From positions 174,476-238,475 of the IMG/VR virus record IMGVR_UViG_3300043425_001539: 64,000 bases of DNA; one strand, 5' to 3'. The translations under genes and the position numbers were made by a program. Below are positions 1 to 64,000 of the stretch, piece after piece. How positions within the stretch are numbered: the first letter of the stretch is position 1; every line of letters starts with the position of its first letter. The notes beneath the pieces were generated by a model, which saw only the letters and a list, made by a program, of their open reading frames with translations, did no database searches and had not been told where the DNA came from.

Positions 1-67
1 TAAATAATAAAATATGCCTCCCACTGTAATCTATCAAAGAATAATTTCATATATTTTTATATTTTTA

Positions 68-616
68 TTACCACAATCCATCAGAACTTTTAATATCCTT
101 GACTTTAGACAAATCCCAATCAAAATCTGAATGAACTTTAGATTTACTAAATATGCCTTTCATATATCTGACATTTCTAATATCCCAATTTCTTAGATTA
201 CCATCAAAAGGAGTATCATAAAACATAGATGCCATGTTGGTTACTTTACTAACATTCCACCCGCTAACGTCACCCTTAAAAGGTGTCCCTTCAAACATAC
301 CTTCCATGTTGGTTACATTGCTAACGTCCCATTCGCTAATGTCACCTTTAAAATCTGACCCATAAAACATGTAGGACATATTTTTTACATTACTAACATT
401 CCATTCGCTAATGTTGCCATTAAAAGGCATTTCTGCAAATAAGAATGACATGTCTTTAATTCGCGAAACATCAACATGACTTAAATCTGCATTAGGCCCA
501 AATTTAGCTATTTCATTTTCAATTATCGACTCTAAAGATTTCCGATCTATTGCATAAATAACTTTGTTTTGAGCAGCTTCGTTAAGAAACTGATCGAAAG
601 ATTTTAAATTTTTCAT
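68..616 (-). CDS. DUF285/BspA-like repeat protein with N-terminal capsid-targeting-like tag
   Basis: 22-aa repeats F(N/K)G(D/N)ISxW(D/N)VSNVxNMxxMF; N-terminus MKNLKSFDQFLNE; GPNADLSHVDVS cap. Confidence 0.85.
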   Translation of the reverse strand: MKNLKSFDQFLNEAAQNKVIYAIDRKSLESIIENEIAKFGPNADLSHVDVSRIKDMSFLFAEMPFNGNISEWNVSNVKNMSYMFYGSDFKGDISEWDVSNVTNMEGMFEGTPFKGDVSGWNVSKVTNMASMFYDTPFDGNLRNWDIRNVRYMKGIFSKSKVHSDFDWDLSKVKDIKSSDGLW

Positions 617-620
617 TTTT

Positions 621-1397
621 TTAAATTTTTATATGTTTCAGACCATACATTCTATCTACATTATCAGCCTTTGATAAATTCCATTGACTAATATCGCCTT
701 TAAACTTAGAGTCTAAGAACATTATAAATACATCTCTGACATTGCTAACGTCCCATTTGCTAATGTCGCCGTTAAATCGAGATTCTGCAAACATGTGCGT
801 CATATCTCTAACTTTGCTAACATTCCACTTGCTGATGTCACCGTTAAAAGTTGTCTTTTGAAACATGTGCGACATATCAATAACTTTGCTGACATCCCAC
901 TTGCTGATGTCGCCATTAAATTTAGACCCTTCAAACAATGATGACATCATTTCAACATTACTTACATCCCATTGACTAATGTCGCCGTTAAATTTAGAAT
1001 ATGCAAACATATCAGACATATCACGTACATTGCTTACATCCCACTTGCTAACATCGCCGTTAAACGAAGAATGACGAAACATTCCCCACACAGTGCGAGC
1101 ATTACTAACATTCCACTTGCTAACATCGCCGTTAAATTTTGAGAATGCAAATGTATCATTAAAATTAGTAACATTGCTTACATCCCACTTGCTAACGTCG
1201 CCGTTAAATTTTGTACCTGAAAAAGCGGCGCTTATATCGGTTAGACCTGAAACATCAATGTGATTTAAGTCAGCATTTGGTCCTAGCAATTGAATTTCTT
1301 TTAAAATAATTGGTTTTAATTCTTTTGCGTTCTTTGGGACAATAATTTCGCGTTCTGCTTCATTAAGAAACTGATCAAATGTTTTTAAATTTTTCAT
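621..1397 (-). CDS. DUF285/BspA-like repeat protein with N-terminal tag
   Basis: About 9 FNGDxSKWDVSNV repeats; MKNLKTFDQFLNE. Confidence 0.85.
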   Translation of the reverse strand: MKNLKTFDQFLNEAEREIIVPKNAKELKPIILKEIQLLGPNADLNHIDVSGLTDISAAFSGTKFNGDVSKWDVSNVTNFNDTFAFSKFNGDVSKWNVSNARTVWGMFRHSSFNGDVSKWDVSNVRDMSDMFAYSKFNGDISQWDVSNVEMMSSLFEGSKFNGDISKWDVSKVIDMSHMFQKTTFNGDISKWNVSKVRDMTHMFAESRFNGDISKWDVSNVRDVFIMFLDSKFKGDISQWNLSKADNVDRMYGLKHIKI

Positions 1398-1422
1398 TTA
1401 CTATGTTTTTTTTTATATATAT

Positions 1423-2262
1423 TTAGTTAAACAAATCTTCTTTAGACGTTACGTCTCGCAGATTTGTCAAATTCCACATATGAACACTTCTTTTAAATTT
1501 AGATCCTTGGAAGATACTTTCAATGTATTGCACTTGTCTTACGTCCCACTTACTAATGTCTTGATTAAATGATGAGCCATTAAACATAAAACTCATATTT
1601 TCTACATTGCTAACGTTCCATTTGCCGATGTTTTGATTAAATCGAGAGTCAGCAAACATCCATTGCATATCGGTAACATTTAATACATTCCAATTGCCGA
1701 TGTCTTGATTAAATTTCGATAACCTAAACATATATGACATATCAGTTACTCGTCTTACGTTCCACTTGCTGATGTCACCGTTAAATTGTGATTCCGTAAA
1801 CATTCCACGCATCAGCTCTACATTACTCACGTTCCAACCACTGATATCTCCTTTAAATTTGGAATCTTTGAACATATTAGACATATCAATGACATTACCA
1901 ACATCCCATTTGCTGATATCTTTATTGAACTCTGATCCTTCAAACATACCTGACATATCTTTTACTTTGCCAACATTCCACTTGCTGATGTCACTATTAA
2001 AATGAGAATACAAAAACATATTTTTCATAGAAGTAACATTGCTAACATCCCACTTGCTGATATTGCCTTTAAATTGTGACCCTTCAAACAAGGATACCAT
2101 GTTGGTAACTTGCGAAACGTCAATATGATTCAGATCTGCTTTAGGTCCAAGTCTAGCAATTTCGCTTTCTACTATATCCTTTAAAGTTTGTCGATCTTTA
2201 GCAATAATAGTTTCTTGTGTAGCTTCATTAAGAAAATGTTCAAAAGTTTTTAAATTTTTCAT
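1423..2262 (-). CDS. DUF285/BspA-like repeat protein with N-terminal tag
   Basis: About 10 repeats; MKNLKTFEHFLNE. Confidence 0.85.
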   Translation of the reverse strand: MKNLKTFEHFLNEATQETIIAKDRQTLKDIVESEIARLGPKADLNHIDVSQVTNMVSLFEGSQFKGNISKWDVSNVTSMKNMFLYSHFNSDISKWNVGKVKDMSGMFEGSEFNKDISKWDVGNVIDMSNMFKDSKFKGDISGWNVSNVELMRGMFTESQFNGDISKWNVRRVTDMSYMFRLSKFNQDIGNWNVLNVTDMQWMFADSRFNQNIGKWNVSNVENMSFMFNGSSFNQDISKWDVRQVQYIESIFQGSKFKRSVHMWNLTNLRDVTSKEDLFN

Positions 2263-2295
2263 TTACTATGTTTTTATTAATTTTAATATTGCACA

Positions 2296-2967
2296 TTATT
2301 TTTTTGCATATGAAGAGATTTTCCAATTTGAAGTATCCCCCTTGAAAGCTGAGTTATTAAACATGTCGGTCATATCCTCAACCTTACTAACATTCCACTT
2401 GCTGATATCTTGATTAAATTCTGAAGATTGAAACATTCCAGCCATATCATAAACATTACCTACATTCCATTTGCTGATGTCTTTGTTAAATCTTGAGTCT
2501 TGAAACATCCAAGACATATCAGTAACATTACTAACATTCCACTTGCTGATATCTTGATTAAATTCTGAATAAGCAAACATACCAGTCATAACTTTTACGT
2601 TGCTTACATTCCACCTGCTGATATCTTGATTAAATTCTGATGATGCAAACATATAGGCCATTAATCGAACATTCCGAACATTCCATCCTGAAATGTTACC
2701 ATTAAAGACTGACTCCTGAAACATATAGGACATGTTTTCAACTTGACTAACATCCCATTTACTTATGTTGCCGTTAAAATCTGAATTTTTAAACAACCCC
2801 GACATATCTTTAACTTTTGATACATCAATATGATTTAAATCCGCCGTAGAACCTTGTGTTTTGATTGCATCTTCAATTAGCTTTATTAAATCTGCTTTAT
2901 CTTTAGCAATAATTGTTGTGCCTGCTGCTTCATTAAGAAACTGCTCAAAGGTTTTAAAATTTTTCAT
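2296..2967 (-). CDS. DUF285/BspA-like repeat protein with N-terminal tag
   Basis: FNQDISKWNVSNV repeats; MKNFKTFEQFLNE. Confidence 0.85.
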   Translation of the reverse strand: MKNFKTFEQFLNEAAGTTIIAKDKADLIKLIEDAIKTQGSTADLNHIDVSKVKDMSGLFKNSDFNGNISKWDVSQVENMSYMFQESVFNGNISGWNVRNVRLMAYMFASSEFNQDISRWNVSNVKVMTGMFAYSEFNQDISKWNVSNVTDMSWMFQDSRFNKDISKWNVGNVYDMAGMFQSSEFNQDISKWNVSKVEDMTDMFNNSAFKGDTSNWKISSYAKK

Positions 2968-3079
2968 TTACTTTGTTTTTTTATACTTCAATTCGGGTAT
3001 TTACAAATATTATATACTACTTTTTCCAAAAGTTCTTAAAATATAAATATTATTTTTACCGATAGTTTTATTTTTTAAA

Positions 3080-3376
3080 TTAATTTGAAGATTCTTCTGT
3101 CTCTTCAACAACTTGTTTTTTTTCTTTTTGGATTTGATTCACAATGTATCCCGCAACCGCAAATTCAGCCCCTGCCCATAGCACTGCATCAGATGCTGTT
3201 AATTTTTCTACATTTTCATAAAAAAACCAAACCATTCCTGATTGGCCAATTATAAATGCAATACTTGATTCTATTCTTTTTTTGGAAAAAAAGGATTCTT
3301 TTGATGTGTATATAAATCCTATTTCTTGTATAAACCATTTGATATTAGTCCAACCAAAAAACCATTTTTTGTTCAT
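3080..3376 (-). CDS. Small membrane protein (holin-like)
   Basis: Two hydrophobic segments after SKKR, charged C-terminal tail. Confidence 0.4.
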   Translation of the reverse strand: MNKKWFFGWTNIKWFIQEIGFIYTSKESFFSKKRIESSIAFIIGQSGMVWFFYENVEKLTASDAVLWAGAEFAVAGYIVNQIQKEKKQVVEETEESSN

Positions 3377-3438
3377 TTTACATAGGCATATTTTTTAATT
3401 ACTTTATATATCCATAAATGTATAATGAACAAAGCATA

Positions 3439-3720
3439 TTATGATTGATACACTTCTTTGTAAATTTCGGCTAATTTAGTATAATCAGCAACTCCATATA
3501 TACGAGTGGCAACGTCGCCGTTTTTAATAAAAACTGTATGTGGAACGCTTTTAATGTTATATTTACGCGCCAGCTCAAAATTTGCATCTTCATCAATATC
3601 CAAATCTTGAATCTCTACAGTATTTTGGTATTCTTCAGAAAATTTTTGAAATGAAGGTGCCATTGCTTTACAAGGTCCGCACCAGCTGGCAGAAAATTTA
3701 ATAATCTTATTCATATTCAT
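3439..3720 (-). CDS. trxA: Thioredoxin
   Basis: FSASWCGPCK active site; IKSVP cis-Pro motif. Confidence 0.92.
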   Translation of the reverse strand: MNMNKIIKFSASWCGPCKAMAPSFQKFSEEYQNTVEIQDLDIDEDANFELARKYNIKSVPHTVFIKNGDVATRIYGVADYTKLAEIYKEVYQS

Positions 3721-3916
3721 TCTTTAAATTTATATAAATCTTAACTTTTTCGTTTTCTTTTGCCGTCATAAACTCGTTATAAATCATTAATGAAAACTCA
3801 TCTTTAAAAATTAATGAATCCGGGTTGACTATGTAATTTTTAAAAAAATTATACTCGCTGTTCTTTGCGCATTGAATAATTTTCTCAGTATCTAAAATTC
3901 TTTTATTAAATCCCAT
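3707..3916 (-). CDS. Hypothetical protein
   Basis: 69-aa ORF in the minus-strand gene run. Confidence 0.55.
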   Translation of the reverse strand: MGFNKRILDTEKIIQCAKNSEYNFFKNYIVNPDSLIFKDEFSLMIYNEFMTAKENEKVKIYINLKNEYE

Positions 3917-4072
3917 AATCTTGTTAGTTAAAAATCTGTTTGTGTGCTTTGTAGACGTTTATCCCAAAAAAAGTTAGCATTCTGTATTTCATAATATATA
4001 GCTTTATTTTAGGCATTAATCTCTGATATACACCAATCCTCAAACAGATTTTTAATTTGTTTATATATCATA

Positions 4073-4342
4073 CTATTCTTGATTCAATTCTTTCATTCCA
4101 CGGTGAATATCCTTGATAGTGTAAATACCTTGTGGACTATTGTCAACAGGATAGACTTTTGTTTTTGGCGGCAAAAATTTTGCGATTGGTGATTTCCAAT
4201 AAAAATTTTTATAGCCTCGGAAAGCAACCTCAACTATTTCCACATCATCATCGTCCAAAATATCTGAAATGTCCGTATCTTCATCAATTTTAATATCTAA
4301 CAATGAATTATCTTTAATAATAACTGCGAATAGTGTACTCAT
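4073..4342 (-). CDS. Hypothetical protein
   Basis: ORF with A-rich leader. Confidence 0.6.
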   Translation of the reverse strand: MSTLFAVIIKDNSLLDIKIDEDTDISDILDDDDVEIVEVAFRGYKNFYWKSPIAKFLPPKTKVYPVDNSPQGIYTIKDIHRGMKELNQE

Positions 4343-4364
4343 ATTTATGTTTTTTAAATGTTAA

Positions 4365-5036
4365 TTAATGTTTTTTAACCGCATCTTTAACTCTGTTAAT
4401 TAAGCTAGAAATTTCTTCGACATTATCCACCGACCAAGCTTCTGTTTTTAGGATAACAAAACCTCCATCAGTACGGTCAAGACCTAAGTCTGAAACAACT
4501 TCTATGGTTAAAGTTTGATCTTCTCCATTAACGCAGTCGCCTTCCTGCCAAAATTCAAATTTTGCTGACATAAGTACTGCTTCTTGTGAATCTAAATCTT
4601 TTTTATTTTCTAAAGTATTATCCATAATTTCTTCAGGTTTCTTTTTCATAATTAAACTATTCTGCCAGCTGCTTGTATCAAATCCTTCACCTAAATAAAT
4701 AAAATGCTTGTCTTTTGATGACCAGTGTCCACACTGAGACTTTGATCTTATTAAAACAGGTTCATTTGCATAAGCAAAAGCTAATCCGTTTTCATTAACC
4801 GCAACATAATTGTATTGGTCAGGTATGTCTTTTTCGGATAGCTGTTTAATCTTTCTTATGACAGAATGTTCCCAATTACTAGAGTCAAAGCCATAATCAA
4901 TAAATTCCATTCCTTCTCCATACCAAATATCTGAAAAATGTCGTGGCACATCTTTAAATCCTTTAGCAAGACCGTCAGGATCAACAGCAGCCCATTCACA
5001 ATTTTCAGGTATGTCCTGTTGTGATAATTTTTTCAT
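4365..5036 (-). CDS. Hypothetical protein with two tandem WAAVDxxG domains (paralog family)
   Basis: Internal duplication KxLSxxDIP..(W/Y)xAV(D/N)xxGLA..G(F)DxSxWxxS(V/L)I; related to ORFs at 35450, 55615 and 57300. Confidence 0.7.
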   Translation of the reverse strand: MKKLSQQDIPENCEWAAVDPDGLAKGFKDVPRHFSDIWYGEGMEFIDYGFDSSNWEHSVIRKIKQLSEKDIPDQYNYVAVNENGLAFAYANEPVLIRSKSQCGHWSSKDKHFIYLGEGFDTSSWQNSLIMKKKPEEIMDNTLENKKDLDSQEAVLMSAKFEFWQEGDCVNGEDQTLTIEVVSDLGLDRTDGGFVILKTEAWSVDNVEEISSLINRVKDAVKKH

Positions 5037-5056
5037 ATAAATAATTATTTAATTTG

Positions 5057-5350
5057 TTAAAGATCCCAACTCAAGATTAAAGTGTGTACAATTTCACCTT
5101 TATTGTTGCGCTCTTCTTTTTCATTTACCGTTATTCCATTATCTTTCAACTTTTGTATCAAAGAATTTTGAAAGCGCTTTTTGTCTGTGATCTGCAAAGA
5201 AGATGCATTCTTTTTAACAGCACTTAAACACAATTCAGCAATCTTTTCATAATTGATATTATTAAAAGATGGATTAGTGCCTTCTTCATTTTGCTTTTTA
5301 ACAAGTTCAGTGCGCGCTTCTTTTAGTTGTTCAAACAGAGTTTTTTCCAT
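5057..5350 (-). CDS. Hypothetical protein
   Basis: 97-aa ORF. Confidence 0.6.
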   Translation of the reverse strand: MEKTLFEQLKEARTELVKKQNEEGTNPSFNNINYEKIAELCLSAVKKNASSLQITDKKRFQNSLIQKLKDNGITVNEKEERNNKGEIVHTLILSWDL

Positions 5351-5353
5351 AAT

Positions 5354-5707
5354 TTATATTTTGTTATTTTTTATAAAATCTTCTAGAATTTCATTTATGC
5401 AAGTACCGCCATCATAATAAACAGCAGTATAAGAAATGCTGCCATCTGCATTGGTGTGAAATACTTGTATGTCTTCATATGCAGCTTTAGAGATTTCTTT
5501 CTCAATCATCCAAATGGTATTATCTGAAAAATTAAAAATATAGTCTTCAAAATCTTCACACTCACTTGAATAATAATCATAATAAGTCACACCAGGAGGC
5601 AACCCTTCAGTTAACGGTCCAATCTGTTCTTTGCACCATTCTTCGATTGTCTTACCTTGTAAATTAATTTGTTTTAATTTTCCAATGTCTAATCTAGTTT
5701 CACTCAT
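5354..5707 (-). CDS. Hypothetical protein
   Basis: 117-aa ORF. Confidence 0.6.
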   Translation of the reverse strand: MSETRLDIGKLKQINLQGKTIEEWCKEQIGPLTEGLPPGVTYYDYYSSECEDFEDYIFNFSDNTIWMIEKEISKAAYEDIQVFHTNADGSISYTAVYYDGGTCINEILEDFIKNNKI

Positions 5708-5765
5708 ATTATTTAAAATTATAAATTCTTCATTGTTTTGTCGATTAATTTTTTACTTATTAAAT

Positions 5766-5796
5766 AAAAAAATCTTGAATTTTACAACTCAAGATT
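5766..5796 (-). terminator. Rho-independent terminator
   Basis: Minus-strand AATCTTGA..TCAAGATT hairpin followed by a T-run, downstream of the 5847-7840 cluster. Confidence 0.55.
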
Positions 5797-5846
5797 ATTT
5801 AACTCCTTATTAAGGATATTTGGTATTTTAGGGGTAGGCGTGTTTT

Positions 5847-6218
5847 TTAGTCTTGAGTAAAATCTTCAATCTTGTCATTGAAAGAAGATTGTTGATATGA
5901 AGATAAATTCTTAATTTCATCGCGTTTTCTTGGAGTTAACTCAATTACAGTGTACCCCATTCGGTAATACTTCTTTTCTGCTGCTGTCAAATTTTTATTA
6001 CGGCGTTTTGCAACTTCTTTTAAAGCTTCTTTGTCATTACCTGTTTCCATAACATCGCCCCAAGTTCCTTTAACAAAAATTGGGTATGTTCTTTTAGTGC
6101 CAATTGAACCTCCGTAATAAACCAAAGCAAATTGGTCAGATAAATTTACTTCATTACCTTCGTTGAGAAATTCTTCCGATTCGTTGATAAAATTATCAAA
6201 GTTTTGAATATGTTTCAT
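5847..6218 (-). CDS. Putative internal head protein (tagged)
   Basis: MKHIQNFDNFINE-S followed by a second EEFLNE site. Confidence 0.65.
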   Translation of the reverse strand: MKHIQNFDNFINESEEFLNEGNEVNLSDQFALVYYGGSIGTKRTYPIFVKGTWGDVMETGNDKEALKEVAKRRNKNLTAAEKKYYRMGYTVIELTPRKRDEIKNLSSYQQSSFNDKIEDFTQD

Positions 6219-6230
6219 ATTTGTGTTTTT

Positions 6231-6845
6231 TTATCCTACAATTGAAAAACTTAATTGATTTTCAGAAACTACCAAATTATAAACTTTATTAAATAGAGTC
6301 TCAACCTCACGTTTAATATCTGATTCAAGCTGTGCCCTACTTTTTTGTGCAAAGTATTGTTTTAGAGATGCTTGTTTAAAAATATTTGCAGTACTCCGGT
6401 AATTGCGTGCGCTTCCTACAAATGAAACATTGACAGTTCTAGTTTTTGCCGAAGGTATATTACTGATTTGCATGTCTTTTCCCAACTTAGATTTCACCAA
6501 ATCATTGTTTGCATTTTGCATCACTGCATCAACAAATAGTTTCAATCCAGCTAAAAAATCGCCCATTTCGTTTGCATTAAAATACGGTCCGCTACCTTGA
6601 GAAACAATTGTGTATTTATCTCCCCAACCGCTTTCTGCTATGTCACTTGTTACTGCATCATACCTACCTGTGCTTATTTTGCTTGGAACGGCCATAACAG
6701 GTACTTTGCCTCCAGCATATTGGATGGTAGCAGAATACCTTAAATCGCCGTATTCACCTACTCTCCATTGTGGCTTTCCTCCTGTCAAAGAAGCCTCGTT
6801 AAGATTTTCATTGATAAAATTATCAAAATTTTGAATGTGTTTCAT
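6231..6845 (-). CDS. Putative internal head protein (tagged)
   Basis: First 13 aa (MKHIQNFDNFINE) identical to the neighbouring ORF; then LNE-A. Confidence 0.65.
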   Translation of the reverse strand: MKHIQNFDNFINENLNEASLTGGKPQWRVGEYGDLRYSATIQYAGGKVPVMAVPSKISTGRYDAVTSDIAESGWGDKYTIVSQGSGPYFNANEMGDFLAGLKLFVDAVMQNANNDLVKSKLGKDMQISNIPSAKTRTVNVSFVGSARNYRSTANIFKQASLKQYFAQKSRAQLESDIKREVETLFNKVYNLVVSENQLSFSIVG

Positions 6846-6859
6846 ACTTGTGTTTTTTT

Positions 6860-7474
6860 TTAATTATAAATTTTTGATTTATCAACAACTGTTGAAATTT
6901 GCCAATCCGATATATCTCCATTAAACTTTGAGTTCTTAAATATACCATTCATAGTCAAAACTCTTCCAACATCCCACTTGCTAACATCGCCATTAAACTT
7001 TGAATCCGCAAACAGCAATCTCATATCTTCAACATTTTTAGTATTCCATTTACTAACATCGCCATTAAACTCAGATCCTTCAAACATACTCTGCATATTT
7101 GCAACATTGCTTACATCCCATTTGCTAATGTCGCCATTAAACTTGGATCCTTCAAACATGCTTTTCATATTAGCAACATTGCCTACATTCCACTTGCTAA
7201 TGTCACCATTAAATTTCGAGAATGCAAACATGCCTTTCATATTGGCTACCTTTCCCACATTCCACTTGCTAATGTCACCATTAAAAGGTGAGTACATAAA
7301 CAAGTCAGACATATCAGTTATTTTGGATACATCTATGTGATTCAAATCAGCATTTGGTCCTTGCTCTGCTATTTCGGTTTTAACCAATTTTAAAAGCTCG
7401 GTTCGATTTGCAGGAACAACAGTTTCTTGTGTTGCTTCATTTATAAACTGTTCAAATGTTTTAACTGTTTTCAT
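6860..7474 (-). CDS. DUF285/BspA-like repeat protein with N-terminal tag
   Basis: FNGDISKWNVG repeats; MKTVKTFEQFINE; GPNADLNHIDVS cap. Confidence 0.85.
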   Translation of the reverse strand: MKTVKTFEQFINEATQETVVPANRTELLKLVKTEIAEQGPNADLNHIDVSKITDMSDLFMYSPFNGDISKWNVGKVANMKGMFAFSKFNGDISKWNVGNVANMKSMFEGSKFNGDISKWDVSNVANMQSMFEGSEFNGDVSKWNTKNVEDMRLLFADSKFNGDVSKWDVGRVLTMNGIFKNSKFNGDISDWQISTVVDKSKIYN

Positions 7475-7477
7475 TGG

Positions 7478-7840
7478 TTATTTATATTTTAAATTTGAAA
7501 TTTCGTCAATTAAACCTCCTAAGTTATAGTCGCTTTGTCTTGAACCGCTAAAAAAATGATCTTGAATTTTTTTATTAGTCGCGGAAGAATATATGTTTTT
7601 GTCCCAATCAATTCGGTCTATTGTCATATAATATCCCACATCTTCACCGCTGCTAAATCCTTTTGCTGTATATTTTTTATTTGAATTAGGCCTATCATCT
7701 GTGATAGCATAAGTTACTTTCAAGTCAAGATTAAGTGGAACAGAAATACCATCAATTGTGTAATTATCCAATTTAATATTTATGGTATTTAATTCTTCAC
7801 TTTCATTTAAAAAAGTTTCAAACGTTTTAATTTTTTTCAT
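7478..7840 (-). CDS. Putative internal head protein (tagged)
   Basis: MKKIKTFETFLNE-S. Confidence 0.65.
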   Translation of the reverse strand: MKKIKTFETFLNESEELNTINIKLDNYTIDGISVPLNLDLKVTYAITDDRPNSNKKYTAKGFSSGEDVGYYMTIDRIDWDKNIYSSATNKKIQDHFFSGSRQSDYNLGGLIDEISNLKYK

Positions 7841-7871
7841 GTCTTTTTTATTTTTCTTTTAAACCTTGCAG

Positions 7872-7882
7872 TATTTATATTC
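7872..7882 (-). promoter_or_regulatory. Putative late promoter (T4-like TATAAATA)
   Basis: Minus strand reads GAATATAAATA about 30 nt upstream of the tagged-gene cluster. Confidence 0.55.
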
Positions 7883-7914
7883 AAATTCTGCAAATAGTTT
7901 TAATAATTGCAATT

Positions 7915-8154
7915 TTATTTTTGTAAAGTTAGCACTTTAACAACATTCATTTGCGCATTTAATACTTCGCCAATTGCGTGTTGGTAAAAGTCAAACGGCT
8001 GTCTTTCTTGATCTTTTGCATTATTTCTTGCTTCATTTAACAGATCAATAAGTTCAGCACAAAGTTGCTTTGCTCTTGCCACTTTGTCATCACCTGATGG
8101 ATTAAAATTTATGCCAACTATGTTTTGTCCTAATGTTTTTTCTTTGTTTTCCAT
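7915..8154 (-). CDS. Small helical protein resembling the Acb2/Tad1-type cyclic-nucleotide sponge hairpin family
   Basis: GINFNPSGDDKV..K..AELIDLL..AIGEVLNAQMNVVK pattern, recognised by eye only. Confidence 0.45.
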   Translation of the reverse strand: MENKEKTLGQNIVGINFNPSGDDKVARAKQLCAELIDLLNEARNNAKDQERQPFDFYQHAIGEVLNAQMNVVKVLTLQK

Positions 8155-8156
8155 GT

Positions 8157-8534
8157 TTAATCTTTATTTCCGATAAAATAACTGATAGATGCTGTTGATA
8201 CCAAAGTATAGGCAACTAAGTTATCAGTTACAACTTCGCCACCTACAGGTAAAAATGCAACATCACCAGGAGAAAGTTTAACAAACGGATCTCCGGTTGT
8301 ACCAAATCCAACAAACACAGGAACCGCGTTTGATGTTGGAGTTGAAAAATAGCAATATGCTGATGAACCGTCAATATCATGAACATTTAATAATTGAGCA
8401 TCGGTACCAACAGTAACAGTGCTAAAAGATGAATAATCTCCATTGATTGGGTTATTATTAATTACGGTAAAAGAAACGGGAGATGGGAATAAATCCGTTG
8501 ACTCCAATTTGATTGTACTTTTGAGTGTAGACAT
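8157..8534 (-). CDS. Putative virion structural protein (beta-rich)
   Basis: Ser/Thr/Val-rich; preceded by GAATATATA motif at 8563-8571. Confidence 0.45.
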   Translation of the reverse strand: MSTLKSTIKLESTDLFPSPVSFTVINNNPINGDYSSFSTVTVGTDAQLLNVHDIDGSSAYCYFSTPTSNAVPVFVGFGTTGDPFVKLSPGDVAFLPVGGEVVTDNLVAYTLVSTASISYFIGNKD

Positions 8535-8591
8535 TTTATTTTGGTATTTTTTTATTCTTTAGTATATATTCATGTCTTTGAACACTTAAAA

Positions 8592-9005
8592 TTAAGAATT
8601 TTTAAGTACAATTTTTTCCGCAATAACAACAGCTTCTTCAATAGTAATAGACGGTAAATCTTTTATTACACCAAATGCGGTATAAACCAATTCATTTTCA
8701 AGATTTTGCCTTTTGGCATTTCTTAATCCTTCTTTAATCCTTTGTAAATGTAATTCTTTTGTATCATGTTCATACTGTATCTTAAAAGGACCAGTAAGTG
8801 TAACAATTTCCTCTAAATCATCTTGTGCATCTTTAATTATAAAATATGTATTTGAGTCAAGAGATACACGCAGAGGGTCATCTACATCATTGATATTGTT
8901 GGAAAATTTAACGGGAGGCGTAGATAAGTTGCCTAATTCCAATTCTTTAACCCATTTAAAAAAAGTATCAAAATCTTTTTGATTAATATAAATAGTCACT
9001 TTCAT
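8592..9005 (-). CDS. Hypothetical protein
   Basis: 137-aa ORF. Confidence 0.6.
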   Translation of the reverse strand: MKVTIYINQKDFDTFFKWVKELELGNLSTPPVKFSNNINDVDDPLRVSLDSNTYFIIKDAQDDLEEIVTLTGPFKIQYEHDTKELHLQRIKEGLRNAKRQNLENELVYTAFGVIKDLPSITIEEAVVIAEKIVLKNS

Positions 9006-9013
9006 AGATTAAT

Positions 9014-9044
9014 AAAAAATGAGGGTTAAGTATATTAACCCTCA
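9014..9044 (-). terminator. Rho-independent terminator
   Basis: TGAGGGTTAA/TTAACCCTCA stem followed by a T-run on the minus strand. Confidence 0.7.
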
Positions 9045-9053
9045 ATGAAAAAA

Positions 9054-9233
9054 TTATTCTTCAGGCTTTTTAGAATTTTGTATTTCTATTCGCAAATCTT
9101 GAGCAAGAACTTTTAAATCCTGCATATACTTACGTGCCCGTGTGCCTGCTGCTTTGTTTCCTGACGCATAAAACTTTTCAATGTCGGATTTTGCCGCAGT
9201 AACTACTTCTAAAATTTGATTGTAAATTTCCAT
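9054..9233 (-). CDS. Histone H1-like (Hc1-family) small DNA-binding protein; likely start at 9233 (MEIYNQ)
   Basis: GNKAAGTRARK motif typical of Bacteroidota/Chlamydia Hc1-like proteins. Confidence 0.75.
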   Translation of the reverse strand: MEIYNQILEVVTAAKSDIEKFYASGNKAAGTRARKYMQDLKVLAQDLRIEIQNSKKPEE

Positions 9234-9267
9234 AAATCTGTTTAATTGTTTAAAAATTATATATCTC

Positions 9268-10338
9268 TTATAATCCGTACCTGGATTTAGTGCTATTAAA
9301 TTCTTGTAAAATTGAAGATGTGTCAAGATTACTTGTCCAAATTTTAAAGGCACCCATATACGCATTCATATAGTAAGAATTTCCTCCTATTGCTCCAATC
9401 CACCAGTTTGGGTTATTAACACCTATATTTGCTACAGGTGTTCCTCCACCCGTAGTTGCAATTTCAACTCCATTTTTATAAAATTTAATTGTTTGATTGG
9501 TCCTGTTAAATACATAAGTTATCATTTGCCATGTATTTTCAGTTACGGTATCATTTGCTGTAAATTGTGTTCCGCCAGCCAAACCATTCCCAGCTTCAAA
9601 ATTAAGATTTCTGTTTTGTGTTTGCCACCCATTCCATGATGCTTTAAAACCGTTTGTGTTGGTGTTTGCTGCAGCATTTGACATCAAGCAATTAATGCTA
9701 AACTCTGACCTTGGATATACCCACCCATTAATTGTTATAGTATTTCCAAAATTATATTGACCAAATGATATTTTATCCGCGCCTCCATCAAAATCAAAAA
9801 CGCCGCTTGCAATTCCTGCATTATAAGCTGCGCCTGATATAGTACCGACGGCTCCTGTTACATTTCCTAAAGAACCTATATTATTTAAAACGGTGCCTGA
9901 TCCTGAATATGAAGAAGAAATTCCTGCATCATAATAAAATTGTGCAGTAATTCCTACAGTAGGTGACCAAGATGTCCAAAAATTGTTTAATGTCATCCAA
10001 TCTTTTGCGTCACTTGCAGACGCAAAGGGGCCTGTGCCTGATACTTCGCGAGATAACACATTTGCTAATCCCAAAAAAGAATTATCGGTTTTTTCTACAG
10101 ATCTCCAAAATTGAACATTACCATCGTTACTTCCATCAGCTGTAGGAAAATTTGCGCCTGTGACAGCCAAAGCAACTATATATCCCAAATCTTCATCAGG
10201 ACCAGCAAACCACTTAATACCTCCTGGATTTTTTGAATAATCCACGGTATTATTGCCAATCGCTAAATTTCCTGATTGCGTTGCACCTGTAATTGCAGAC
10301 ATTGAAGGATTATATGAAAAAGGTCTAACTGTTGCCAT
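9268..10338 (-). CDS. LamG/concanavalin A-like domain virion protein
   Basis: FDFDG..D.I, TITINGWVYP, NTWQMITYVF, KFYKNG, IGAIGG..Y.NAYMG LamG signature. Confidence 0.8.
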   Translation of the reverse strand: MATVRPFSYNPSMSAITGATQSGNLAIGNNTVDYSKNPGGIKWFAGPDEDLGYIVALAVTGANFPTADGSNDGNVQFWRSVEKTDNSFLGLANVLSREVSGTGPFASASDAKDWMTLNNFWTSWSPTVGITAQFYYDAGISSSYSGSGTVLNNIGSLGNVTGAVGTISGAAYNAGIASGVFDFDGGADKISFGQYNFGNTITINGWVYPRSEFSINCLMSNAAANTNTNGFKASWNGWQTQNRNLNFEAGNGLAGGTQFTANDTVTENTWQMITYVFNRTNQTIKFYKNGVEIATTGGGTPVANIGVNNPNWWIGAIGGNSYYMNAYMGAFKIWTSNLDTSSILQEFNSTKSRYGL

Positions 10339-10344
10339 ACAATA

Positions 10345-10827
10345 TTATCTTGTTAATGATGTATTTGTTAAATTTAATTCTCCTTTCATACCCACGTCGC
10401 GAGATTTCCAGTAATCTTTACCGTATGATATGAATATTTCTTCTCCTGCTTTAATAATTCTTGAAGCTCTGAAAACAATTCTTTCCTTGTTTTCATCGTA
10501 ATGCCATCTAGCGTTAGGCTGGTTTCTGTGATTATATAATGATCCGTTTCCTAGTGCTAGTGCATACTTGTTATCTTCAAGTTTAAACGCATAATCAATT
10601 AGTGAAGTATTAACAATTTCTTCTTTGGCAACAATTAAAACTGGGCATTCTTCAATTACTTCATTATCGGTAATTGGTTCAATAGCCCAAATACCTAATC
10701 CATCTACTTGTGAATTACCAACGGCTACTTTATCCCATTTTTTTACGGTTGGTGTTTTTCTTAAAAGTCCACCTCCATGTACAAAAATATCAGACTCTAA
10801 TATTTCTTCAAAAGATTTAAAATCCAT
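10345..10827 (-). CDS. SET-domain protein-lysine methyltransferase (tagged); likely start at 10827
   Basis: GLGIWA, LYNH..PNA and GEEIFISYG SET motifs; N-terminus MDFKSFEEILE-S. Confidence 0.85.
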   Translation of the reverse strand: MDFKSFEEILESDIFVHGGGLLRKTPTVKKWDKVAVGNSQVDGLGIWAIEPITDNEVIEECPVLIVAKEEIVNTSLIDYAFKLEDNKYALALGNGSLYNHRNQPNARWHYDENKERIVFRASRIIKAGEEIFISYGKDYWKSRDVGMKGELNLTNTSLTR

Positions 10828-10837
10828 TTTATCTGAT

Positions 10838-12670
10838 TTATTTTTTAAATGCCATATATTCCTCAAATTTCATAAATCTTTTTGGAACATTTTTATTTTC
10901 CTTTTTAATATCATCTTCATCATCTTTCTTTTCTTCCTCAGGCGCTTTTTCGTCATCTTTCTTTTCCTCCTCAGGTTTCTTTTCCTCAGGCGCTTTTTCG
11001 TCATCTTTCTTTTCCTCCTCGGGTTTCTTTTTATCTTCTTTATCTTCCTCGGGTTTTTTAACATCTGAAGTTTTTTCCTCAGGCTCTTTTTCTTCGCCAC
11101 CTAAATCTTTCAATTCTTGTATTGCATTTGTGATAGCTTCAGTGTCTTTTTCAGGCTCCAATTTAGGAAATTCTTTAAATGCTTTTGCTTCGTCGGGCAT
11201 TTCTTCATCCTCGCTTTCTATTCCTTTGTTAACCAATTCAACCATACGGTTGCGCAAATTAATTTGGTTTATCTTTGCTTGTTTAATTTTTTGTAAATCA
11301 GTGATTCCTTCGGTTGCAATTTTCTTTTTATCTTCGCCATCATAAGAATTAATACTTTTAAGTATAACACTTTTGATAGTACCTAAAGGGTCTTTTGATT
11401 CAGTTTCTTCGATAATTAAATTAATTGCCTCACTTAATTTAAAATTAATCATTCTGAATGAAGCAAAAGAAATTGATTCACTCATATTTTTTAATTCTTC
11501 TTTATAACCGTCAACCGTTTGTTTTGCTTTTTCTAAAGCATCACTAATTAATTTAGCTTTTTCTTCGTCGCCTGCTTCTTCAGCAGATTTTAACTCTTCT
11601 TCAGCTTTTTTAATTTTTTCTTCAGCTGACTCAATTCTATCTTTAAGTTCTTTGGTTTTTGAATCTTCAGTTTTTTCATCAGAAGATTTGTCAGATGTTT
11701 TATTTTGCTTGTCTTGAATAGCTTTTTCTATATCGACCCACTTTTTGTAAACTTCATTTGCTTTATTTGTGTACTCTGTGTATGCATCTTGCCATTGAGT
11801 AATTCCATACTTATTTAGAGATTCAATTTGTTTATTTGCTTTTTCAAATTGTTCATCAACATTTTCATCAACATTTTCATCATCTTTAACATCAGACAGC
11901 TTATTTTTTAATTCTTCAGATGTTTTTTTATCTCCCGTATCAGTTGCTATTTGAATTGCTTCTTCAAGAACCTCAATGTCAGCATTTCTTTTTGCTTCAG
12001 CAAATTCAAGATCCCATTTTTTCTTAAATGAACTTCCCAATATGTTGGATTGAAGTTCAATAAATTTTTCTTGTTTTTTTTCTATTTTTTCTTTTTCGGT
12101 TGTGTAATTATTTTCTGCCTTTTTCCACGCAACCTCTTTCATGTTTTCAGCTTTTTCCAATTCCTTTTTAGCATTTTCGGTATTACCTTTTGCCGCTGCT
12201 AATTTTTGATCTCGCTGTTTTCTTAACTGCTCTTGTTTTGCTGAGTTCCCTTCAGCTCGTTTAATCATTTCACGGTACTCGTCTTCAATTTGTGTTACAG
12301 CTGATTTATCTTCATCATCAGACGATGATTTGGTTTTTGCTTTAAGCGGCTCAATAACTTCAGTTTTATATTTATGATCAAATACATATTTTGATCTATC
12401 AGCGCTGGAATTTTTATAAGCTTCAATATATGGTTTTAATGAACTTTTTAATGACGTATAAATTGTTCTATTATACACAGACTTTGCAGCCAATAAAGCA
12501 ATGGATAACGTTCCTGCTGCTACTACATTTGCAACCGATTCCAATTCATTTCCTCCACCCCACGAAAATGGACCAATATCTAATCGAGTTGCCTCATCAC
12601 CTGAAAATTCATAAAGATGTTCATTGCTTTCAACAACAGTCTTTCTTTCAAGATAATCTTTAAACTTCAT
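10838..12670 (-). CDS. Large acidic/lysine-rich coiled-coil protein, putative head core or ejection protein
   Basis: Directly downstream of the MCP; MKFKDYLE start; one hydrophobic helix; KKPEEEKKDDEKAPEE repeats near the C-terminus. Confidence 0.5.
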   Translation of the reverse strand: MKFKDYLERKTVVESNEHLYEFSGDEATRLDIGPFSWGGGNELESVANVVAAGTLSIALLAAKSVYNRTIYTSLKSSLKPYIEAYKNSSADRSKYVFDHKYKTEVIEPLKAKTKSSSDDEDKSAVTQIEDEYREMIKRAEGNSAKQEQLRKQRDQKLAAAKGNTENAKKELEKAENMKEVAWKKAENNYTTEKEKIEKKQEKFIELQSNILGSSFKKKWDLEFAEAKRNADIEVLEEAIQIATDTGDKKTSEELKNKLSDVKDDENVDENVDEQFEKANKQIESLNKYGITQWQDAYTEYTNKANEVYKKWVDIEKAIQDKQNKTSDKSSDEKTEDSKTKELKDRIESAEEKIKKAEEELKSAEEAGDEEKAKLISDALEKAKQTVDGYKEELKNMSESISFASFRMINFKLSEAINLIIEETESKDPLGTIKSVILKSINSYDGEDKKKIATEGITDLQKIKQAKINQINLRNRMVELVNKGIESEDEEMPDEAKAFKEFPKLEPEKDTEAITNAIQELKDLGGEEKEPEEKTSDVKKPEEDKEDKKKPEEEKKDDEKAPEEKKPEEEKKDDEKAPEEEKKDDEDDIKKENKNVPKRFMKFEEYMAFKK

Positions 12671-12800
12671 AAACTAAAAAGATTTTTTGTTTATCTATAT
12701 ATCTTTATAGTTAATGAGAATAATGTTCTTAGAATCTTTTTTTCTTTAGGACCAATATGCATATTTGTTTTATACACATTTTAAAAAAAGTTTTATAAGT

Positions 12801-12831
12801 AAAAAAAGAGGGTGGCCATTGGCCACCCTCT
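12801..12831 (-). terminator. Terminator after the major capsid gene
   Basis: AGAGGGTGGCC-AAT-GGCCACCCTCT followed by a T-run. Confidence 0.85.
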
Positions 12832-12852
12832 AAGCGTATCTTCTTATAATGC

Positions 12853-14724
12853 TTAAGCAATAGTTGAAGAAGTAGATACTTGATCCCAGAAAGTACCGTT
12901 AAGATCTTTCAAGTTAATCAAGAATGTGAAGTATTGCGTTTGTGGGTGGAAACCAGCCTCAACAAGTGCATAACGAGATTTAACAGCAATTTTTGGTGCC
13001 ATTGTACCTTCTGCAATTGTTTGGATAGATTCAGCCATCAAGTATGGCATGAACTTAAGACCTGGCTCTTCATCAGCGCCTTTTCTACCAACAAGAATAC
13101 GAGTATCTTCGTACTTCATATTTGGATCAACATAAATCGTCATACCAGCGATCGTTCCCAATGGGTAAAGAGCGCCGTTATTTTGATTTACTGTGTTAGC
13201 CAATGGGTAGAAAGTAAACTGTGCAGAATCCTGAAGTGCTGTTGCAATTTGCAAGTTAGTCACTACAAAGTTACCTGGTCCACGACGGCCGCGTTGTGCA
13301 ACAACGTTTGCCGCAGCAAGAACTTTGGATTGGATTCTTCTTTGGAAAGTACCTTGGTTTTCAAAAGTAGTTGCAGAAGAAGTTCCGTATACTTGAACAT
13401 CTGGGCAAGGAATTGAAACCAATGAGTTTTCTTTACCAATGAAACGAGCATTACCAGTTGATGTTTGGTCAACAAGGGTAAGGTTAAGGTTAACACCGTC
13501 TACATTGTAGAAATCATAGTGGTTCTGCCAGCCAAGTGCAAATGCGCGAGACAAGATGTGTTTGTTGATTGACTGAGAAATCTCATTAACCAACGCATTT
13601 TCCATCATAGAAACAACATCGATACCGTACTGACGGTTAAGATCTTGAATTTGCTCAGTTGTTACAGTTGCAGCAACTTGGTAAGTTTCAGCTTCAACAA
13701 ATTTGGTGAAAGCTTGCAAGCCCATTGTTCTGTACTGAGTAGTTTCACCAACACCACGGCGCATTGGCTCGTAAGGAGTCAAACCGTTGGTTGCATCACC
13801 TGCAAAAGCATCGTTATCAAGAGGACCTGATCCAGCAAATCCTGCAATGTGATCTTCAAGAGCGCGAACCAATTCAGCAGAACCAGTGATATCTCCAGCA
13901 GCACCTACAATTGTCATTCCAGTTGTTGTGTAAGTGGAAGGATTAGTAAGAGCATTTCCAGAGTATGAAGTTGCAGAATACAATGTTGCAGCACCGTCCA
14001 ATACATCAGCAAGAGTAATACCTTGTGTATTTGCAGGAAGAGCATTGAATGTTTGAGCGCCTGTGCTTGTTACAGCAGTTGATTCGCCAAGAATACGGAA
14101 GATTTGCCCGCCGTCGATTCTTGATTTACCTACATAAGCAACAAGAAGTCCGTCGATGCCAGCACCTGCAGCAGCAGCGGTAAATACATAACCGTCACCA
14201 GCATTCGCAGTTGCAAGATCAGCAAGTGCAGTTGCGCCCAAGCCAGAACGAGAAATCTTGAATACCAAGAATTTATCAGTAAATCCTGTGTTGCCAGTCA
14301 AACCGTTTTGACCTTTGATACCAGGAGCATTTACATCACGTCCGCCAGCATATACATAATCAAGATATGTAAGAACACCCGCAGGGCCATTCATAGGAAT
14401 TACAGGAACGATATCGAAGCCAACTGTTCTAGCAGCAACCTGAATTGCCAACGGAAGTAAAGATGGGAATTTATCGCCAGATCCCAATGCATTTGCGCTG
14501 TAGAAGGCACCCGCACCGCCAGCAACTGTAGAAGCTGGAGCAACGTTACCCATACCTGGTGTATTTAAAAGTGATGCTTGTGGGTAAGCAAAACCTTCAT
14601 TGAGTGAATGGTAATGAGCATACTTACTCATCCATGTTAGTTTGTTTGATTCTTTAATACCCGTCTTTTCCTCAAGAATAGGGGCCCAAGTCTCAAACAC
14701 TTGTGATTCATTTAACAAGTTCAT
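12853..14724 (-). CDS. gp23: Major capsid protein, T4 gp23-like
   Basis: VIPMNGPAG, EISQSINKHIL, RRGPGNFVV, FMPY and PKIAVKSRYA motifs; long Ala/Gly/Thr-rich insertion. Confidence 0.9.
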   Translation of the reverse strand: MNLLNESQVFETWAPILEEKTGIKESNKLTWMSKYAHYHSLNEGFAYPQASLLNTPGMGNVAPASTVAGGAGAFYSANALGSGDKFPSLLPLAIQVAARTVGFDIVPVIPMNGPAGVLTYLDYVYAGGRDVNAPGIKGQNGLTGNTGFTDKFLVFKISRSGLGATALADLATANAGDGYVFTAAAAGAGIDGLLVAYVGKSRIDGGQIFRILGESTAVTSTGAQTFNALPANTQGITLADVLDGAATLYSATSYSGNALTNPSTYTTTGMTIVGAAGDITGSAELVRALEDHIAGFAGSGPLDNDAFAGDATNGLTPYEPMRRGVGETTQYRTMGLQAFTKFVEAETYQVAATVTTEQIQDLNRQYGIDVVSMMENALVNEISQSINKHILSRAFALGWQNHYDFYNVDGVNLNLTLVDQTSTGNARFIGKENSLVSIPCPDVQVYGTSSATTFENQGTFQRRIQSKVLAAANVVAQRGRRGPGNFVVTNLQIATALQDSAQFTFYPLANTVNQNNGALYPLGTIAGMTIYVDPNMKYEDTRILVGRKGADEEPGLKFMPYLMAESIQTIAEGTMAPKIAVKSRYALVEAGFHPQTQYFTFLINLKDLNGTFWDQVSTSSTIA

Positions 14725-14745
14725 GTTTTTAGAGATTTGTTTTTT

Positions 14746-16590
14746 TTAACGTTTTACGAATCTGTTCAATCCGTTTGCTACATTCTTAACATAATCATTT
14801 GAGTAGCCAAGAGGATTAATGTCATTCTTAGCAGTCTCAATTCTTTTTGATTCATTAAGACTTTCAACAATGGCTTGATCAGTTTTGCCAAGTCCTCTTG
14901 TCTGCCAGAAGTTATTGATTTGGTATTGAGTTTCCAATCTGTAAAGGTTGGCTTGACGTGTGATGCGGTCTTTAACTTCCGTTGATGCTGCTTCCCAAAC
15001 AGGAAGGTATTCAACAGGCATGTTAGTCAACCACTTTTCGTTAGTTTCAACATTTGCAAGTGCAGATTCCCAAACTTTAACAATTCTTTCTTCGCTGAAA
15101 GAAGGATTAGCGTTGAGAGCGTTGGTGACCCTTTGCTTTTCGGTCTCGTTCAAAGAAAAGAATTCATTTCTTTTGTTCTCTCCTAAGAATTTTACGAATG
15201 GATAACGAGCATCATTAGATTTTTCATCTACCTTTTGTTTTTTGATAGAATCCAATACTGCTTCAATTTTATTATCAAGACTAGCGTATCTGTTTACAAT
15301 ATTTTCTTTGATTGAAGAAGATACCATGTCTCTTTCTTTGTTTTCTGATACATCAAATGATTTTCCATCAGCTGAAGGCATCATATTTTCAAACATATGT
15401 TCTGCATATTCAGTAAGATTTTTAAAGTCTTGTTTGGATGCAACATTTTCAGTTATATATTCTGTGTAACGAATTGCATTATCGGTATGTTCAGCAATAT
15501 ATTCTGCATATGAAAGAGTTTGATTCATTTTCTCTGCAAGATAATTGCCATACTTGATGCTCTCTTCCAATTTTTCAGCTACATATTCATTATAGTTGAT
15601 AGAGCTATTTAATTTTTCTGCAAGATAATTGCTATATTCAAATCCTTTGTCCATTTTTTCAGCAATCATTTCTGAGTACTGAATACCACGATCAGATTTT
15701 TCTGCAACATATTCAGAATATTTAATATTTTGGTCCAGTTTTTCACCAAGATATTCTGAATAAGCTAATGCCTGATTTTGTGTTTCAGACAAATAGTTTG
15801 CGTATTTACGGAGATTATGAATTTCTTCTTGAAGCTTGTCAATTTTTTCATCTTTTTCCGTAATGGTGGAAATAGAGTTTAATCTTTCGTTAATCTTAGC
15901 AATTTCGTCTTTAATAATCAACGAATATTTGTTCATTTCCTCAATGGATACAAATTCATTTTGTGACATATTTTCTTTTATTTTTTCCTTTTGAGTATAT
16001 ATCTCATTAGAATCCATGCTTTCAAAAAAAGCTGGGAACTCATTGGTTACATCATAAATTGCAACTTGATCATTATTGTCAAAACCAAGGCTTTCATTAA
16101 TTTTACTTAAGCGTGCATTTTCAAATCCAGGATCAGCAACAAGATCATACGTAAAAATTCTTTTGATCTGAACTTTTTTGTTTTCACCAACCACACCTGC
16201 TGCTCTTGACGAAATGCTAATAGGAACACCCGTGTCAACTAAATTTTTAGCAATTTGTCCACTTGGTGTATCAAGAAGCTTAATTCTTCCTACAATTTGT
16301 CTTTTCTTTGCATCATATTTAATATCTTCAATCAAGTGACTTACTTTTGATAAAGAAATATCAAATTTATCTGGGTGATCCAATTCTCCCAAAAGACGAT
16401 TTTCAGAAATCTTCTTTTTTAAATAATCCAGGTGAGGAAGATATTCTTTTTCTTCATATATACGATTATTATTATTCTCTACTCCAAATTGTGCAAAAAC
16501 ACCTTCAAGAACATAATCGTCATTTTTTTTACTTACTGAAAGATTTTCACCAGATCTTTCAAGTATCATTAAGTATTGCTTGTTACTCAT
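14746..16590 (-). CDS. gp21: Prohead protease (T4 gp21-like) fused to a coiled-coil scaffold/core domain
   Basis: N.N.RIY, LGELDHP, ISSRAAG and TYDLVADPGF protease motifs; YxEYxAEK 14-aa repeats in the C-terminal half; immediately upstream of the MCP. Confidence 0.88.
   Translation of the reverse strand: MSNKQYLMILERSGENLSVSKKNDDYVLEGVFAQFGVENNNNRIYEEKEYLPHLDYLKKKISENRLLGELDHPDKFDISLSKVSHLIEDIKYDAKKRQIVGRIKLLDTPSGQIAKNLVDTGVPISISSRAAGVVGENKKVQIKRIFTYDLVADPGFENARLSKINESLGFDNNDQVAIYDVTNEFPAFFESMDSNEIYTQKEKIKENMSQNEFVSIEEMNKYSLIIKDEIAKINERLNSISTITEKDEKIDKLQEEIHNLRKYANYLSETQNQALAYSEYLGEKLDQNIKYSEYVAEKSDRGIQYSEMIAEKMDKGFEYSNYLAEKLNSSINYNEYVAEKLEESIKYGNYLAEKMNQTLSYAEYIAEHTDNAIRYTEYITENVASKQDFKNLTEYAEHMFENMMPSADGKSFDVSENKERDMVSSSIKENIVNRYASLDNKIEAVLDSIKKQKVDEKSNDARYPFVKFLGENKRNEFFSLNETEKQRVTNALNANPSFSEERIVKVWESALANVETNEKWLTNMPVEYLPVWEAASTEVKDRITRQANLYRLETQYQINNFWQTRGLGKTDQAIVESLNESKRIETAKNDINPLGYSNDYVKNVANGLNRFVKR
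15996..16003 (-). promoter_or_regulatory. Late-promoter motif internal to the protease gene
   Basis: GATATATA followed by an A-rich leader and an in-frame ATG at 15969. Confidence 0.5.
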
Positions 16591-16701
16591 TTCTTTTTTA
16601 TATTTTTGTCTTAACAAATGACGTAATTTTAAAAATTAAACAAATTGCTGAATGTTTAATTTATGTATATATCATACACATTTTCATAAAAAAATAATTC
16701 T

Positions 16702-17346
16702 TTATTTTCTTAATATTACACGTATAACTACTGGGTTTCTATCCCCGAAAGGTGATAAATTGTTGGATTGTATTACATATTCTGGAACAAAACCTATTTC
16801 TTTAACTCTTCTTAAAAAATCTTCCAAAATATTAAATCTACGGTAATGTCCGTCAAATATCCACTCATTTTTACTTATCATTTGTCCTTGTCCACAAAGT
16901 TCATCATAATTTGATCTTGTCTCAACAAAAAATAACCCTCCATCCTCAATTAAATCGTATATGGATTTAATTGTCCTATATTCACTTACATCATCCACAC
17001 TATGTAAAGAAAATCTTGAATATGCAACATCAAATGTTTCTTTTATTTCAAGACGAGTAAAATCCGCAACAAAGTAATTAACCCGAGTATTTTTTTCTTT
17101 TAATTTATTAATTGAAACTTCTGAAAGATCACACGCGTAAACTTCATTTTTTAAAGCTAAATGTTCAGCGTCTCTGCCATTACCGCATCCAATTTCAAGA
17201 ATTTTGTATTTCTTGTCCTTATTTTCAGAATTTAATATTTGTTGTGTAAAAAGAGCAAAGTTTGATGGATTGGATATTTCAGGAGCGTTTTGCTTTTTTT
17301 CATAATATTCATTCCAATATTTATTATCTTTAATATGTGCTATCAT
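16702..17346 (-). CDS. Class I SAM-dependent methyltransferase
   Basis: ILEIGCGNGRDA; FDVAYSRFSLH. Confidence 0.85.
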   Translation of the reverse strand: MIAHIKDNKYWNEYYEKKQNAPEISNPSNFALFTQQILNSENKDKKYKILEIGCGNGRDAEHLALKNEVYACDLSEVSINKLKEKNTRVNYFVADFTRLEIKETFDVAYSRFSLHSVDDVSEYRTIKSIYDLIEDGGLFFVETRSNYDELCGQGQMISKNEWIFDGHYRRFNILEDFLRRVKEIGFVPEYVIQSNNLSPFGDRNPVVIRVILRK

Positions 17347-18065
17347 TTTCTTATTTCCTTTTCTTTGTTTTTAAAATTATAATAATAATGCCCGTCCAAA
17401 TCTAGCAAACACCAGGGTTTATTTTTTCGATAGTCAAATGTAGGATCAGGAACATTCCACTCTTTTCCGTATAACTGTTCCAAATAACTTTCTACATCAG
17501 AAGGTATTTTAAATTTAACACCTTTGAATTGCATGGTATCAAGTTTTTGTATATACTTACTCTTTGTTCTGATGTACTGTTCGCGCCCGCCATATTTAAA
17601 CATATGATAATCTTCATGCGGAAAATATAAAAATATGTCACATGAAATTTCAATATCTTTAAATTTAACAACTTTATTGTTTTTCTTTAATACAAATTTA
17701 AGATTTCTTGATTTAACAAATTCATCATTTTCCAAATGATTTAATATATCTTCAGTATCATAAAACATTCTGTTTGGTACCGATAGTCTATCTTGTAAAT
17801 CTTGTATCAATTTAGGTGTTATGTCTTCAGCTAAAATACCAACATCACAATCACTGTCGCCGTCAATAAGAGCTTTATCTCGGTAAATACCAAGAAGAGT
17901 TCCACAATCAACCCAAAACTTGGCATTGTGTTTGTTAAAGATGGCAATTAAATCTTGTAAATTTTGAAATTGTAAATCCTTTAATTTTTGATAATCATCT
18001 TTGGACCAGCTATCTTTGCTGATATTTGCCTCGTTTAACCAATCTGTGTAATTTTTAATATTCAT
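17343..18065 (-). CDS. LicD-family nucleotidyl/phosphotransferase (tagged)
   Basis: WVDCGTLLGIYRD..GDSDCDV; IPSD..YL..YG..W..P; N-terminus MNIKNYTDWLNE-A. Confidence 0.82.
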   Translation of the reverse strand: MNIKNYTDWLNEANISKDSWSKDDYQKLKDLQFQNLQDLIAIFNKHNAKFWVDCGTLLGIYRDKALIDGDSDCDVGILAEDITPKLIQDLQDRLSVPNRMFYDTEDILNHLENDEFVKSRNLKFVLKKNNKVVKFKDIEISCDIFLYFPHEDYHMFKYGGREQYIRTKSKYIQKLDTMQFKGVKFKIPSDVESYLEQLYGKEWNVPDPTFDYRKNKPWCLLDLDGHYYYNFKNKEKEIRK

Positions 18066-18139
18066 TTCATACTTAAATATTTGGGTAAAGTATATATCAT
18101 TGCAGAAAAGAACGTTTCTAAGTACTTAGAAAAACTTAC

Positions 18140-18170
18140 AAAAAAAGAGACGCCGTATAAGGCATCTCTT
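18140..18170 (-). terminator. Rho-independent terminator
   Basis: AAGAGATGCC/GGCGTCTCTT stem followed by a T-run. Confidence 0.7.
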
Positions 18171-18194
18171 AAGATTTATTATTCACTATCTATT

Positions 18195-18509
18195 TTACAA
18201 AGAAGTTGACACAACAGACTTCCTATCAGGCATTTGAAGGCTATCCTCGTTTGAATTTGAAAATGATACTTGTTTCAATCCATCCTCTGTGCTAAAATCC
18301 GCAATTTTTTTACCAGCGCTATTTTTAACAATCCCTGACATCATTTTTCCGTCAAAATAGCTAACTTCAATATTTTTCCCATTCTTAAGATAGCTTACAG
18401 TTGTTTTAAGCTTTTCCAATGCGCTTTGAATTTTTTGTACCAATACTGATTCTTGCATATTAGATTCATTTAAAAAGGATTCAAACGTTTGAATGTGCTT
18501 GTTTTTCAT
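18195..18509 (-). CDS. Putative internal head protein (tagged)
   Basis: MKNKHIQTFESFLNE-S. Confidence 0.6.
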   Translation of the reverse strand: MKNKHIQTFESFLNESNMQESVLVQKIQSALEKLKTTVSYLKNGKNIEVSYFDGKMMSGIVKNSAGKKIADFSTEDGLKQVSFSNSNEDSLQMPDRKSVVSTSL

Positions 18510-18567
18510 AATTTATTTATTTATTTTTTTGTAAAAAAATTTCTTTTGTTATATATTCATTTTTAAA

Positions 18568-19098
18568 TTACTTTTTAATCCACTCAGGAGCTTTTCGATC
18601 TGTTGGATTTTTAAAATCCATGCCTAATGCTTCAAAAATGGATTCCTCGGTAGATCCTGCAACCTTGACATCTGTCTCACGTTGATATAAACCATATTCA
18701 TTTAGTTTAAATCCTTTTGTTTTTGCCACTTTTCTAATATGAATATTATACATGGCGGGTCCTGTACTTTGATATAAACAAGCACCGTATGATTCAGGTG
18801 TGGTGATAAAAATATTCACTGGGCGTCCTAAATACATTCCAAATAATTTTTTCATTCCGCCATATTCAAACTCAATCGTTTCTTTAATTTTGGCAATAAA
18901 TTCATGGACCGGTGTTTTTGGTATGATTACAATATCTATATCACCTACCATATCTTTGCCTTGACGAAGGGATCCAGCAATATCGTATTTTTCGCAAAAT
19001 TCATCAATGCGACAGCAAAGTTCATTTGCGATAAGTAGTGCTTCATGTGAAGAAGTTTTTTCAAAATTAGCTTTTGCCGTAGATTTAGTTTTGCTCAT
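18568..19098 (-). CDS. polX: Minimal family X DNA polymerase; likely start at 19098 (MSKTKS)
   Basis: AGSLRQG..GDIDI, STG, LNEYGL and EESIFEALG motifs; no 8-kDa lyase domain. Confidence 0.85.
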   Translation of the reverse strand: MSKTKSTAKANFEKTSSHEALLIANELCCRIDEFCEKYDIAGSLRQGKDMVGDIDIVIIPKTPVHEFIAKIKETIEFEYGGMKKLFGMYLGRPVNIFITTPESYGACLYQSTGPAMYNIHIRKVAKTKGFKLNEYGLYQRETDVKVAGSTEESIFEALGMDFKNPTDRKAPEWIKK

Positions 19099-19102
19099 AA
19101 TA

Positions 19103-19195
19103 GTTGTTTTTAATTTATATACAAATATACAACTATTTGTTGAATAAAAAAAATTTTTGGGCAACTTTTTTTCTCAAAAAAGTGTTAAAATTTTT
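19103..19195 (-). promoter_or_regulatory. Early promoter cassette copy
   Basis: GTTGCCCAAAAATTTT..GTTGTATATTTGTATATAAATTAAAAACAAC. Confidence 0.8.
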
Positions 19196-19825
19196 CTAAT
19201 ATTGAATAAATCTTTTTATAGGAGCGTTATACCCTTGAATACCTAATTTGTCAACACCATGAACATATTTAACATTTAACCACTGCCGCATAACAATTTC
19301 AATACTATCTATCTTTTTGTTTGACATATGAAGCAATGATTTTTGCAAAGTTTCAACCCAAATATTTTTTAGGTTTCCTGGAAAAGAATAAAGAGTTGTT
19401 TCATATCCCCATTGTATATGATCATAAAAAGTAAATTTTTCCAGTGAAAAGTTATTAACATCAAAATTATCAGTTAAAGTGTATCTTCCTGACATTTTAA
19501 AAACAAGATCATATTCTTCAAGGGCTACGGCATTTGCCGTGTATATCATCATTACACACTCACCAGGTGATTTAGGCATACTATAAATTAATTTCTTTGC
19601 CTCAAAATCTTTTGCTGGCCTAATTAATTCATCATAATCAAAATTAAGTTCAGATATATCGGTTTCAGATCCTTCAACAAAAAATATTTTAGCCGAAGGA
19701 CATTTACTTCTAATTGATTTAAGCGTTTTATGCGTTTGTTCAATTCTTTCTTTAACACTGTATGCACTTGCTGAACCTCCTTGATAGGGTGTTATAAAAG
19801 ATCCTACAATAAAAGCTATTTTCAT
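19196..19825 (-). CDS. Hypothetical protein, possibly glycosyltransferase-like
   Basis: R..QT..TL.SIR..P, FVEGS and FKMSGRY motifs. Confidence 0.45.
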   Translation of the reverse strand: MKIAFIVGSFITPYQGGSASAYSVKERIEQTHKTLKSIRSKCPSAKIFFVEGSETDISELNFDYDELIRPAKDFEAKKLIYSMPKSPGECVMMIYTANAVALEEYDLVFKMSGRYTLTDNFDVNNFSLEKFTFYDHIQWGYETTLYSFPGNLKNIWVETLQKSLLHMSNKKIDSIEIVMRQWLNVKYVHGVDKLGIQGYNAPIKRFIQY

Positions 19826-21573
19826 ACTTTAATTATTCTATTTAAAAATTCTTCGGGAAATACACCTGTTTCTTTCATTATGTCTTCTAAACATGAATCC
19901 AAAAAATAAGTAACAGCCCAATCATTTTCGTTACGTATGCTTCGTCCAATTCCTTGCAAAATGTTAACTGATGTTTTCCAATTATACCATGAAGGATAAT
20001 GTTTTATTTTTTCTTTAACAAAGTTACTTGCAAGACTGGGATACGGTACCTTCAAGAAAATTTGCAATCTGCTAAAATCATCTTTAAGATCAAGACCTTC
20101 AAGTAATGAAGGTCCCATAACAATTTTATTTGATGTGTCATCGGCTAGACTACTTATTGCATTAATTTTTCCACCTGTGCCTTTATAAATTATAATTCTG
20201 TCTGTGTATTTTTTGTCCAGGTGATAGATAACCTTTTCAGTCAAAGAATATGAACCGCTATGAATAATTCCTGACATATTAGGATGTCTATCCAAAATTT
20301 TACCAATAAGATCGGCTAAATATGGTGCTTTGGCATCAACATTGTTATAACTTAAACGATTATTCTTAAGTAAATAAATAGGAGATTTTTCATAGTTAAA
20401 AGAATTCTTAAGCCTGTTATATCTTGCATTTTTGCCACCAATTGAATTTAAGAAAAAATCTGCTTTACCAAATGTTGCTGACATTAAAACTTTAAACCCA
20501 AATTTTTTGCTGAAATATCTATCAACCATAGATCCTTCGTCTACATAATTAAAAATTATTTCAGGTGTTCCTTTTAGTACAGGTATAACAGTTTTTACCA
20601 TTTTATCAACGCTTCCGTTTTCAAGAATTTTTAGGTAATCTTCTATCTTACAGCATATGTCAGCAATAAAATCAATTTGCTTAAGAGCTGACTTCCATTC
20701 GGGTGGCATTTTTTGCCATTCTTTAAATTTTTTACCCGCATCTTCAGAAACAATCCTATCTTTAAATCTTTGTTTAACAAGATATGAATATAATTTTTGT
20801 AAATGTGTTTTTAAGATTTTTTTGTCGGTTTCTTCCTCAATTAAAAATAGAAGAGACATTATGTTTGATGACAAAACTTCTCCGCCATATTTATTTCTTT
20901 TTTGGAAATTTTCTAAATTTTTAATTGCTGTCACAAATTCATGGTTTATTCTTGGCGAAAAGTGATCCTGCACAATATCAATAAGTCGATGTCCTTCGTC
21001 GCAAAACACAAAGTCTCTTGCAGGAAAAGGAACACCATATCCGTTTTTTTGTTGCTGTTCTTCAACATAATTGCGCTGAATTAAAGCATACGAATAATTT
21101 AATAAAGAAACTGGCGCTTCTATTGCTTTTTTGCGGTTAACAAGATATCCACAGCTTGACCAGCAAGGCAAAGATTCAGCATCTTCATAAGACATTTTTT
21201 GTAAACGGCATTCACCCATTGTAAACGGCATAGAATTTACCGAACATGTATATGTATCAGATCCTTTGATATTTCCCCAATTAAGTTTATATCTTTTAAA
21301 ATCTTTTACATACTGATCCTGTAAAGCAATTTCACTTGTAAGAATATATCCTCGTAAATTAATTGATTCAAAAAAAGCTGAACATATCATAGCAATATGA
21401 CTCTTTCCTGAACCTGTTGGCGCTTCACATATGTATGTAGTAATATCAGTGTTAAAATAAGTATCAATAATATCGACGACAGCTTCAAGCTGTCCTTTTC
21501 TAAACTTATAATCTTCACCAAACTTTTTATGTGTTATCTCAATGACACTTTTCTCAATTTCAGTACGATTCAT
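19822..21573 (-). CDS. DinG/Rad3-like SF2 helicase
   Basis: EAPTGSGKS, DEGH, MSAT, EGLD, KVPYP and QGIGRSIR motifs; Cys cluster. Confidence 0.88.
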   Translation of the reverse strand: MNRTEIEKSVIEITHKKFGEDYKFRKGQLEAVVDIIDTYFNTDITTYICEAPTGSGKSHIAMICSAFFESINLRGYILTSEIALQDQYVKDFKRYKLNWGNIKGSDTYTCSVNSMPFTMGECRLQKMSYEDAESLPCWSSCGYLVNRKKAIEAPVSLLNYSYALIQRNYVEEQQQKNGYGVPFPARDFVFCDEGHRLIDIVQDHFSPRINHEFVTAIKNLENFQKRNKYGGEVLSSNIMSLLFLIEEETDKKILKTHLQKLYSYLVKQRFKDRIVSEDAGKKFKEWQKMPPEWKSALKQIDFIADICCKIEDYLKILENGSVDKMVKTVIPVLKGTPEIIFNYVDEGSMVDRYFSKKFGFKVLMSATFGKADFFLNSIGGKNARYNRLKNSFNYEKSPIYLLKNNRLSYNNVDAKAPYLADLIGKILDRHPNMSGIIHSGSYSLTEKVIYHLDKKYTDRIIIYKGTGGKINAISSLADDTSNKIVMGPSLLEGLDLKDDFSRLQIFLKVPYPSLASNFVKEKIKHYPSWYNWKTSVNILQGIGRSIRNENDWAVTYFLDSCLEDIMKETGVFPEEFLNRIIKV

Positions 21574-21591
21574 AGTTATTGTGTTGATTAA

Positions 21592-22128
21592 TTACCACCA
21601 ATGTGGAGTGCGCCCTTCGGGCCATTTAGCAAAATTATGTTTGTATAGTTTATAATATTTTCGATATGCTTTGACGGCATCTTGATCTTTGCAATCTTCA
21701 GGCATTGCCTGTGCAAAAGGAGTTAAACCTAATTGTGGTAAATCAGGTATGTTTTTTGCGTACCATTCATTAATCTTTTCACACGCATGTTTTTTGCCAT
21801 ACCTCCTTGTGTATTCTTTACTCATTTCGCTGGTTAATTCAGTCAACCAATTATAGTTATCAAGAGATCTTGCAGCCCATTGAGTACAAGGATGATTGCG
21901 ATATCCTATACCATAAGGGTGTGGGTTTCCTTCTAGTGTTCTTGGAAACCCTTGAAAAGTTTTATTTACAAAATTTGCTGTAATATCGGACTTACGATTA
22001 ATGCCGCGTGCCGTATATGCTATTGATCCTAAAATTTGACAATGTTCAACCAACATCTTGACGAGGTGCTTGTTGCAGTGATATTGGGCGCAAAGCGCAG
22101 GATCGGTATCAAGAATAAATATGTTCAT
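21592..22128 (-). CDS. Pyrimidine-dimer DNA glycosylase (DenV-like family)
   Basis: MNIF.LD.DP..CA.YH..KH..KM..E..Q.L; NHPCT.W; QAMP. Confidence 0.75.
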   Translation of the reverse strand: MNIFILDTDPALCAQYHCNKHLVKMLVEHCQILGSIAYTARGINRKSDITANFVNKTFQGFPRTLEGNPHPYGIGYRNHPCTQWAARSLDNYNWLTELTSEMSKEYTRRYGKKHACEKINEWYAKNIPDLPQLGLTPFAQAMPEDCKDQDAVKAYRKYYKLYKHNFAKWPEGRTPHWW

Positions 22129-22343
22129 AAGAATAAATTATGACTGTTTAAATTATATTCTTATTTAAAATAAAGTTTTGTCTTTTTTGGAATTTTCTAA
22201 ATATAATTCATATTCTTGATAACTCATCCAAGCAGTTTCTCCAGTTGGAGCAATAACCAAATATCCGTTTTCATATTCATCTATGACCGTTAATTCCCAA
22301 ACTTCACAAAAATGATTATTTTCACAATTAATATTTTCCATAA

Positions 22344-22895
22344 TTAATCCGCTTCTACTTTTGAACCGTCTGGTCTGCTATAAACAATTTTTTCCGTTGC
22401 GGGCTTGATATTTTTAAAATTTTCGAATTTTTTGATATATTTCTCACCCATCCCTTTTTTAAGATAAGCTATCGTTACATGTGGATGATATTCGTCAAAA
22501 TAATTTGTATTTGGAAATTTTGCCAACTTTTGATTTATTTCATCAAGCAACGTTCCTTTGACATCAAATTTAAGTACATCATAATTATCATTATTAAATG
22601 TGGAGATCTTTGTTAATGTTATATCATCACCCAATGCTTCTTTACTAATATTAAGAATTTTAGTTATTTCAGCTGATGATAACTCTTTGTGCTTATCACC
22701 GTCGTGAATCCCATATAGTAGTGTAATATGAGGTTCATTTTCTAAACCGTTTTCATCTAAATCAGCAGCATCAATTTGTGCTTGTATTTCTTTAATCTCA
22801 GGAAGATTTAAAAATAACATTGAGCACCCATATTCATATTTTTCAAATAGAGCAATAAATTCTTCAAATAGCTTAATAAATTTTTTCTGTTGCAT
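22344..22895 (-). CDS. 2H phosphoesterase, Acb1/T4 57B-like (tagged); likely start at 22895
   Basis: Two HxT motifs: PHITLLYG and FDEYHPHVTIAY; N-terminus MQQKKFIKLFEEFI. Confidence 0.8.
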   Translation of the reverse strand: MQQKKFIKLFEEFIALFEKYEYGCSMLFLNLPEIKEIQAQIDAADLDENGLENEPHITLLYGIHDGDKHKELSSAEITKILNISKEALGDDITLTKISTFNNDNYDVLKFDVKGTLLDEINQKLAKFPNTNYFDEYHPHVTIAYLKKGMGEKYIKKFENFKNIKPATEKIVYSRPDGSKVEAD

Positions 22896-22896
22896 A

Positions 22897-23241
22897 CTAA
22901 ATAATTTTTTGTAAATGTTGTGGATGACATCTATATTCAATTGCATCAGTTCCTATACGCATATCAGAGTTTTCAATCTTCCAACGAATAGTTACGTCTT
23001 CAAATGCAACAATTGATCCTACTTGTCCATATGAACCTGAGTAAGGATCAACACACCTTACTTTATCTCCGATAGAAAAATTAGCCATTGACTGTGAATC
23101 ATCTAAATATTCATCATAACTATTATTAACAACGTTATGTCCTATGCTACCTACCTGTGCGTTTGGTTTTGCCCAAGCTGGCAAAACACCATTTCCTTGT
23201 ATTTGTTCAAACTCTTCAAAAAGTTTTATGTGTTGTTTCAT
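22897..23241 (-). CDS. Tagged protein with an SH3/KOW-like C-terminal domain
   Basis: MKQHIKLFEEFE; FSIGDKVRC..YGQVGSIV. Confidence 0.55.
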   Translation of the reverse strand: MKQHIKLFEEFEQIQGNGVLPAWAKPNAQVGSIGHNVVNNSYDEYLDDSQSMANFSIGDKVRCVDPYSGSYGQVGSIVAFEDVTIRWKIENSDMRIGTDAIEYRCHPQHLQKII

Positions 23242-23256
23242 TGGTATGTATTTATT

Positions 23257-23727
23257 TTATATCAATTTATTATTTGTATACGAATAGTCTAAATCATCTA
23301 TCTCATCTTTTAACTTTGCTATCTGATTTACTTTACTCGTATCTCCGTTTTCTTGATATTTAATTTGCAATGCCATTAAATCATTAAAGGCATTATGTAT
23401 TTTTACTCTATCTTTTGAGTTAACCGCAGCAATTATTTTATCACCCAATTTTTTGTCTATTTCTGGATGGTCATCAAGAATTTCTTCAATTGATGCTTTT
23501 CTCTTAGAAACTTTTTTATCAATTTTTTCTTCCTCCTCTTCCTTTTTCTTTTTTATTGCCTTCTTTTCCTTTTTAAAAGGATCTTCTTCATCGGATTTTG
23601 ATTTATCCTTTTTATCTGAATCATCAGATTTATCTTTGTTATCAGATTTTTCTTTATCTTTATTTAAAAAAGCCAACGGATCTTCTTCTGTAATAAAATC
23701 TTCAAACAATTTAATGTATTGTTTCAT
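23257..23727 (-). CDS. Tagged acidic/lysine-rich putative internal head protein
   Basis: MKQYIKLFEDFITE-E; GATATATA motif 4 nt upstream. Confidence 0.6.
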   Translation of the reverse strand: MKQYIKLFEDFITEEDPLAFLNKDKEKSDNKDKSDDSDKKDKSKSDEEDPFKKEKKAIKKKKEEEEEKIDKKVSKRKASIEEILDDHPEIDKKLGDKIIAAVNSKDRVKIHNAFNDLMALQIKYQENGDTSKVNQIAKLKDEIDDLDYSYTNNKLI

Positions 23728-23739
23728 AGTTTATATATC

Positions 23740-24345
23740 TTATATTATATCGGTTGACTCAATTAACGTATAAGAAAAACTGTTGCCGTGAATCTTTGCA
23801 GCTTTTTTGCATATTCTCATAAATTCATCAAAATCTTTAACGCGTTTAAACACTTGGCATCCTTCTGACCAATTTTCAACCCACGTTGAATCTTGACCCG
23901 CTTTATGAATGTTTATGCCAAACATTCCCGTATCAGTAACCTGTTCAGAAAAATTCATGTTACGGTCAGCGTCTCGATAAACTGTCACATTGCCGTTTCT
24001 TTGACATAAAGCATCGTATTTGCCTTGATGTTTATCTATTCGCCAGACTCCTAAATATTGATTGGGAACCAATCGAGCAACTCCTCTACGATTTGAAAAC
24101 TCAATTACTCCTTTTTTTCCTGGGTCAGTAGTTGCATTCCAGCAGAAAAATTTCCAAACACCCAATTCATCTTTATAACTAATAGTTAAATAATCATCAA
24201 ATACATTTGTTACTTTGTCAGCAATTAAAGGAGCATTGTTTCTTACACCAACAATATTTACATTGTAAGATTCGTTGGCATCATCATTAAACCATCTGTA
24301 ACCTTTTTTGGTAACCGCCGCCTTGATTTGATTGAGTGTGTACAT
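23740..24345 (-). CDS. YkuD/L,D-transpeptidase-like putative peptidoglycan enzyme
   Basis: GINIH..SEGCQ His/Cys motif. Confidence 0.55.
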   Translation of the reverse strand: MYTLNQIKAAVTKKGYRWFNDDANESYNVNIVGVRNNAPLIADKVTNVFDDYLTISYKDELGVWKFFCWNATTDPGKKGVIEFSNRRGVARLVPNQYLGVWRIDKHQGKYDALCQRNGNVTVYRDADRNMNFSEQVTDTGMFGINIHKAGQDSTWVENWSEGCQVFKRVKDFDEFMRICKKAAKIHGNSFSYTLIESTDII

Positions 24346-24360
24346 AATTCAAATATTTTT

Positions 24361-24639
24361 TTACTTAATATCAATCTTGATATTATTAAATTGAATACTC
24401 TGTAAACCTGAATATTCTTTCTTTAATTTTGTAATATTTGCCTGATCTTGCAAAAGACCAACAATTAAGGATGTATCAATACTTTTTAATGTTCCATCCG
24501 AAGAAATGGTTAAAACGCCATTTTTATATGATACATCCTTAATTATATTTGAATTTGATAATATTCCTCCAATTAATTTCTCAAACTTTTCCCCACTTTC
24601 CGATTGTGATTCATTAAGAAATTCCAAAAATGATAACAT
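24361..24639 (-). CDS. Small tagged protein
   Basis: MLSFLEFLNE-S. Confidence 0.55.
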   Translation of the reverse strand: MLSFLEFLNESQSESGEKFEKLIGGILSNSNIIKDVSYKNGVLTISSDGTLKSIDTSLIVGLLQDQANITKLKKEYSGLQSIQFNNIKIDIK

Positions 24640-24687
24640 TGTATAGATTTGTTTTATTTATTTATCCTTACACAATGTTTCATATTA

Positions 24688-27600
24688 TCATACTTTTAAG
24701 AATTTCTCAATTCCTTGAATAACCATATCGGGCGTAATTGATGTTGAGCATTCAAACATTCTTGAAGTATTTTTGTGATCAGGACACCAATTCCAATCTC
24801 CTGCATCAAGACGATATCTGTTAAAACAGCTGTTACATTTTTCAGGATTAAAAATTCTCACAACATCATCACCTATAAATTCGGTTTTAGGATCGCTGAA
24901 CCCAGATATTAAAACTACTGGTGTACCTGCAGCCCAAGCAAGCCAGCTTAATCCTGAACCCATACCTATATAAAATTCGGCATGTCTTAAATCATTAATC
25001 CTATCGGCAAAATCATAATCACCTGTTTTATCAATAATACCTGTAGGTGGAAGATTGCCCATAAATTCACCTGATTCTTTGGAGATCAAGACAACCTGAT
25101 AACCTAAGTTTTTGAGATAGTCAACTATTCTTTGCCAGCCCCCTGGGTAATTCCAATATTTTGCTTGGGCGGTTGAATGTATTCCTATACAAACGTATTT
25201 CCCTTGAATGCTTCTTTCTTGTTGCGGCGCATAAACTTTTGGTCTAACTTGTTTGTACTCCAGCCCTAAAATATCTGCGGCAGTTTTTTGCATTTCTTGA
25301 TCTCTAAAATCATTGGGATGTTTAATCTCACTAAATTTATCACTGTCGCCGTCATAGAACCATCCAATATTATATTGAGCAATAATGTTATGAACACTTA
25401 CACCTCGTTCAACAAATTCCAATTCTGGATATTGCCCAACAAATAGTTCGTTGTGAAAAGTCGAGACAATTACTTTGCAATCATGTTTTTTTCTAAATTC
25501 ATCAGCATATCCAATCCAAGCAAGAGTATCACCCAAAGAAGACGAATCAAAGCAAATAAATACTCTTTGATTTTTTAAGTTAATTCTTTGATCATATATT
25601 ACTTGTCCGTTTGATATGTCAGTGATCATAATTCTCCAATCCGTATACCACTCTCGGCTTGCTTTTGTCCAACAATTATTTTCAATCGTTGATGAATAAA
25701 TAACCTTTTCAGTTTTCTGATCAATAAATTTGACTAGGTATTTTCCAGGTATCTGATCTTTAATTTCAACAAACGGTCCATTAATATTATGTACTATAAT
25801 TTTTCGAGTAATGTTGGAAATATTTTGAAAATCATTAATATCCAACACTTGAATTACGTCCCAGTTCTTTACCACAATATCTCCCATTTTGGATAATTTG
25901 CCAATAAACCTTGATTGTTCAAAAGAAGGTAATTGTATTTCAATTCCAATGTAAGGAAAATTCAAAAACCGGCCAATTGCAAAGTGTTTAACTTCTTTTC
26001 CTATATTAAACGAAAAGAATTTATTTCCTGCTTTAAGCCTAACTTTAATTTCATAATCAGTTGTTCCAAAAAACGATAAAATAAATTTCTGAGTTGACTT
26101 TTCTTGTGTTATCGCATAATGCAATTTGTCTTTACCTAAATTAAAAAAAGAATGCGTTTGCAAGGATTCAGTATCTTTGATTATTTCTGCAGTATCAAGA
26201 GGAGGTAACACACATAAATCAACATTTTCTTTTTGCATAAGATTACTCATAAACTCTTCAAATAAAACTCCGTAATTATAGTAATCATTAATCGAATTAA
26301 TTTTATTAAACACTTTTTTAAGTTTGCGAGTTTTCACACTAAAAAAGCCCCAATCGTTTCCCTTTGCCGATTCTGCTTGATATGTTATACAACCTATGCC
26401 ATCCATTGTTCTTAACGCTTTAGAATGACTCTGTATGACTTCCATATTTTGGATGTAATAATCATAATTCATAAAATGAACAACATCGTGCCCTTTAGAG
26501 AGTGCAAAGTCCAAACCGTTTTTAACCAAAGAAAAAATTGCTGGCCCGTAATTGACTTGATATGGCATTATAATACTCACCAAATCATCAGAGTACTTAT
26601 ACACAGGAACGGGATAATTTAACGTTGCAGCGGTTTCTTGTGTTATTACAAAATTATTTGAATCAATAATTGTAAAGTTAGCAGGCGATTCTTCGTTAAT
26701 GTGAGTTGACAAAACAGTTGTGTAACCTTCCTTTTTAAGATGATTGACAAGGTCAACCATTTTCATCTTTTTCACAAGTGTATCTGCGTGCGACAGGACG
26801 ACCACACATTCACCTAGTTGCTTAATATTAACAGGTGATAATTTTTCATTTATAAATGATAAACCTTGCTTAACTGCGTTTTCCCAGGTAAATTGCTCTC
26901 TTAAGGCATATGAATCTTGAACTGCTTTTGCTTTTAGAACTGAATAATTTTCATATGCATAACGCATTTTCCGGGCAAAGTCTCTATAATTAGGTTGTGC
27001 ATAATATCCTGGAATTTCAGTTCCCGCTCTTGCCTGAACATTATATGTGTCACCGCTTAAACATTCAACTAGTCCCACAGTTTCAACAGGAATACCTCTC
27101 CCCGCAGCAAATTCCAATTGAGCGCCGTAATCAGTATATAAAGCGGGAGTGCCTGCAGCCATTGCTTCAATCAAAGGAATATTCCAACCTTCCGATCTTG
27201 CACATGTTAACATTACATGTCCATTCTTGATATACTTGATGTAGTCTTGTCGGCTGACAAAATGTTTAACCTTGATCCTTTCGTCAATAAATCCATAATG
27301 TTCCAGTCTTTCTTCGGTACTATTCATCCCATCAACTGAATATGGATTATCCACGCTAATAATCAGGTCAACTGGCTCGTCTTTGTTAAATTCTTTTAAA
27401 AATGCCGCAATCATTTCAGGAATAGATTTTCTAAAATCCCATCGTCCAAAAATATTAAACTTGAAACGCCCATATTGATATTCGTCAAAATCAGGATCAA
27501 ACGAATCGGGAAAAAAATCTGCGTCCACTGCTTCATTGACCACATGAATACGTGAAATAGGATATCCTTGTTCAGATAAAACTTGTTTATGCCATTCCGT

Positions 27601-28044
27601 AACAACCCAAACAAAATCAAAGTTATTGATTAGTTGTTCTACAAAATAATCAGGCAATCTTGTGCTTTCCCAAACCGTATATGCAATCTTGAGGCGCGAA
27701 TCAAACTTTTCATAAAAGTAATGGTGATTCATATCCATCAAGACAATGTCCACGTCGGGTTGAAACTTGTCTTTAGGTGTAGTAAATTGGAAATCTTTAA
27801 AATGCGAATGTTCATCAATTGGAAAATCCGCATACTTATCTGGGCCAGTTGTAAGCGTGATTGTTTCCAGGATACTTAAATCGGTTTCATTGAGATAACT
27901 GGGGTTTTCGTCCCAAGTGTAATTCCTAACTCGTAAATTTACATGTTTTGAGAGTTCTCTGAAAAATCCACGGGCATGTGCATTATAGCCTGTCTTGCCT
28001 AAATAACAAGTGTGTGCTCTTACATTAATTGCGTTCTTATTCAT
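24688..28044 (-). CDS. Multidomain glycosyltransferase: GT4 domain plus TibC/Aah-like (GT9-type) heptosyltransferase domain
   Basis: RWDFRK and SEGWNIPLIEAMAAG (GT4); SLGDTLAW, TAQAKYWN, GMGSGLSWLAWA and CNSC..C..C in the C-terminal part. Confidence 0.82.
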   Translation of the reverse strand: MNKNAINVRAHTCYLGKTGYNAHARGFFRELSKHVNLRVRNYTWDENPSYLNETDLSILETITLTTGPDKYADFPIDEHSHFKDFQFTTPKDKFQPDVDIVLMDMNHHYFYEKFDSRLKIAYTVWESTRLPDYFVEQLINNFDFVWVVTEWHKQVLSEQGYPISRIHVVNEAVDADFFPDSFDPDFDEYQYGRFKFNIFGRWDFRKSIPEMIAAFLKEFNKDEPVDLIISVDNPYSVDGMNSTEERLEHYGFIDERIKVKHFVSRQDYIKYIKNGHVMLTCARSEGWNIPLIEAMAAGTPALYTDYGAQLEFAAGRGIPVETVGLVECLSGDTYNVQARAGTEIPGYYAQPNYRDFARKMRYAYENYSVLKAKAVQDSYALREQFTWENAVKQGLSFINEKLSPVNIKQLGECVVVLSHADTLVKKMKMVDLVNHLKKEGYTTVLSTHINEESPANFTIIDSNNFVITQETAATLNYPVPVYKYSDDLVSIIMPYQVNYGPAIFSLVKNGLDFALSKGHDVVHFMNYDYYIQNMEVIQSHSKALRTMDGIGCITYQAESAKGNDWGFFSVKTRKLKKVFNKINSINDYYNYGVLFEEFMSNLMQKENVDLCVLPPLDTAEIIKDTESLQTHSFFNLGKDKLHYAITQEKSTQKFILSFFGTTDYEIKVRLKAGNKFFSFNIGKEVKHFAIGRFLNFPYIGIEIQLPSFEQSRFIGKLSKMGDIVVKNWDVIQVLDINDFQNISNITRKIIVHNINGPFVEIKDQIPGKYLVKFIDQKTEKVIYSSTIENNCWTKASREWYTDWRIMITDISNGQVIYDQRINLKNQRVFICFDSSSLGDTLAWIGYADEFRKKHDCKVIVSTFHNELFVGQYPELEFVERGVSVHNIIAQYNIGWFYDGDSDKFSEIKHPNDFRDQEMQKTAADILGLEYKQVRPKVYAPQQERSIQGKYVCIGIHSTAQAKYWNYPGGWQRIVDYLKNLGYQVVLISKESGEFMGNLPPTGIIDKTGDYDFADRINDLRHAEFYIGMGSGLSWLAWAAGTPVVLISGFSDPKTEFIGDDVVRIFNPEKCNSCFNRYRLDAGDWNWCPDHKNTSRMFECSTSITPDMVIQGIEKFLKV

Positions 28045-28096
28045 TGTGAAGTTAACTGTTCTAAAATAGTTTTATTCAAATTATATATTGTAGTTC

Positions 28097-28453
28097 TTAA
28101 ACTTCACCAAATTCTTTAATCTTTTCAAACAATTCATCAAGAGTGTGATCACACTTAGCGTTTTTAAGTTTGTTTTGTTTGGCCTTTAACATTTGCAAGT
28201 TGCAAGGATGCGCAATATAAAACGGATTTATCTTGTCTTTAAATCCTTGTGAAATACTATACTTGTGATCCACATGATTAGCCTTCCAACCGCGCTTAAG
28301 ATTTTTGGGATTAATCTCGTTTTTAAATAATTCGTAATTTCTTTCGGTTAATGCTCTCACAAAAATCTGATAATCTTCACGGCTTTCAAACAATTCCTCG
28401 TAATTTTCGCGGTATGTTTCAAAATTTATCAAATTGGCATTTAACATGTTCAA
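28097..28453 (-). CDS. HNH-like endonuclease domain protein
   Basis: HVDHKYSI..HPCNLQML....N. Confidence 0.55.
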   Translation of the reverse strand: MNMLNANLINFETYRENYEELFESREDYQIFVRALTERNYELFKNEINPKNLKRGWKANHVDHKYSISQGFKDKINPFYIAHPCNLQMLKAKQNKLKNAKCDHTLDELFEKIKEFGEV

Positions 28454-28488
28454 AATGTATCTGTTATAAGCTATGCAATAACAGATGA

Positions 28489-29565
28489 TTATTTTAAGAG
28501 AGATTTGGCTAAAGCAACATACTCTTGAATGACTTTTCTCACCTTTTCAATGGTTTTAATTGCTTCGGGTGATTCAGCTTTATTAAACTTGGATGCATTA
28601 AACATCTTCATCATTTTTTCTTCGTATCTTGCAACAACTGCGCGATAAAATTCATCAGCTGATTTGTATTTAATGGTTGTTCCAAATTCGCCCAACTGTT
28701 CAAGTGTTTCACCTAAACCACGAATACCTTCACAAAGATCTTCAAACTTAGGACTGTTGGCATTCATACCTCGCCAATTTGCTAAGCGGGATGCAGGCTC
28801 ATATTTTTGTGATGTTCCTGATTGTTCCCAAAAGAATTTGCCAATATCACGGATAAAGTTTTGTGCATCCGCAGTTATAAGAATATCATCAACACCCGCT
28901 CTTTTGCTATACGGCGCCATCACTTGTCCGTTAAATTTGGCACGTACACCTCTTGCTTGAATTGAAATGTCAAGAACCTCACCTAATGATGAATAGAGAT
29001 TACCCAAGACAAATCCTTTAACATTTCGTATAGGTGTCATTCGGAAAAGTGTCCATTGAGTGTATTCTTGAGGTGTAACTACCAAATCCACTTGTACGTA
29101 TCCCACACCGCCGTTGCGCATTGCAACCTCCAATATCAATTTAAGTGACGCATCACTTGATACTGCTTGACTTTCCTCCAGGTCAACCTCTGGAATCTTA
29201 GCAGACTTCAACCAATCCATAAATTCAGAATTATACAATTTGGTAGAAGAGATTTCGTTGTTGCGTTCGTTGGCGTCCAATGCAAGAGTGGGATAACCTA
29301 CCAAATAGTCAACATCACCATATGTCTTGTCGGGTTGATTCTCTAAATCTTCGGTCCACCAAGTTCCACTTCCAATCGGGCGAACAAAATCCAGCGGCGG
29401 CAGACCAATACTGGCCAAATGCTGATTGAATCCTTTGGAGATTTTTTCCATAAGTTTAACCACTTCACCAATTACATCAGGTGTAATACTGGTGCCTTGC
29501 GTTTTGGTAGTGGCCCATCCGCCTTCAGCGATAAATTCTTCAAATAGTTTTATGTATAGTTTCAT
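28489..29565 (-). CDS. Pol-beta-fold nucleotidyltransferase (tagged)
   Basis: IGSG..YGDVD..VQVD catalytic pattern; N-terminus MKLYIKLFEEFIAE-G. Confidence 0.65.
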   Translation of the reverse strand: MKLYIKLFEEFIAEGGWATTKTQGTSITPDVIGEVVKLMEKISKGFNQHLASIGLPPLDFVRPIGSGTWWTEDLENQPDKTYGDVDYLVGYPTLALDANERNNEISSTKLYNSEFMDWLKSAKIPEVDLEESQAVSSDASLKLILEVAMRNGGVGYVQVDLVVTPQEYTQWTLFRMTPIRNVKGFVLGNLYSSLGEVLDISIQARGVRAKFNGQVMAPYSKRAGVDDILITADAQNFIRDIGKFFWEQSGTSQKYEPASRLANWRGMNANSPKFEDLCEGIRGLGETLEQLGEFGTTIKYKSADEFYRAVVARYEEKMMKMFNASKFNKAESPEAIKTIEKVRKVIQEYVALAKSLLK

Positions 29566-30515
29566 TGTATTAAATTGTTTTCAAATATAATATCCGCAAT
29601 CTTTCTTGACGCTCGTGTATCACTGGGATAATGAATTGCCGTTATCTCGCGACTGCGTGCAATCTTTTCCCCCAAGGCCTTGAGTTCATCCTGAAGCGCA
29701 GGATATTTTTGCGCATAATATCGACTCATAACCAATCCTGTAAGTGCATGTCCACTGGGATATGAAGCCGTCATTGCATCAGTTTGAATCAAGGGATAAA
29801 TAGGCATGTTATAGCATTTTGCCAATTGGTAAGGACGAGGACGATTAATCACGTCTTTCAGAAAGAACAGCAGACTATCGGTTTGACTGTCAATTCTAAA
29901 AAAGTCTCCCATACTCTCATCATACCCACCGGCTTTCAATAAGTCAATAAATGTTTGTGCCAAATTGCTTACATCATCAACGTAGCGCGCAAAAGTAATC
30001 TCATCAGCCGTCACTTCACTACAGAATTGTAACAATTCTTCCAAATCCGCGCGTGTTTCTCCGCTTGAATTGCGAGGCGCCTCGGCCCGCAACTTGTCAA
30101 CCCAACCCTGCGCAATAAACCAGTTTTTAATCCGGTCGTGGGTATGTTCTGCAATCTCTTGAAACTCTTGAGTCTGATTCCCGTAAACTACTCGATCCAC
30201 ATCCCAATTGTCAACATCAGTCAACTCCGCTTCGGCCAACAAGTCTTTCCGTCCCAATTGCCGATAAACCTCTTTCCGTGTCTTTTCCATTTTTTCTGCG
30301 TATTCCGGGTCTTCATTCCTGTTAAAAACAATTTGTTGCGTTAGACTTCCGCTGATCTTTTTGAGATCACTCTTGCGTGTTTTGATTAGCCAGGCAGCCA
30401 AATCCCGGATACTCAAATCCCGAAATCTTCCCTCTGCCTCAGGCGCATCACTGTCTCTCCATTTGGGACGTTTGGCTTCAGACAACCATTCTTGAAAACT
30501 TTTCATATCAATCAA
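29562..30515 (-). CDS. PAP2/vanadium-haloperoxidase-like phosphatase (tagged)
   Basis: K....RPRP, SYPSGH and SR....HYPSD motifs; N-terminus MKSFQEWLSE-A. Confidence 0.82.
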   Translation of the reverse strand: MIDMKSFQEWLSEAKRPKWRDSDAPEAEGRFRDLSIRDLAAWLIKTRKSDLKKISGSLTQQIVFNRNEDPEYAEKMEKTRKEVYRQLGRKDLLAEAELTDVDNWDVDRVVYGNQTQEFQEIAEHTHDRIKNWFIAQGWVDKLRAEAPRNSSGETRADLEELLQFCSEVTADEITFARYVDDVSNLAQTFIDLLKAGGYDESMGDFFRIDSQTDSLLFFLKDVINRPRPYQLAKCYNMPIYPLIQTDAMTASYPSGHALTGLVMSRYYAQKYPALQDELKALGEKIARSREITAIHYPSDTRASRKIADIIFENNLIQ

Positions 30516-31302
30516 TTTTTGTAATTGTGGTAATCACGCTGGGCACAGCTGGTCTAACCGGACCTGTCCGACTGGCAATGGCTTCCAATTTAACATTACT
30601 GGTATCAGGTGACCAAACCAAGCTAACTGTGTCCCCTGCATTAAGAGCCACTTGATAGTTAATAACAAACAAATCACGAGTGCCGTTGCCATTAAGTGAA
30701 AGATCAGTTGACGAATAAGCCACATCCAAACCATTGATTCGCAACCAAAAAGTTGCCGCCGCGCTTCCTCCCGCAGTATGAACCACCTGTATACTACTCA
30801 AAATAAGATATATGCCATCAACCCCAATCTCAATCTCTTGTCCATCCAGGCTGAGACTTACGCCAGTTGCCTGATCAACAAGATCATGACTAATCACCTG
30901 TGCCACATCTTCAACGCCCAATTGTTGAACCGTTGACAAGAAAGACCCATACGCAGCAATTCCACTACTACCACTTGAACCACTACTACCACTTGAACCA
31001 CTACTACCACTTGAGGGAAAAGTCTCAACCACTTCAGTAATTGCATGTATAGGAACAACATGAGCAGAGCCCAATACCTGAATCCAACCCTCAGAAGACC
31101 TCGTTGCCCGATTACATAAATAGGCACTAGCAGCAAAAAAACTAGTAGCGTCCGTAGAGAATTGTTGATCCTGTCCAGTTAATAATAGATCAGTACGAAA
31201 AGGAACTTGTGTTTCATCAAGAATCCAATAATACTCTTGATCCTGATAATAACCACTGGTAGGATCATATCCATAACCGCGAATGATTTTGGGTAACAAC
31301 AT
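30508..31302 (-). CDS. Virion fibre-like protein with SSG linker and C1q/BclA-like C-terminal domain
   Basis: (SSG)n linker, then YGSF..Q, G.Y.I..SIQ, WLR.NG.DV..S and LNAGD.V.L.W. Confidence 0.65.
   Translation of the reverse strand: MLLPKIIRGYGYDPTSGYYQDQEYYWILDETQVPFRTDLLLTGQDQQFSTDATSFFAASAYLCNRATRSSEGWIQVLGSAHVVPIHAITEVVETFPSSGSSGSSGSSGSSGSSGIAAYGSFLSTVQQLGVEDVAQVISHDLVDQATGVSLSLDGQEIEIGVDGIYLILSSIQVVHTAGGSAAATFWLRINGLDVAYSSTDLSLNGNGTRDLFVINYQVALNAGDTVSLVWSPDTSNVKLEAIASRTGPVRPAVPSVITTITKID
30962..31013. repeat. 18-bp-period tandem repeat encoding the (SSG)n linker
   Basis: ccactactaccacttgaa, about 3 copies. Confidence 0.85.
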
Positions 31303-31653
31303 AACAAACTATATATCAACAATGGAAACAATATAACAGTAGAACCAACACTCCCAGTGCTGGCGGAAGGCCTGATCATGGGAATTGACCAGTGGATAAA
31401 TGTACTCGTTTTAATAAGTACAAATCACTCTAAAGAGTCTTGAAGACAACCAAAAAATTAAAAATGTACTCTAAATGATTGCCATTGATTGGACTATGAA
31501 AAGCGTGTAGTGGGAAGATTTTAGACGTTAGAAGTGAAATACGGCAAGGCTCTTTGTGTGTGATTTCTTCCGTGTTGGAAAGTATATTTTTCGCAGAGAT
31601 TTCTGCCCATTCTACCCAAATTACGTCTATTGGAGATATCGGAAGTGATTTTG

Positions 31654-31725
31654 TGGTACTGACTGGAATCGAACCAGTGCTACTGGTTCTTCAGACCAGC
31701 GCTCTACCAACTGAGCTACAATACC
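31654..31725 (-). tRNA. tRNA-Phe(GAA)
   Basis: GGTATTG/CAGTACC acceptor; CTGGT-CTGAAGA-ACCAG anticodon arm; TTCGATT T-loop. Confidence 0.9.
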
Positions 31726-31734
31726 AAATAATTG

Positions 31735-31819
31735 CGGATGGGGAGAGATTCGAACTCTCGGTACCTTTCAGTACGACGGTTTTCAAGACCGCTCCATTAA
31801 ACCACTCTGGCACCCATCC
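31735..31819 (-). tRNA. tRNA-Ser(TGA)
   Basis: GGATGGG/CCCATCC acceptor; GCGGT-CTTGAAA-ACCGT; long variable arm. Confidence 0.9.
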
Positions 31820-31934
31820 GTATAGACTATATATTCCTTATTCAAGGGCAAGCATTACGGCCACTTGCCCTGATGGGTCTGGCCTAACCCAATAACTCTT
31901 CGCCACTGTATGGCGGTTTTCTTAACAACTTAAA

Positions 31935-32300
31935 CTAACGAGACAACCATTTTTCCCGATGTACCGCCTTCCAAGCGCGTAGTGCCCGCGACACATACCT
32001 GGATTCTGAGAGACCGTTTTCTTCACGCTCTCGACGGGTCTGGCGGTAGAAAGAAATTCGGGCGGATTCCATCACGTCTTCCTTGGCTTTAAGATAGTCA
32101 GGATAACGACGTTCCAATTCGAGTTCTTCCAACTCTTCTTCGCGATTTTGGGAAGATTTCAGTTGTGCTTCAAATGAATGGTCGGGTTTAACCCGCATGG
32201 TACCTGTTACCCCGGTACCTCCACGTTCAATTAGACGGATCATTTTGTCCATTGCTCTATCAGATTTTGAGCTGCCAACAATACCTTTACCTTTTCCCAT
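31935..32300 (-). CDS. Hypothetical basic protein
   Basis: 121-aa ORF. Confidence 0.55.
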   Translation of the reverse strand: MGKGKGIVGSSKSDRAMDKMIRLIERGGTGVTGTMRVKPDHSFEAQLKSSQNREEELEELELERRYPDYLKAKEDVMESARISFYRQTRREREENGLSESRYVSRALRAWKAVHREKWLSR

Positions 32301-32357
32301 GGTTGTTAATGTTTAAGAAGTTAAGAAGTTAAAAAAATCAAGAATAGTTATAAACTG

Positions 32358-32645
32358 TTACTCTGGATAGAGGTTTTCAAATTCAGCCACAATCTTGTAA
32401 GAAGGAATGCCTACGGCATACAGTTGGTTGATGTATGTGCGTTTTGCCTCGCGTAGATCTCGTGTTTCAAAGCAGTTGTCATCGTGACGGTTGATTACCC
32501 GGAACACTCCATTTAGATTAGCCTCTAGATTGATTCTGTCTTGAGCACAGATGGTTACCCATGTGTTGGCAAGCAGTTCAGAGATTTCAGCGTCAAGCAG
32601 TTCACAGATTGCAGCGTCAGTCAGTTTAATTGTTGTGGTTGTCAT
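32358..32645 (-). CDS. Hypothetical early protein
   Basis: ATG directly follows a promoter cassette. Confidence 0.65.
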   Translation of the reverse strand: MTTTTIKLTDAAICELLDAEISELLANTWVTICAQDRINLEANLNGVFRVINRHDDNCFETRDLREAKRTYINQLYAVGIPSYKIVAEFENLYPE

Positions 32646-32736
32646 AATTGTTGTTTTTTAATTATATACAAATATACATACTTTTTGCGACCTGGCAAAA
32701 TTTTTTCACAACTTTTTTTGTTAATGAATTGTTAAC
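32646..32736 (-). promoter_or_regulatory. Early promoter cassette copy
   Basis: TTTG-ccaggtcgcaaaaagtatg (19 nt)-TATATTTG matches the Bacteroidota -33/-7 promoter. Confidence 0.85.
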
Positions 32737-32861
32737 AGAGCGCGCTGCGGAAAATTTAAACTGGCTGCTTTCTGACCGATTATTCCCTGTTTCTTTCAAC
32801 TGAATCTGCAAACCCTTCGATTGCAATAGCAAATCGTTCAGCGCCATTTCTTTCTGACCGA

Positions 32862-33125
32862 TTATTCCCTGTTTCTTTCAACCGAATCCACAAAATCTTC
32901 AATTGCAAGGGCAAGCCGTTCAACCCGCGCTCTCTCAATTTGACCTTCATTGAGAAGTGCTTGAAGCTGATGAATCAGAGTAAGCGACTCTCGAGTCATA
33001 GTGCAAACAAAGGACTCTCGAGTAGGATCAACTGGTTGATGCTCAACATTGCAAAATTCCTTGTCATTTTCAAAGACACCTGAAACCTCTGTTAGTTTGT
33101 AGCCAAAAGTAAGAGCTCTTATCAT
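32862..33125 (-). CDS. Hypothetical protein
   Basis: 87-aa ORF; its 3' end is duplicated immediately downstream. Confidence 0.6.
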   Translation of the reverse strand: MIRALTFGYKLTEVSGVFENDKEFCNVEHQPVDPTRESFVCTMTRESLTLIHQLQALLNEGQIERARVERLALAIEDFVDSVERNRE

Positions 33126-33185
33126 TGCTTTATTATTTAATTTATATTACTGATATGAAATTAGTTTTCGGGAATCCCCAACTTT

Positions 33186-33665
33186 TTATCGGGCATCAGC
33201 GCCTGTCAAACGGCACACTGCATAATCAACATAATCACCCGGATTAGCTCCTTGTGCCTGACAAAACTCAACCAAGTTGTCAATGTGGTTTTTAATGGCC
33301 CGGTCAAGTCGGTCTTCAGATTCATAAAATCCACGCAGGCGGAACAAGAAAGAATCAAGATATTCAAGGGCATCATCCCGGGTTGGGTCATATGCAATTG
33401 TATGGCTGGTAATATTGCCTGAATCAGCATCGGGTTTTATCAAGCAGCGCATATAAATTTCATCCCGGTCAAACTCCTTGTTCTTAAAGAGACCAATGTG
33501 TATTACCGCGTACAGCGGACTCTCAATCTGAATTTCTTTCCTGTTAAAAGTTTTCTCGTTTTCTTCAAGAACCCGATATTTTTCTTTGCGGTTATTGAGA
33601 AAATCTGTCGTCAGATTAAACAGTTGTTTGATACCTGGGTTGTGTGACAAAGATTTTGCTGGCAT
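33186..33665 (-). CDS. Paralog family A protein
   Basis: ESPL..V..G...DEIY..FL..FC...G..P..YV shared with ORFs at 33681, 34502 and 53670. Confidence 0.7.
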   Translation of the reverse strand: MPAKSLSHNPGIKQLFNLTTDFLNNRKEKYRVLEENEKTFNRKEIQIESPLYAVIHIGLFKNKEFDRDEIYMRCLIKPDADSGNITSHTIAYDPTRDDALEYLDSFLFRLRGFYESEDRLDRAIKNHIDNLVEFCQAQGANPGDYVDYAVCRLTGADAR

Positions 33666-33680
33666 AAGACAGTAATAGGT

Positions 33681-34148
33681 TTAGGGCTTTGGGTTAACGG
33701 GTGCAGTGGGATTTGACATTCTTGAGACCACATAGTCAACATAGCGGTTGGGATGAATCCCCAGATGGAGGCAATATCCAATTACATCCTCAATCTTTTC
33801 CCGAATTGTCTGGTCAAGCTGAATCTCTTTTTCCAGGATTTCTCTTGTTTGATACAGGAACCAATCCAATCCATCGGCCACTTGTTGTACCTCGGGATTG
33901 TAAGAGATAGACGAATATTTCAGCGCCTGCGTTTCCGGATGGTTTTTGACCGTGTACTTAACGTAGATTTCATCCATACCTGTGTCTTCATCTTCATTAC
34001 GTCCCAGAGTAACCACCACATGCAGGGGGCTTTCCACCAGAAATTCCACTCGACCGTTTAGAGGTGTCATGGTATAAGTCAAATGGTTTTTCTTGAGCCT
34101 GTCAACGATAACGTTGTGAAGAAACCGAAGTTTAATTGCTGAGTCCAT
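33681..34148 (-). CDS. Paralog family A protein (likely start MDSAIK)
   Basis: VESPLHVVVTLGR..DEIYVKY..YCLHLGIHPNRYV. Confidence 0.65.
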   Translation of the reverse strand: MDSAIKLRFLHNVIVDRLKKNHLTYTMTPLNGRVEFLVESPLHVVVTLGRNEDEDTGMDEIYVKYTVKNHPETQALKYSSISYNPEVQQVADGLDWFLYQTREILEKEIQLDQTIREKIEDVIGYCLHLGIHPNRYVDYVVSRMSNPTAPVNPKP

Positions 34149-34197
34149 ATGAATGAGAATTGCTGGTGAATAGGTTTTCTGGGGTTGGCTTTTGGAA

Positions 34198-34404
34198 TTA
34201 CAATTTATCGTTTTCCCGATCACAGAATATCCTACATTGGTCGTAGGTACCGCGGTAAATGATTTCGTCGTCTTCAGCTAATTCGTAGTTGATAGCCGAC
34301 TCAACGAAATTGCTGGTGCCGTCAAAGATGACGATCGAATCCCGTTCTTGAGAGCGATTAGAACGATTGGCGGTGGCAGTGGAAATGGAGCGGAGAGTGC
34401 GCAT
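34198..34404 (-). CDS. Hypothetical early protein (start MRTLRS)
   Basis: Lies after a promoter cassette. Confidence 0.5.
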   Translation of the reverse strand: MRTLRSISTATANRSNRSQERDSIVIFDGTSNFVESAINYELAEDDEIIYRGTYDQCRIFCDRENDKL

Positions 34405-34429
34405 AGGATGGTGATTGGTGAACGTGATT

Positions 34430-34516
34430 GGTTGTTTATTAATTATATACAAATATACAAACTTTTCGCGACCTGGCAAAACTATTTCACAACTTTTTTT
34501 GTTAACAAAGTGTTAA
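34430..34516 (-). promoter_or_regulatory. Early promoter cassette copy
   Basis: TTTGCCAGGTCGCGAAAAGTTTGTATATTTGTATATAA. Confidence 0.8.
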
Positions 34517-34975
34517 TCCCGTATCGCGTTTAATTCTGCCAGCCAAATAAGAGACAAAAACTTCTGGGTTGATGTCATGTTGCAAACAAAAGGTAATTAC
34601 TTCATAAACCTGGCTTCGAAGAATTTCCTCCAGTGCTGCTTCTTGCAGTTCCTCTTGTTGTACGCGGTTCAAAAAAGCTGTTATTTCATGAGCAGTCTCT
34701 TCGGGAGTGGGGTTAAATGAAGTGGAAGAATACAGCTTTTGCTCAATATCAGAATAAGGCAACCGGGTTGTGATGCTATACTTAGTGTAGAACTCATAGA
34801 GTTCATCAGTGTCTTTACTGTCGTTTGTGAAACGGCCAAGTTCAATAACAACATGTAGACGGCTGTGAACAGTAAATTCTTTGTGGTCAAAGCAATGGTC
34901 AAAGCTGTATTCTGTTCCGTTTGCTTCAAGCTGGTTAACGATTGCGTTGTAGAGTGATTGGAATTTGTCGGTCAT
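34502..34975 (-). CDS. Paralog family A protein (start MTDKFQ)
   Basis: HSRLHVVIELGRF..DE.Y..FCLQHDINPEVFV; stop codon lies inside the next cassette. Confidence 0.7.
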   Translation of the reverse strand: MTDKFQSLYNAIVNQLEANGTEYSFDHCFDHKEFTVHSRLHVVIELGRFTNDSKDTDELYEFYTKYSITTRLPYSDIEQKLYSSTSFNPTPEETAHEITAFLNRVQQEELQEAALEEILRSQVYEVITFCLQHDINPEVFVSYLAGRIKRDTGLTLC

Positions 34976-34983
34976 GTTGTTGC

Positions 34984-35069
34984 GTTGTTTTAATTTATAT
35001 ACAAATATACATACTTTTTGCGAACTGGCAAAATTTTTGGGCAACTTTTTTTGTTAATGAATTGTTAAC
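34984..35069 (-). promoter_or_regulatory. Early promoter cassette copy
   Basis: Same consensus. Confidence 0.8.
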
Positions 35070-35346
35070 AAGGAGCGCCCACAATGTTGATTTCTCTGAC
35101 CTGTGCAACCTCCATAAAACCGTTGTTGATGTCAACATACCAGGTCCAAGTATTTTTAGTAGGCAAGTGTTCCTGGAACATACCTGCAGGCTCATCAGTT
35201 TCTGCAGCCATTTCGGCACATTCACGGGCATATTCCTTGGCCCGATTAAACGCTGCTTCCTGGTCTACATAAGTATTCAAGAGAGAGTAAGAGGTACCAG
35301 CGGTATACTCCTCGCACATAAAAACCTGGTATGCTTTAAATTCCAT
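35065..35346 (-). CDS. Hypothetical early protein (start MEFKAY)
   Basis: Single gene between two cassettes. Confidence 0.65.
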   Translation of the reverse strand: MEFKAYQVFMCEEYTAGTSYSLLNTYVDQEAAFNRAKEYARECAEMAAETDEPAGMFQEHLPTKNTWTWYVDINNGFMEVAQVREINIVGAPC

Positions 35347-35350
35347 GATC

Positions 35351-35443
35351 GGTTGTTTTTTAATTATATACAAATATACATACTTTTTGCAACCTGGCAA
35401 AATTTTTGGGCAACTTTTTTTCTCAAAAAGTGTTAAAATTTTC
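35351..35443 (-). promoter_or_regulatory. Early promoter cassette copy
   Basis: Same consensus. Confidence 0.8.
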
Positions 35444-35449
35444 GCCTTA

Positions 35450-35908
35450 TCATCTTTGCAATTCAAGAATTATTGCTTCGCGGGCCCTCTCTATTTCCTC
35501 AATTTTTTCGTTCAGCTTGGCTAATTCTTTTAATAGTAAAGTTTTGGCGTAATTAACTCCTCCTTCAGCGGCGGGATTCAGTATGACATATTCATTTCCG
35601 GGTTGTATGATGTCCAAGAAATCCGTCTCGCGGCTAAGATGTTGCAGGTGTTCATCGAAAATGAGGTGGTCTCCCATAAAAGGAGTGCGCTCTATAAGAG
35701 AGTTTTGCCAACCGTTGTGATCAAACGGATGTCCCAAATGATAGGCGGTAGGTTTACCCAAATGATAGGCGGCTGAGCTTGACTGCCAGGCACCTGCGCG
35801 TAAACGGGGTTTGGTAATAAAGGCATACGCATGCCCATTTGAGTCAATGGCGGCATAATTGTAACCCACGGGTATCATTTCAATTTCCAGAGTTTTCATA
35901 GAGGACAT
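35450..35908 (-). CDS. WAAVD-family paralog
   Basis: IPVGYNYAAIDSNGHAYAF..WQNSLI. Confidence 0.65.
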   Translation of the reverse strand: MSSMKTLEIEMIPVGYNYAAIDSNGHAYAFITKPRLRAGAWQSSSAAYHLGKPTAYHLGHPFDHNGWQNSLIERTPFMGDHLIFDEHLQHLSRETDFLDIIQPGNEYVILNPAAEGGVNYAKTLLLKELAKLNEKIEEIERAREAIILELQR

Positions 35909-36190
35909 AATAAATAAATTGTTGGTTGATATACAAATAAAAAAACAAACGCTTGAGAAAGTGAAATATAAGGACATCTTTGCCGCCAAAGTTTTAAATT
36001 TCCTGGTAATCTTCCCGAATTATGCGTTCAAGACGAGCAACTCGCTCTTTAAGAAATTCACGCCGCCTGTGCATTTCATGCCGGGCATCAATGTCATCGG
36101 TTTCAAGCATTTGTTCGGCAATGTAGTCAATGTTTTCCTGTAGTTGCCTCCGGGTTAATTGTAGCTGTTCAAGAGTTTGATTCATAGTTT

Positions 36191-36406
36191 TTATTGTGCA
36201 AATGTGAGTTGACGTAAATTGTGAAAATGGTATTCCTCGATTTGTTTGGTAAAATAATTCCTGAGGGCTGATGTTAGTCTTGCCCATTTGACTGTCTCTT
36301 GATTCTTAAATACTCCTGCTAAATAATCAGCGGTGTGTACATAGTCCTCAGCCCGAAAATAATCAAGTAAGTCTTGAACCCGGATATAAGTAATAGAATC
36401 CTTCAT
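36191..36406 (-). CDS. Hypothetical protein
   Basis: 71-aa ORF in the gene run. Confidence 0.5.
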   Translation of the reverse strand: MKDSITYIRVQDLLDYFRAEDYVHTADYLAGVFKNQETVKWARLTSALRNYFTKQIEEYHFHNLRQLTFAQ

Positions 36407-36412
36407 ATAAAA

Positions 36413-36715
36413 TTATTGTTTGACTTGTGGAAACAACTCAGCCTTGACCGTGTCTTCAATCTCTGCAATCCGCGTAAGCAAATCATTTTGCTGTTTACGG
36501 ATGTCATTGATTCGTTCGTCTGATTGGGTAAAGTGAAGTTGTTCCTCCAAATAGCCAACCATAAACAAGAGTGACTGTTTTTCAATTGTCAATTGCTTGA
36601 GAGTGGTGTCTTCCATAAATTTTTGTTCTGCTCTCGCTCCATAAACCGAATTTTCTAAAATTCGGTATAAAGTTTGATGGGATTTTTCTTTTGATGCCGG
36701 GCTTAATTTTGACAT
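36413..36715 (-). CDS. Hypothetical coiled-coil protein
   Basis: 100-aa ORF. Confidence 0.55.
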   Translation of the reverse strand: MSKLSPASKEKSHQTLYRILENSVYGARAEQKFMEDTTLKQLTIEKQSLLFMVGYLEEQLHFTQSDERINDIRKQQNDLLTRIAEIEDTVKAELFPQVKQ

Positions 36716-36828
36716 AGTTAAAGTTTTTTTAAAATTAAGAAGCTTATACTACATTCGAAGGATACGAGACTTAGCTTCTTTCTTTGCTTTGGGCTTTCGG
36801 CCGACTTGCAATTCAAGTTTTTATCCAC

Positions 36829-36964
36829 TGGCGGTCAGGACAGGAGTCGAACCTGTATGAAGATAAGTAACTTCTTCAATCCCGTGCTTTATTCTCCGCT
36901 CAACTACCTCGCGGGTTAGATTCACTTACACGTTATTTTCGGATGCCAATTCCGTCACCTGACC
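36829..36964 (-). ncRNA. tRNA-like RNA with expanded central region (possible intron-containing tRNA)
   Basis: GGTCAGG/CCTGACC acceptor + G-CCA; ACAGG-TTCGACT-CCTGT T-arm; CGGAATTGG D-loop; 136 nt long. Confidence 0.65.
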
Positions 36965-36971
36965 TTGATTG

Positions 36972-37065
36972 TGGAACACTGGGATTCGAACCCACACGGT
37001 ACCTGTATAAATTTGCCGGCAATTCATACAGGCCAACCCAGTTGTTTTAAACCACACTGTGTCCC
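36972..37065 (-). ncRNA. tRNA-like RNA with a 12-bp central hairpin
   Basis: GGGACAC/GTGTTCC acceptor; TGGG-TTCGAAT-CCCA T-arm; CCTGTATGAATT/AATTTATACAGG stem. Confidence 0.6.
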
Positions 37066-37078
37066 GTTTTTTAATTGT

Positions 37079-37211
37079 GATCAGGCCAGGGTCAAACTGT
37101 ATGTGACGCTCTTAGGGCTTAAGCGAGTCCCAGCCATAGGGTTAACACATGCCTCGGTCAATTCCGATTTTTGTATCTTCACTAGCAGTTGAATCAACCC
37201 TGGTCCTGATC
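37079..37211 (-). ncRNA. Structured ncRNA of unknown family
   Basis: Terminal pairing GATCAGGACCAGGGTTGA..TTGACCCTGGCCTGATC with internal hairpins. Confidence 0.55.
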
Positions 37212-37220
37212 GGTGGTTAA

Positions 37221-37480
37221 CAACGGTACGCGCGCCGTTGATTTTCAAAAACTCCGTGCGCCGTGGGAAATCCTTGTGTATCCTGATCCAGGAGGATTTC
37301 CCAGCGGTACTCGGGAAAGCAAGATTTATGTCGAGTCAACATTTCATCAGCGGATTCTTTGGTTAAACCAGCTGTGTGGATTTACCCATTCTTAATTAGG
37401 GAATAAGATGGCGCTTTTTCTAAAGTAGCTTCCTGTCCTGGACCTTGAAACCAAGCCTGGCTTGTCAACCAAGCTTGGTA
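37221..37480 (-). ncRNA. Putative structured ncRNA
   Basis: No minus-strand ORF; perfect TGGGAAATCCT/AGGATTTCCCA stem; CCAAGCTTGG/CCAGGCTTGG stem with a G-U pair on the minus strand. Confidence 0.45.
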
Positions 37481-37561
37481 TGATTTAGGTGTGGACAAGA
37501 ATGACTGCCCGCGGAATTTGCCAAATTTGAGAATGAAATCTTGCATAGTATAAATTATTTA

Positions 37562-37837
37562 TTAATATTGACACTCAACCTGGTACAAACGTTGTCCGTC
37601 AACCTTGACCAAGCGCCATGGGTTTTGCTTTGTAAACTTGTAAAAGTAGCCAGTTAAATCAGTAATGGAACCTACGTAATAGCCACGGTGCTTGCGCCAG
37701 TCATATTCACTCAAGTCCTTGATTTCTCCGTTAACCAAGAGTACTTCCTTCACAATGTCAGTGTAAGTAAATTCTTGATTGCCAAAGCGCAACATAAGTC
37801 CTTGCATTACCCGGGATTTAACGTTTTTGTTTTTCAT
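37562..37837 (-). CDS. Paralog family B protein (YDWRKHRGYY)
   Basis: Close paralog of ORFs at 41122 and 54176. Confidence 0.75.
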   Translation of the reverse strand: MKNKNVKSRVMQGLMLRFGNQEFTYTDIVKEVLLVNGEIKDLSEYDWRKHRGYYVGSITDLTGYFYKFTKQNPWRLVKVDGQRLYQVECQY

Positions 37838-37915
37838 AATTGTTGTTGTTTTTAATTTATATACAAATATACAACTATTAGTTGACTAAAAAAAATTTTT
37901 GGGCAACTTTTTTTT
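37838..37915 (-). promoter_or_regulatory. Early promoter cassette copy
   Basis: Same consensus. Confidence 0.8.
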
Positions 37916-37922
37916 ATTTTTT

Positions 37923-38192
37923 TTAAAAAAAGTCTATCGGGTCACAGCCAGGAATAAATTGGTCAATGAAAATAGCAAAGTTGTTGTTGTAGCCTTCAGC
38001 AAATGACATGTCACTTTTGGCAACACCCATTTTAACTAGTTTGGCAATTGCCGCTTGGCGCTTCTTGTCGGTGTCAAACATAAAAACCATTTGCTCGATA
38101 GCGTCAATGTAGTCGGTGTCCACGCGTTTTTCTATGCAGTTAAAATGGCTGGCAGGAAGTTGGGCAAGTGTTTTAAAAAGCTTGGTTGTCAT
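37923..38192 (-). CDS. Hypothetical early protein
   Basis: Single gene between two cassettes. Confidence 0.65.
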   Translation of the reverse strand: MTTKLFKTLAQLPASHFNCIEKRVDTDYIDAIEQMVFMFDTDKKRQAAIAKLVKMGVAKSDMSFAEGYNNNFAIFIDQFIPGCDPIDFF

Positions 38193-38322
38193 AATTGTTG
38201 TTGTTTTTTAATTATATACAAATATACATACTTTTTACAAGCTGGCAAAATTTTTTCACAACTTTTTTTCTCCAAAAGTGTTAAAATTTTCTGAGACAAG
38301 AGATAAGAGATAAAAGAGATAA
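38193..38322 (-). promoter_or_regulatory. Early promoter cassette copy with upstream TTATCTC repeats
   Basis: Cassette plus gagacaagagataagagataaaagagataa. Confidence 0.8.
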
Positions 38323-38444
38323 TTAAAAGGGTCCTTCGTTGGTACTCATCGTTATCGGCCGATTCGAGTTTTCCCCATTCTTGTTTTATTAAAGTGTACT
38401 TCCCTACTGGACATTTGAAGTCAACACATTTTAATTTATTATTG

Positions 38445-38516
38445 CGGACTATGTAGGATTTGAACCTACGACCTCTGAATTAAAAGTTCAGGCTCTACCT
38501 GCTGAGCTAATAGTCC
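38445..38516 (-). tRNA. tRNA-Lys(TTT)
   Basis: GGACTAT/ATAGTCC acceptor; CTGAA-CTTTTAA-TTCAG anticodon arm. Confidence 0.85.
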
Positions 38517-38526
38517 TGTTTTATTT

Positions 38527-38775
38527 TTAAGAAAATTCAGCAATGTCAACAAAAATAGAATTGCCAAAACTATTAGGACAAATGGTACAAATAAAAGAGT
38601 CCGTTGAGTTTGACACTTGCAACACTTCACATGCTGAATCGTATGATGTCATATTAAAAATTGAAAAACCAGCTGATTTAAGTTTATTAAAATCCAAACT
38701 TGATGAATCTCCTGCTGTGTTAATAAATTGAGACTCAAACTTCATAATCTTTTCGACTTTTTCTAAATGCTTCAT
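38527..38775 (-). CDS. Hypothetical protein
   Basis: 82-aa ORF. Confidence 0.5.
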   Translation of the reverse strand: MKHLEKVEKIMKFESQFINTAGDSSSLDFNKLKSAGFSIFNMTSYDSACEVLQVSNSTDSFICTICPNSFGNSIFVDIAEFS

Positions 38776-38799
38776 ATTATAAATTATTTAATTTGTGAA

Positions 38800-39075
38800 T
38801 TAGTTTTTTAAATAAATGTTATTAATTAATACGTTCCAAAAAATAATCATTTGTGAAAAAGCAATACATCCATATATGTATGCAACAAAATATTCATTCT
38901 TGTCTATTGCTTTAATTGTTAAAAAAATAAAAGCGCCTGTTAAAAAAAGAGTAAATATTGCTAATGCAATGTTAATACATAAAGATTGTAAAGCTTCGTC
39001 AAGATTAAATGTAACCAAAATGCTGGGTATTAAAATGATAGCTATAATAGACAAGGTCTTAATAATTGCCTTCAT
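38800..39075 (-). CDS. Small membrane protein (3 predicted TM helices)
   Basis: Three hydrophobic segments. Confidence 0.6.
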   Translation of the reverse strand: MKAIIKTLSIIAIILIPSILVTFNLDEALQSLCINIALAIFTLFLTGAFIFLTIKAIDKNEYFVAYIYGCIAFSQMIIFWNVLINNIYLKN

Positions 39076-39109
39076 ATTTTAAATATTTAATTTGTGAATT
39101 AGTTTTTTA

Positions 39110-39196
39110 AATTAATTGATATACAAATATACAACTAATAGTTGACACTGCAAAATTTTTGGGTAACTTTTTTTCTCAAAAAGTGTTAAAATTTTT
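39110..39196 (-). promoter_or_regulatory. Early promoter cassette copy
   Basis: TTTTGCAG..GTTGTATATTTGTATAT. Confidence 0.75.
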
Positions 39197-39216
39197 GGGA
39201 AGATATTGCCGGCCTA

Positions 39217-39474
39217 TTACAAGTAAACGCACCTGTTTACAAGCATAGTTGCTAATTCTTCAGCACTGCCGAAAGCATCCTGTTCATATACCTCAGCTGT
39301 TCCATCCGCGGTTTTAATATTGTAGCAAATGGTTATATTGTTTTGCCCTTCGTCGTTGATGCGGATTCTTGTTATCAACCCTTCATAAATTTTACCTTCA
39401 TTAAGAATGGCGAAAATAAAGTCCCCAACATTTCGTGGAAGCTCAATGGTTCTGGTGCTTTTAACGTTTTCCAT
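39217..39474 (-). CDS. Paralog family C protein
   Basis: LPRNVGDFIF..EGLITRIR..IKTADGTAEVYEQDAFGS; tandem paralog at 39603. Confidence 0.7.
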   Translation of the reverse strand: MENVKSTRTIELPRNVGDFIFAILNEGKIYEGLITRIRINDEGQNNITICYNIKTADGTAEVYEQDAFGSAEELATMLVNRCVYL

Positions 39475-39479
39475 AAATA

Positions 39480-39580
39480 AGTTGTTTAAAAATTATTGAT
39501 ATACAAATATACAACTAATAGTCGAGAGTAACAAACTTTTGGGCAACTTTTTTTGTTAATAAATTGTTAAAATTTCTGAG
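39480..39580 (-). promoter_or_regulatory. Early promoter cassette copy
   Basis: Same consensus. Confidence 0.75.
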
Positions 39581-39602
39581 AAGTTATTGCTGATTGTTTA
39601 CT

Positions 39603-39833
39603 TTAAGTAAACACAAGCGTAGCCGCTAATTCTACAATACTGCCAAAGGCATCCTGTTCATATACCTCAGCTGTTCCATCCGCGGTTTTAATATCATAGC
39701 AAATGGTTATATTGTTTTGGTCTTCATTGTTGACACGGATTCTTGTTATCAAACCCTCGCAAATTTTGCCGTCATTGAGGACGGTGAAAATAAAGTCCCC
39801 AACATTGCGCGGAAGCTTAGTGGTATTTTCCAT
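39603..39833 (-). CDS. Paralog family C protein
   Basis: Near-identical to the ORF at 39217. Confidence 0.7.
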   Translation of the reverse strand: MENTTKLPRNVGDFIFTVLNDGKICEGLITRIRVNNEDQNNITICYDIKTADGTAEVYEQDAFGSIVELAATLVFT

Positions 39834-40057
39834 TTTATTATTCTTTTAAATTAGTTAAGTAAATTGCTTTTGGGTTATATGTTGATTCAATAATTTCTGA
39901 ATTGCAATGTCCAAGTTTGGTGCTCATCACTTGCCGATAATGCATTGCTTCATCAAGGCTTGAAAATATCCTGACCGAATTGTGGTCGATATCAGCGCTA
40001 TCGCTGAAATAGGGTATGTAAATATAAACTTGTTCCACTTATAAAGAGTTTAAGAGT

Positions 40058-40291
40058 TTAAGAGTAATTGTTTTTAATTTTTAGGTAAGCATCAATCTTA
40101 TTTACAAGATTGTGTGCATCCTCTTCAGTAAGAGAACCTATTGCTTTAAGTTGTTTGATAACACAAAGCAAATCATATTCAGATTTTTGCAATGTGATTT
40201 CTTGTGAATTGTCATCAATTGTTACAGTTAAAAGTCCTTTCTCTTGATCTTCATCAACGAGCCTTATTTTACTATTAAAATTTTTCAACAT
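40058..40291 (-). CDS. Hypothetical protein
   Basis: 77-aa ORF. Confidence 0.5.
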   Translation of the reverse strand: MLKNFNSKIRLVDEDQEKGLLTVTIDDNSQEITLQKSEYDLLCVIKQLKAIGSLTEEDAHNLVNKIDAYLKIKNNYS

Positions 40292-40664
40292 AAATAATAT
40301 ATTATTTTGTTTAAGACTAATTAGTTTAACCTCCTATTCTAGATGTGCCTCTAACGGACTTTTATTTTTAGGCAAATAATATTACAATGAATAATCTTTA
40401 GTAATCAATTAATGTATTCTCGATGATTTCCCATTTTTGATATCCATACTTGCGGTTTGTCACCTCCTGATATGCTTCAGCTTCAGCCCGAGTAAAAAAA
40501 CTACAAACGCGGTTGGGGTCAATGTCACCGCCATACATAAACGGAATGTAAGTAAAGATGGTCTTAATCATGGTTAGAGAGATTTAGCGGTTACGAGCAA
40601 GTAGGCCCAATAGAAGGGCGGCACAAAAACCACCCAAGAAACAGAGTATTGCGGTTGTCATAAT

Positions 40665-41102
40665 TTACTTAGTAAGTGAGTTACAAAAATCATACAGGGA
40701 CCGGGATTGGCTGACCTGGTTTTCATAATCATAATATTCCACTTGGTCACGGCTGGCTTTAACTCCATAGTAGCTGTCGTCATTTGCCTTAACTCTCTCA
40801 ATCATTTCTTCAACTGAGCAAATGAGAGTTTCAGCGTCTTCAATGGGTTCAGCATTGGGATTATTGGTTAGCAAAAGAATAGTGGACTCCAACTGATAAT
40901 CAGACAAAAACTTTTGACAGTTGACTTCATTTCTCAACCTAACCACAGTTCCGCTGTGCCTTCCCACAAAGTGGTCACGGTCATTGAGAATGAGTACATA
41001 AACAAAGCCATCCTGAAAAGCGTGAATCTGTTTATCCAATTCAGTTGCTTGTCTTCTTAGGTGGGTTTGCAAATCAAGCATTGCTTTAAGAGTATCGTTC
41101 AT
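40665..41102 (-). CDS. Paralog family D protein (start MNDTLK)
   Basis: DGFVYVL..NE.NC.K..L.TNNPN shared with the ORF at 41433. Confidence 0.65.
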   Translation of the reverse strand: MNDTLKAMLDLQTHLRRQATELDKQIHAFQDGFVYVLILNDRDHFVGRHSGTVVRLRNEVNCQKFLSDYQLESTILLLTNNPNAEPIEDAETLICSVEEMIERVKANDDSYYGVKASRDQVEYYDYENQVSQSRSLYDFCNSLTK

Positions 41103-41121
41103 TATTGAAAGCGGTGAATGG

Positions 41122-41415
41122 TTAAGAAAAAATTGGATTAGGACCTTCAACCCGATACCGGGGTTTGTCATCAACGTAAACCACTACCAGGCGCCATGGG
41201 TTTTGTGGAGTTGACTTGTAAAAGTATCCCCACCATTTGCTGATGGTGCCAGCATAATACCCACGGTGCTTGCGCCAGTCATATTCACTCAAGTCAGTGA
41301 TTTCTCCGTTGACCAAGAGCACTTCTTTGACAATATCAGTATATGAAAATTCCCCGTCACCAAACCTATTTTTAAGGGCGCGCATTACTCGGGATTTAAC
41401 ATTTTTGTTTCTCAT
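41122..41415 (-). CDS. Paralog family B protein
   Basis: NKNVKSRVM..YDWRKHRGYY..QNPWRLV. Confidence 0.75.
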   Translation of the reverse strand: MRNKNVKSRVMRALKNRFGDGEFSYTDIVKEVLLVNGEITDLSEYDWRKHRGYYAGTISKWWGYFYKSTPQNPWRLVVVYVDDKPRYRVEGPNPIFS

Positions 41416-41432
41416 AAACAAGCTGTTTAAGA

Positions 41433-41864
41433 TTAAGCTAAGATAATTTCACTAATTTTTTCCAGGGATGTTGAAGAAGAAGCAGCATAATTTTTGTACC
41501 ATACCGTTCTTACATTGACGTCATCTTCAAAAACGGCAACGTCCTCTTCTTCCATTTTTTGTATGATTTCTTCGGCAGTGCAAAATACCGCATCAATCTT
41601 GCCTATTTTTTGGCAGTTGGGATTGTTGGTCATTAACACTTTTGTATAATCCCATGTATTAACCATGGATTTTTTGCAATTGTATTCATTTTTCGTCACC
41701 ACCCAAAAACTTTCGATTCGGTTGTCTTGGTGGTCCGTTAGCAACAAAACATAAACAAAACCATCTTCATACTCGTTGATCTTCCGATCAATCTCATTAA
41801 TCTTGTTTTGGTGTTTTTCTTTTTCAGCAATCAGTTTCAGAATATCAGTGCTAACGTTTTTCAT
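41433..41864 (-). CDS. Paralog family D protein
   Basis: EDGFVYVLLL..KNEYNC..MTNNPNC. Confidence 0.7.
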   Translation of the reverse strand: MKNVSTDILKLIAEKEKHQNKINEIDRKINEYEDGFVYVLLLTDHQDNRIESFWVVTKNEYNCKKSMVNTWDYTKVLMTNNPNCQKIGKIDAVFCTAEEIIQKMEEEDVAVFEDDVNVRTVWYKNYAASSSTSLEKISEIILA

Positions 41865-41955
41865 AATTGTTGTTTTTTAATTATATACAAATATACAACC
41901 ATTTCGCGAACTAAAAAAATTTTTGGGCAACTTTTTTGTTAATGAAATGTTAACA
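41865..41955 (-). promoter_or_regulatory. Early promoter cassette copy
   Basis: Same consensus. Confidence 0.8.
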
Positions 41956-42274
41956 ACTCTGTGGTTTATTGGCCTTTCAACAAGTCAACATATTTATCAA
42001 GAGTATCCGCAAGCCGCTCAAGTTCAGCTGTTCCAATTTTCCCATCGGCATGCAATTGCTTAAATTGCATAATAAGAGAGTACTTGGCGCCAAACATGGT
42101 CATTTCAGTTGAACGGTCAGCAGGGTTATTGGGAGTAAGCTGAACAACAACCGGCATTCCTTTAGCGCCATGAAACCTGTCAACCTCCTTCATCTGATAA
42201 TCAAAAATTATTTTCTTGAACATAACTAATTTTTTTAATTTGTTGATAAATGTAAAGACCAAGATTATTACCGA

Positions 42275-42685
42275 TTAATACCGGCCCAACACATCCTCAA
42301 TTTCTAAGCCATGTTTATCACACAGTTTTTCAATTGCTGCAATGCGGCGGGCAATTTTAGCCTCAACTTCAACAATCTGTTTTTCGTGGTTTTCTAATGC
42401 CGTCAAGAACGTCATATAATTCATAGCCACTTGGTCCATTGTAGGGAATGGCAAAGTAAGAATTAACAGGGTTTCAGTTTGGTTGGGATTCATAATTTCA
42501 AAAGTAACAGGTGGCGCATCAACTCCCATTGTCTCGCAAGCATCAATATGAAATGTGATGGTCGCTTTACAGCGAGTTTCAAGCAAGAAGGTGACATTAA
42601 AATCCCGCGTAATGATGTAGGGAAATTTTTCGCGAGACAATCCTTCAACGATAATACGTTCAGCTAAAGCGAGATCAAAGTTCAT
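42275..42685 (-). CDS. Distant paralog family A protein (start MNFDLA)
   Basis: C-terminal FL..E..I..LC..HG motif. Confidence 0.55.
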   Translation of the reverse strand: MNFDLALAERIIVEGLSREKFPYIITRDFNVTFLLETRCKATITFHIDACETMGVDAPPVTFEIMNPNQTETLLILTLPFPTMDQVAMNYMTFLTALENHEKQIVEVEAKIARRIAAIEKLCDKHGLEIEDVLGRY

Positions 42686-42699
42686 AATGAATTTTGTTT

Positions 42700-42795
42700 T
42701 TGTTGTTTTTAATTTATATACAAATATACAACCATTTCGCGAACTAAAAAAATTTTTGGGCAACTTTTTTTCTCAAAAAAGTGTTAAAATTTTCT
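42700..42795 (-). promoter_or_regulatory. Early promoter cassette copy
   Basis: Same consensus. Confidence 0.8.
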
Positions 42796-43155
42796 GGGAT
42801 TTAGATACCTTAAATGGGCCCAAAATCTGCGGGTTTTCAGGTAATCAGGATTAGCCTCATTCCGGTATGCCTCCCGCTCAAAACTGATAGAATAATATGG
42901 ATTAGCGCCTGTCAAGGCACGGTATATCCATTCCATAAAATACCATAGATAAAAGCCCACTACCAATAGCTCTATCTGTTGCCTGATATGGATTCTCTCG
43001 TGGTTAATGGTTAATTCAATACCCTTCTGGGTTGTCCTGTTGTACCAACTGTCTCTCAGTATAATAAACGGATAGAGGGTAATACCTATTGAACCTGGAC
43101 TAACCATATCCAATAGTTTAAATAGTTTCTCAGATCTAAGTATTCTAGTTGCCAT
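42784..43155 (-). CDS. HExxH zincin-like membrane-associated protein
   Basis: GITLYPFI..NHERIH..Q..E..SFEREAY. Confidence 0.6.
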   Translation of the reverse strand: MATRILRSEKLFKLLDMVSPGSIGITLYPFIILRDSWYNRTTQKGIELTINHERIHIRQQIELLVVGFYLWYFMEWIYRALTGANPYYSISFEREAYRNEANPDYLKTRRFWAHLRYLNPRKF

Positions 43156-43610
43156 AAGTAAGATATTATTTATATACCATCCGGGAAAATAGTTTGCCCG
43201 CAATGGGAGATCTTGTTGTTAATGAGATGTTAACAGGTAGTTGGGACAAAGGTAATAGGACTCAGACTGAGATAAAACGCAACACACATTTCTGTGCAAA
43301 AAGGTATGCAGGTTTTCATAGACTTTCTAAGAGCTATTTAAAACAAACTTTTCTTGACCCAGAAGGCGGGCATGGTCAAGTCTTCACATAAAGAGACCAA
43401 TTTTATGAGTATCTCTGAGTATCTTATGTTACTCAGAGATCTCAGATTTTGCACACAGGTTTACAGGTTTCATAGTTTTGCCCGCAACCATTTTTTGCAA
43501 TCTCCAGTATATGTCCTGGTCAAAAAAAATTTCCAGGAAAAAAATTTCCAAATTTGTTGAACTTGAGAATGCACCTTGTTATTGAGAATAATATTCTTGA
43601 TAAAAACAAT

Positions 43611-43638
43611 AGGGAATGTCAATTAATTGACATTCCCT
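43611..43638. terminator. Perfect 28-bp palindrome (terminator or protein-binding site)
   Basis: agggaatgtcaattaattgacattccct. Confidence 0.6.
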
Positions 43639-43695
43639 TGGTTGACAGTCGAGACATACTGCAAGTCGCTCAAACGATTAATGTTAACTATTCTA

Positions 43696-43983
43696 TTAAC
43701 TATTAAGTGGCAACATCTCATCATCTGAGTCATTATGAGATTCACTTTGGATAAACTTTTGATCTAATAGATAATTGATTAACAATCCAGTCAACAATAA
43801 GTCAACCACAATAAATTCCAGGGTGTATTTTTTTATCACAGCCCCCAATGCGCTTGCGATATACGCCAACATGGCTCCTGTGACGATCAAGTTAAACACC
43901 AATACAATTAAAAATACAATCAGTGCTCGTTTTGATCCTGTGAGAGTAATGCGATAGTTTTGTTCTGCTTTCATGCTAATCAA
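43696..43983 (-). CDS. Two-TM membrane protein
   Basis: Two hydrophobic helices; adjacent to the glucosaminidase gene. Confidence 0.55.
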   Translation of the reverse strand: MISMKAEQNYRITLTGSKRALIVFLIVLVFNLIVTGAMLAYIASALGAVIKKYTLEFIVVDLLLTGLLINYLLDQKFIQSESHNDSDDEMLPLNS

Positions 43984-44818
43984 ATTTATCTAACTCATAA
44001 TATTCAACCGTTCGAATCAATGCCTTGGCATAAGTGCGACTGGTTGCGTATCCGCATTGCTTTAAACCTTTGGCCCAATCCCGATAGTTTTTGTTGCGAT
44101 ACAATCGGGCGTACCTGGGTTGTTGCAGAAAATGCGAATGGTCGCGGAATGATTGCCATACGGATTTGTATTTTCTAAATCGTTCGCGAGGTGCATCATC
44201 GTCTGCACGAATGAAACCTGCTGGGCCCACTCCTTTGATTCCAAAAGCGTTATTGGCTTTTTTATAGAGTCGACTTTTGCCTGCGTTGGTTTCCACAATT
44301 GCTTGTGCCAATTTAATACTTGCAGGAATGCCAAACTTAGCTTGTTCCTGTTGTGCCACTTGATAGTATTTCAAGATAAACAACTGTTGTTCACTCATTG
44401 CCGATTTGGGAAGTTTAGTTACCCAATCCGGAGTTCGTTTGGATTTGGTGCGTTCTCTCTTTGCCTGTTTTTCTCGCTTCTTTTTAGCGGGAGATTTTTT
44501 TTCTGCGGATTGCTTCTCGTCTAAAATGCTGTGAGCGGAGACGTGTGTCTCCACTCTTACAGGCAATAAACTCATTTCTTCAGCATTTGCCATCAGCGGT
44601 GTTTCGATGGTTTCTCGAGATTCCCGTGGACCAATATCATTGAGTTTGATATTAATCTCTATCGAGGAATTGGGCAACCAAATGACCACCAAGATAAACA
44701 TAGTTGTCAAAAAAATCAGTCTCAACAACAAGAGATTAGGTCCTTTGTTGAGTTCGGTTTGAATCCATTCTTTTGCGCCTTGCAGAGTTAGACCGGGTTT
44801 GTCTGGTAAATTATTCAT
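43976..44818 (-). CDS. Membrane-anchored glucosaminidase (GH73/FlgJ-like) peptidoglycan hydrolase
   Basis: IPASIKLAQAIVET, NNAFGIK, FRKY.S...SF.DH and GYATS..YA motifs; N-terminal TM helix. Confidence 0.85.
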   Translation of the reverse strand: MNNLPDKPGLTLQGAKEWIQTELNKGPNLLLLRLIFLTTMFILVVIWLPNSSIEINIKLNDIGPRESRETIETPLMANAEEMSLLPVRVETHVSAHSILDEKQSAEKKSPAKKKREKQAKRERTKSKRTPDWVTKLPKSAMSEQQLFILKYYQVAQQEQAKFGIPASIKLAQAIVETNAGKSRLYKKANNAFGIKGVGPAGFIRADDDAPRERFRKYKSVWQSFRDHSHFLQQPRYARLYRNKNYRDWAKGLKQCGYATSRTYAKALIRTVEYYELDKFD

Positions 44819-45015
44819 ATAATAAGGATTAAGATAATCAGATTAAAACGTTCTCTATATGTTGACGTGCTGATTGAGCAGATATAGTTTTTCACGCCTT
44901 GAGTCATCGAGAAGTCAAGGGAAATCTATAAGCATAACACGGAGTACAGCTGGTATATGAATTATTAATAGTAGTTATATACTTAAGATATGGAATAGTT
45001 TTGGACAAGATTATT

Positions 45016-45849
45016 CTATTCCTTAATCCTACCTATAACATCACGCATTCGAGTAAAGGTTTCTACACCAATAGGTATTGACAACAGAGAAGCCAAGAAT
45101 TGGTTGATATATGAAAACATTGAGACAGCTTCTCCTTGTGAAATGGTTTGGTTGCCTTGTGTAAGAACAACCAAACCCAGGATTAAAAATAGGTTTTTCG
45201 TTGAGTTGAGAGATGTCCAATTTCTTCCTTGCAATGTTGATCCCAAGATCAAGATTTTTCTGCGACGTTGAAAAAATGTCTGTACGCGTTCGGGTAAATT
45301 TTCTGTAAGGATTTGCGCACGCTTTTCAAACTGTGTGTTTTGCAACCTGGTACTCTGTTCAATCTTTTGATAGAAAAAATAAACAATTGCCACAATTGGA
45401 CCTATACACGATAAGACAATAAATGCGGTAAGTGGGTCACGCCAAAAAATAAACAGGAAAGATCCCAGGACAGCCAAGACCGCAGAAATATAATAGTGGA
45501 TGTGGTTTTCCAAAAAGTCAATTATATCATATGACATGGATGTACGTGCAATTCGAGTTGACGGGTCCAAATCTTTGCCTCTCTCTAAATATTTAAAAAC
45601 AATTTGATTGTAAATATTGGTATAGACTTTGGTGTCAAAAACCATTCTGCGATAGACAAAGAAATTTTCAAACACCGCAATTCCAATAAACAGATACAAC
45701 CAAAAATAGTCATGTGCAATTAAGCCGTCGATCATTTTGCCAATAACATAAGGCTCAGTCAAAAACAGCAGTTGCGCCACAAACATATAAAAATAGATCA
45801 AGAGCAATTCATACTTGTGCTCTTTAAATATTGTGATAATGTATTTCAT
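45016..45849 (-). CDS. ABC-transporter six-TM-domain-like protein (no ATPase domain)
   Basis: Multiple TM helices; P.VIG..IDGL, RRMVFDTKVYT.IY. Confidence 0.65.
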   Translation of the reverse strand: MKYIITIFKEHKYELLLIYFYMFVAQLLFLTEPYVIGKMIDGLIAHDYFWLYLFIGIAVFENFFVYRRMVFDTKVYTNIYNQIVFKYLERGKDLDPSTRIARTSMSYDIIDFLENHIHYYISAVLAVLGSFLFIFWRDPLTAFIVLSCIGPIVAIVYFFYQKIEQSTRLQNTQFEKRAQILTENLPERVQTFFQRRRKILILGSTLQGRNWTSLNSTKNLFLILGLVVLTQGNQTISQGEAVSMFSYINQFLASLLSIPIGVETFTRMRDVIGRIKE

Positions 45850-45851
45850 AA

Positions 45852-46166
45852 TTAGAGAGATGATAACAAATAGTAAGAAAGTTTATAACCCACAAATGCA
45901 CCCAATGCTGATGGAACAGGAAAGACAATTAATTGTCCTAGGTCAGTTACATATTTAGGCCGATTAACAATTTTACCCATAAAGAAATAATAAGTAAGAT
46001 ACCCAAGTAATACTGCAATATCAGTTTGTGTTGCAATAAAGACCACCAAAGTTGCGCCCAAAAAACCAAAAATAAAATTGTCTCTTACGCCTTCCCAAAT
46101 TTCAAGCATGGTGGCGCTTTTCCATTCACGGTAAATTTTTTGTGTTTTGTTTTTTACTTTTTTCAT
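45852..46166 (-). CDS. Membrane protein
   Basis: Hydrophobic segments. Confidence 0.55.
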   Translation of the reverse strand: MKKVKNKTQKIYREWKSATMLEIWEGVRDNFIFGFLGATLVVFIATQTDIAVLLGYLTYYFFMGKIVNRPKYVTDLGQLIVFPVPSALGAFVGYKLSYYLLSSL

Positions 46167-46606
46167 GAGTACTTCTTCATATAAGTAATTGGGTGATCTG
46201 CGCAAACTCCTGATTCAGATACAATTTTTTTGTTTTCGGATTCAACAAATGTTATACAGTCTTTAATAAAGAGATTGTCATTAAACAACAAAACAGTACC
46301 ACCTGACGAAATAGTCAATTCATCGGTTTCATGCCAAAACCAATTGAGATTTAAAGAGTTTAAAAATTTAACCGCATCAACATTCCTTGCTTGAATCAGC
46401 AAATCCGCTTCACGATAAATCAACCAATGCGGATCAATTAAATAAGTGGGTTCTTCATTACCCAAATAAAATTTATTATCAACCACCCAAACGTCGATCT
46501 TGACAAATAAGCCGTGATTAACAATTGCTTCATCAACATATTGAGGTTGGTTTTCAAATTCAGATATTCTTCCGTTGAGATTGCCTCGATTTGATATAAT
46601 ATACAT
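46163..46606 (-). CDS. GDPD-like phage protein, catalytic residues degenerate
   Basis: IISNRGNL..EN.P.Y..IDVW..YLG.E.P. Confidence 0.45.
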   Translation of the reverse strand: MYIISNRGNLNGRISEFENQPQYVDEAIVNHGLFVKIDVWVVDNKFYLGNEEPTYLIDPHWLIYREADLLIQARNVDAVKFLNSLNLNWFWHETDELTISSGGTVLLFNDNLFIKDCITFVESENKKIVSESGVCADHPITYMKKYS

Positions 46607-46611
46607 AAGAA

Positions 46612-47700
46612 TTAATTTGAGAGAGGAAACTGAATTGTGGGATGAGGTTTATAATTTTCCAGAGTAAAATCAGAGATTTGACAACTGTTTAAAAAATCAT
46701 CAATGTTGCCGTTAAAATTAACAGACTCAGAAATTTTTAAGTTGGGCAATTCACGAGATTCTCTGGTCAACTGTTCATTAACGCCTTCAGCCTGGTTTAA
46801 ATAAATATGTGTATCACCCAGATTGCCAATTAATTCTTCAGGAACCATGTTGACAATTTTTCCAATAATTGTTAATAGCAAAGCGTATGAAGCAATATTA
46901 AAAGGAAGTCCTAAAGGTGTATCTACTGAACGCTGATTCCACATTAAAGAGATTGCTCTTCTTGGGACATCAAAACTGTCTAAGTATTTATGATTTTTAT
47001 TATCATAATCAATCACGCCGTTTTTGGTTTCTTTTTTCCTGATGTCAAGTCTTTCTTCCAAACTTAATTCTCTTGTATAAACTTGAAACCCATAATGACA
47101 CGGCGGCAAAACCATACTTTCAATTTCATCAACATGCCAGCTATTAACCATCAACCTTCTGCTATCTGGGTTTGCTCTTAATGAATGAATTAATTGCGCT
47201 ATTTGGTCATACCAAACCGAAAAGCCCTTGCCAGTCTTAGCCTGCAAGTCCCGCCAACCTTGCCATTGCCGCCATTGCTTACCATAAATTGGTCCTAAAT
47301 CTCCAAGTTTATAACCTGTATGATCTGGCATAAAATGTGGCTTTTTATTGTTGCCGTTTTTAATAGCCGAAATAAATTCCTCTCTCGTCATAGGATCTGT
47401 CATGTGAATGAAGCATTCTCGTTCATATCCTTTGTAAGCATCGCCATCCCAAATATGGCAATTATTATCTACCAAATATTTAATATTGGTTTCTCCTTTT
47501 AAGAACCACAAAAGTTCAGCAACCACTAAACGAAATGGAATTTTCTTGGTTGTTAAAACAGGAAAGCCTTCGGACATTTGATGACGGATTTGTTTACCAA
47601 ATACAGATAATGTTCCTGTTCCAGTTCGGTCGTCTTTCTTAATACCCGAATTTAAAATTTCCTGTAAAAGATTTTGATAATCTCTGTCTAGTTTATTCAT
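46612..47700 (-). CDS. thyA: Thymidylate synthase
   Basis: DRTGTGT, ELLWFLKG, LGPIYGKQWR, LPPCH, QRSVD..LG.PFNIASY and HIY.N motifs. Confidence 0.97.
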   Translation of the reverse strand: MNKLDRDYQNLLQEILNSGIKKDDRTGTGTLSVFGKQIRHQMSEGFPVLTTKKIPFRLVVAELLWFLKGETNIKYLVDNNCHIWDGDAYKGYERECFIHMTDPMTREEFISAIKNGNNKKPHFMPDHTGYKLGDLGPIYGKQWRQWQGWRDLQAKTGKGFSVWYDQIAQLIHSLRANPDSRRLMVNSWHVDEIESMVLPPCHYGFQVYTRELSLEERLDIRKKETKNGVIDYDNKNHKYLDSFDVPRRAISLMWNQRSVDTPLGLPFNIASYALLLTIIGKIVNMVPEELIGNLGDTHIYLNQAEGVNEQLTRESRELPNLKISESVNFNGNIDDFLNSCQISDFTLENYKPHPTIQFPLSN

Positions 47701-47710
47701 AATTTATAAA

Positions 47711-48229
47711 TTATCCAAGTAAAAATAAAACATTATCTTTGATACCAGGAGTAATTATCCCCAATGAATCGTTATCAATTGGAATAAATTTAGCTTCTTT
47801 GAGTCGATCGGAAATTACTCCGTCAATTGCAACCCATTGAATCACTTCCTTTTGTTGTTTAACCCAATTTAAAATTTCAGATTGTCTTTGCTCAGGCGAG
47901 CAAGCAAATTCATAATCGCCAACGGTCATTGCTATGGGTTGTTTGTTTACACCTTGCTCTTTGTAAAAACTGGCAAATTCTTCAAGAGATGCGTGGTTTT
48001 TCCATTCCGAAGTAATCACAAGTTCAGCATCAGTTTTTTCCAAAATTTCATTTAGGATATTTACTGCTTCTTTGTCAAAATCATCAAACCTATAAGCAAT
48101 AGGAATGTCTTTAAAAGACATTCCAGGTTTTTTACCTGCCCATGTATTTTGCTTCTGTTTCCTTGAACCCCAATTTTGGGGTAAACATAATACGCCGTCG
48201 TGGTCTAAAAAAATTATTTTCTTTGTCAT
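47711..48229 (-). CDS. HAD-superfamily protein (Swiss-army-knife RNA-repair type)
   Basis: IFLDHDGVL; ITSEW; WVAID. Confidence 0.75.
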   Translation of the reverse strand: MTKKIIFLDHDGVLCLPQNWGSRKQKQNTWAGKKPGMSFKDIPIAYRFDDFDKEAVNILNEILEKTDAELVITSEWKNHASLEEFASFYKEQGVNKQPIAMTVGDYEFACSPEQRQSEILNWVKQQKEVIQWVAIDGVISDRLKEAKFIPIDNDSLGIITPGIKDNVLFLLG

Positions 48230-48235
48230 ATTTTA

Positions 48236-48475
48236 TTATTTGTTTCTTGCTCTATATCTAGCAAAATCTAATTTGATTTGATTTATAGTTTTTTCCAAAA
48301 TAGCAATCTTTTCTTCAAGAAGCTGTATTCGTTTTTCCTTTTCTTGTTGTTCAACAAGCAAGCGTTGTTTGTCTCTTTTCTCTTGACTCTCTAAGAGTCT
48401 TTGCTTTTTTGCCAAGACAATTTTTTCAATTCTTTCACGCCGTTGTTTTTGCGCTTCTTTAATAGTTTGCTTCAT
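48236..48475 (-). CDS. Coiled-coil hypothetical protein
   Basis: 79-aa charged ORF. Confidence 0.5.
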   Translation of the reverse strand: MKQTIKEAQKQRRERIEKIVLAKKQRLLESQEKRDKQRLLVEQQEKEKRIQLLEEKIAILEKTINQIKLDFARYRARNK

Positions 48476-48478
48476 ATA

Positions 48479-48964
48479 TTAATAATCATATTCATCTGTG
48501 ATGTCTTCTTGTAATGCTTTAACCAAAGGATCAACAATTTCATCTTCATCTTCATTGCTTGTTTCATCATCAATCCTTGTCCATACGCCTGATTCTTCAA
48601 TTTCTTCGGATTCATTTTCATCAGAAGAAATATCCATAGGTGTTAGATTCTTGGATGTAAATACCCAATCCTTATGTTCTTGGCCCGTTACAAGATTTCT
48701 CATATTATAAATTCCCATACCTTGACATACAATTTTGCTGTCTTCAAAAGCATAAGTTCCATTTTCAGAACGCAACAAAATTTGTCTGCGGATTCCTTCA
48801 ATATCCCATAATCCAACAATTGTCCAATTTACACCATTAATTACTGAAGTTTTTCCCAAGTCTTCCTTAAGAAGCCAAGATGTGTGAATAAATTTGCTGT
48901 GGTCATTTAAATATTCTTTCCTGAATTTTTCTTCAGACGATGGTGATAGACTTAAAAGCTTCAT
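48479..48964 (-). CDS. Hypothetical protein with acidic tail
   Basis: Likely start MKLLSL. Confidence 0.55.
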   Translation of the reverse strand: MKLLSLSPSSEEKFRKEYLNDHSKFIHTSWLLKEDLGKTSVINGVNWTIVGLWDIEGIRRQILLRSENGTYAFEDSKIVCQGMGIYNMRNLVTGQEHKDWVFTSKNLTPMDISSDENESEEIEESGVWTRIDDETSNEDEDEIVDPLVKALQEDITDEYDY

Positions 48965-48965
48965 A

Positions 48966-49247
48966 TTAATTAATTTTGTTTTTGATAAGTTTACACAAGT
49001 TTGCAATTTGTGGATTATATGTCATCATATGTTTAATACTTTGACATGCATTAATAACGGTTGCATGATTATTTTTTCCATGCTGTTCGGATATTTTTTG
49101 CAGAGAATATTCTGTGAAATATCTACAAGCCCACATGGACAAATGACGAGCGGTTACAACCGATTCTTTGCGAGAATTTCCTGTAATGTCTTTAACAGGT
49201 ATGTGAGTTTCCTCGGATACAATTTGAATAATTTCTTGTATTGACAT
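48966..49247 (-). CDS. Stand-alone DnaA C-terminal (domain IV) HTH protein
   Basis: I..I...V, R....V.ARH..MW, T..SL..I...G..HATVI.A pattern of Bac_DnaA_C. Confidence 0.8.
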   Translation of the reverse strand: MSIQEIIQIVSEETHIPVKDITGNSRKESVVTARHLSMWACRYFTEYSLQKISEQHGKNNHATVINACQSIKHMMTYNPQIANLCKLIKNKIN

Positions 49248-49301
49248 ATAACAATTATATTGGTTTAATCCAAAAAAGTTTTAAAAAAAGCAAATTATTT
49301 T

Positions 49302-49694
49302 TTAAAAAATTAAAGCCAAAAGAGCACCTATACTTCCAATTGCCACAGTTGCAGCAGTATAAAAACGACGCTTATAAATTTTATTCTCGTGTGCTAATAC
49401 ACCGTTTTTTGCAAGTAGAATTTCTTCGTCGTGGAAATTTTTAACTCGCTCGCGGTATAATTCATTTTCAATTTTTTTCTGATTGAGTTCCAACAAAGTT
49501 ATTCGATATTCTTCAGACAAGCTGTCAATCGTATGTGCTTGCATTACTCGGTCATAATTAATATTGTCTATGACACGCACAAGTTCATGGAGTTTTGTTT
49601 CGTCTTCTTCACATTGTGGGTGCAAAGGATTTTCAGTTTGTGCATAAACACTTGAAAAGCTAAAAAGCAAAGAAATTAAAAGTAAGTCTTTCAT
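49302..49694 (-). CDS. Signal-peptide/TM coiled-coil protein (spanin-like?)
   Basis: N-terminal signal-like segment and C-terminal TM helix. Confidence 0.4.
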   Translation of the reverse strand: MKDLLLISLLFSFSSVYAQTENPLHPQCEEDETKLHELVRVIDNINYDRVMQAHTIDSLSEEYRITLLELNQKKIENELYRERVKNFHDEEILLAKNGVLAHENKIYKRRFYTAATVAIGSIGALLALIF

Positions 49695-49705
49695 ATGTAT
49701 AAATT

Positions 49706-49954
49706 TTATTTTTTCCATCTGGGCAATCTTTTTTCGAGAAAAGCATCGTTTGCTTCAACCAAAGTTGCGTCTTTGTTAACTTTTATAAAAGATGCGGATT
49801 CTGAAACGTCATCAAGCTTTCCTATTGTAGGATCAAGCGAATATCTTCCATCTTTTCCTTCAAATAAAATGGCGGTGTCATCATCCAATATATTAATAGC
49901 TGCGTATTTGGGATCTCTATATATTTTATAAAATCCGCGTAATTTTGTTTCCAT
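49706..49954 (-). CDS. Hypothetical protein
   Basis: 82-aa ORF. Confidence 0.5.
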   Translation of the reverse strand: METKLRGFYKIYRDPKYAAINILDDDTAILFEGKDGRYSLDPTIGKLDDVSESASFIKVNKDATLVEANDAFLEKRLPRWKK

Positions 49955-50323
49955 TTAAAAATAATAATTAAAAATATCACATTCAGGATTTAGGTTATGC
50001 AGGTCAGGAAATTTAGTGTCTCCTGGTGTTGAATCATCAATGTATGATATATGCAATTCAGTAAAATAAGGAGCATACTTTTCATATGTTTTTTTGCCTC
50101 CTATACACCAATCAACGTCAAGATTAATTTCTCCTTTAATATCCATAATTAAAATTCTATCTTTTAATATAGGCAATTCTAAGAGAGTATTATGACCTAC
50201 TAATAAAGTCTGTCCGTATGTTAATTTTTTAAAATGTTTAAGATCTTCAGAATTTTTTCCCCAAGGCAATTTTCCTTTTAATCCAATGTACCCTTCTTTA
50301 TTTACTGCAATTATTGCCTTCAT
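49955..50323 (-). CDS. folA: Dihydrofolate reductase
   Basis: IG..GKLPW..EDL.HFK.LT, VG..T, IGG..TY and GDT.FP motifs. Confidence 0.9.
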   Translation of the reverse strand: MKAIIAVNKEGYIGLKGKLPWGKNSEDLKHFKKLTYGQTLLVGHNTLLELPILKDRILIMDIKGEINLDVDWCIGGKKTYEKYAPYFTELHISYIDDSTPGDTKFPDLHNLNPECDIFNYYF

Positions 50324-50459
50324 TTATTTTTGTTTGTTGTTTGTCGCTTGTTTAATTTTGTTAAAAATAGAATCTGTTTTTTCAAAGAAAGAAAGAAAGA
50401 AAATTATTCTTAAATAAAGTGCTGCTGCTATAAAAGCAAAGATAAAAAAATATGACATA

Positions 50460-50780
50460 CTAAAGTTGGTTTATAAATTCTTGAGGGTAAAGTGACCTTG
50501 TGTATGGGTTATCTATTTCATCCCATAAAATAATATTATATTGCCCTCTCTTAAATAGAAAATCTGTTAAATCTTTTTTATGAACAAAGAAAAATATGTC
50601 TGTCCATTTTTTATGCTTGTCGTAAATTACTTTGGGCTTATCATATGTTTCAACTTCGCAGAAAAATTTAACATTGCAATCAAAAGTTTTTAGAAACCAC
50701 TCATTAAACATATCTTGTGTATCTTCACCTAATGTGGTAAACTTCATTAAGGCTAATGTATATTCTTTATCTGTCTTCAT
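50460..50780 (-). CDS. Hypothetical protein
   Basis: 106-aa ORF. Confidence 0.55.
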   Translation of the reverse strand: MKTDKEYTLALMKFTTLGEDTQDMFNEWFLKTFDCNVKFFCEVETYDKPKVIYDKHKKWTDIFFFVHKKDLTDFLFKRGQYNIILWDEIDNPYTRSLYPQEFINQL

Positions 50781-51103
50781 ACAAATTGATTAATATAAAA
50801 ATAAGCAACTTCATCAGGAGAAGTGCAAGAACCATTAAATGATTCTATCTTTCTATTTACTTTTTTATTTAGATTTTGATAGCAGTCATATATAACCGTT
50901 TCATATTGCCTAACTACATATTTAATAGTATCTTCATTCAAGGTAGCCTTCTTTCCATTATTTAATCGAATAACTTCTGAGTCCAATCGGTATCTTACAT
51001 ATTTATGAAATGATATTGTGCCAGTGTCATAACACAAAGGACATAATTTATTTTTGTAAAAGTCTCTTGTCTCTTTATTAAAGTTGCAAATTATACAGTT
51101 CAT
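50777..51103 (-). CDS. Zinc-finger-containing hypothetical protein
   Basis: CxxC..CxxC at the N-terminus. Confidence 0.55.
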   Translation of the reverse strand: MNCIICNFNKETRDFYKNKLCPLCYDTGTISFHKYVRYRLDSEVIRLNNGKKATLNEDTIKYVVRQYETVIYDCYQNLNKKVNRKIESFNGSCTSPDEVAYFYINQFV

Positions 51104-51490
51104 ATGAAAGACATTTTAAGTTAAGCCCAATAAAAATTAAAATACTTCGGGTTATCCAAATCCATTTTACGCAAACGTTTATGCAGTAACCGCTTCATCC
51201 TTTTTTTAACATTTTTGTTTACGTTTCTTTTTTGTTCTTTGCAATGTTTACAAGTACAAGATTTGATATAATTACTCATTTTTTGCTTATAATTTTGGTT
51301 GAAAATAATAATGCTATCAGCAAAGAAAAGAAAAAAATTTTTATCTCTTGAATAGGAGAAAAGCCCATATCAGCAAATAAACCGCTCAATGCTAATGTTA
51401 CAATTGAACCAAATAAAAGTGCAATTACCAAATAGCATTTCCTGATATACAGCTTCATGGGCTTTCTTTTGATTATATATTTTTCACCGT

Positions 51491-51709
51491 CTATACAAGT
51501 TCTACCAACCCTTCAAAAGAATCGCGAAATACTTCCAACAAATGGTCATAATCACCAGACATCATCTTTTCTTGAATTTCTTTAACTTGTTCAGGCGAGT
51601 AGCCAAAGCTACGACCAAGACTTTTAACTCGTCCTAAGATATAAAAGGCATTGCCCATTGGACCATTTAGATCGATCATTTCGTCACGGATAATAAGTGT
51701 TGAGTACAT
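51491..51709 (-). CDS. Conserved small phage protein
   Basis: IDL.GP.GNAF.ILG..M.SGDYDHL motif. Confidence 0.6.
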   Translation of the reverse strand: MYSTLIIRDEMIDLNGPMGNAFYILGRVKSLGRSFGYSPEQVKEIQEKMMSGDYDHLLEVFRDSFEGLVELV

Positions 51710-51965
51710 AATGAATAAATTTTTTAAAGTGATGTATTAAGTTTTGCGTTTGCTAATTGAATATTTTTTTGATCCCAACCGTTCATCCAGGCTTTACATG
51801 CTGCAACAAATTCAACGCCTTCGGAAAATACGGCTTCTTTGAATTTTGCATTTAGAATAGGCACTCGTGGCTCATCAGCTAATTTAGCGTCTTCGCCCAT
51901 TTTCTGAAATCGAAGAAGAGGAATAGACTTTTTATTTTTCTGAGACATAAGAAACAGTTTAGATA

Positions 51966-52223
51966 TTAATTATCTGATTCAGTTTTAATAAGTGCACGTT
52001 GGCGCTTGTATTCTTGAATTTTGATATCTATGCTGTCAATTGTGTTTTCAGCCAATGTATCATTGATTGCAATTTTATAACCGTAATTGTTTGGTTCTGC
52101 AATTATAGCTGGCGCAGCAATTACCGGTGGTTTTTTTGTTTTTGCAGATTGTGCTGTTTGTGCAGTTTGTGCAGTTAAGGCAATCGGAGAAAAGGCAAGA
52201 ACAGCAATGGCGAATAATTTCAT
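51966..52223 (-). CDS. Secreted-type small early protein (start MKLFAIA)
   Basis: Signal-peptide-like N-terminus, AQT repeats. Confidence 0.55.
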   Translation of the reverse strand: MKLFAIAVLAFSPIALTAQTAQTAQSAKTKKPPVIAAPAIIAEPNNYGYKIAINDTLAENTIDSIDIKIQEYKRQRALIKTESDN

Positions 52224-52237
52224 GATTGTATTGTTTA

Positions 52238-52328
52238 GTTGTTTATTAATTATATACAAATATACAAACTTTTTGCGAACTAAAAAAATTTTTGGGTAAC
52301 TTTTTTTCTTAAAAAGTGTTAAAATTTT
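52238..52328 (-). promoter_or_regulatory. Early promoter cassette copy
   Basis: Same consensus. Confidence 0.8.
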
Positions 52329-52642
52329 AAAGTCTTGGACCACTTCTGCTCGCGTTCTTCAAGTTTACTTAAACATTCTTCAATGTCTTCAAGTAAAATT
52401 TCGCCGTATTCTGTTTCCCGAAATATTTTATGTGATTTGGCCATATCGGTTAGGTCTTCTAGATTATTAAGCAAATCATAAGCAACCGACATTGTTGCTA
52501 ACAGCTTTGGCAAATTTACGCCAGCTGTAAAGCGGATAGTCATAGACTCTTCATTATCAAGAGACATTAAATATGGGTGTCCGTCATCTTCGGGATAAAA
52601 GATTTGCAAATTAAGATCTGCTGGGCGTTTATCTTCTGTCAT
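52319..52642 (-). CDS. Hypothetical protein
   Basis: Stop codon lies inside the cassette. Confidence 0.6.
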   Translation of the reverse strand: MTEDKRPADLNLQIFYPEDDGHPYLMSLDNEESMTIRFTAGVNLPKLLATMSVAYDLLNNLEDLTDMAKSHKIFRETEYGEILLEDIEECLSKLEEREQKWSKTLKF

Positions 52643-52682
52643 CGTATTAAATTTTAATTGTTAAATAAATGAATAATTTGCA

Positions 52683-53123
52683 TTACTTAATTAGTTGTGG
52701 GTGTAAATATTTTTCAGGTGGGATTCCAATTTCTTGACAAAGACTGATAAATTCCTTAAGTTTTACATTTAACTGCTCTACTTCTTTTTCTTTAATCCTG
52801 ATCTTTTCAAGAAATGCTTGCAGTTCATTGGTTAATCCTTCATCGGAATTGTAAACCATAATTCCAGAGAATACGCCTTCAGACCTCCACCATTTTCCAT
52901 TCGGCTTGTTTATCTTAACGTTTGCTTGATAATGAACACTTACATCATCATCGCCCCAGCTTTTAATTAAAAGACGGGCATCAAGAGATGTAGAAAATTC
53001 GATCTCTTTATTTATTTCATCACCGTCAAAAATGGTATAAAAATCATATTTTATTTGTTGGCTATCAAGAAACTTGGTTATTTTTTCATAAGTGGAAATA
53101 ACCTTAAGATTTTTATGCAGCAT
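52683..53123 (-). CDS. Paralog family A protein
   Basis: FL....KY..FL..I..LCQEIGIPPEKYL. Confidence 0.6.
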   Translation of the reverse strand: MLHKNLKVISTYEKITKFLDSQQIKYDFYTIFDGDEINKEIEFSTSLDARLLIKSWGDDDVSVHYQANVKINKPNGKWWRSEGVFSGIMVYNSDEGLTNELQAFLEKIRIKEKEVEQLNVKLKEFISLCQEIGIPPEKYLHPQLIK

Positions 53124-53150
53124 AATAATTTTAATTAAAGAGTTGAATAA

Positions 53151-53663
53151 TTACTTCCGAATTGAAAAAATTTCAGGAACCCACTTAATTACAGGAGGAG
53201 TAAACGACTCCCAGACTTCTTCACGTTTAACAGAAGTCCAATAATCTTGATGAGGTTTCCAAATCGGGTCATCGTCAGGAAAATATGGCGCACCGGGGTT
53301 TTCTTCAAAAAACTCTTTTTCAATTTCCTTTCGGGCAATGTCATCACGTCTCTTAACTTCTTCGTATGGAATTTCAACCATTTCTGACCAATCTTCAAAA
53401 TACTGAATAGTTGATCTTGTGCCATACATCATTATTGTATTTGGTCTACATGTCCGTCTGACCTCTTTAATATAAAAATCCTTATGTTCTTGTGCCCAAG
53501 TACGCTTAATTTTGCCATCACATTCAAGCTTCCATCCTATCAACCACTTTGGAGGAATCACAAGAATTTCTTTATCGTAATACGGAACGTCGATGATAAA
53601 AGGCACATTAACAGGTGCTTTAAATTCACCGAGGATGGGCAAAGAATTTTTTGAATTTTCCAT
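53151..53663 (-). CDS. Hypothetical protein
   Basis: 170-aa Pro/Trp-rich ORF. Confidence 0.6.
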   Translation of the reverse strand: MENSKNSLPILGEFKAPVNVPFIIDVPYYDKEILVIPPKWLIGWKLECDGKIKRTWAQEHKDFYIKEVRRTCRPNTIMMYGTRSTIQYFEDWSEMVEIPYEEVKRRDDIARKEIEKEFFEENPGAPYFPDDDPIWKPHQDYWTSVKREEVWESFTPPVIKWVPEIFSIRK

Positions 53664-53669
53664 GGAAAA

Positions 53670-54131
53670 TTAATTGTTTGGTGTTAAATATTTTTTAATG
53701 TCAATGTTATGCACTTTACAAAATTCACGCAACTCTTTAATCTTGGTTTTTAATTCCTGATTAATTTTTGCTTGTTCCTGCTCAGCATTCTTGACATGCA
53801 ACAAAAAATTGCGTGTCATATCCAATATTTTTTCTATTGGCTGATTGTATACTGCATTAAACCATGACAGGTTTTCACGTATGTACAAGTCACTTATCAT
53901 AAATTTAACATAAAATTCATCGGCATCCGTTACAGGATCAACGAATCTTCCTACCTTTATATAAGGCCACTTGCCGCTTTCTTTTAATTCGTCTTGCCCT
54001 TTTAGGATAACTTCTATGCATTGAAATTCGTCTCGCATAATATATTTAATACCTTCACTCTCCAATAAATCCAAAATAGAATGACAGGTTGAAACAACTT
54101 GTTTGTCAAGTACTGATTTATCTTTTGACAT
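53670..54131 (-). CDS. Paralog family A protein (start MSKDKS)
   Basis: VGRF.D..DADEFYVKF..FCKVHNID..KYL. Confidence 0.65.
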   Translation of the reverse strand: MSKDKSVLDKQVVSTCHSILDLLESEGIKYIMRDEFQCIEVILKGQDELKESGKWPYIKVGRFVDPVTDADEFYVKFMISDLYIRENLSWFNAVYNQPIEKILDMTRNFLLHVKNAEQEQAKINQELKTKIKELREFCKVHNIDIKKYLTPNN

Positions 54132-54175
54132 ATGTGATAATTTTTGGTATAATGATAATAAATTGTTAATACAAA

Positions 54176-54460
54176 TTATAGGCAACACTCAACCTGATAA
54201 CAGGTTTTTCCTTCAAAAGAAAATTTAACCAGGCGCCATGGATTTTGCGCCGTAAACTTGTACCAATATTTTCCACCGTGACCTGTAATTGCTGATGCAT
54301 AATAGCCGCGGTGCTGTGGATTACGCCAATCATATTCAGAAAAATCGTTAATCTTTTGATTAAATAAAAGAACCTCTTTTAATATGTCGGTATATCCAAA
54401 AGACTTGTTACCGAAACGCATTTGAAGAGCTTGAAGAACATGCATTTTAACGTTTTTCAT
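54176..54460 (-). CDS. Paralog family B protein
   Basis: YTDILKEVL..YDWR...HRGYY..QNPWRLVK. Confidence 0.75.
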   Translation of the reverse strand: MKNVKMHVLQALQMRFGNKSFGYTDILKEVLLFNQKINDFSEYDWRNPQHRGYYASAITGHGGKYWYKFTAQNPWRLVKFSFEGKTCYQVECCL

Positions 54461-54550
54461 AATTGTTGTTTATTAATTATATACAAATATACATACTTTT
54501 TACAACCTGGCAAAATATTTTTACCAAAAAAATGTTAATGAAATGTTAAC
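54461..54550 (-). promoter_or_regulatory. Early promoter cassette copy
   Basis: Same consensus with a shortened upstream part. Confidence 0.75.
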
Positions 54551-54929
54551 GAAAATTTTGGTATTTGAAATAATCATTTAAGGTATTCATAATTCCAATT
54601 GCTCCTACAGTATTAGCGCTGTGAACAAAGCATTTGGGAAAACTGATGTTATTGTCTATGCAGAAAGCAACAAGCCATTTTGCACAATCTTTTCCCGTAT
54701 ATTCAACATTATCTTGAAAGTCTGCTAAGTCATGGTCAAAAGATACGGTTTCAATAGTTTTTCCTGCGGCATAATATTCTTTGATAACATCAACAAATTC
54801 GTTATAGCTGCGAACAATCACCCAATCTTCTTTATAAATATCCTGAGTTTTTGGCATGTTAGGGGTATTGTATTTTGTGCAGTCAAGTGGCACCCGGATA
54901 TCGTCAAGAAATAATTTGTAGTTTTGCAT
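54546..54929 (-). CDS. Cyclic-phosphate-processing receiver-like domain protein
   Basis: LFLDDIR, SFDHDL, TG.DCAKWL and VHSAN..G motifs. Confidence 0.7.
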   Translation of the reverse strand: MQNYKLFLDDIRVPLDCTKYNTPNMPKTQDIYKEDWVIVRSYNEFVDVIKEYYAAGKTIETVSFDHDLADFQDNVEYTGKDCAKWLVAFCIDNNISFPKCFVHSANTVGAIGIMNTLNDYFKYQNFR

Positions 54930-54936
54930 ATCAGCG

Positions 54937-55059
54937 GTTGTTTTTAATTTATATACAAATATACAAACTTTTCGCGACCTGGCAAAATTTTTTCACAACT
55001 TTTTTTCTAAAAAAGTGTTAAAATTTTCTGAGACAAGAGATAAGAGATAAAAGAGATAA
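54937..55059 (-). promoter_or_regulatory. Early promoter cassette copy with TTATCTC repeats
   Basis: Upstream extension identical to 38291-38322. Confidence 0.8.
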
Positions 55060-55060
55060 A

Positions 55061-55579
55061 TTATATTTTAGAATCAAAAAATACTTCACAATGGTCTCGT
55101 GAATACCAACCAGTAATACTCATACCAATACCGGGCTTATTAATACCAGATTCAAGTAAATCTTTATCTCGGCCATATCTGTAACGAGTAGACATTTTAG
55201 AAAAAGCTGCAACCCAAACCTTTATACTGGTTTTTACCCAAGTACCATGTTTTTGTATTACATCAGCCTCACTTACATATTCTTCAAGGTGATGCCAAAT
55301 TACTCCATTAGTCTTGCGGAACTCTTTTCTGATTTGACGTAATTTAGTTCTCCAGTGCAGTGTGCCATCATTGGACTTAGGAAAAACTCCAGGCTGGGTT
55401 TTATCAAGAGCACCCAATAGAAAAAACTCCTGTGCTATTTTAGGCATAGCATAAAAGCCTCTTTTTGCTGGTGGACTGTGGTAAGAATATTTTGAATCGT
55501 CTTTCTTAAAAGCTTTTTGTTTTTTAAGATTAAGACCGCCAAATCTTACAAATATGTATGGATCTTTTCCTTTTAACAT
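55061..55579 (-). CDS. Hypothetical protein
   Basis: 172-aa ORF; H.PPA.RGFYA.P. Confidence 0.6.
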   Translation of the reverse strand: MLKGKDPYIFVRFGGLNLKKQKAFKKDDSKYSYHSPPAKRGFYAMPKIAQEFFLLGALDKTQPGVFPKSNDGTLHWRTKLRQIRKEFRKTNGVIWHHLEEYVSEADVIQKHGTWVKTSIKVWVAAFSKMSTRYRYGRDKDLLESGINKPGIGMSITGWYSRDHCEVFFDSKI

Positions 55580-55614
55580 AAGTCTTTAATTATAAATTTT
55601 TAGTATTTGGATAA

Positions 55615-56058
55615 TTAACTCATTAGCGCATTAATTAGTTTTTTTCTAAGTTTGTTAACGTGGGCCAGTTCCGCAAGCAATTCTGTTTTCTTAACATTCT
55701 TTATTGCTTTTCCATTCACTCTATTTATTACAATGTAATGTTCATCTTTACTTGGCGAAAATTCGGATAATAAATTATAACATTTTTCAAAATCACACAT
55801 CGTGCCTTCTTCTAAAGTACGCTCTTTTATAGAGGATTCTACTGAAGTATTTGCTCTACTCACTAAACTATTTTCCCAATTTTTGGGATTAAATCCTTCT
55901 CCAATTTGGAAAGGATTTTCATTTTCATTTTCCAATTCAATCCATTCATCGCAGCCGTCAGAAATTGGTTTAGATTTATACGCATAAGCATAACCGTTTT
56001 GGTCAACCGCCGCCCAGCTAAAACCCTCAGGTATCAGATCAGGTGTTAAAGTTTTCAT
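55615..56058 (-). CDS. WAAVD-family paralog
   Basis: IPEGFSWAAVDQNGYAYAY..GEGF...WENSLV. Confidence 0.7.
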   Translation of the reverse strand: MKTLTPDLIPEGFSWAAVDQNGYAYAYKSKPISDGCDEWIELENENENPFQIGEGFNPKNWENSLVSRANTSVESSIKERTLEEGTMCDFEKCYNLLSEFSPSKDEHYIVINRVNGKAIKNVKKTELLAELAHVNKLRKKLINALMS

Positions 56059-56082
56059 ATTCTGTTGTTATATTATTTGTTT

Positions 56083-56307
56083 TTAACTGTATGTTTCTGA
56101 CAAATATTCCCAAGCAACAACCTTATGTTCTAAAACTTTGGCTGTGAAATTATCCTTCCATTCGCCGTATTCATTAAAATACGCAATGCAACTTTTGAAA
56201 GGGAGTGGGATATCAATATCAATAGGTTTAGCATTGTCTGTTTGCATAATAACAATGCATGTACAATAAACCATTGGTTTTTCGTCTGCAAATTTTTTAA
56301 ATTTCAT
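56083..56307 (-). CDS. Hypothetical protein (DUF551-like)
   Basis: ..KP..AY..W..VVAW pattern. Confidence 0.45.
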   Translation of the reverse strand: MKFKKFADEKPMVYCTCIVIMQTDNAKPIDIDIPLPFKSCIAYFNEYGEWKDNFTAKVLEHKVVAWEYLSETYS

Positions 56308-57173
56308 AGCTTTTGCAATTCTTTTGATATTTCATTAAAAAATATTTTGCTGTCTTTTTCGCTAATGATAAGATATTCAAATGTATACCCTTCCCAATCT
56401 TCATTATCCACAATGGTATAACTAGCCTCATTTAATATCTTGTTTAAACGTTCTACTAAATCAGTTTTATATTCTAAATGATTGATGATTGATTTAGGAA
56501 TAATTATTTTTTTCCCATAAGTGTCTGATGAATATCTGCTATTAAAAAAATTTGCAAAATCAATCATCGAAATATTGTGAATTTCTAAACCTGTTCTGCC
56601 TGACTGACTATAACTAACATACAAATGTGAACCACTGCGCAAGTCCAACGAATTAGGTTTTAATTGTTTAATGTCATTTATTGAAGGCGAAACATTAACC
56701 GCATGTTTAATACTAAAAACATTTGATTTGTTTTTTCCGTTAACACTAAACCATCCATTATTATGTTGCATTAATGTTGCCATATACCAGCCGTCATTAA
56801 CTTGCGTTTTTCCACAATAGTTGGAATGCGAAGATGAAGGAGCAGGCACCCAAAACACACCTTTATCAAAAACTAATCCATCTTTGACTTCAATTAATTT
56901 AGTATTACCTTTACTAATACAACCAACCGAAATATAAAAAGACCACTCTTTAAAAGAGTTATAATATTTAATAACCTCTTCTTTGTTTGCCCAATCAATT
57001 GGTATATCCAAATTTTTTTGAGAGATAATTTCGCTATCATTAAAGTTTGTAAATAATCGGTTTATAGAGTTCCAACTGTGGCGCTTGCCATTCAGCCAAC
57101 AACTTTTCTCATTCATCTTAGTCACCACCGAATCCATTATGGTATCTCCAATGTTTAAATTAAAATTTTCCAT
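56304..57173 (-). CDS. Hypothetical protein (start MENFNL)
   Basis: Long ORF. Confidence 0.6.
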   Translation of the reverse strand: MENFNLNIGDTIMDSVVTKMNEKSCWLNGKRHSWNSINRLFTNFNDSEIISQKNLDIPIDWANKEEVIKYYNSFKEWSFYISVGCISKGNTKLIEVKDGLVFDKGVFWVPAPSSSHSNYCGKTQVNDGWYMATLMQHNNGWFSVNGKNKSNVFSIKHAVNVSPSINDIKQLKPNSLDLRSGSHLYVSYSQSGRTGLEIHNISMIDFANFFNSRYSSDTYGKKIIIPKSIINHLEYKTDLVERLNKILNEASYTIVDNEDWEGYTFEYLIISEKDSKIFFNEISKELQKL

Positions 57174-57224
57174 ATTTTGATTGTAGTTTTGGGTAAAAAA
57201 TATTGTTTGATGAAATATTATTAA

Positions 57225-57301
57225 AGCCAGGTCAGAACTCAATTCTATAAACTTTTTGTTTCCAAACCGATGTATCGTCTACCAAATTCCGCTGCTTGAC
57301 T
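57225..57301 (-). pseudogene. Degenerate tRNA-like element
   Basis: AGTCAAG..GCGGAATTTGGTAGACG 5' half and CCTGGCT 3' end like 61400-61521; T-arm decayed. Confidence 0.5.
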
Positions 57302-57521
57302 AAATTCGTCTAATTGATGTTAAAGGTTTATACCCGCTATTCTCAACTTCTTCGCCAATCGGTTCATATCCTCTCCAGCTTTCTGATGCCCAAGTGTATC
57401 TTGGATTAATTGCTCTTCCAAATTTTAATAAACCATCATAATCAACGCCAGCCCAATTTACTTCTGATGGTTGATTATTAAAAACTTCTTGAGTTAATTC
57501 TTTTTGCCCTTGATATGCCAT
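57300..57521 (-). CDS. WAAVD-family paralog (single domain)
   Basis: P..VNWAGVDYDG. Confidence 0.55.
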   Translation of the reverse strand: MAYQGQKELTQEVFNNQPSEVNWAGVDYDGLLKFGRAINPRYTWASESWRGYEPIGEEVENSGYKPLTSIRRI

Positions 57522-57568
57522 GAACTTATTTTTTATACATGTCTTTTAATTGTGGATGATTTTACCAC

Positions 57569-57796
57569 TTAATATCCGTAATTTACTTTTATTGATAAGG
57601 ACTCATTCTTTGCAATTTCTCCAAAGCTTTTGGATAATTTATCAAATACTTGAATAGCTACATCAGTATCAAACTGACACATAATTTGTGAGCAAATATT
57701 TAAAAATTCCTCGGGTGTTAAAGTTTTTCCGTATGCAACCCAAGAATCTTCTATCGTAGAAGATATGAAATTTACTATTGAATCTTTATTTTCCAT
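57569..57796 (-). CDS. Hypothetical protein
   Basis: 75-aa ORF. Confidence 0.5.
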   Translation of the reverse strand: MENKDSIVNFISSTIEDSWVAYGKTLTPEEFLNICSQIMCQFDTDVAIQVFDKLSKSFGEIAKNESLSIKVNYGY

Positions 57797-58147
57797 ATTA
57801 AATTTTTTAATTAGTGTTATTCGATTGGATTAATGATATCTGCAATTTCGCACATAATTTCAATTGCTCTAATTTGTGCTTCGTCTCCTTGCGCAATACA
57901 TTCACTGTTACCGTATTCATCCAAATATTCTGATATCATTTTTAATATAGTTTCTTTTTGTTCTTTATTAAAAGTTATCATTGCATTTTATATTTCTTCG
58001 CTATAATGTTGAATAAATTTAACAATCCAAACATTTTCCAATTCGTAAATGCCACAAGTATTTAATGCATCATCCTTGGTGTCAAAATATTTTATTTCAT
58101 TGGATTCAGTTAAAAAAGGTTTTAAATCTGGAGTAACTATTATATAC

Positions 58148-58444
58148 TTATTTTTCATCTTTTATTGTGGTCACTTTAGCATTGTTTGCAATTTGTATGG
58201 CGCAAGCAATTTCACAACGGTTGTGATGTTTGATATACTTATATTGGCCATCATGGTCATCAGCCATATCTTTAATATCTTTTGATACAGCATAAACTGC
58301 TGCATTATTAAGACACTTTTCTATAGTCTGAATATAGTAATATTCATCAAGGCAATCTTTCTCTTTTTCAAAGATATCATCTGGAACTTCGAAAATTATA
58401 TGATCAAAATTAACGTCTAATTCTATCTCTATTTTGAATTTCAT
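58148..58444 (-). CDS. Hypothetical protein
   Basis: 98-aa ORF. Confidence 0.5.
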   Translation of the reverse strand: MKFKIEIELDVNFDHIIFEVPDDIFEKEKDCLDEYYYIQTIEKCLNNAAVYAVSKDIKDMADDHDGQYKYIKHHNRCEIACAIQIANNAKVTTIKDEK

Positions 58445-58493
58445 ATGAATAAATATTTATGATAAATAATTGATTTTGATTATTTTATAAGAA

Positions 58494-59171
58494 TTAAATT
58501 TCAAAATAATTTCCGTGGGATGTAAGTCCCAAATCAAAGCGTCCATCAGTTACACAAGATGCATTTGAAAAAATTGTTCTTAGTCCTGATGTTTTAAAAG
58601 TTCCAGCATTTAAAACATTTTTGCAATTATGTACATGCCCAAACATCATATATCTAGGAGCAATTTCAAATACACGTTTCCTAAGATGAGGGCAACCGCA
58701 TTGCTCAAATTTATTTTGACGATTCAGTGTTAAATCCAATATTTCCTTTGGAGGTCCGTGTGTAATTAAAATGTCTGTGTCATCAGGAATATGTTTCCAA
58801 TAATTAAAAATTGTGCTTCCTTTATTAAAGGCCCATCCATGCCCAAAAGAAGGGGTTATAGGGCTTCCAAATATTTTCAATCCTTCAAGTAAAACCCAAT
58901 CATTTTCAAGATATATTATACCTTTATCAATATATGGTTTTAAAAAAAGACTGTCTCTTTCAATTATTACGTCGTGGTTTCCCGCAACAAGAATTTTATA
59001 TTTAACGTTGAGGTCAACATACCAATTAAGAAAATCTTCGGCTTCCATTTTGCTTTCTAGAGTTTCTCTTGAATTTGTAAAGTCTCCAGAATGGATAATC
59101 ATATCCGTGTCATTTGCAATTGACAAATTCTTATGAAAGCCGTGGGTGTCGCTTATGTGCAATATTTTCAT
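58494..59171 (-). CDS. Calcineurin-like metallophosphoesterase
   Basis: SDTH, HSGD, GNHD, THGPP and FGHVH motifs. Confidence 0.9.
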   Translation of the reverse strand: MKILHISDTHGFHKNLSIANDTDMIIHSGDFTNSRETLESKMEAEDFLNWYVDLNVKYKILVAGNHDVIIERDSLFLKPYIDKGIIYLENDWVLLEGLKIFGSPITPSFGHGWAFNKGSTIFNYWKHIPDDTDILITHGPPKEILDLTLNRQNKFEQCGCPHLRKRVFEIAPRYMMFGHVHNCKNVLNAGTFKTSGLRTIFSNASCVTDGRFDLGLTSHGNYFEI

Positions 59172-59177
59172 TTTTAA

Positions 59178-59450
59178 TTATGCATTATTTTCGTTATACA
59201 CCTTAACAAAAGATTTGGCGTCGAAAACTTCGTCTCCATATAGTTTTACTACTTCATCTTCCAGATTAATACGTATTTCTCCGCCTTGGTAAGTCAAATC
59301 AAGAATGAGCGTATCATAATATTTACCAATAGCAGTTCCACCTACAATTTGTTTATCAACTTTTTTTGCCCATCTTGCTATTTGTTTAACTAAAGATTCA
59401 GCTCCTTTTTCTTTGGCAAATTTCAAAATGTTTGAAGGTACAGTACTCAT
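59178..59450 (-). CDS. Hypothetical protein
   Basis: 90-aa ORF. Confidence 0.55.
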   Translation of the reverse strand: MSTVPSNILKFAKEKGAESLVKQIARWAKKVDKQIVGGTAIGKYYDTLILDLTYQGGEIRINLEDEVVKLYGDEVFDAKSFVKVYNENNA

Positions 59451-59501
59451 AATGTTTAAAAAATTTAAGGTGAATAAAAAAATGAATAATTTATTTTTTT
59501 G

Positions 59502-59696
59502 TTATTTCTTGTTACAAGGGGTAACCAATTCAAAACCTACGCGTATTGCTTCAGATTCAGCCGCATCTAATGTTTTTAGTAGATCCTTCCAAATTTTAGA
59601 TCTTTGAGGATAGCGCATTAGACGAGGTTTTCCTATCAAAGTTTTAGAATTTTCCACATCAAGATTTTCTGTAAAGAATTGGTAATACCTTTTCAT
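59502..59696 (-). CDS. Hypothetical early protein (start MKRYYQ)
   Basis: Lies after a cassette. Confidence 0.55.
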   Translation of the reverse strand: MKRYYQFFTENLDVENSKTLIGKPRLMRYPQRSKIWKDLLKTLDAAESEAIRVGFELVTPCNKK

Positions 59697-59980
59697 AATT
59701 AGTTGTTTAATCAATTATAATACAAATATACAACCATTTCGCGAACTAAAAAAATTTTTGGGCAACTTTTTTTCTCAAAAAAGTGTTAAAATTTTCGAGG
59801 AAGGATTAAATCTTGTAAGAATTGGTAATACCTTTTCATAATTAGTTGTTTAATCAATTATAATACAAATATACAAACTTTTTGCGAACTAAAAAAATTT
59901 TTGGGTAACTTTTTTCTCTAAAAAGTGTTAAAATTTTCTAGCCCAAGAGAAAAAAGATAAGAGATAAGAGATAAGAGTTA
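59674..59980 (-). repeat. Tandem duplicated promoter cassette including the first 7 codons of the downstream gene
   Basis: aagaattggtaataccttttcataattagttgtttaatcaattataatacaaatatacaa occurs at about 59674 and 59817. Confidence 0.85.
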
Positions 59981-59987
59981 AAAAACA

Positions 59988-60311
59988 TTAATTTGTAACA
60001 GGTTCCCAATAGCGTTCTTTTATTATTCTGATTTTTGGGATAACTCGTTCAAGATTTGTTATATCTCTGCTATCATAACCATATTCTGTATCAAAAATAA
60101 AATTATTGGTTTGCCAAAAACCATAAAATTTGGAATCAAACTCTGGAAAGTATTTCTCATTAATCTCAATTACATATATTTGAAAAAAATTACTTCCTCT
60201 GCGGTGTTCATCATAAATACATTCAAATTCTCTTACTGATTCCGCAACTTTGTCAAAGTCAAATCCTATTTCTTTAGCTGTATCTCTGGATATCAAATTT
60301 ATTTTTTCCAT
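59988..60311 (-). CDS. Hypothetical protein
   Basis: 107-aa ORF. Confidence 0.55.
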   Translation of the reverse strand: MEKINLISRDTAKEIGFDFDKVAESVREFECIYDEHRRGSNFFQIYVIEINEKYFPEFDSKFYGFWQTNNFIFDTEYGYDSRDITNLERVIPKIRIIKERYWEPVTN

Positions 60312-60366
60312 ATTTATATTTTAATAATAGTTAAGGGCCTCCTTGTATCAAAGAGGCCCTGTAATT

Positions 60367-60603
60367 TTACTTTTCTTCTGCTGAAATTTCTTCAAAATCA
60401 AGGTCTATAACAGTTTCACAAAAAACAAAATGTGTAGTTGTCTTAAACACATGGTCAGCTTCAAGCCATTGTTTCCAAGCATTATATTTTTCTGCTATGA
60501 TTGTTCCATCTTTACGTAAAAATTGGTGAAGTGGCATTGTCCTTAATACTTGATATGCTTTTCCTCCATGTTTGACCAATTTAAAAAGTGTAATTTCTTC
60601 CAT
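60367..60603 (-). CDS. Hypothetical protein
   Basis: 78-aa ORF followed by an agggcctc/gaggccct hairpin. Confidence 0.55.
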   Translation of the reverse strand: MEEITLFKLVKHGGKAYQVLRTMPLHQFLRKDGTIIAEKYNAWKQWLEADHVFKTTTHFVFCETVIDLDFEEISAEEK

Positions 60604-60604
60604 T

Positions 60605-60835
60605 TTAATGCGCTCGCATACCTTTTAACAAATCTTGCATTTCCATAAATTCTGAAACTGTTAATTCATATCTTTTAAACCACTCAATAACCTTTGATTC
60701 CAAAATTGTTCCAGAATTTGAAAAATCTTCAATCCATTTTTTGCTTAAAGTAGAATAACCAACCCAATTTAAAAAGTGAGCAATCTGATCAACCTGATAA
60801 GTTACTTCTTCATTAACTTCGTTGTACATGTTCAT
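60605..60835 (-). CDS. Hypothetical protein
   Basis: 76-aa ORF. Confidence 0.5.
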   Translation of the reverse strand: MNMYNEVNEEVTYQVDQIAHFLNWVGYSTLSKKWIEDFSNSGTILESKVIEWFKRYELTVSEFMEMQDLLKGMRAH

Positions 60836-60883
60836 GGCATTTTAATTTTTAAATTTTATAATAGCATTTATTAAATTGTTTAG

Positions 60884-60965
60884 TACTCCGAACAGGACTT
60901 GAACCTGCACAGCTTAAAGCCAAGGGATTTTAAGTCCCTCATGTCTACCATTCCATCATCGGAGC
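60884..60965 (-). tRNA. tRNA-Leu(TAA)
   Basis: GCTCCGA/TCGGAGT acceptor; AGGGA-CTTAAAA-TCCCT; variable arm. Confidence 0.9.
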
Positions 60966-61191
60966 ATTTTGACCGTATTTTTATCTATATCGCCATTCGT
61001 AATTCCTTTCATTCCAAAAAGGAATTGGTGTAATAAAACCCGATTTGCCCTTAAACCAATTATAAATCATAGGATCAGATGTTCTAACTAACTCATCATT
61101 TAAAATATCCCATAAGACCATTAATTCACCGCTTGAATCAAATGACACAACAATTTTTTTATTTTTTGAAATTTTATATCTCATAAAAAAA

Positions 61192-61380
61192 TTATGTATT
61201 TTCTGTTTCACTCCCTAAATCATCAGGATAAAAAGATACTGTTTCACAATTTTCTTTTACCACGCCTTCACTGCTGCCATAAGCCAATGTAAATCCAATA
61301 TCTCTATAATTAGAAATTACAAATACATCAGCATCCTGATTATATTGCTTAAGCTCTTCTATTAAATCTCTTACTTTCAT
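61192..61380 (-). CDS. Small conserved phage protein
   Basis: MKV.DLIEELK.Y.QDA.V motif. Confidence 0.55.
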   Translation of the reverse strand: MKVRDLIEELKQYNQDADVFVISNYRDIGFTLAYGSSEGVVKENCETVSFYPDDLGSETENT

Positions 61381-61399
61381 ATTTTATTTTTTTATTTTG

Positions 61400-61521
61400 T
61401 AGCCAGGACAGGATTCGAACCTGCACGACGATTGAGAACTGATTAACCCTGCTAATAGTTAAGGAGATTCACCTTCCAGCAAAATCATCACAGCTGCGTC
61501 TACCAATTCCGCCACCTGACT
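61400..61521 (-). ncRNA. tRNA-like RNA with an elongated anticodon arm (possible intron)
   Basis: AGTCAGG/CCTGGCT acceptor; GGCGGAATTGGTAGACGC D-arm; GCAGG-TTCGAAT-CCTGT T-arm; 122 nt long. Confidence 0.7.
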
Positions 61522-61760
61522 ATTTTGATTAAAAAATACTTAAGTTCATTAACTATGATTAAGGTTTTTCCTTGATTGAAAGTTTAATCATATTTGACTT
61601 AAATTTTAACTTTAGGATTTCATCTTCTTTACTTTGAATATAAGAATCAAATTTACGAACCTCGTCTACAGCATTTTCTTTGTTGCCTTCATAAAGAACT
61701 TTGCCGTTTTCGTAACGAATGTTTTTTAATAAATGATCAACCTTCATAGCTTTAAAAAAT

Positions 61761-62111
61761 TTATTTAGCCCATTTACCTCGGCTAACTATTTGAGATATA
61801 ATGCCATAAACTGACAAGTCTTGAAATGTATCTTGAATGGATTCACCAACCTCATCTCGATAACTTAAAACCACCAATTGTTTGAGACGTTGCACCTTAT
61901 CATTAATTCTAAACCAAATTCCTGTTAATGAAAGTTTAACGTCATCATCTGTTTGAAGATTTGTCCCTACAGAAATATTAGTAGGTCCATAATTCATTTG
62001 TTTTTTACAAAACGTTTCATACATTTCCTCCTGAATTTTTTTAAATTCTTGAGTCATTTGTGGAAACTTTTCTTCACAATATTCAATTGCGGATTTATTA
62101 TTTTGCTCCAT
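61761..62111 (-). CDS. Nucleotide-modification-associated domain 1 (DUF1599/MazG-like helical) protein
   Basis: KK..NYG, R.NDK..RL and E...DT..DL..Y motifs. Confidence 0.7.
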   Translation of the reverse strand: MEQNNKSAIEYCEEKFPQMTQEFKKIQEEMYETFCKKQMNYGPTNISVGTNLQTDDDVKLSLTGIWFRINDKVQRLKQLVVLSYRDEVGESIQDTFQDLSVYGIISQIVSRGKWAK

Positions 62112-62128
62112 AGTATGTTTTTAAATTG

Positions 62129-62201
62129 TGGACTTGACAGGAATCGAACCTGTGACCGTCCGCTTAGAAGGCGGATGCTCTATCCCCTGAGCTACAAGTC
62201 C
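62129..62201 (-). tRNA. tRNA-Arg(TCT)
   Basis: GGACTTG/CAAGTCC acceptor; TCCGC-CTTCTAA-GCGGA anticodon arm. Confidence 0.92.
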
Positions 62202-62493
62202 AATGGAAATTATATTAAATTGAAATTTTTTATTGCATCATTAATATTAAAATGAACTCCTACTGTATCACCTAAATGTATCACTTTATAATAAACCATC
62301 TGATTGCCTAAGCCATCATTTTCTATAATCTCTACAACACAGTTTAATTTTTTCTGATTAGCTGTCATTAGATTAATTTCATGTTTGCCTGATATTTTTT
62401 CGACATTGAGTAAATATGTATTCATAACGTATATTATATACAGTTGGTTGTTAAAAATTTTTGTTAGAATATTAAATATTTGTTAATGAAATG

Positions 62494-62814
62494 TTAATTT
62501 TTAAAAAATTTTCTGCCAGCATCAGTTAGCCAAAAAATTTCTTCATCTTCTTCTTTTTTGTATGAATTAACAAGTCCTGTGTCTTTCATAGATAAGAGAT
62601 GACTATATATAATAATTTTTTGGAGTAATTCTGGCGCAGCATCTTCTTCTATAAAAGCTTCGCCTGTGTTAACCCATTGGTCCAATAATATTGGACCAAT
62701 GATAGTCTCAACAGCATTTCTTTGGTGGTTGATATTGTCGGTTAATTCTGTTTCATCTTCAAAAATAATTTGGCGCCAATCTTCTATTACTTCTTGTATT
62801 TTATTTGGGTACAT
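62494..62814 (-). CDS. Hypothetical protein with a winged-helix-like C-terminus
   Basis: G.V..FWLTDAGR. Confidence 0.5.
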   Translation of the reverse strand: MYPNKIQEVIEDWRQIIFEDETELTDNINHQRNAVETIIGPILLDQWVNTGEAFIEEDAAPELLQKIIIYSHLLSMKDTGLVNSYKKEEDEEIFWLTDAGRKFFKN

Positions 62815-62867
62815 TAAAAAAATTATTTTACCTGATTTATATAATTTATTTAAGAATTATAAAAATA

Positions 62868-63482
62868 TTACTTAATTTCAATTGTATAAATTTCACCTAC
62901 ATATCTACCAATCAACATAAACTTAATACCTGATGGCAGATACATTTTTCGCAATCTCCTAATAATACTCTTAATTGTTTTGCCATTCATTGTATTTGTG
63001 TCAGATGGGAATGATTCGGGCACAGTCCAAGCATCTAATTTAGAAGAGTAAGATAGGTCATTGCCGTCTTCTGTTTGCACCCACCAATAATGGTGTCGGT
63101 TTGATATTCCTTTATTTTTTAAAGGCCATTTTGTAAGTTTATCTTTAACTACTCGAATTTTTCTGTTGGTCTTGAAATTATCCGGAATTTTATTAAGATC
63201 AACTGTTTCCAAATAATTTCCACCGTAAACCTGTCGTAACCTATCAATAACAAACTGACAAGGACAAGTATCCCAAAGAAACCTGTCTTCCCAAGTAGCT
63301 GTATTAAGAACAGGCAATTCACTTACAAAATCCTGCTCATCCCATTCATAAATCGAATTAGCAACAGGAATCTTTAAAGTTTTTTTACCGTATTTAAACT
63401 CTATCGCTTTTCCTCTTGACCATTCTACTAACTCTTGATATTCTTTGTAATTAGAAGTGTATGTTTTGTCAATTCCAGCCAT
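62868..63482 (-). CDS. Hypothetical protein
   Basis: 204-aa ORF. Confidence 0.6.
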   Translation of the reverse strand: MAGIDKTYTSNYKEYQELVEWSRGKAIEFKYGKKTLKIPVANSIYEWDEQDFVSELPVLNTATWEDRFLWDTCPCQFVIDRLRQVYGGNYLETVDLNKIPDNFKTNRKIRVVKDKLTKWPLKNKGISNRHHYWWVQTEDGNDLSYSSKLDAWTVPESFPSDTNTMNGKTIKSIIRRLRKMYLPSGIKFMLIGRYVGEIYTIEIK

Positions 63483-63517
63483 AATTATTGTTTTAAAAGT
63501 TAGTTTATAGTTTATAC

Positions 63518-63706
63518 TTAATCACGTTGATCTCCTCTAGGATCACGTTGACCTTCTGTCCCAAAAAAATCATTTGACAATTGATTATCTAACATTTCAT
63601 TTAAATCATCACACATAGTCTGTTTATCATCAGAATCGCTATGTTCAAATAATTTTTTCATATTTTCTAATACTGTAATATAATTTTTAATAGTTACTAT
63701 TTTCAT
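63518..63706 (-). CDS. Small conserved phage protein
   Basis: FFGTEGQRDPRGDQRD C-terminus. Confidence 0.5.
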   Translation of the reverse strand: MKIVTIKNYITVLENMKKLFEHSDSDDKQTMCDDLNEMLDNQLSNDFFGTEGQRDPRGDQRD

Positions 63707-63708
63707 AG

Positions 63709-63999
63709 TTATTTATTTTTATTTTTGTTATACCAGTTAAGGAACAGCCAGATAGCTTGTACTACTGCTGCTTTCCTTCCTTTATTTTTAAAGTCAAAGT
63801 CTTGTACAATATGATGTTTATACATTGGATGTTTGTAATCATCCATTGGATTTGAAGTTAATTTTAAATGAAGTAGTGAATTATTGCTAGGGTTAAAATA
63901 AAATTCAACTATGGTTCTACTTATTGTAAAATCTCCTTTTAAAGTTATATTAAAAATAGTATTTGAGCTTAGCTCTTCCATTTTTTCTATCACCTTCAT
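63709..63999 (-). CDS. Hypothetical protein
   Basis: 96-aa ORF at the window edge. Confidence 0.45.
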   Translation of the reverse strand: MKVIEKMEELSSNTIFNITLKGDFTISRTIVEFYFNPSNNSLLHLKLTSNPMDDYKHPMYKHHIVQDFDFKNKGRKAAVVQAIWLFLNWYNKNKNK

Positions 64000-64000
64000 A

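What the first reader, a model, noticed from the sequence alone, without database searches (positions are those of the whole stretch)
68..30515. A shared N-terminal capsid-targeting-like tag on about 18 unrelated proteins: a modular injected payload
Seen: otherwise unrelated ORFs begin with the same 10-15 aa motif, MKx(I/L)KxF(E/D)xF(L/I)xE followed usually by A, S or G. Examples: MKNLKSFDQFLNE (68), MKNLKTFDQFLNE (621), MKNLKTFEHFLNE (1423), MKNFKTFEQFLNE (2296), MKHIQNFDNFINE (5847, 6231), MKTVKTFEQFINE (6860), MKKIKTFETFLNE (7478), MDFKSFEEILE (SET), MKFKDYLE (10838), MNIKNYTDWLNE (LicD), MKNKHIQTFESFLNE (18195), KFIKLFEEFI (2H), MKQHIKLFEEFE (22897), MKQYIKLFEDFITE (23257), MLSFLEFLNE (24361), MKLYIKLFEEFIAE (28489) and MKSFQEWLSE (PAP2). 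The MCP starts MNLLNE-S and the protease-scaffold contains INE-S/LNE-S sites. I saw no such tag on early-region genes. Established: T4 internal proteins carry an N-terminal capsid-targeting sequence (IPIII MKTYQEFIAE) that gp21 removes at (I/L)xE sites. Inference: this phage has generalised the tag to load a large, enzyme-rich cargo into the head for delivery before any phage gene expression.
Basis: partly seen in the sequence, partly recalled or inferred. Interest (0 to 1): 0.9.

Follow-up and report, generated by a model that had tools for sequence, protein, structure and literature searches.

The report
T4-style capsid-targeting tag, expanded cargo
A roughly 238 kb uncultivated phage related to T4 puts the short N-terminal "pack me into the head, then cut me off" tag known from T4 internal proteins onto about 18 proteins of about 14 unrelated families, several of them enzymes, so it probably loads an unusually varied protein cargo into its capsid.

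Summary
On the minus strand of window 68-30515, 18 ORFs start with M-K-x-(I/L)-K-x-F-(E/D)-x-F-(L/I)-x-E followed by A/S/G, or a shortened form. Eleven are strong, three intermediate and four weak. Fourteen of 121 genes match a loose pattern in their first 20 residues, against 0.18 expected. No true tag occurs in about 80 genes of 30.5-64 kb or in 22 genes beyond the window start. Five tagged ORFs are DUF285 paralogs, so about 14 families are involved.

The tag fits the T4 capsid-targeting sequence (CTS). T4 IPII/IPIII start MKTYQEFIAE|A; the PAP2-like ORF here starts MKSFQEWLSE|A. Its four conserved positions are the ones T4 genetics assigns to targeting and processing. The locus encodes a gp21-family protease and a gp23-family capsid protein. 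In two cargo families the leader varies but ends at a fixed (L/I/V)-x-E site.

New here: the protease carries nine 14-residue repeats with the same signature. Cargo includes an Acb1-like phosphoesterase, a Pol-beta-fold nucleotidyltransferase, and SET, LicD and PAP2-like domains.

Packaging, cleavage and injection are inferred, not shown. Verdict: a new variant of a known mechanism.

The parts
68..616 (-). DUF285 (BspA-type leucine-rich repeat) protein, 182 aa, tag MKNLKSFDQFLNE|A (tag DNA 578-616)
   Evidence: Tag score 26.2 bits; Pfam DUF285 3.8e-49
621..1397 (-). DUF285 paralog, 258 aa, tag MKNLKTFDQFLNE|A
   Evidence: 29.6 bits; Pfam 4.7e-71; paralogy by BLASTP
1423..2262 (-). DUF285 paralog, 279 aa, tag MKNLKTFEHFLNE|A
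   Evidence: 29.8 bits; Pfam 4.4e-108
2296..2967 (-). DUF285 paralog, 223 aa, tag MKNFKTFEQFLNE|A
   Evidence: 30.1 bits; Pfam 1.2e-67. Homologs elsewhere carry signal peptides, short CTS-like leaders or neither
5847..6218 (-). Unknown 123-aa protein with a double site, MKHIQNFDNFINE|SEEFLNE|G
   Evidence: 32.4 bits; no Pfam or PHROG hit. Its 5' 53 nt are 92% identical to those of the next gene, although the gene bodies are unrelated
6231..6845 (-). Unknown 204-aa basic protein, MKHIQNFDNFINE|NLNE|A
   Evidence: 30.3 bits; pI 9.3
6860..7474 (-). DUF285 paralog, 204 aa, tag MKTVKTFEQFINE|A
   Evidence: 30.1 bits; Pfam 4.6e-54
7478..7840 (-). Unknown 120-aa protein, tag MKKIKTFETFLNE|S
   Evidence: 32.5 bits
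10345..10827 (-). SET-domain protein, 160 aa, short tag MDFKSFEEILE|S
   Evidence: Pfam SET 2.1e-15, domain starts at residue 43. Orthologs in L007 and L013 keep M-x-(D)FK-x-FE. Weak tag
10838..12670 (-). 610-aa E/K-rich protein directly downstream of the MCP; marginal tag MKFKDYLERKTVVE|S
   Evidence: Sequence; the syntenic ORFs in L007, L012 and L013 start MKFKQFL / MKFKQYLE. Membership uncertain
12853..14724 (-). Major capsid protein (T4 gp23 family). The N-terminal propeptide has consensus sites LNE6|S, IKE25|S and LNE43|G (DNA 14596-14724)
   Evidence: tblastn hits to Lak megaphages, other huge phages and T4-like phages. PDB matches to T4 gp23; query residue 87 aligns with residue 28 of the mature protein. 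Sites. Relatives start M..L(L/I)NE|(A/S)
14746..16590 (-). Prohead protease (residues 1-165) fused to a helical scaffold-like extension. Conserved (I/V)NE166|S and NE580|S sites
   Evidence: Pfam Peptidase_S77 2.7e-12 (47 bits, cut-off 27), phrog_207 7.4e-42, PDB 5JBL (T4 gp21) 1.9e-5. His72, Ser127 and Ser128 are invariant in 8 relatives
15427..15804 (-). Nine tandem 14-residue repeats, Y-x-(E/N)-Y-(L/V/I)-(A/G/S/T)-E-(K/H/N)..., at protease residues 263-388
   Evidence: 10 matches to Ar-x-x-Ar-[LIVM]-x-E against 0.16 expected; 4-8 matches in the proteases of relatives. AlphaFold predicts a continuous helix 246-368, at low confidence
17343..18065 (-). LicD-family protein, 240 aa, tag MNIKNYTDWLNE|A
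   Evidence: Pfam LicD 1.2e-12, domain starts at residue 44; 13.2 bits. Orthologs in L008 (MTMYNYEEWLAE|S) and L011 (MNNLKSYTEFLLE|S) keep the tag
18195..18509 (-). Unknown 104-aa protein, tag MKNKHIQTFESFLNE|S
   Evidence: 35.6 bits, the top score
22344..22895 (-). 2H phosphoesterase, Acb1-like, 183 aa, leader MQQKKFIKLFEEFIALFE|K
   Evidence: Pfam 2_5_RNA_ligase2 4e-7; Pfam Acb1 26.5 bits, just under the 27-bit cut-off. The family profile matches only Acb1 chains in the PDB (9q2g, 8.4e-5). Both H-x-T motifs are invariant. 86 of 94 homologs have [LIV]xE in the leader against 34 expected
22897..23241 (-). Unknown 114-aa protein, leader MKQHIKLFEEFE
   Evidence: 14.0 bits. LFE is the only [LI]xE site in the leader
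23257..23727 (-). Unknown 156-aa K/E/D-rich protein, tag MKQYIKLFEDFITE|E
   Evidence: 27.4 bits; sequence
24361..24639 (-). Unknown 92-aa protein, short tag MLSFLEFLNE|S
   Evidence: short variant
28489..29565 (-). Conserved Pol-beta-fold nucleotidyltransferase-like protein, 358 aa, tag MKLYIKLFEEFIAE|GGWATTKTQ
   Evidence: At least 159 homologs. P1 is E in 118 of 119 and P3 is L/I/V in 118 of 119; the leader is 12-19 aa in 115 of 119. AlphaFold pLDDT 90.8 with residues 1-15 below 50. Foldseek finds Pol lambda/beta, E 3e-5, TM 0.37-0.49
29562..30506 (-). PAP2-domain protein, 314 aa, no transmembrane-like segment, tag MKSFQEWLSE|A
   Evidence: Pfam PAP2 1.5e-7; hydropathy. The tag matches T4 IPII/IPIII MKTYQEFIAE|A at 6 of 11 positions, and the other 5 are conservative changes

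Best explanation
The shared N-terminus is a T4-type capsid-targeting sequence (CTS): a 10-18 residue amphipathic leader.

Proposed mechanism:
1. The leader's two aromatic residues (P7 and P4) dock a newly made protein into the prohead core.
2. Its (L/I)-x-E (P3 and P1) is then cut by the gp21-family prohead protease once the shell has closed.
3. The same protease trims the capsid protein N-terminus, cuts itself from its scaffold extension at (I/V)NE|S, and probably cuts the extension's nine 14-residue repeats. Each repeat carries the same Ar-x-x-Ar-(L/I/V)-x-E signature.
4. [quoted passage not shown]

The cargo comprises five DUF285 repeat proteins, an Acb1-like 2H phosphoesterase, a Pol-beta-fold nucleotidyltransferase, SET, LicD and PAP2-like proteins, and seven or eight small proteins of unknown function.

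What is shown:
- the motif, its restriction to N-termini and its enrichment over chance;
- the protease and capsid protein families;
- the conserved cleavage boundary in two cargo families;
- the flexible leader in a confident structure model;
- the repeats in the scaffold extension.

What is inferred: docking, cleavage, retention in the head and injection.
For: - The motif is N-terminal only and far above chance.
- T4 IPII and IPIII begin MKTYQEFIAE|A (read from NC_000866).
- T4 mutagenesis places targeting at residues 4 and 7 and processing at residues 8 and 10 (PMC9026906). These are the four conserved positions here.
- T4 gp21 cuts after E in I/LxE and has catalytic H85 and S140 (PMC12991175).
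- The window's protease is in Pfam S77, aligns to 5JBL, and keeps the His and Ser.
- The capsid protein is in the gp23 family and has three consensus sites in its first 43 residues.
- In 119 homologs of the 358-aa cargo the leader drifts, but P1 is E (118/119) and P3 is L/I/V (118/119), directly before an invariant GGW.
- In the 2H family 86 of 94 leaders have [LIV]xE (34 expected), and in 63 of these it lies 4-5 residues before the domain.
- In the AlphaFold model the leader is disordered on an otherwise confident fold.
- Pfam domains start at residues 34-44, which leaves room for tag plus linker.
- The tag is selective. Untagged enzymes lie in the same region: a methyltransferase, a Pol-beta nucleotidyltransferase, a helicase, a denV-like glycosylase and a 1118-aa glycosyltransferase. 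Early and metabolic genes are also untagged.
- Codons vary and the upstream DNA is not conserved.
- The same domains occur without the tag elsewhere: the 2H protein of Maribacter phage Molly, the PAP2 fusion in L027, and bacterial DUF285 proteins with signal peptides.
- Relatives carry the tag on different gene sets: 8 ORFs in 20 kb of L027, and 23 hits against 1.5 expected in 82 portal loci.
Against: - There are no proteomic or experimental data, and no cultured relative carries the cargo genes.
- Four of the 18 tags are weak, and two leaders (2H and the ORF at 22897) lack a clean (L/I)-x-E|(A/S/G) site in register.
- A scoring matrix built from the scaffold repeats does not rank the tags highly. 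Only FEEFIAEG reaches the top 5. The resemblance between tag and repeat is therefore in residue class, not residue identity.
- Mature cargo is not clearly depleted of [LI]xE sites.
- Late expression of the tagged genes could not be shown from promoter motifs.
- LicD and PAP2-type enzymes have no obvious role as injected proteins.
- The structure model of the scaffold region has low confidence.
Confidence: 0.75

Rival explanations
1. The leader is a prohead-protease propeptide, but the tagged proteins are assembly-core components or other protease substrates. They are degraded, or retained as structural parts, and are not delivered into the host as active effectors.
For: In T4, gp67, gp68 and gp22 also carry N-terminal (L/I)-x-E sites and are core proteins cut into fragments. 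Several tagged ORFs are small, charged and of unknown function, for example 23257-23727 and 10838-12670. Cargo shows no clear depletion of internal [LI]xE sites.
Against: Six families have folded enzyme or binding domains with conserved catalytic residues: the H-x-T pair, GSG..DxD, SET, LicD and PAP2. The cleavage site sits at a fixed position just before the domain, as in T4 internal proteins and Alt, which are injected.
Confidence: 0.15
2. The leader addresses proteins somewhere other than the capsid, or is recognised by another phage factor such as a chaperone, an unfoldase, or a membrane or pole-targeting system. Its likeness to the CTS is convergent.
For: It is a generic amphipathic helix. 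Related freshwater jumbo phages ('moraphages') encode ClpA-like and DnaK/DnaJ proteins (PMC12619734).
Against: This reading does not explain the invariant E at P1 and L/I/V at P3. It does not explain the match to the T4 positions mapped by genetics, the same signature at the capsid protein N-terminus and in the protease extension, or the clustering around the head module. The tag has no hydrophobic core.
Confidence: 0.05
3. The conservation acts on DNA or mRNA, as a translation-initiation region or a recombination cassette, and the peptide itself has no function.
For: The 5' 53 nt of the genes at 5847 and 6231 are 92% identical, including 13 nt upstream of the start, while the gene bodies are unrelated. 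Neighbouring genes share tag subtypes. This suggests that recombination at the tag does occur.
Against: Across families and relatives the peptide pattern persists through codon changes, substitutions and 1-3 residue indels, while the E|G boundary stays fixed. The upstream DNA is otherwise not conserved.
Confidence: 0.03
4. The motif is a chance product of an AT-rich genome whose proteins are rich in K, N, F, I and E.
For: The window has 29-38% GC in this region. Loosened patterns also pick up native helices, such as the ThyA N-terminus.
Against: 14 observed against 0.18 expected, with a maximum of 4 in 2000 shuffles. Only 3 internal matches occur in 16,625 residues. Scores are 26-36 bits against a 99.9th percentile of 6.9.
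Confidence: 0.01

Closest known systems
Capsid-targeting sequence (CTS) of T4 internal proteins IPI, IPII and IPIII, and of Alt (Mullaney & Black 1996; reviewed in PMC3012670 and PMC9026906)
   Same: A 10-19 residue N-terminal leader on otherwise unrelated proteins. Aromatic residues at the two positions that determine targeting. (L/I)-x-E followed by a small residue, removed by a gp21-family protease. Gp23-family capsid. The T4 sequence MKTYQEFIAE|A is close to MKSFQEWLSE|A and ..LFEEFIAE|G found here.
   Different: - The host is probably a member of the Bacteroidota, and the phage is a jumbo phage only distantly related to T4 (capsid protein about 30-45% identical to other huge phages, weaker to T4).
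- Most tags carry an extra basic N-terminal turn, M-K-x-(I/L)-K-x.
- About 18 tagged ORFs in about 14 families lie in one 30 kb stretch. T4 has three internal proteins, Alt and a few core proteins.
- The cargo includes recognisable enzyme folds rather than mainly small basic proteins.
- The protease is fused to a scaffold-like extension made of CTS-like repeats. T4 gp22 shows no such repeat.
Ejection and inner-body proteins of phiKZ, 201phi2-1 and SPN3US giant phages (PMC5694885, PMC7411985, PMC10052503)
   Same: A jumbo phage that packs many different proteins into the head. A prohead protease related to gp21 removes N-terminal propeptides after Glu.
   Different: In those phages the propeptides are mostly longer than 100 residues, the motif is (S/A/G)-x-E, and there is no shared short tag. 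Here the leader is 10-18 residues with L/I at P3. The Pfam S77 match (47 bits) is stronger than the S80 match (26 bits).
Polymorphic internal-protein loci of T-even phages, where diverse anti-restriction proteins share only the CTS (PMC3012670)
   Same: The tag is the only conserved part of varied cargo. There is evidence for cassette exchange at the tag DNA (92% identical 5' ends on unrelated genes).
   Different: The scale is larger. The tag also sits on families that are conserved core genes of the clade, such as the nucleotidyltransferase-like protein found in more than 119 contigs.
T4 Acb1 (gp57B), an anti-CBASS 2H phosphodiesterase
   Same: The tagged 2H family matches only Acb1 chains among solved structures and keeps both H-x-T motifs.
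   Different: T4 Acb1 is not known to be packaged (my own knowledge). It starts MMEFKDF and has no clear (L/I)-x-E leader. The family here has a leader with a positionally conserved cleavage site.
Chlorovirus vSET, a SET-domain methyltransferase carried in the virion (recalled from memory, not checked here)
   Same: A small viral SET-domain protein that may be delivered with the particle.
   Different: That is a eukaryotic virus with a different capsid lineage and no CTS.

Membership tests
T4-type capsid-targeting sequence (CTS) | Short (10-19 residue) leader at the extreme N-terminus of the precursor | tested here: met
   The tags start at residue 1 and the motif ends at residue 10-18. An in-frame stop lies 1-8 codons upstream of the Met. 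In 115 of 119 homologs of the 358-aa protein the leader is 12-19 aa.
T4-type capsid-targeting sequence (CTS) | Targeting determinants equivalent to IPIII residues 4 and 7 (aromatic, three residues apart) | tested here: met
   F/Y/W at P7 and F/W/I at P4 in 14 ORFs. The T4 positions are taken from PMC9026906 and the T4 sequence.
T4-type capsid-targeting sequence (CTS) | Processing determinants: L/I at P3 and E at P1, with a small residue at P1' | tested here: met
   (L/I)-x-E followed by A, S or G in most tags. P1 is E and P3 is L/I/V in 118 of 119 homologs. Exceptions: the leader of 22897 has only LFE, and 6231 has N at P1' followed by a second site.
T4-type capsid-targeting sequence (CTS) | A gp21-family (S77) prohead protease with catalytic His and Ser encoded by the same phage | tested here: met
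   Pfam PF03420 47 bits against a cut-off of 27; phrog_207 7.4e-42; PDB 5JBL 1.9e-5. H72 and S127/S128 are invariant.
T4-type capsid-targeting sequence (CTS) | The capsid protein and core proteins are processed at the same motif | tested here: inconclusive
   Consensus sites are present and conserved: MCP E6, E25 and E43; protease E166 and E580; nine repeats. Cleavage itself was not observed.
T4-type capsid-targeting sequence (CTS) | The tag is carried by otherwise unrelated proteins | tested here: met
   About 14 families after trimming the tag, with distinct Pfam domains.
T4-type capsid-targeting sequence (CTS) | Tagged proteins are present in the virion with the leader removed, and the tag is sufficient to package a foreign protein | not testable with these tools
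   This needs virion mass spectrometry and reporter fusions. No cultured phage in the collection carries the 358-aa cargo gene.
phiKZ-type giant-phage propeptides (S80 protease) | Long propeptides (often over 100 residues) cut at (S/A/G)-x-E | tested here: not met
   The leaders are 10-18 residues with L/I/V at P3. The S80 match (26.3 bits) is weaker than the S77 match. The description of the family is from PMC5694885.
Sec or lipoprotein signal peptide | A hydrophobic core of 10-15 residues after a basic N-terminus | tested here: not met
   No hydrophobic window lies in any tag. The tags are amphipathic and acidic. By contrast, 14 of 120 bacterial DUF285 homologs do have such cores.
Acb1 anti-CBASS 2H phosphodiesterase (for the ORF at 22344-22895) | 2H fold with two H-x-(T/S) motifs and membership of Pfam PF23474 | tested here: inconclusive
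   H56-x-T58 and H139-x-T141 are invariant. The profile matches only Acb1 chains in the PDB (8.4e-5). The window protein scores 26.5 bits against a cut-off of 27 in this scan. Precomputed annotation lists PF23474 for it and many homologs. Cleavage of cyclic oligonucleotides was not tested.

The most novel reading that the evidence does not exclude
The CTS is a single copy of the scaffold's own repeat. In this clade the protease drags a helical extension made of nine Ar-x-x-Ar-(L/I/V)-x-E units. Any protein that carries one such unit at its N-terminus would be co-assembled into the core and released by the same cut. That would identify the long-unknown docking partner of the T4 CTS. It would also explain how the tag works as a portable address label, one this lineage has used to pre-load a set of enzymes for the first moments of infection. 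The set includes an Acb1-like nuclease that could destroy CBASS signals before any phage gene is expressed.
Probability: 0.3. Interest if true: 0.8.

Novelty: new variant of a known kind. Interest (0 to 1): 0.65.

Why it matters
- **Reach of the CTS.** The T4 CTS would be an ancient address label used widely across T4-related phages, including jumbo phages that probably infect Bacteroidota, rather than a T-even peculiarity.
- **Predicting virion cargo from sequence.** This matters for uncultivated phages, where proteomics is impossible.
- **Candidate injected enzymes.** These are an Acb1-like phosphodiesterase, a nucleotidyltransferase, a SET methyltransferase and leucine-rich-repeat proteins. 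They bear on how large phages disarm host defences in the first seconds of infection.
- **A testable idea about the CTS partner.** The CTS-like repeats in the protease extension suggest what the CTS binds.
- **Practical use.** A short, well-defined tag family with natural sequence variation could broaden T4-style protein-packaging vectors.

Tried and rejected
1. **Late-promoter motif.** I looked for a shared motif upstream of the tagged genes, using T4-like TATAAATA variants and k-mer enrichment. There was no clean signal in this AT-rich DNA.
2. **Scoring matrix from the scaffold repeats.** Scanned over all proteins, it does not pick out the tags. Only FEEFIAEG ranks in the top 5. The likeness between tag and repeat is therefore claimed only at the level of residue class.
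3. **Depletion of cleavage sites in mature cargo.** No clear depletion was found. The observed/expected ratio for [LIV]xE[ASG] is 1.1 in cargo, 1.3 in untagged late-region proteins and 1.9 in early-region proteins, but the counts are too small to interpret.
4. **Finding this phage's portal neighbourhood.** One search with a single portal protein and one with a portal alignment did not return this contig. They did yield 82 loci of a broader clade, which I used to test how general the tag is.
5. **Cultured relatives.** There is no DNA match and no tblastn match to the 358-aa cargo gene. The 2H protein of Maribacter phage Molly is untagged.
6. **Homology between the 610-aa ORF after the MCP and the strongly tagged 370-390 aa ORF that follows the MCP in other lineages.** None was detected.
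7. **AlphaFold model of the protease-scaffold.** Helical, but low confidence (mean pLDDT 55), so it is only weak support.
8. **Pfam on the GC-richer, fragmented stretch at 31.9-36.7 kb.** No hits.
9. **The phiKZ-type propeptide model and the signal-peptide model.** Both were rejected on defining features (see the membership tests).

Full report
**Source and context.** The window is the last ~64 kb of a 238,475-bp IMG/VR contig. Nearly all convincing ORFs lie on the minus strand. The 623-aa protein at 12853-14724 is a T4 gp23-family major capsid protein (MCP). Its best matches in the phage collection are an uncultured 462 kb phage (45% identity), the Lak megaphages (39-43%) and Tenacibaculum phage pT24 (32%). 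It also matches T4 gp23 chains in the PDB. No cultured phage matches at the DNA level. The size, low GC content and apparent relationship fit the freshwater 'moraphage' jumbo phages predicted to infect Bacteroidota. The paper describing them does not mention N-terminal tags (PMC12619734).

**The observation.**
- A scoring matrix built from the tags gives 26-36 bits for eleven ORFs, always at residue 2-5. The 99.9th percentile over 17,778 positions is 6.9 bits. Three more ORFs score 13-15 bits and four are short or weak variants.
- A loose pattern occurs in the first 20 residues of 14 of 121 genes, against 0.18 expected from shuffling. It occurs only 3 times in 16,625 internal residues.
- An in-frame stop lies within 1-8 codons upstream of each strong tag.
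- For 2H and PAP2 the tag follows an internal Met that lies directly after the preceding gene's stop. For SET the start is taken from the tag position.
- After trimming the tag, only the five DUF285 ORFs are related to each other, which leaves about 14 families.
- Codons vary among families (Leu as CTT, TTA, TTG or CTA; Glu as GAA or GAG) and the upstream DNA is not conserved.
- No true tag occurs in about 80 genes of 30.5-64 kb; the one loose-pattern match there (58148-58444) lacks the rest of the tag. That region holds thymidylate synthase, DHFR, a HAD phosphatase, a metallophosphatase and a glucosaminidase. None occurs in 22 genes in the 20 kb beyond window position 1, which form a sugar-modification cluster.
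- Inside the tagged region, a methyltransferase, a Pol-beta-type nucleotidyltransferase, a helicase, a denV-like glycosylase, a thioredoxin and a 1118-aa glycosyltransferase are untagged. The tag is therefore selective and is not a property of the region as a whole.

**What the tagged proteins are.**
- Five DUF285 (BspA-type leucine-rich repeat) paralogs.
- A SET-domain protein.
- A LicD-family protein and a PAP2-domain protein without transmembrane-like segments.
- A 2H phosphoesterase. Its family profile matches only Acb1 anti-CBASS proteins among solved structures, and both H-x-T motifs are invariant.
- A 358-aa protein with invariant GSG..DxD..D motifs. Its confident AlphaFold model (pLDDT 90.8) resembles the polymerase lambda/beta nucleotidyltransferase fold (E 3e-5, TM 0.37-0.49).
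- The remainder are small proteins with no database match.
- Recognised domains begin at residues 34-44, which leaves room for the tag plus a linker.

**Comparison with T4.** I read the T4 sequences from NC_000866 rather than from memory.
- IPII and IPIII begin MKTYQEFIAE|A, and IPI begins MKTFKEF....
- The PAP2 tag MKSFQEWLSE|A differs from the IPII/IPIII leader only by conservative changes.
- A review of the T4 mutagenesis states that targeting depends mainly on residues 4 and 7 of the IPIII leader, and processing on residues 8 and 10 (PMC9026906). These are the aromatic, aromatic, L/I and E positions conserved here.
- T4 gp21 cuts after Glu in I/LxE motifs and uses H85 and S140 (PMC12991175).
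- The window's 614-aa protein at 14746-16590 matches Pfam Peptidase_S77 above the curated cut-off. It also matches phrog_207 (7e-42) and the T4 gp21 structure 5JBL. Its His72 and Ser127/128 are invariant in eight relatives.
- The T4 gp23 maturation site FGSFLTE65|A has the same Ar-x-x-Ar-L-x-E form.
- The MCP here has LNE6|S, IKE25|S and LNE43|G. Its residue 87 aligns with residue 28 of mature gp23, so a propeptide of about 43-60 residues is expected.
- The MCPs of relatives begin M..L(L/I)NE|(A/S).

**Evidence from relatives.**
- The 358-aa protein has at least 159 homologs at 50-81% identity. In 119 of them the leader varies in sequence, and by 1-3 residues in length. It nevertheless ends in E (118/119) with L/I/V at P3 (118/119), directly before an invariant GGW(A/S)T.KTQ. 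This is the pattern expected of a leader removed at a fixed site.
- In the 2H family, 86 of 94 leaders contain [LIV]xE against 34 expected. In 63 of these it lies 4-5 residues before the conserved domain start.
- LicD orthologs in two relatives keep the tag.
- A 261 kb relative has eight tagged ORFs in 20 kb. Its PAP2 homolog is instead fused to another domain and is untagged.
- The 2H protein of Maribacter phage Molly is untagged.
- Bacterial DUF285 proteins often carry signal peptides, while some phage-like ones have short MK..(Y/F)I.E leaders.
- In 82 portal-centred loci (~1 Mb) of a broader clade the tag occurs at 23 N-termini against 1.5 expected, usually on one to three proteins per head module.
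- Taken together, the tag is old and widespread. This phage stands out for its density of tagged genes.

The protease's C-terminal extension contains nine exactly periodic 14-residue repeats at residues 263-388, of the form Y-x-(E/N)-Y-(L/V/I)-(A/G/S/T)-E-(K/H/N).... That gives ten matches to Ar-x-x-Ar-[LIVM]-x-E against 0.16 expected, and relatives have 4-8 matches each. T4 gp22 has none. AlphaFold models the region as one long helix, but at low confidence. Conserved (I/V)NE|S sites flank the extension.

The tag and the repeats share a residue-class pattern but not exact residues. A matrix built from the repeats does not retrieve the tags. The safest reading is that both carry the protease's extended recognition signature. 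A bolder reading is that the tag imitates a scaffold repeat and is co-assembled with it. That remains a hypothesis.

**Weaknesses.**
- Nothing here shows packaging, cleavage or injection.
- Four tags are weak.
- Late expression could not be shown.
- Cargo is not clearly depleted of cleavage motifs.
- Some cargo, such as the LicD and PAP2-like proteins, has no obvious role after injection.
- Only 84 kb of the 238 kb genome was examined.

**Verdict.** The CTS interpretation is well supported by homology and by comparative evidence. The delivery step is inferred. The mechanism is known from T4, and a review already suggests that T4-like phages use the CTS to pack varied proteins. New here are the breadth of the cargo and its enzyme content, the presence of the tag in a distant jumbo-phage lineage, the tagged Acb1-like family, and the CTS-like repeats in the protease extension.

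Noticed in passing
window 19073-19225, 32650-32772, 34431-34553, 34953-35073, 35352-35474, 37815-37935, 38200-38322, 39075-39195, 41839-41991, 42672-42824, 52208-52360, 54465-54587, 54907-55059, 59674-59969: An intergenic repeat of about 120 nt occurs in at least 11 copies, and all but one lie in the 32-60 kb small-gene region. Several gene-upstream regions in the 32-55 kb stretch match a TTTG...TAnnTTTG pattern like the Bacteroidota -33/-7 promoter. These may be early promoters, which would fit a Bacteroidota host. When translated, the repeat gives the recurring spurious 'PKNFF..CIFVYKLK' ORF starts.
   Followed up: partly
window 8157-8534; L008 9926-10330, 10349-10765, 10765-12000, 14547-16856; L011 14609-15007, 15023-15721; L012 11745-12134: A second shared N-terminus, M(S/A)TLK(S/T)TIKLES(T)xLFPxPVxFT, heads proteins of very different lengths (125 to 769 aa) in this phage and its relatives. 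It may be a common anchor domain for head or tail appendages.
   Followed up: no
window 9054-9233: A 59-aa ORF between the Laminin_G_3-like gene and the next gene has a precomputed Pfam Hc1 (histone H1-like) hit and carries no tag. It could be a DNA-condensing protein in the head module.
   Followed up: no
window 6180-6232 and 6807-6859: The 5' ends of two adjacent genes with unrelated bodies are 92% identical over 53 nt, covering the tag and 13 nt upstream. This suggests recent duplication or cassette exchange at the tag, as at the T-even internal-protein loci.
   Followed up: partly
window 10883-11110: The C-terminus of the 610-aa protein after the MCP is a tandem array rich in P, E and K ((K)PEEEKKDDEKA), seen as DNA repeats with 15-33 nt spacing.
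   Followed up: no
window 37562-37837, 41122-41421, 54176-54460: A family of roughly 90-aa paralogs (MKN(V/K)K..RFG(N/D)..F.YTDI(V/L)KEV) lies in the early region. At least two copies (37562-37837 and 54176-54460) lie directly downstream of copies of the intergenic repeat. Their internal YTDI.KE is the main non-N-terminal match to the loose tag pattern.
   Followed up: no
window 30000-38000: This stretch has higher GC (40-44% against about 30%) and short, overlapping, fragmented ORFs with no Pfam hits. It also holds two tRNAs at 31653-31819. It might be foreign DNA, non-coding RNA or genes interrupted by stops. This was not resolved.
   Followed up: partly
window 61400-61521: Rfam reports a weak, 122-nt tRNA-like match (34.9 bits) that ARAGORN does not call. 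It may be an interrupted or atypical tRNA. Five ordinary tRNAs (Phe, Ser, Lys, Leu, Arg) are present.
   Followed up: no
window 24688-28044; L017 11980-20549; L109 11027-21002: A 1118-aa protein has GT4 and GT9 glycosyltransferase domains. Beyond the window start lies a cluster of more than 20 kb of sugar-nucleotide and transferase genes (cupin, cytidylyltransferase, PfkB kinase, DegT aminotransferase, acetyltransferase, methyltransferases, NTP-transferase, TOD1/MUCI70). A TROVE (Ro60-like) protein lies there too. This suggests extensive glycan modification of the virion, the DNA or the host surface.
   Followed up: no
window 22344-22895 and homologs P0121-P0240: Among 94 of the 120 listed homologs of the Acb1-like 2H family (274 in all, many on contigs of 200-376 kb), nearly all have an N-terminal leader with a cleavage-type site 4-5 residues before the domain. 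The literature search found no report of a virion-packaged Acb1.
   Followed up: partly

Follow-up and report, generated by a model that had tools for sequence, protein, structure and literature searches.

The three internal proteins of bacteriophage T4, IPI, IPII and IPIII, are made with a short propeptide of the form MK..(Y/F)xx F(I/L)xE|A, which is removed by a gp21-type protease (the vertical bar marks the cut). Their genes are clustered, and their unrelated, fast-changing cargos have only this tag in common. IPII and IPIII both open with MKTYQEFIAE|A, and in this capsid targeting sequence (CTS), targeting depends on residues 4 and 7, and processing on residues 8 and 10 (PMC9026906). The internal proteins leave the head together with the DNA, and IPI* inhibits a restriction enzyme of the host (PMC3012670, PMC9026906). 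Similarly, the giant phages phiKZ and SPN3US have inner-body and ejection proteins that are clustered head paralogs cut after Glu by a T4-related protease (PMC5694885, PMC13282480); gp53 and gp54 of SPN3US have an identical N-terminus, the remainder having diverged (PMC5694885). In these phages, however, the propeptides are mostly longer than 100 residues and feature the motif (A/S/G)-x-E, the proteins are neither DUF285 nor leucine-rich repeat (LRR) proteins, and the lineage is a different one.

DUF285 repeats, on the other hand, belong to the same Pfam family as the PARCEL proteins described by Roske et al. (2010), e.g., LppQ of Mollicutes. PARCEL genes encode tandem repeats some 25 aa in length, in which a hydrophobic framework is conserved and the hydrophilic positions vary; the genes have open antisense frames, form multigene families and have spread horizontally (PMC2996958); membrane targeting is frequent, but not obligatory in the family. 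Among large eukaryotic viruses, Kratosvirus quantuckense (AaV) encodes 38 DUF285 genes (PMC10720644), and CroV, too, has numerous paralogous repeat genes of the DUF285 or LRR-like kind; no common N-terminal tag of the protease type is known for them. Type III effectors, such as YopM, SlrP, SspH1 and IpaH, contain LRR solenoids that are delivered into a cell and bind host proteins. Literature searches uncovered neither phage DUF285 proteins carrying a tag nor Lak phages with CTS-like tags.

The window analysed here, a stretch of 64,000 nucleotides, originates from the 238-kb genome of a large, Lak megaphage-related phage from freshwater. Its major capsid protein (MCP) shares 24% identity with gp23 and between 39% and 45% with Lak proteins, indicating a distant Lak-related lineage. 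The five DUF285 paralogs named in a preliminary description of this DNA proved to be real: all are encoded on the minus strand, match PF03382 with E-values between 3.8e-49 and 4.4e-108 (166 to 356 bits; gathering cut-off 25 bits), and are the only DUF285 genes of the genome (Table 1). The cap motif ADL(N/S)H(I/V)DVS reported for them is present in all five, the cap itself being a degenerate repeat unit. As also stated previously, none of the five possesses a signal peptide, i.e., a hydrophobic N-terminus or a transmembrane-like segment (maximal KD19 <0.5). This state is common in the family, since 67 of the 144 nearest representatives open directly with the cap module.

Table 1. Features of the DUF285 locus and of the head genes and tagged genes in the window.
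Feature	Length (aa)	Coordinates	Strand	Details
DUF285 paralog A	182	68..616	minus	PF03382 E 3.8e-49; tag codons 578-616, helix and cap, 4 full 24-aa repeats and a degenerate one
DUF285 paralog B	258	621..1397	minus	PF03382 E 4.7e-71; tag 1359-1397, cap, 8 repeats
DUF285 paralog C	279	1423..2262	minus	PF03382 E 4.4e-108; tag 2224-2262, cap, 9 repeats
DUF285 paralog D	223	2296..2967	minus	PF03382 E 1.2e-67; tag 2929-2967, cap, 6 repeats and a partial one
Tagged non-DUF285 cargo	123	5847..6218	minus	two tandem cleavage-type motifs (FINE|S, FLNE|G); no family match
Tagged non-DUF285 cargo	204	6231..6845	minus	basic, pI 9.3; family D4
DUF285 paralog E	204	6860..7474	minus	PF03382 E 4.6e-54; tag 7436-7474, cap, 5 repeats and a partial one
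Tagged non-DUF285 cargo	120	7478..7840	minus	MKKIKTFETFLNE|S
Major capsid protein, Gp23 family		12853..14724	minus	N-terminal LNE|S (4-7), IKE|S (23-26), SLNE|G (40-44)
Prohead protease, T4 gp21 / S77 type		14746..16617	minus	PF03420 47 bits; phrog_207 8.7e-42
Tagged ORF	104	18195..18509	minus	MKNKHIQTFESFLNE|S
Tagged ORF	156	23257..23727	minus	MKQYIKLFEDFITE|E
Tagged ORF	92	24361..24639	minus	MLSFLEFLNE|S
Tagged ORF	358	28489..29565	minus	MKLYIKLFEEFIAE|G; tag nearest to that of T4
Tagged ORF, soluble, PAP2-like	314	29562..30506	minus	MKSFQEWLSE|A

The shared N-terminal tag was confirmed in all five DUF285 proteins, which begin MK(N/T)(L/F/V)K(T/S)F(E/D)(Q/H)F(L/I)NEA. With 13 residues, it falls within the range of T4-type propeptides (10 to 19 residues) and contains the targeting and processing residues of T4 IPIII. 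Written as MKxxKxFxxF(L/I)NE|A, the tag matches MKTYQEFIAE|A at the four functional T4 residues; in the alignment of MKNLKTFEQFLNE|A with the T4 sequence, both aromatic residues, the I/L and the Glu are all kept. In the tag of the window, the Glu is followed by A, S or G. The PARCEL-type lipoprotein or membrane signal is replaced here by a putative head-targeting tag.

The tag is not peculiar to the DUF285 genes, as three adjoining ORFs of other types also carry it. Among the approximately 299 genes scanned genome-wide, the motif F..[FYW][LIVM].E was detected within the first 20 aa of 19 genes, compared to 0.75 expected (25-fold), and two further tagged genes with alternative starts give a genome-wide number of 19 to 21. 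The tagged cargos are mutually unrelated, comprising DUF285, cytidylyltransferase-like and PAP2-like proteins as well as orphans. In relatives featuring 71% to 83% MCP identity, the tag occurs downstream of the MCP gene on other cargos, and Lak-like contigs reading TAG as Q harbor DUF285 paralog arrays with common leaders ending in (I/L)xE|A. An exchange of tag–cargo cassettes is supported. It could be argued that the common N-terminus is merely a leftover of paralogy or of such cassettes, or a favoured translation-initiation region, and that the proteins stay cytoplasmic and unpackaged. The 5' segments of neighbouring genes are indeed conserved at the DNA level (92% over 53 nt in the D4 family, a segment that starts some 14 nt ahead of the ATG; approximately 94% over the core of this 53-nt segment between the genes at 6231-6845 and 5847-6218, despite their unrelated cargos), and many DUF285 proteins elsewhere have neither tag nor signal peptide. 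However, the homology between these two cargos stops exactly at the Glu codon, and the motif is retained, albeit encoded by other codons, in relatives and at distant genomic sites. Since the tag codons differ between copies, conservation acts at the protein level. Moreover, the motif equals the mapped CTS residues of T4 and the scaffold-like repeat described below, and 19 matches against 0.75 expected are beyond chance or paralogy. An N-terminus without targeting function is accordingly considered improbable.

The genes for the protease and the capsid protein provide the counterpart of the tag. The protease aligns with gp21 over GELNHP/GELDHP and SSRGLG/SSRAAG, and we take the catalytic His and Ser of the S77 protease to reside in the GELDHP and SSRAAG regions. 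In contrast to T4, the protease carries a fused scaffold-like domain in which the tag motif recurs: nine 14-aa repeats of the form Y..Y(L/V/I).E occupy aa 258 to 383, and the C-terminal domain ends IVES-LNES. The tag motif has 25 internal matches in the whole proteome, nine of which are these tandem repeats. The repeats are kept in six relatives; the protease ORF of Lak-A2 has an acidic linker in place of the Y..Y(L/I).E repeats. A complex prediction for the scaffold-repeat domain (aa 245 to 480 of the protease ORF) together with paralog E achieved a score of 0.00, which weighs neither way. In T4 gp23, the single motif match is FGSFLTE|A, presumably its maturation site; the best candidate cleavage site of the MCP studied here, SLNE|G, is without the two aromatic residues.

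Delivery by the virion, as proposed earlier, agrees with the resemblance of tag, protease and capsid protein to those of T4, with the modularity of the tag, with its 25-fold enrichment at N-termini and with the use of its motif as repeat unit of the scaffold-like domain, from which we infer packaging itself. Judged from these sequence features, packaging of the tagged proteins into the head and their processing there are quite likely. We assign a probability of roughly 0.6 to the reading that the tagged DUF285 proteins are internal, ejected proteins in the style of T4, albeit with a new class of cargo. Compared to the T4 internal proteins, the cargo would be an LRR-like solenoid, acidic to neutral and present as five paralogs, and about 20 genes are tagged instead of three.

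Once packaged via the tag, the proteins could alternatively fulfil a structural or physical role in the head, for instance in an inner body or core, in DNA organisation or as an ejection aid. The inner-body proteins of phiKZ, which are clustered paralogs processed by the head protease and present in 100 to 200 copies each (PMC13282480), would be a precedent; the tag resembles the scaffold repeat, and some 20 tagged proteins would fill a large head. Against such a role, the mature DUF285 proteins are near-neutral to mildly acidic (pI 5.0 to 6.4) and were found to have no DNA-binding features, exposed hypervariable residues on a fold of the LRR-like type are typical of binders, and the cargo set varies even among close relatives, unlike an essential structural part. 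A purely structural function therefore appears rather unlikely.

The solenoid binder postulated in the preliminary description is consistent with the structural model. For paralog C, AlphaFold2 (AF2) yielded a confident LRR-like solenoid (pLDDT 95.3, pTM 0.90), predicted to be right-handed with one turn per repeat, as in LRR folds. Comparison of the model with LRR structures gave many matches (VIA Z 13-16), including LRR domains of injected bacterial effectors, whereas Foldseek alone was weak (E ~0.01) and no solved structure matched by sequence. CroV FNIP (7zal) was among the top structural matches (Z 15.4, 19% identity). The effector LRR domains, with Z values between 12.6 and 13.8, scored no better than other LRRs; having no sequence relation and another delivery machine, the effectors offer an analogy of logic only. 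The series I5-x-x-W8-x-V10-x-x-V13 fits an LRR core of the LxxLxLxx(N/V) kind, and by sequence position the variable residues form one contiguous arc, positions 14 to 24 of each 24-residue turn.

The five DUF285 proteins could also be external parts of the virion, namely capsid decorations or tail-fibre or receptor-binding modules directed at the host surface. In the Citrobacter phage Tr1, Synechococcus phage ACG-2014f, Kosakonia phage Kc263 and Aeromonas phage D3, DUF285 repeats reside within proteins of 350 to 2700 aa encoded next to tail or baseplate genes, and bacterial members are annotated as surface proteins. By comparison, the proteins of this study are small and have neither anchoring nor fibre domains, and instead of tail-assembly features they show a propeptide like the T4 CTS. 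Their genes lie a few kb downstream of those for the protease and the MCP, among other tagged orphans. An external role was judged the least probable of all explanations considered.

Analysis of the repeats required several corrections to the preliminary description. The period is exactly 24 aa (72 nt) and not 22 aa, and the tandem repeats, although real, number 4 to 9 full units plus the cap instead of about 5 to 10. The constant framework was recovered as F1 N G D I S K W8 x V x x V13, which is nearly invariant (F1, W8, V13, M16 and F20 across units), and the variability around MxxMFxx was traced to positions 14, 15, 17, 18, 21, 22 and 24, with entropies between 2.3 and 3.1 bits. The units follow the PARCEL pattern in their approximate length (about 25 aa), in their conserved hydrophobic framework and in the variability of their hydrophilic positions. 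The DUF285 genes also have open frames on the antisense strand; differences from PARCEL are the period (24 instead of 25 aa) and dyad symmetry, as no inverted repeats ≥12 nt were detected inside the repeat tracts using an 8-nt seed, a search cruder than the motif search of the PARCEL paper.

It had further been proposed that near-identical DNA repeats make the array an actively recombining library of variable binders with frequent repeat gain, loss and shuffling. A quoted 16-mer does recur, with 24 copies in the region at ≤3 mismatches compared to 0.64 expected, spaced by multiples of 72 nt, and such conserved words reach from 16 nt up to 42 nt for the longest exact word common to repeat units. 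In addition, gene A of a second freshwater strain (run X3) is 13% diverged in its 5' part and has a 3-nt indel, with flanks diverged by 0 to 1.3%. Nevertheless, unit-to-unit DNA identity averages only 64% (maximum 86%), the well-conserved repeat DNA being the 16 to 26 nt that encode the framework, and units are no closer within a gene than between genes (0.65 vs. 0.63). Synonymous sites between units are saturated (pS 0.55 to 0.73), which indicates old repeats; because of this saturation, the dN/dS of approximately 0.5 at variable sites says nothing on positive selection. The locus was also 100% identical in a second, independent assembly, the sole return of a search with the tag peptides as only patterns. 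Ongoing repeat shuffling is not supported, and the library reading is very improbable. A diversity-generating retroelement was rejected, since neither a reverse transcriptase (no RVT_1 match in the genome) nor a near-identical repeat pair of the template/variable type among the repeat DNA was found. Apparent joints in contigs over the locus were rejected as recombinants, being cross-mapping of paralogous repeats. In run X3, no sequence was placed over genes B and C.

For the favoured reading, i.e., T4-style internal proteins, the following course of events is proposed. The small LRR-like (DUF285/PARCEL) solenoids would be made in the cytoplasm, their first 13 residues acting as CTS and propeptide of the T4 type. 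Late in infection, the tag (aromatic-x-x-aromatic-(L/I)-x-E) would bring them into the prohead core, where they may associate with the scaffold domain bearing nine copies of the tag motif. The S77 prohead protease would then cut after the Glu (FLNE|A), leaving the mature solenoid free inside the head. In the next infection, the solenoids would be ejected with the DNA and bind host targets, plausibly defence proteins. The DUF285 proteins would represent 5 of about 20 differently tagged cargos. Anti-defence binding, proposed by analogy to T4 IPI*, is speculative. More doubtful still is the broader proposal that Lak-related huge phages load a large and rapidly exchangeable arsenal of about 20 proteins by means of a scaffold-mimicking tag, with the DUF285 solenoids as injected, 'antibody-like' anti-defence binders; if it were true, DUF285/PARCEL would be a widespread class of such phage-delivered binders.

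If the tag works as in T4, a simple rule (aromatic-x-x-aromatic-(L/I)-x-E within the first 20 residues) would list the injected proteome of an uncultured huge-phage lineage, that is, the proteins that host defences would most probably encounter first. Small, signal-less DUF285/PARCEL proteins would likewise gain a first functional context; of 8,000 candidates scored in one search, almost all were relatives, so large is the family. Furthermore, a tag copying a scaffold-domain repeat suggests a testable mechanism of action for capsid targeting sequences. CTS-type tags load foreign proteins into T4 heads, and a second, divergent tag–scaffold pair could be of practical use for protein loading.

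Some observations fit the favoured reading less well. The tag is found on about 7% of the genes, including apparent enzymes, as against three internal proteins in T4; phiKZ-like phages package dozens of proteins. The pI values of the mature proteins are unlike those of the basic T4 IPII and IPIII, and the DUF285 location in cultured phages suggests an external role there. The lack of aromatic residues in the MCP site belongs here as well, as does the result that no late-promoter motif common to the tagged genes was found. It is other, small genes that carry the strong and conserved promoter-like element.

The five DUF285 paralogs encoded in the window are best explained as internal head proteins of the T4 type, ejected by a Lak-related huge phage. 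The window represents the final 64 kb of a 238,475-bp IMG/VR virus contig featuring 32% G+C, an estimated completeness of 84% (CheckV) and 283 minus-strand genes out of approximately 299. Matches to DUF285 (Pfam) were obtained for five open reading frames (A to E, see table) with E-values between 3.8e-49 and 4.4e-108, and no further DUF285 genes were found in the 238,475-bp genome. All five products begin with MK(N/T)(L/F/V)K(T/S)F(E/D)(Q/H)F(L/I)NEA (the tag), followed by a helix, the cap ADL(N/S)H(I/V)DVS, being a degenerate repeat unit, and four to nine tandem units.

Coordinates of the features discussed (window positions unless stated otherwise)
Feature	Position	Strand	Match or remark
DUF285 gene A	68-616	-	tagged
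DUF285 gene B	621-1397	-	tagged
DUF285 gene C	1423-2262	-	tagged
DUF285 gene D	2296-2967	-	tagged
DUF285 gene E	6860-7474	-	tagged
Tagged gene 1	5847-6218
Tagged gene 2	6231-6845
Tagged gene 3	7478-7840
Common 5' segment, tagged gene 1	6180-6232
Common 5' segment, tagged gene 2	6807-6859
Tagged cytidylyltransferase-like protein	genome 70495-71076 (contig L022: 5995-6576)	-	PF01467, E 1.9e-7
Tagged soluble PAP2-like protein	29562-30506	-	PF01569, E 1.5e-7
K/E-rich protein, 610 aa	10838-12670	-	start MKFKDYLE↓R
Major capsid protein, Gp23 family	12853-14724	-	PF07068, E 9.5e-35
Prohead protease, T4 gp21 type (N-terminal part of ORF)	14746-16617	-	PF03420, 47 bits; phrog_207, 8.7e-42
Antisense frames	1766-2005; 6978-7340	+	probably not genes
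Depth spikes, run X5	3601-4000; 5801-6000		60-150x
Promoter-like element, example sites	32662; 34443; 37857; 41881; 54477		14 sites within 19115-54964
G+C-rich region	30001-38000		G+C 0.40-0.44
tRNA-Phe, tRNA-Ser	31.7 kb
tRNA-Lys	38.4 kb

The tag resembles the N-terminus of the T4 internal proteins IPII and IPIII, MKTYQEFIAE↓A (arrows in peptides denote the predicted cut after Glu), by featuring an aromatic residue, a second aromatic residue, L/I and Glu at equivalent places, with A, S or G as the next residue. In T4, the ten residues MKTYQEFIAE represent the capsid targeting sequence (CTS); targeting requires residues 4 and 7, whereas processing depends on residues 8 and 10 (PMC9026906). Asp at residue 10 blocks cleavage in T4. 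Within the first 20 residues, the motif F..[FYW][LIVM].E was detected in 19 genes of a crude set of 299, compared to 0.75 expected from its internal frequency, and in two more when alternative starts were allowed. Thirteen tagged genes reside inside the window, eight of them at the DUF285 locus (the five paralogs and tagged genes 1 to 3). Their cargos are unrelated, comprising DUF285, cytidylyltransferase-like, soluble PAP2-like and orphan proteins; T4 IP cargos are likewise unrelated apart from the CTS (PMC9026906; PMC3012670). The cytidylyltransferase-like and PAP2-like proteins are possibly enzymes delivered together with the DNA. The tag codons vary among copies, indicating that the constraint acts on the peptide. 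Furthermore, tagged genes 1 and 2, the products of which are unrelated, have a 5' segment of approximately 53 nt in common (92% identity overall, approximately 94% over the core), which consists of approximately 14 nt upstream of the ATG plus the tag and ends exactly at the Glu codon. The cassette boundary is sharp and coincides with the predicted cleavage site, and the occurrence of the segment on two unrelated cargos looks like a recent exchange of the tag cassette.

Among named relatives, the Prevotella Lak megaphages encode the capsid proteins most similar to that of the window (39-45% identity); its identity to T4 gp23 is 24%. The protease ORF (623 aa) aligned with T4 gp21 across GELNHP/GELDHP and SSRGLG/SSRAAG, and past the protease domain (aa 1-230) it encodes nine tandem 14-aa repeats (aa 258-383) with the consensus x-I-x-Y-S-E-Y-(L/V/I)-A-E-K-x-x-x. 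Each repeat contains Y-x-x-(Y/M)-(L/V/I)-x-E, corresponding to the N-terminal tag motif, and this ORF accounts for 9 of the 25 internal matches to [FYW]..[FYW][LIVM].E across the complete proteome. The layout of protease and 14-aa repeats is kept in six relatives (contigs L006, L007, L010, L011, L013 and L014), one of them being a 429-kb contig, while the Lak-A2 protease carries an acidic linker in place of the repeats. The sole motif match in T4 gp23 is FGSFLTE↓A, which we take to be its maturation site, and T4 gp22 starts with MLKEQLIAE↓A. Similar sites were found in the first 44 residues of the window's capsid protein (LNE↓S, IKE↓S and SLNE↓G), and the C-terminal end of the protease ORF reads IVES-LNES. 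As deduced from these sequences, the tag may serve as docking and substrate motif within the prohead core, mimicking the scaffold's own repeat. The indirect evidence for packaging and processing of the tagged proteins is strong, and we put the probability of packaging and processing at about 0.7. Immediately downstream of the capsid gene, a strongly K/E-rich protein without any family match is encoded, which is probably a coiled-coil and may represent a core or scaffold component.

Contigs encoding capsid proteins of 71-83% identity also harbor tagged ORFs downstream of the capsid gene, but with other cargos (e.g., MKHIPTFQEFINE↓S and MNNLKSYTEFLLE↓S), and DUF285 was not found in the available stretch of these relatives. 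The set of tagged cargos therefore differs even between close relatives, resembling the T4 IP loci. In other metagenomic phage contigs, similar leaders are common to DUF285 genes and their neighbors, namely MKNLFEYINE↓S, MKSLRTYIIE↓A and MKNIVEYINE↓G in contig L017, and MKNINNFINE↓K, adjoining topoisomerase genes, in contig L019. In two Lak-like contigs (L028, an ENA contig of 273 kb, and L029, 71 kb), where the codon TAG must be translated as Gln in the manner of Lak phages, three to five DUF285 paralogs form arrays and start with MKNLSKKILE↓A or MNSYIKHIIE↓AFDF; these arrays have long common leaders (MKNLSKKILEAINTGVRMGLSLDDFDN...) and adjoin gp32 and PhoH genes. In Lak-A2, a DUF285 gene (MIKEIKKLLE↓S) is located approximately 3 kb from the protease, whose own N-terminus includes ...TLNE↓AFD. 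The combination of tag and DUF285 is nevertheless uncommon in the family: among the 144 representatives closest to the N-terminal module, 67 begin directly with the cap module, and a single one carries the strict tag. In cultured phages, DUF285 repeats were found within large proteins adjoining tail or baseplate genes, which suggests an external, adhesin-like role in those phages. No report of tagged DUF285 proteins in phages or of CTS-like tags in Lak-type phages was obtained in a literature search. New to the T4-style internal proteins proposed here would be, as the best explanation, an LRR-like DUF285 solenoid cargo class and an unusually large tagged repertoire.

The preliminary description of these paralogs was correct in its main observation, with two corrections. 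The repeat period is exactly 24 aa (72 nt) instead of 22 aa, and the DNA repeats, previously regarded as near-identical, showed a mean unit identity of 64% (maximum 86%) and a longest common exact word of 42 nt; the 16-mer quoted as an example occurred 24 times in the region at ≤3 mismatches (0.64 expected). Per-position entropy over 31 units matched the proposed constant framework with variable positions: F1, W8, V13, M16 and F20 and a polar ladder (N2/G3/D4/S6/S23) are almost fixed, whereas positions 14, 15, 17, 18, 21, 22 and 24 accommodate 8-11 residue types apiece. A conserved framework with variable hydrophilic residues was described for PARCELs, as DUF285 is also named, in 2010 (PMC2996958). 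Units within one gene are no more similar than units of different genes, synonymous sites are saturated (pS 0.55-0.73), and dN/dS is approximately 0.5 at variable positions and 0.08 in the framework. These values indicate old repeats with relaxed constraint at the variable sites, and unit identities, pS and dN/dS gave no sign of recent homogenization or turnover. The dyad symmetry reported for PARCEL DNA was not evident in the window's repeats. Antisense to the DUF285 genes, long open frames are present that show a repeat pattern of their own (HLLMSPLN...); such frames are expected from palindromic repeat-coding DNA (PMC2996958).

An AlphaFold2 model of paralog C (40-sequence alignment; pLDDT 95.3, pTM 0.90) features the tag as a short helix (7-14), a second helix (24-38) and a regular solenoid for the remainder. 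VIA-align comparisons yielded Z values of 13-16 with LRR proteins of all kinds, among them the FNIP repeats of a giant virus (19% identity) and the LRR domains of effectors that bacteria inject; Foldseek alone gave weak matches, and no solved structure matching by sequence was found. I5-x-x-W8-x-V10-x-x-V13 agrees with the LRR core motif, and the hypervariable positions are in the other half of the turn (14-24), interleaved with buried M16, M19 and F20. Given a solenoid of one turn per repeat, the variable positions would form a contiguous arc along the whole molecule. Once mature, the proteins are soluble, with a slightly acidic pI of 5.0-6.4. Given the modeled fold, binding of host proteins is plausible; an anti-defence role, suggested by analogy, appears rather unlikely.

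Diversification by repeat gain, loss and shuffling, as previously proposed, is not favored, since the repeats are old and without recent turnover, the locus is identical in two independent assemblies, and no reverse transcriptase is encoded in the genome. In run X3, which represents another freshwater sample, flanking genes were 0-1.3% diverged, the 5' part of gene A was 13% diverged with a 3-nt indel, and no contig aligned over genes B and C; contigs drop repeats, and these data weakly hint at a DUF285 locus diverging faster than its surroundings. The sequence evidence favors slow divergence combined with exchange of tag-cargo cassettes. In a subsurface metagenome (run X5), two depth spikes were observed in the region (2-5x elsewhere), probably caused by short conserved pieces that also occur in organisms or phages of higher abundance there.

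Sequence matches originated from freshwater metagenomes (Logan contigs). Many small genes on the minus strand are preceded by a conserved promoter-like element, TTGTATATTTGTATATAA(T/A)TAAAAACAAC, of which 14 copies with no more than one mismatch were counted (0.2 expected). The element includes TAnnTTTG, presumably the Bacteroidota -7 promoter box, and Shine-Dalgarno sequences are absent from the genes of this phage; both observations suggest that the host belongs to the Bacteroidota and that an early class of genes exists. Finally, one region of elevated G+C (approximately 0.30-0.33 over most of the window) harbors two tRNA genes and many short genes, with the tRNA-Lys gene located just outside.

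What the first reader, a model, noticed from the sequence alone, without database searches (positions are those of the whole stretch)
14746..16590. Protease-scaffold fusion with a hidden internal late promoter and start: nested scaffold gene
Seen: a gp21-like protease domain is fused in frame to a coiled-coil region with YxEYxAEK 14-aa repeats. At the domain boundary the late motif GATATATA (15996-16003) is followed by an A-rich leader and an in-frame ATG at 15969 (MSQNEF). Established: T4 encodes gp21 and gp22 separately, whereas lambda nests scaffold Nu3 in the protease gene C. Inference: a T4-type phage using a lambda-like nested arrangement, with its own promoter to overproduce scaffold.
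Basis: partly seen in the sequence, partly recalled or inferred. Interest (0 to 1): 0.6.

Follow-up and report, generated by a model that had tools for sequence, protein, structure and literature searches.

The report
Scaffold gene nested in phage protease gene
In this large freshwater phage the head-maturation protease and the head scaffold are one reading frame, and conserved signals inside it (a late-type promoter motif and a start codon) indicate that the scaffold is also made on its own, as in herpesviruses; this is shown by comparison only, not by experiment.

Summary
Window 14746-16590 (minus strand) is one 614-aa ORF. It has a T4 gp21-type protease domain, a disordered linker, eight 14-aa repeats and a helical C-terminal domain, and sits directly upstream of a gp23-like capsid gene.

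GATATATA at 15996-16003 lies 26 nt before the in-frame ATG at 15969. Genome-wide, this 8-mer occurs 32 times on the coding strand and 2 times on the other. Of the 32, 25 are intergenic, although only 7.9% of the genome is intergenic, and most lie 20-28 nt before a start codon. The genome encodes a gp55-like late sigma factor.

All 44 compared proteins (window plus 43 relatives) keep the fusion and a Met at this linker position. In two separate clades the motif is the most synonymously conserved spot of the whole gene. The ATG context ranks 7th of 1,013 internal in-frame ATGs.

T4 has TATAAATA 27 nt before gene 22, at the end of gene 21. The window has the same layout without the stop codon.

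The most likely mechanism is a nested scaffold gene (407 aa) with its own late promoter, which would also raise capsid-gene transcription. No transcription start or N-terminus was measured. This is a new variant of a known kind (lambda C/Nu3, Mu I/Z, herpes UL26/UL26.5, HFTV1 gp17/17.5).

The parts
16666..16673 (-). GATATATA late-type promoter motif upstream of the whole operon, 75 nt before the ATG at 16590
   Evidence: Relatives carry the same motif 16-35 nt (some 75-107 nt) before their protease start.
14746..16590 (-). Full-length protease-scaffold ORF, 614 aa (P0001)
   Evidence: The fusion is present in all 43 relatives.
16093..16590 (-). gp21-type (Peptidase S77, assemblin-fold) protease domain, aa 1-166, with catalytic His72 and Ser127/128
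   Evidence: H72, S127 and S128 invariant; pLDDT about 80
16090..16101 (-). I-N-E|S (aa 164-167), candidate self-cleavage site that would release the protease domain. It matches the T4 protease rule L/I-x-E.
   Evidence: [LIVM]xE is present in 44 of 44 sequences. The cleavage rule is from PMC9026906. Cleavage here is inferred.
15970..16092 (-). Variable linker between protease and scaffold, aa 167-207; residues 194-220 (extending into the scaffold N-terminus) are predicted disordered
   Evidence: pLDDT below 50 for residues 194-220
15996..16005 (-). Internal late-type promoter motif GAGATATATA, embedded in codons E-I-Y-T
   Evidence: GAGATAWATA is invariant in the 7 closest genomes while the flanks vary.
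15981..15987 (-). Conserved GAAAAAA block between the motif and the ATG; likely the start of the transcript or the A-rich leader
   Evidence: Third-position identity is 0.86 against a gene mean of 0.45.
15967..15969 (-). In-frame ATG (Met208), the proposed start of the nested scaffold protein
   Evidence: A Met is present in all 44 sequences at variable spacing. Start-context score ranks 7th of 1,013 internal ATGs.
14746..15969 (-). Nested scaffold ORF, 407 aa, about 45 kDa
   Evidence: inferred product
15430..15771 (-). Eight 14-aa repeats (xxxYxEYxAEKxxx, aa 274-387) in long helices. Each repeat contains an (L/I/V)-x-E protease-type site.
14887..15213 (-). Conserved helical C-terminal domain (aa 460-568, includes the invariant YQxNNFWxT block); candidate capsid-binding part
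   Evidence: pLDDT about 80; function inferred
14848..14859 (-). L-N-E|S (aa 578-581) in a disordered stretch; candidate cleavage site that would free the last 34 residues
   Evidence: Present in 38 of 44 sequences; pLDDT below 50 for residues 569-592; cleavage inferred.
12853..14724 (-). gp23-like major capsid protein gene, 21 nt after the scaffold stop, with no promoter motif of its own
   Evidence: (PF07068, E 3e-38)
12807..12831 (-). Intrinsic terminator (11-bp stem, 8 G-C pairs, T run) that closes the protease-scaffold-capsid operon

Best explanation
The gene is a protease-scaffold fusion that also contains a nested, in-frame scaffold gene with its own late-class promoter.

Proposed transcripts and products:
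- Transcripts from the upstream promoter (16673) encode the full 614-aa protein. Its scaffold part would carry the gp21-type protease into the prohead core.
- The internal GATATATA (16003-15996) is read by host RNA polymerase carrying the phage gp55-like sigma. It starts a second, shorter transcript a few bases downstream, near 15990.
- On that transcript the first ATG (15969), behind an A-rich leader without a Shine-Dalgarno sequence, as is usual for Bacteroidota, starts a 407-aa scaffold-only protein.
- The same transcript runs on into the capsid gene and ends at the terminator at 12831-12807. Scaffold and capsid protein would therefore be made in excess over protease. T4 proheads hold 72 gp21, 576 gp22 and 930 gp23.

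After assembly the protease would cut at (L/I/V)-x-E sites: I-N-E|S after the protease domain, one site in every 14-aa repeat, and L-N-E|S near the C-terminus. This would clear the core.

Shown: the sequence features, their statistics and their conservation. Inferred: promoter activity, the transcription start, use of the ATG, the cleavage sites and the stoichiometry.
For: 1. The motif behaves as a promoter.
- Genome-wide there are 32 copies on the coding strand and 2 on the other.
- 25 of the 32 are intergenic, although only 7.9% of the genome is intergenic. Most lie 20-28 nt before an ATG, and the internal copy lies 26 nt before its ATG.
- It is among the top intergenic 8-mers. It is distinct from a second class, TTGTATATTTG, which is the host-type early promoter.
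- A gp55-like late sigma is encoded: phrog_234, E 1.6e-13.
- Genes behind the motif include a baseplate wedge subunit, head closure Hc2 and this head gene.

2. The internal copy is conserved as nucleotides, not as amino acids.
- In the window clade (7 sequences, 60-100% aa identity), the 4-codon windows at aa 195-203 have third-position identity of 0.76-0.86 (the top ones 0.86), against a gene mean of 0.45. Their amino-acid identity is only 0.44-0.69. The Tyr-to-Asn change keeps GATAAATA.
- In a second clade (12 sequences) the motif sits about 20 codons further upstream, in K-I-Y-R codons. It is the top-ranked of 648 windows, at 0.96 against 0.49.
- In the relatives' loci that carry the motif in this gene (both clades above), the linker copy is its only occurrence inside the protease-scaffold ORF; the other copies lie close upstream of gene starts.

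3. The Met is conserved as a start codon would be.
- It is present in all 44 sequences, down to 33% identity, at variable spacing (2-6 residues) before the conserved FVT block and inside an otherwise variable linker.
- Its start-context score is 5.53. That ranks 7th of 1,013 internal in-frame ATGs and falls at the 62nd percentile of real starts.
- Most lineages have an A-rich leader: 0.60-0.70 A against 0.38 for the gene.
- Met208 lies in a predicted disordered linker, 8 residues before the first long helix.

4. Layout.
- The relatives' gene order is portal, fusion, capsid, with no separate scaffold gene.
- T4 has TATAAATA overlapping the gene 21 stop, 27 nt before the gene 22 ATG.
- The capsid gene has no promoter of its own, and the terminator follows it.

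5. Precedent.
- Nested protease/scaffold genes: lambda and HSV-1 (named in 10.64898/2026.09.13.751334), HFTV1 (same preprint), Mu (PMC4378225) and OsHV-1 (PMC11565193, where the scaffold transcript is 10-fold more abundant).
- T4 gene 17 has internal transcription with in-frame translation.

6. Weak support from RNA.
- Contigs from a freshwater metatranscriptome cover 13172-15689 only. None lies in 15902-17000.
Against: - No transcription start site, ribosome footprint or protein N-terminus is available.
- The RNA evidence is six low-depth contigs. If they fell at random over the stretch, all six would lie downstream of 16000 about 19% of the time. DNA carry-over in the library cannot be excluded.
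- Three close relatives have GATAAATA at the site. In this genome that variant is intergenic in only 3 of 22 copies, so it may be weak there.
- In the L015-L034 subclade the motif is about 65 nt from the Met and the leader is not A-rich, 0.45.
- Several more distant relatives (L002, L028, L029, L035-L045) keep the Met but show no recognisable motif.
- The 'late' timing of the motif is inferred from the sigma homologue and from the genes it precedes, not measured.
- The scaffold role of the C-terminal 407 aa rests on position, composition and analogy. It shows no similarity to T4 gp22 (E 0.79) and has no family match.
Confidence: 0.72

Rival explanations
1. The internal motif is a working promoter, but its purpose is to drive the capsid gene downstream. 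The scaffold part is made only as part of the full-length fusion, and Met208 is not used as a start.
For: The capsid gene lies 21 nt after the fusion's stop and has no motif of its own. The terminator comes only after it. T4 also places a late promoter inside gene 22 ahead of gene 23.
Against: A transcript starting near 15990 would carry the ATG at 15969 as its first start codon, in a good context. The Met is kept in all 44 sequences, including those that lack the motif. A promoter meant only for the capsid gene could sit anywhere in 1.2 kb, yet it stays in the linker in two clades.
Confidence: 0.1
2. The scaffold-only protein is made from Met208 by internal translation initiation on the full-length mRNA, as in lambda C/Nu3 and Mu I/Z. 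GATATATA in the linker is then not a promoter but some other conserved nucleotide signal.
For: The Met is more widely conserved than the motif. A-rich unstructured leaders are enough for initiation in Bacteroidota, which mostly lack Shine-Dalgarno sequences (PMC9723584). Lambda, Mu and HFTV1 work this way.
Against: Elsewhere the same 8-mer is almost exclusively intergenic and lies upstream of genes. It is the most synonymously constrained site of the gene in two clades. T4 has a late promoter at the equivalent place. The two mechanisms can also operate together.
Confidence: 0.1
3. Only the single fusion polypeptide is made, as with P2 gpO. It scaffolds first and then cuts itself. The motif and the Met are kept for protein-level reasons or by chance.
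For: P2 gpO works without a nested product (described in 10.64898/2026.09.13.751334). The fusion has a universally conserved I-N-E|S site that could release the protease from the scaffold after assembly.
Against: Third-codon-position conservation cannot be explained at the protein level. The motif sits in different amino-acid contexts in the two clades (EIY/EIN against KIY/RIY). The variable spacing of the Met fits a start codon, not a structural residue. A 1:1 ratio of protease to scaffold differs greatly from T4's 72:576.
Confidence: 0.06

Closest known systems
Herpesvirus UL26 / UL26.5 (HSV-1, BoHV-1, MDV; also the OsHV-1 capsid protease/scaffold)
   Same: An N-terminal assemblin-fold serine protease, a linker and a scaffold in one ORF. 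A shorter in-frame gene with its own transcript gives scaffold alone in about 10-fold excess (PMC11565193). The protease fold is shared: the model here hits T4 gp21 first and then the pseudorabies, HCMV and VZV proteases. Candidate cleavage sites lie after the protease domain and near the C-terminus.
   Different: Here the virus is bacterial, the promoter is of the gp55 type, and the nested transcript also carries the capsid gene. Sequence similarity is limited to the fold. The internal transcript is predicted, not observed.
Phage lambda C / Nu3 and phage Mu I / Z
   Same: The scaffold is nested in frame in the 3' part of the protease gene, directly upstream of the head genes.
   Different: Those phages use internal translation initiation on the same mRNA, with a Shine-Dalgarno sequence. 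They have no dedicated internal promoter, and their proteases belong to other families, not S77/gp21.
Phage T4 genes 21 (protease) and 22 (scaffold)
   Same: A homologous protease (Pfam S77, PDB 5jbl). The gene order is protease, scaffold, capsid. A late promoter 8-mer lies at the end of the protease part, 27 nt (T4) or 26 nt (here) before the scaffold ATG. A gp55-type sigma is present. The L/I-x-E cleavage logic applies, with a scaffold that is cut into many pieces.
   Different: T4 has a stop codon between the two genes, so no fusion protein is made. The promoter consensus is TATAAATA rather than GATATATA. No sequence similarity is detectable between the scaffold part and gp22.
Haloferax tailed virus HFTV1 gp17 / gp17.5
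   Same: A protease-scaffold ORF annotated as a single fusion was shown by ribosome profiling to contain an in-frame internal start that gives about 8-fold more of the C-terminal part (10.64898/2026.09.13.751334).
   Different: That virus is archaeal, regulation is post-transcriptional with no internal promoter, and the protease is unrelated in sequence.
Phage P2 gpO
   Same: Protease and scaffold are made as one polypeptide that cuts itself.
   Different: No nested product is known for gpO. Here a conserved internal start and promoter argue for one.

Membership tests
Peptidase S77 (T4 gp21 prohead protease; assemblin-fold clan) | Profile match above the curated threshold | tested here: met
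   PF03420 scores 47 bits against a cut-off of 27, at aa 25-138. phrog_207, E 7e-42.
Peptidase S77 (T4 gp21 prohead protease; assemblin-fold clan) | Catalytic His and Ser conserved | tested here: met
   His72 (GELDHP) and Ser127/128 (ISSRAAG) align with the catalytic positions of 5jbl. They are invariant in 30 sequences.
Peptidase S77 (T4 gp21 prohead protease; assemblin-fold clan) | Fold like T4 gp21 and herpesvirus proteases | tested here: met
   The model (domain pLDDT about 80) matches 5jbl with E 5e-9 and TM 0.70. The pseudorabies, HCMV and VZV proteases follow with probability up to 0.93.
Nested protease/scaffold gene pairs (lambda C/Nu3, Mu I/Z, HSV UL26/UL26.5, HFTV1 gp17/17.5) | Protease domain and scaffold-like helical region in one ORF next to the capsid gene | tested here: met
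Nested protease/scaffold gene pairs (lambda C/Nu3, Mu I/Z, HSV UL26/UL26.5, HFTV1 gp17/17.5) | In-frame internal start codon at the domain boundary that yields scaffold alone | tested here: inconclusive
   The codon is present, conserved in 44 of 44 sequences and in a start-like context. Its use in translation cannot be shown with these tools.
Nested protease/scaffold gene pairs (lambda C/Nu3, Mu I/Z, HSV UL26/UL26.5, HFTV1 gp17/17.5) | Scaffold product in excess over the full-length protease | not testable with these tools
   The only hint is that RNA contigs cover the scaffold and capsid parts and not the protease part, at low depth.
Herpes-type subclass: nested gene with its own promoter | A separate transcript that starts inside the protease ORF | tested here: inconclusive
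   The promoter motif is present and under synonymous constraint in two clades. No 5' end has been mapped.
T4-type late promoters (gp55-dependent, single -10-like 8-mer) | Phage-encoded gp55-family sigma | tested here: met
   G000:C1:27473-27817(-), phrog_234 'late sigma transcription factor', E 1.6e-13. The direct match to T4 gp55 is weak, E 0.002.
T4-type late promoters (gp55-dependent, single -10-like 8-mer) | An A/T 8-mer enriched upstream of late genes, on the coding strand | tested here: met
   32 copies against 2 by strand; 25 of 32 intergenic; found ahead of baseplate, head-closure and head genes.
T4-type late promoters (gp55-dependent, single -10-like 8-mer) | Consensus TATAAATA | tested here: not met
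   The consensus here is GATATATA. TATAAATA is not enriched on the coding strand (28 against 36) and is intergenic in only 9 of 28 copies. The promoter therefore works like a T4 late promoter but has a different sequence.
T4 gp22 scaffold family | Sequence similarity to gp22 | tested here: not met
   BLASTP E 0.79. No Pfam or PHROG scaffold family matches. The Atlas feature search returned nothing usable.

The most novel reading that the evidence does not exclude
The herpesvirus way of expressing the capsid-maturation module may not be an animal-virus invention. That module is an assemblin-fold protease fused to the scaffold, with a promoter-driven, in-frame scaffold gene nested inside. It may be an ancient state of the gp21/assemblin lineage that survives in a whole clade of jumbo and huge Bacteroidota phages. 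T4's separate genes 21 and 22 would then be a split version that kept the promoter and the start codon in place.
Probability: 0.25. Interest if true: 0.7.

Novelty: new variant of a known kind. Interest (0 to 1): 0.5.

Why it matters
- Annotation: in Lak phages, the 462-735 kb 'huge phages' and the freshwater Bacteroidota jumbo phages compared here, none of the loci examined shows a separate scaffold gene between portal and capsid, and the ORF is read as a single product (for example 'prohead core scaffolding and protease' in PMC9723584). This finding locates the scaffold and predicts a second product.
- Evolution: it gives a phage counterpart, with a homologous protease, to the herpesvirus UL26/UL26.5 arrangement. 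It adds to recent evidence (OsHV-1, HFTV1) that nested protease/scaffold expression runs through the whole realm Duplodnaviria.
- Transcription: it defines a candidate late-promoter consensus (GATATATA) for an uncultured phage group. It also offers a clear example of a promoter kept inside coding sequence by synonymous-site selection.
- Testability: all of this can be tested with raw-read metatranscriptomes or with a cultured relative.

Tried and rejected
- Tandem Repeats Finder on the DNA found nothing. The 14-aa repeats are visible only at protein level.
- A megablast of the region against GenBank phages found no match.
- The sigma-70 consensus scan gave 18 sites against 15.6 expected. It is uninformative, and the host uses another promoter type.
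- Similarity of the scaffold part to T4 gp22 and to the separate coiled-coil gene of Erwinia phage Kaldavass was only low-complexity noise. These cannot be used as homology evidence.
- The ESM Atlas feature search on aa 208-614 returned no usable hit.
- Metatranscriptome: one run, kept as contigs only. It cannot show 5' ends or relative levels. The absence of contigs over the protease part is suggestive but not significant.
- TATAAATA and GATAAATA as the genome's late motif: rejected, because both are mostly genic.
- The bS21 gene typical of some freshwater Bacteroidota jumbo phages is absent from this record.
- The large protein searches (search for homologous proteins, the search of protein representatives) were not run. 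IMG/VR loci already gave 39 relatives with DNA.
- AlphaFold confidence for the coiled-coil part is low (pLDDT 30-50), so no fold claim is made for it.
Full report
**What is there**

On the minus strand, 16590 to 14746 is a single 614-aa ORF. The ATG at 16590, not the upstream TTG at 16617, matches the N-termini of relatives.

- Residues 25-138 match Pfam Peptidase_S77 at 47 bits against a cut-off of 27. The N-terminal part (best stretch aa 18-217) matches phrog_207, head maturation protease, with E 7e-42.
- The solved T4 gp21 structure (5jbl) matches with E 5e-6. His72 and Ser127/128 align to the catalytic positions and are invariant in a 30-sequence alignment.
- An AlphaFold model built on that alignment gives a confident protease domain (pLDDT about 80). 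It also shows a low-confidence stretch at 194-220, long helices at 216-403, a confident helical domain at about 460-568, a disordered stretch at 569-592 and a terminal helix.
- Foldseek places the model on T4 gp21 (E 5e-9, TM 0.70) and then on herpesvirus proteases.
- Residues 274-387 are eight repeats in exact 14-aa register. Self-identity is 0.38 at lag 14 and 0.13 or less at other lags. Nothing is repeated at DNA level.
- The next gene, 21 nt downstream, is a gp23-like capsid protein (PF07068, E 3e-38). It is followed by a strong intrinsic terminator at 12831-12807.

**The genome**

The window is the last 64 kb of a 238-kb IMG/VR virus record estimated to be 84% complete. The genome is 32% G+C, and 286 of 303 crude gene calls are on one strand.

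The closest GenBank relatives of the protein are uncultured 'huge phages' of 462-735 kb (LR756500-LR756504, LR745206) and the Lak phages of Prevotella. T4-like phages and cyanophages match only the protease domain.

Three observations point to a Bacteroidota host:
- Gene starts have A-rich, G-poor leaders without a Shine-Dalgarno sequence.
- A second intergenic motif class ends in TTGTATATTTG. From my own knowledge this resembles the Bacteroidota -33/-7 promoter type.
- The only sequencing run that holds the stretch is a freshwater metatranscriptome. Freshwater Bacteroidota jumbo phages with a gene annotated 'prohead core scaffolding and protease' have been described, but without mention of a nested gene or of promoters (PMC9723584).

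**Is GATATATA a real signal?**

- In the window it occurs 10 times, all on the coding strand, against 2.8 expected.
- Genome-wide it occurs 32 times on the coding strand and 2 on the other.
- 25 of the 32 lie in the 7.9% of the genome that is intergenic, most of them 20-28 nt before an ATG.
- It is among the most enriched intergenic 8-mers. It is distinct from the repeated TTGTATATTTG element, which clusters before small genes at window 19-60 kb.
- The genome encodes a gp55-family late sigma (phrog_234, E 1.6e-13).
- Genes behind the motif include a baseplate wedge subunit, head closure Hc2 and this head gene.

I therefore read the motif as the -10-like element of a gp55-type late promoter. 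It works like T4's TATAAATA but differs in sequence, and TATAAATA itself is not enriched here. The late timing is inferred.

**The internal copy**

GATATATA at 16003-15996 is one of only about four truly genic copies in the genome. It lies 26 nt before the in-frame ATG at 15969, which is the modal spacing for this motif. I compared the gene with 39 IMG/VR loci and six GenBank loci.

All of them have the fusion. The relatives' gene order is portal, fusion, capsid, with no separate scaffold gene.

*The Met.* In the protein alignment the linker is highly variable. Even so, every one of the 44 sequences, down to 33% identity, has a Met 2-6 residues before the conserved FVT..MNxYS block. The variable spacing and the variable neighbouring residues fit a start codon better than a structural residue.

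*The window clade.* In the seven closest genomes (60-100% aa identity), GAGATAWATA is invariant while the flanking codons change freely.
- The 4-codon windows at aa 195-203 have third-position identity of 0.76-0.86, the top ones 0.86, against a gene mean of 0.45.
- Their amino-acid identity is only 0.44-0.69.
- Apart from one gap-affected window, they are the highest in the whole gene.
- A second conserved nucleotide block, GAAAAAA (15987-15981), lies where the transcript would begin.

*The second clade.* In 12 sequences the motif sits about 20 codons further upstream, in K-I-Y-R codons. It is the top-ranked of 648 windows, at 0.96 against 0.49.

*The relatives' loci.* In the loci that carry the motif in this gene, the linker copy is its only occurrence inside the protease-scaffold ORF. 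The other copies lie close upstream of gene starts, typically before the protease start and after the capsid gene.

A promoter-like element kept by synonymous selection at two different linker positions in two clades is hard to explain at the protein level.

**The start codon**

I built a position-weight model from 285 gene starts (-22 to +9).
- The ATG at 15969 scores 5.53.
- It ranks 7th of 1,013 internal in-frame ATGs and falls at the 62nd percentile of real starts.
- The 20 nt before the Met are A-rich in most lineages, 0.60-0.70 against 0.38 for the gene. This does not hold in the L015-L034 subclade, at 0.45.

**Comparison with T4**

In T4, TATAAATA overlaps the stop codon of gene 21 and ends 27 nt before the gene 22 ATG. 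The window has the same layout of protease, late 8-mer, 26 nt and scaffold ATG, but with no stop codon, so the protease reading frame runs on.

T4 also has precedents for nested in-frame products: internal transcription and translation in gene 17, and a second start in gene 21 (PMC9026906).

Erwinia jumbo phage Kaldavass has separate protease and coiled-coil genes, with TATAAATA in the 72-nt spacer between them.

**Mechanism proposed**

- The upstream promoter (16673) gives full-length protease-scaffold, which enters the core through its scaffold part.
- The internal promoter gives a shorter mRNA whose first ATG starts a 407-aa scaffold. That mRNA continues into the capsid gene as far as the terminator.
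- This raises scaffold and capsid protein over protease. T4 proheads hold 72 gp21, 576 gp22 and 930 gp23 (PMC9026906).

Candidate cleavage sites follow the T4 rule L/I-x-E:
- I-N-E|S at aa 164-167, present in 44 of 44 sequences.
- One (L/I/V)-x-E in each repeat.
- L-N-E|S at aa 578-581, present in 38 of 44 sequences and lying in a disordered stretch.

These steps are inferred.

**RNA evidence**

One freshwater metatranscriptome, kept as contigs, holds six near-identical pieces. All lie between 13172 and 15689, in the capsid gene and the scaffold part. None lies in 15902-17000. This points the right way, but the depth is low and contigs cannot show transcript ends. If the pieces fell at random, the pattern would arise about one time in five.

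**What is known, and novelty**

Nested scaffold genes inside protease genes are established in several viruses:
- lambda (C/Nu3) and HSV-1 (UL26/UL26.5), both cited in 10.64898/2026.09.13.751334;
- Mu (I/Z; PMC4378225);
- OsHV-1 (PMC11565193);
- the archaeal virus HFTV1 (10.64898/2026.09.13.751334).

The bacterial and archaeal cases use internal translation on one mRNA. The herpesvirus cases use a separate transcript. The case here is a phage with a homologue of the herpesvirus protease fold and, apparently, a dedicated internal promoter.

My literature searches found no description of this for gp21-type proteases or for huge phages. The library lacks most subscription journals, however.

I rate it a new variant of a known kind.

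**Limits**

- Nothing was measured directly.
- Three close relatives carry GATAAATA at the site, and that variant is rarely intergenic in this genome.
- Some distant relatives keep the Met but have no recognisable motif.
- The scaffold function is assigned by position, composition and analogy, not by homology.

Noticed in passing
window about 19100-60000, minus strand (for example 19132, 29589-35936, 37874-42731, 52267-59876): About 20 near-identical copies of a roughly 70-nt element, an A-run followed by GTTGCCCAAAAATTTT and ending in TTGTATATTTGTATATAA. Each lies 20-35 nt before a small ORF. It looks like a repeated strong early promoter of the Bacteroidota -33/-7 type and marks an early-gene cluster.
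   Followed up: partly
window 12807-12831 (-): A strong intrinsic terminator (11-bp stem, 8 G-C pairs, T run) right after the capsid gene. The next GATATATA follows at 12696-12703, ahead of the 610-aa gene at 10838-12670.
   Followed up: partly
window 31310-31317 with ATG 31302; 23732-23739 with ATG 23727; also three sites outside the window: In several genes GATATATA ends only 4-7 nt before the ATG. If transcription starts about 6 nt downstream, as at T4 late promoters, these mRNAs would be leaderless or nearly so.
   Followed up: no
window 10177-10184 (-), inside ORF 9268-10338: A second genic GATATATA with no ATG close behind it. It could be another internal promoter or a chance copy.
   Followed up: no
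G000:C1:27473-27817 (-), outside the window (L048:1444-1788): A 114-aa gp55-like late sigma factor (phrog_234, E 1.6e-13), immediately upstream of a head-closure gene (phrog_218).
   Followed up: partly
window 15430-15771 (-), aa 274-387: Each of the eight 14-aa repeats contains (L/I/V)-A/G/T-E, matching the T4 protease cleavage rule. The scaffold may be built to be cut into peptides of about 14 residues.
   Followed up: partly
window 31653-31819, 38444-38516, 60883-60965, 62128-62201 (-): Five tRNA genes: Phe-GAA, Ser-TGA, Lys-TTT, Leu-TAA and Arg-TCT. All read A/T-ending codons, which suits a 32% G+C phage.
   Followed up: no
L051 (T4) 6083-6090; L049 (Erwinia phage Kaldavass) about 3048-3056: T4's TATAAATA overlaps the gene 21 stop codon, 27 nt before gene 22. 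Kaldavass has TATAAATA in the 72-nt spacer between its separate protease and coiled-coil genes, which are in the same reading frame.
   Followed up: partly
window 16702-18065 (-): A SAM-dependent methyltransferase gene (16702-17346) and a 240-aa gene with its own GATATATA lie directly upstream of the protease. In the relatives (L001, L003, L005) the portal gene occupies this position. The head module is therefore rearranged here.
   Followed up: no
window 24688-28044 (-): A 1,118-aa protein with a glycosyltransferase domain at aa 86-397 (phrog_2170, E 2e-29).
   Followed up: no
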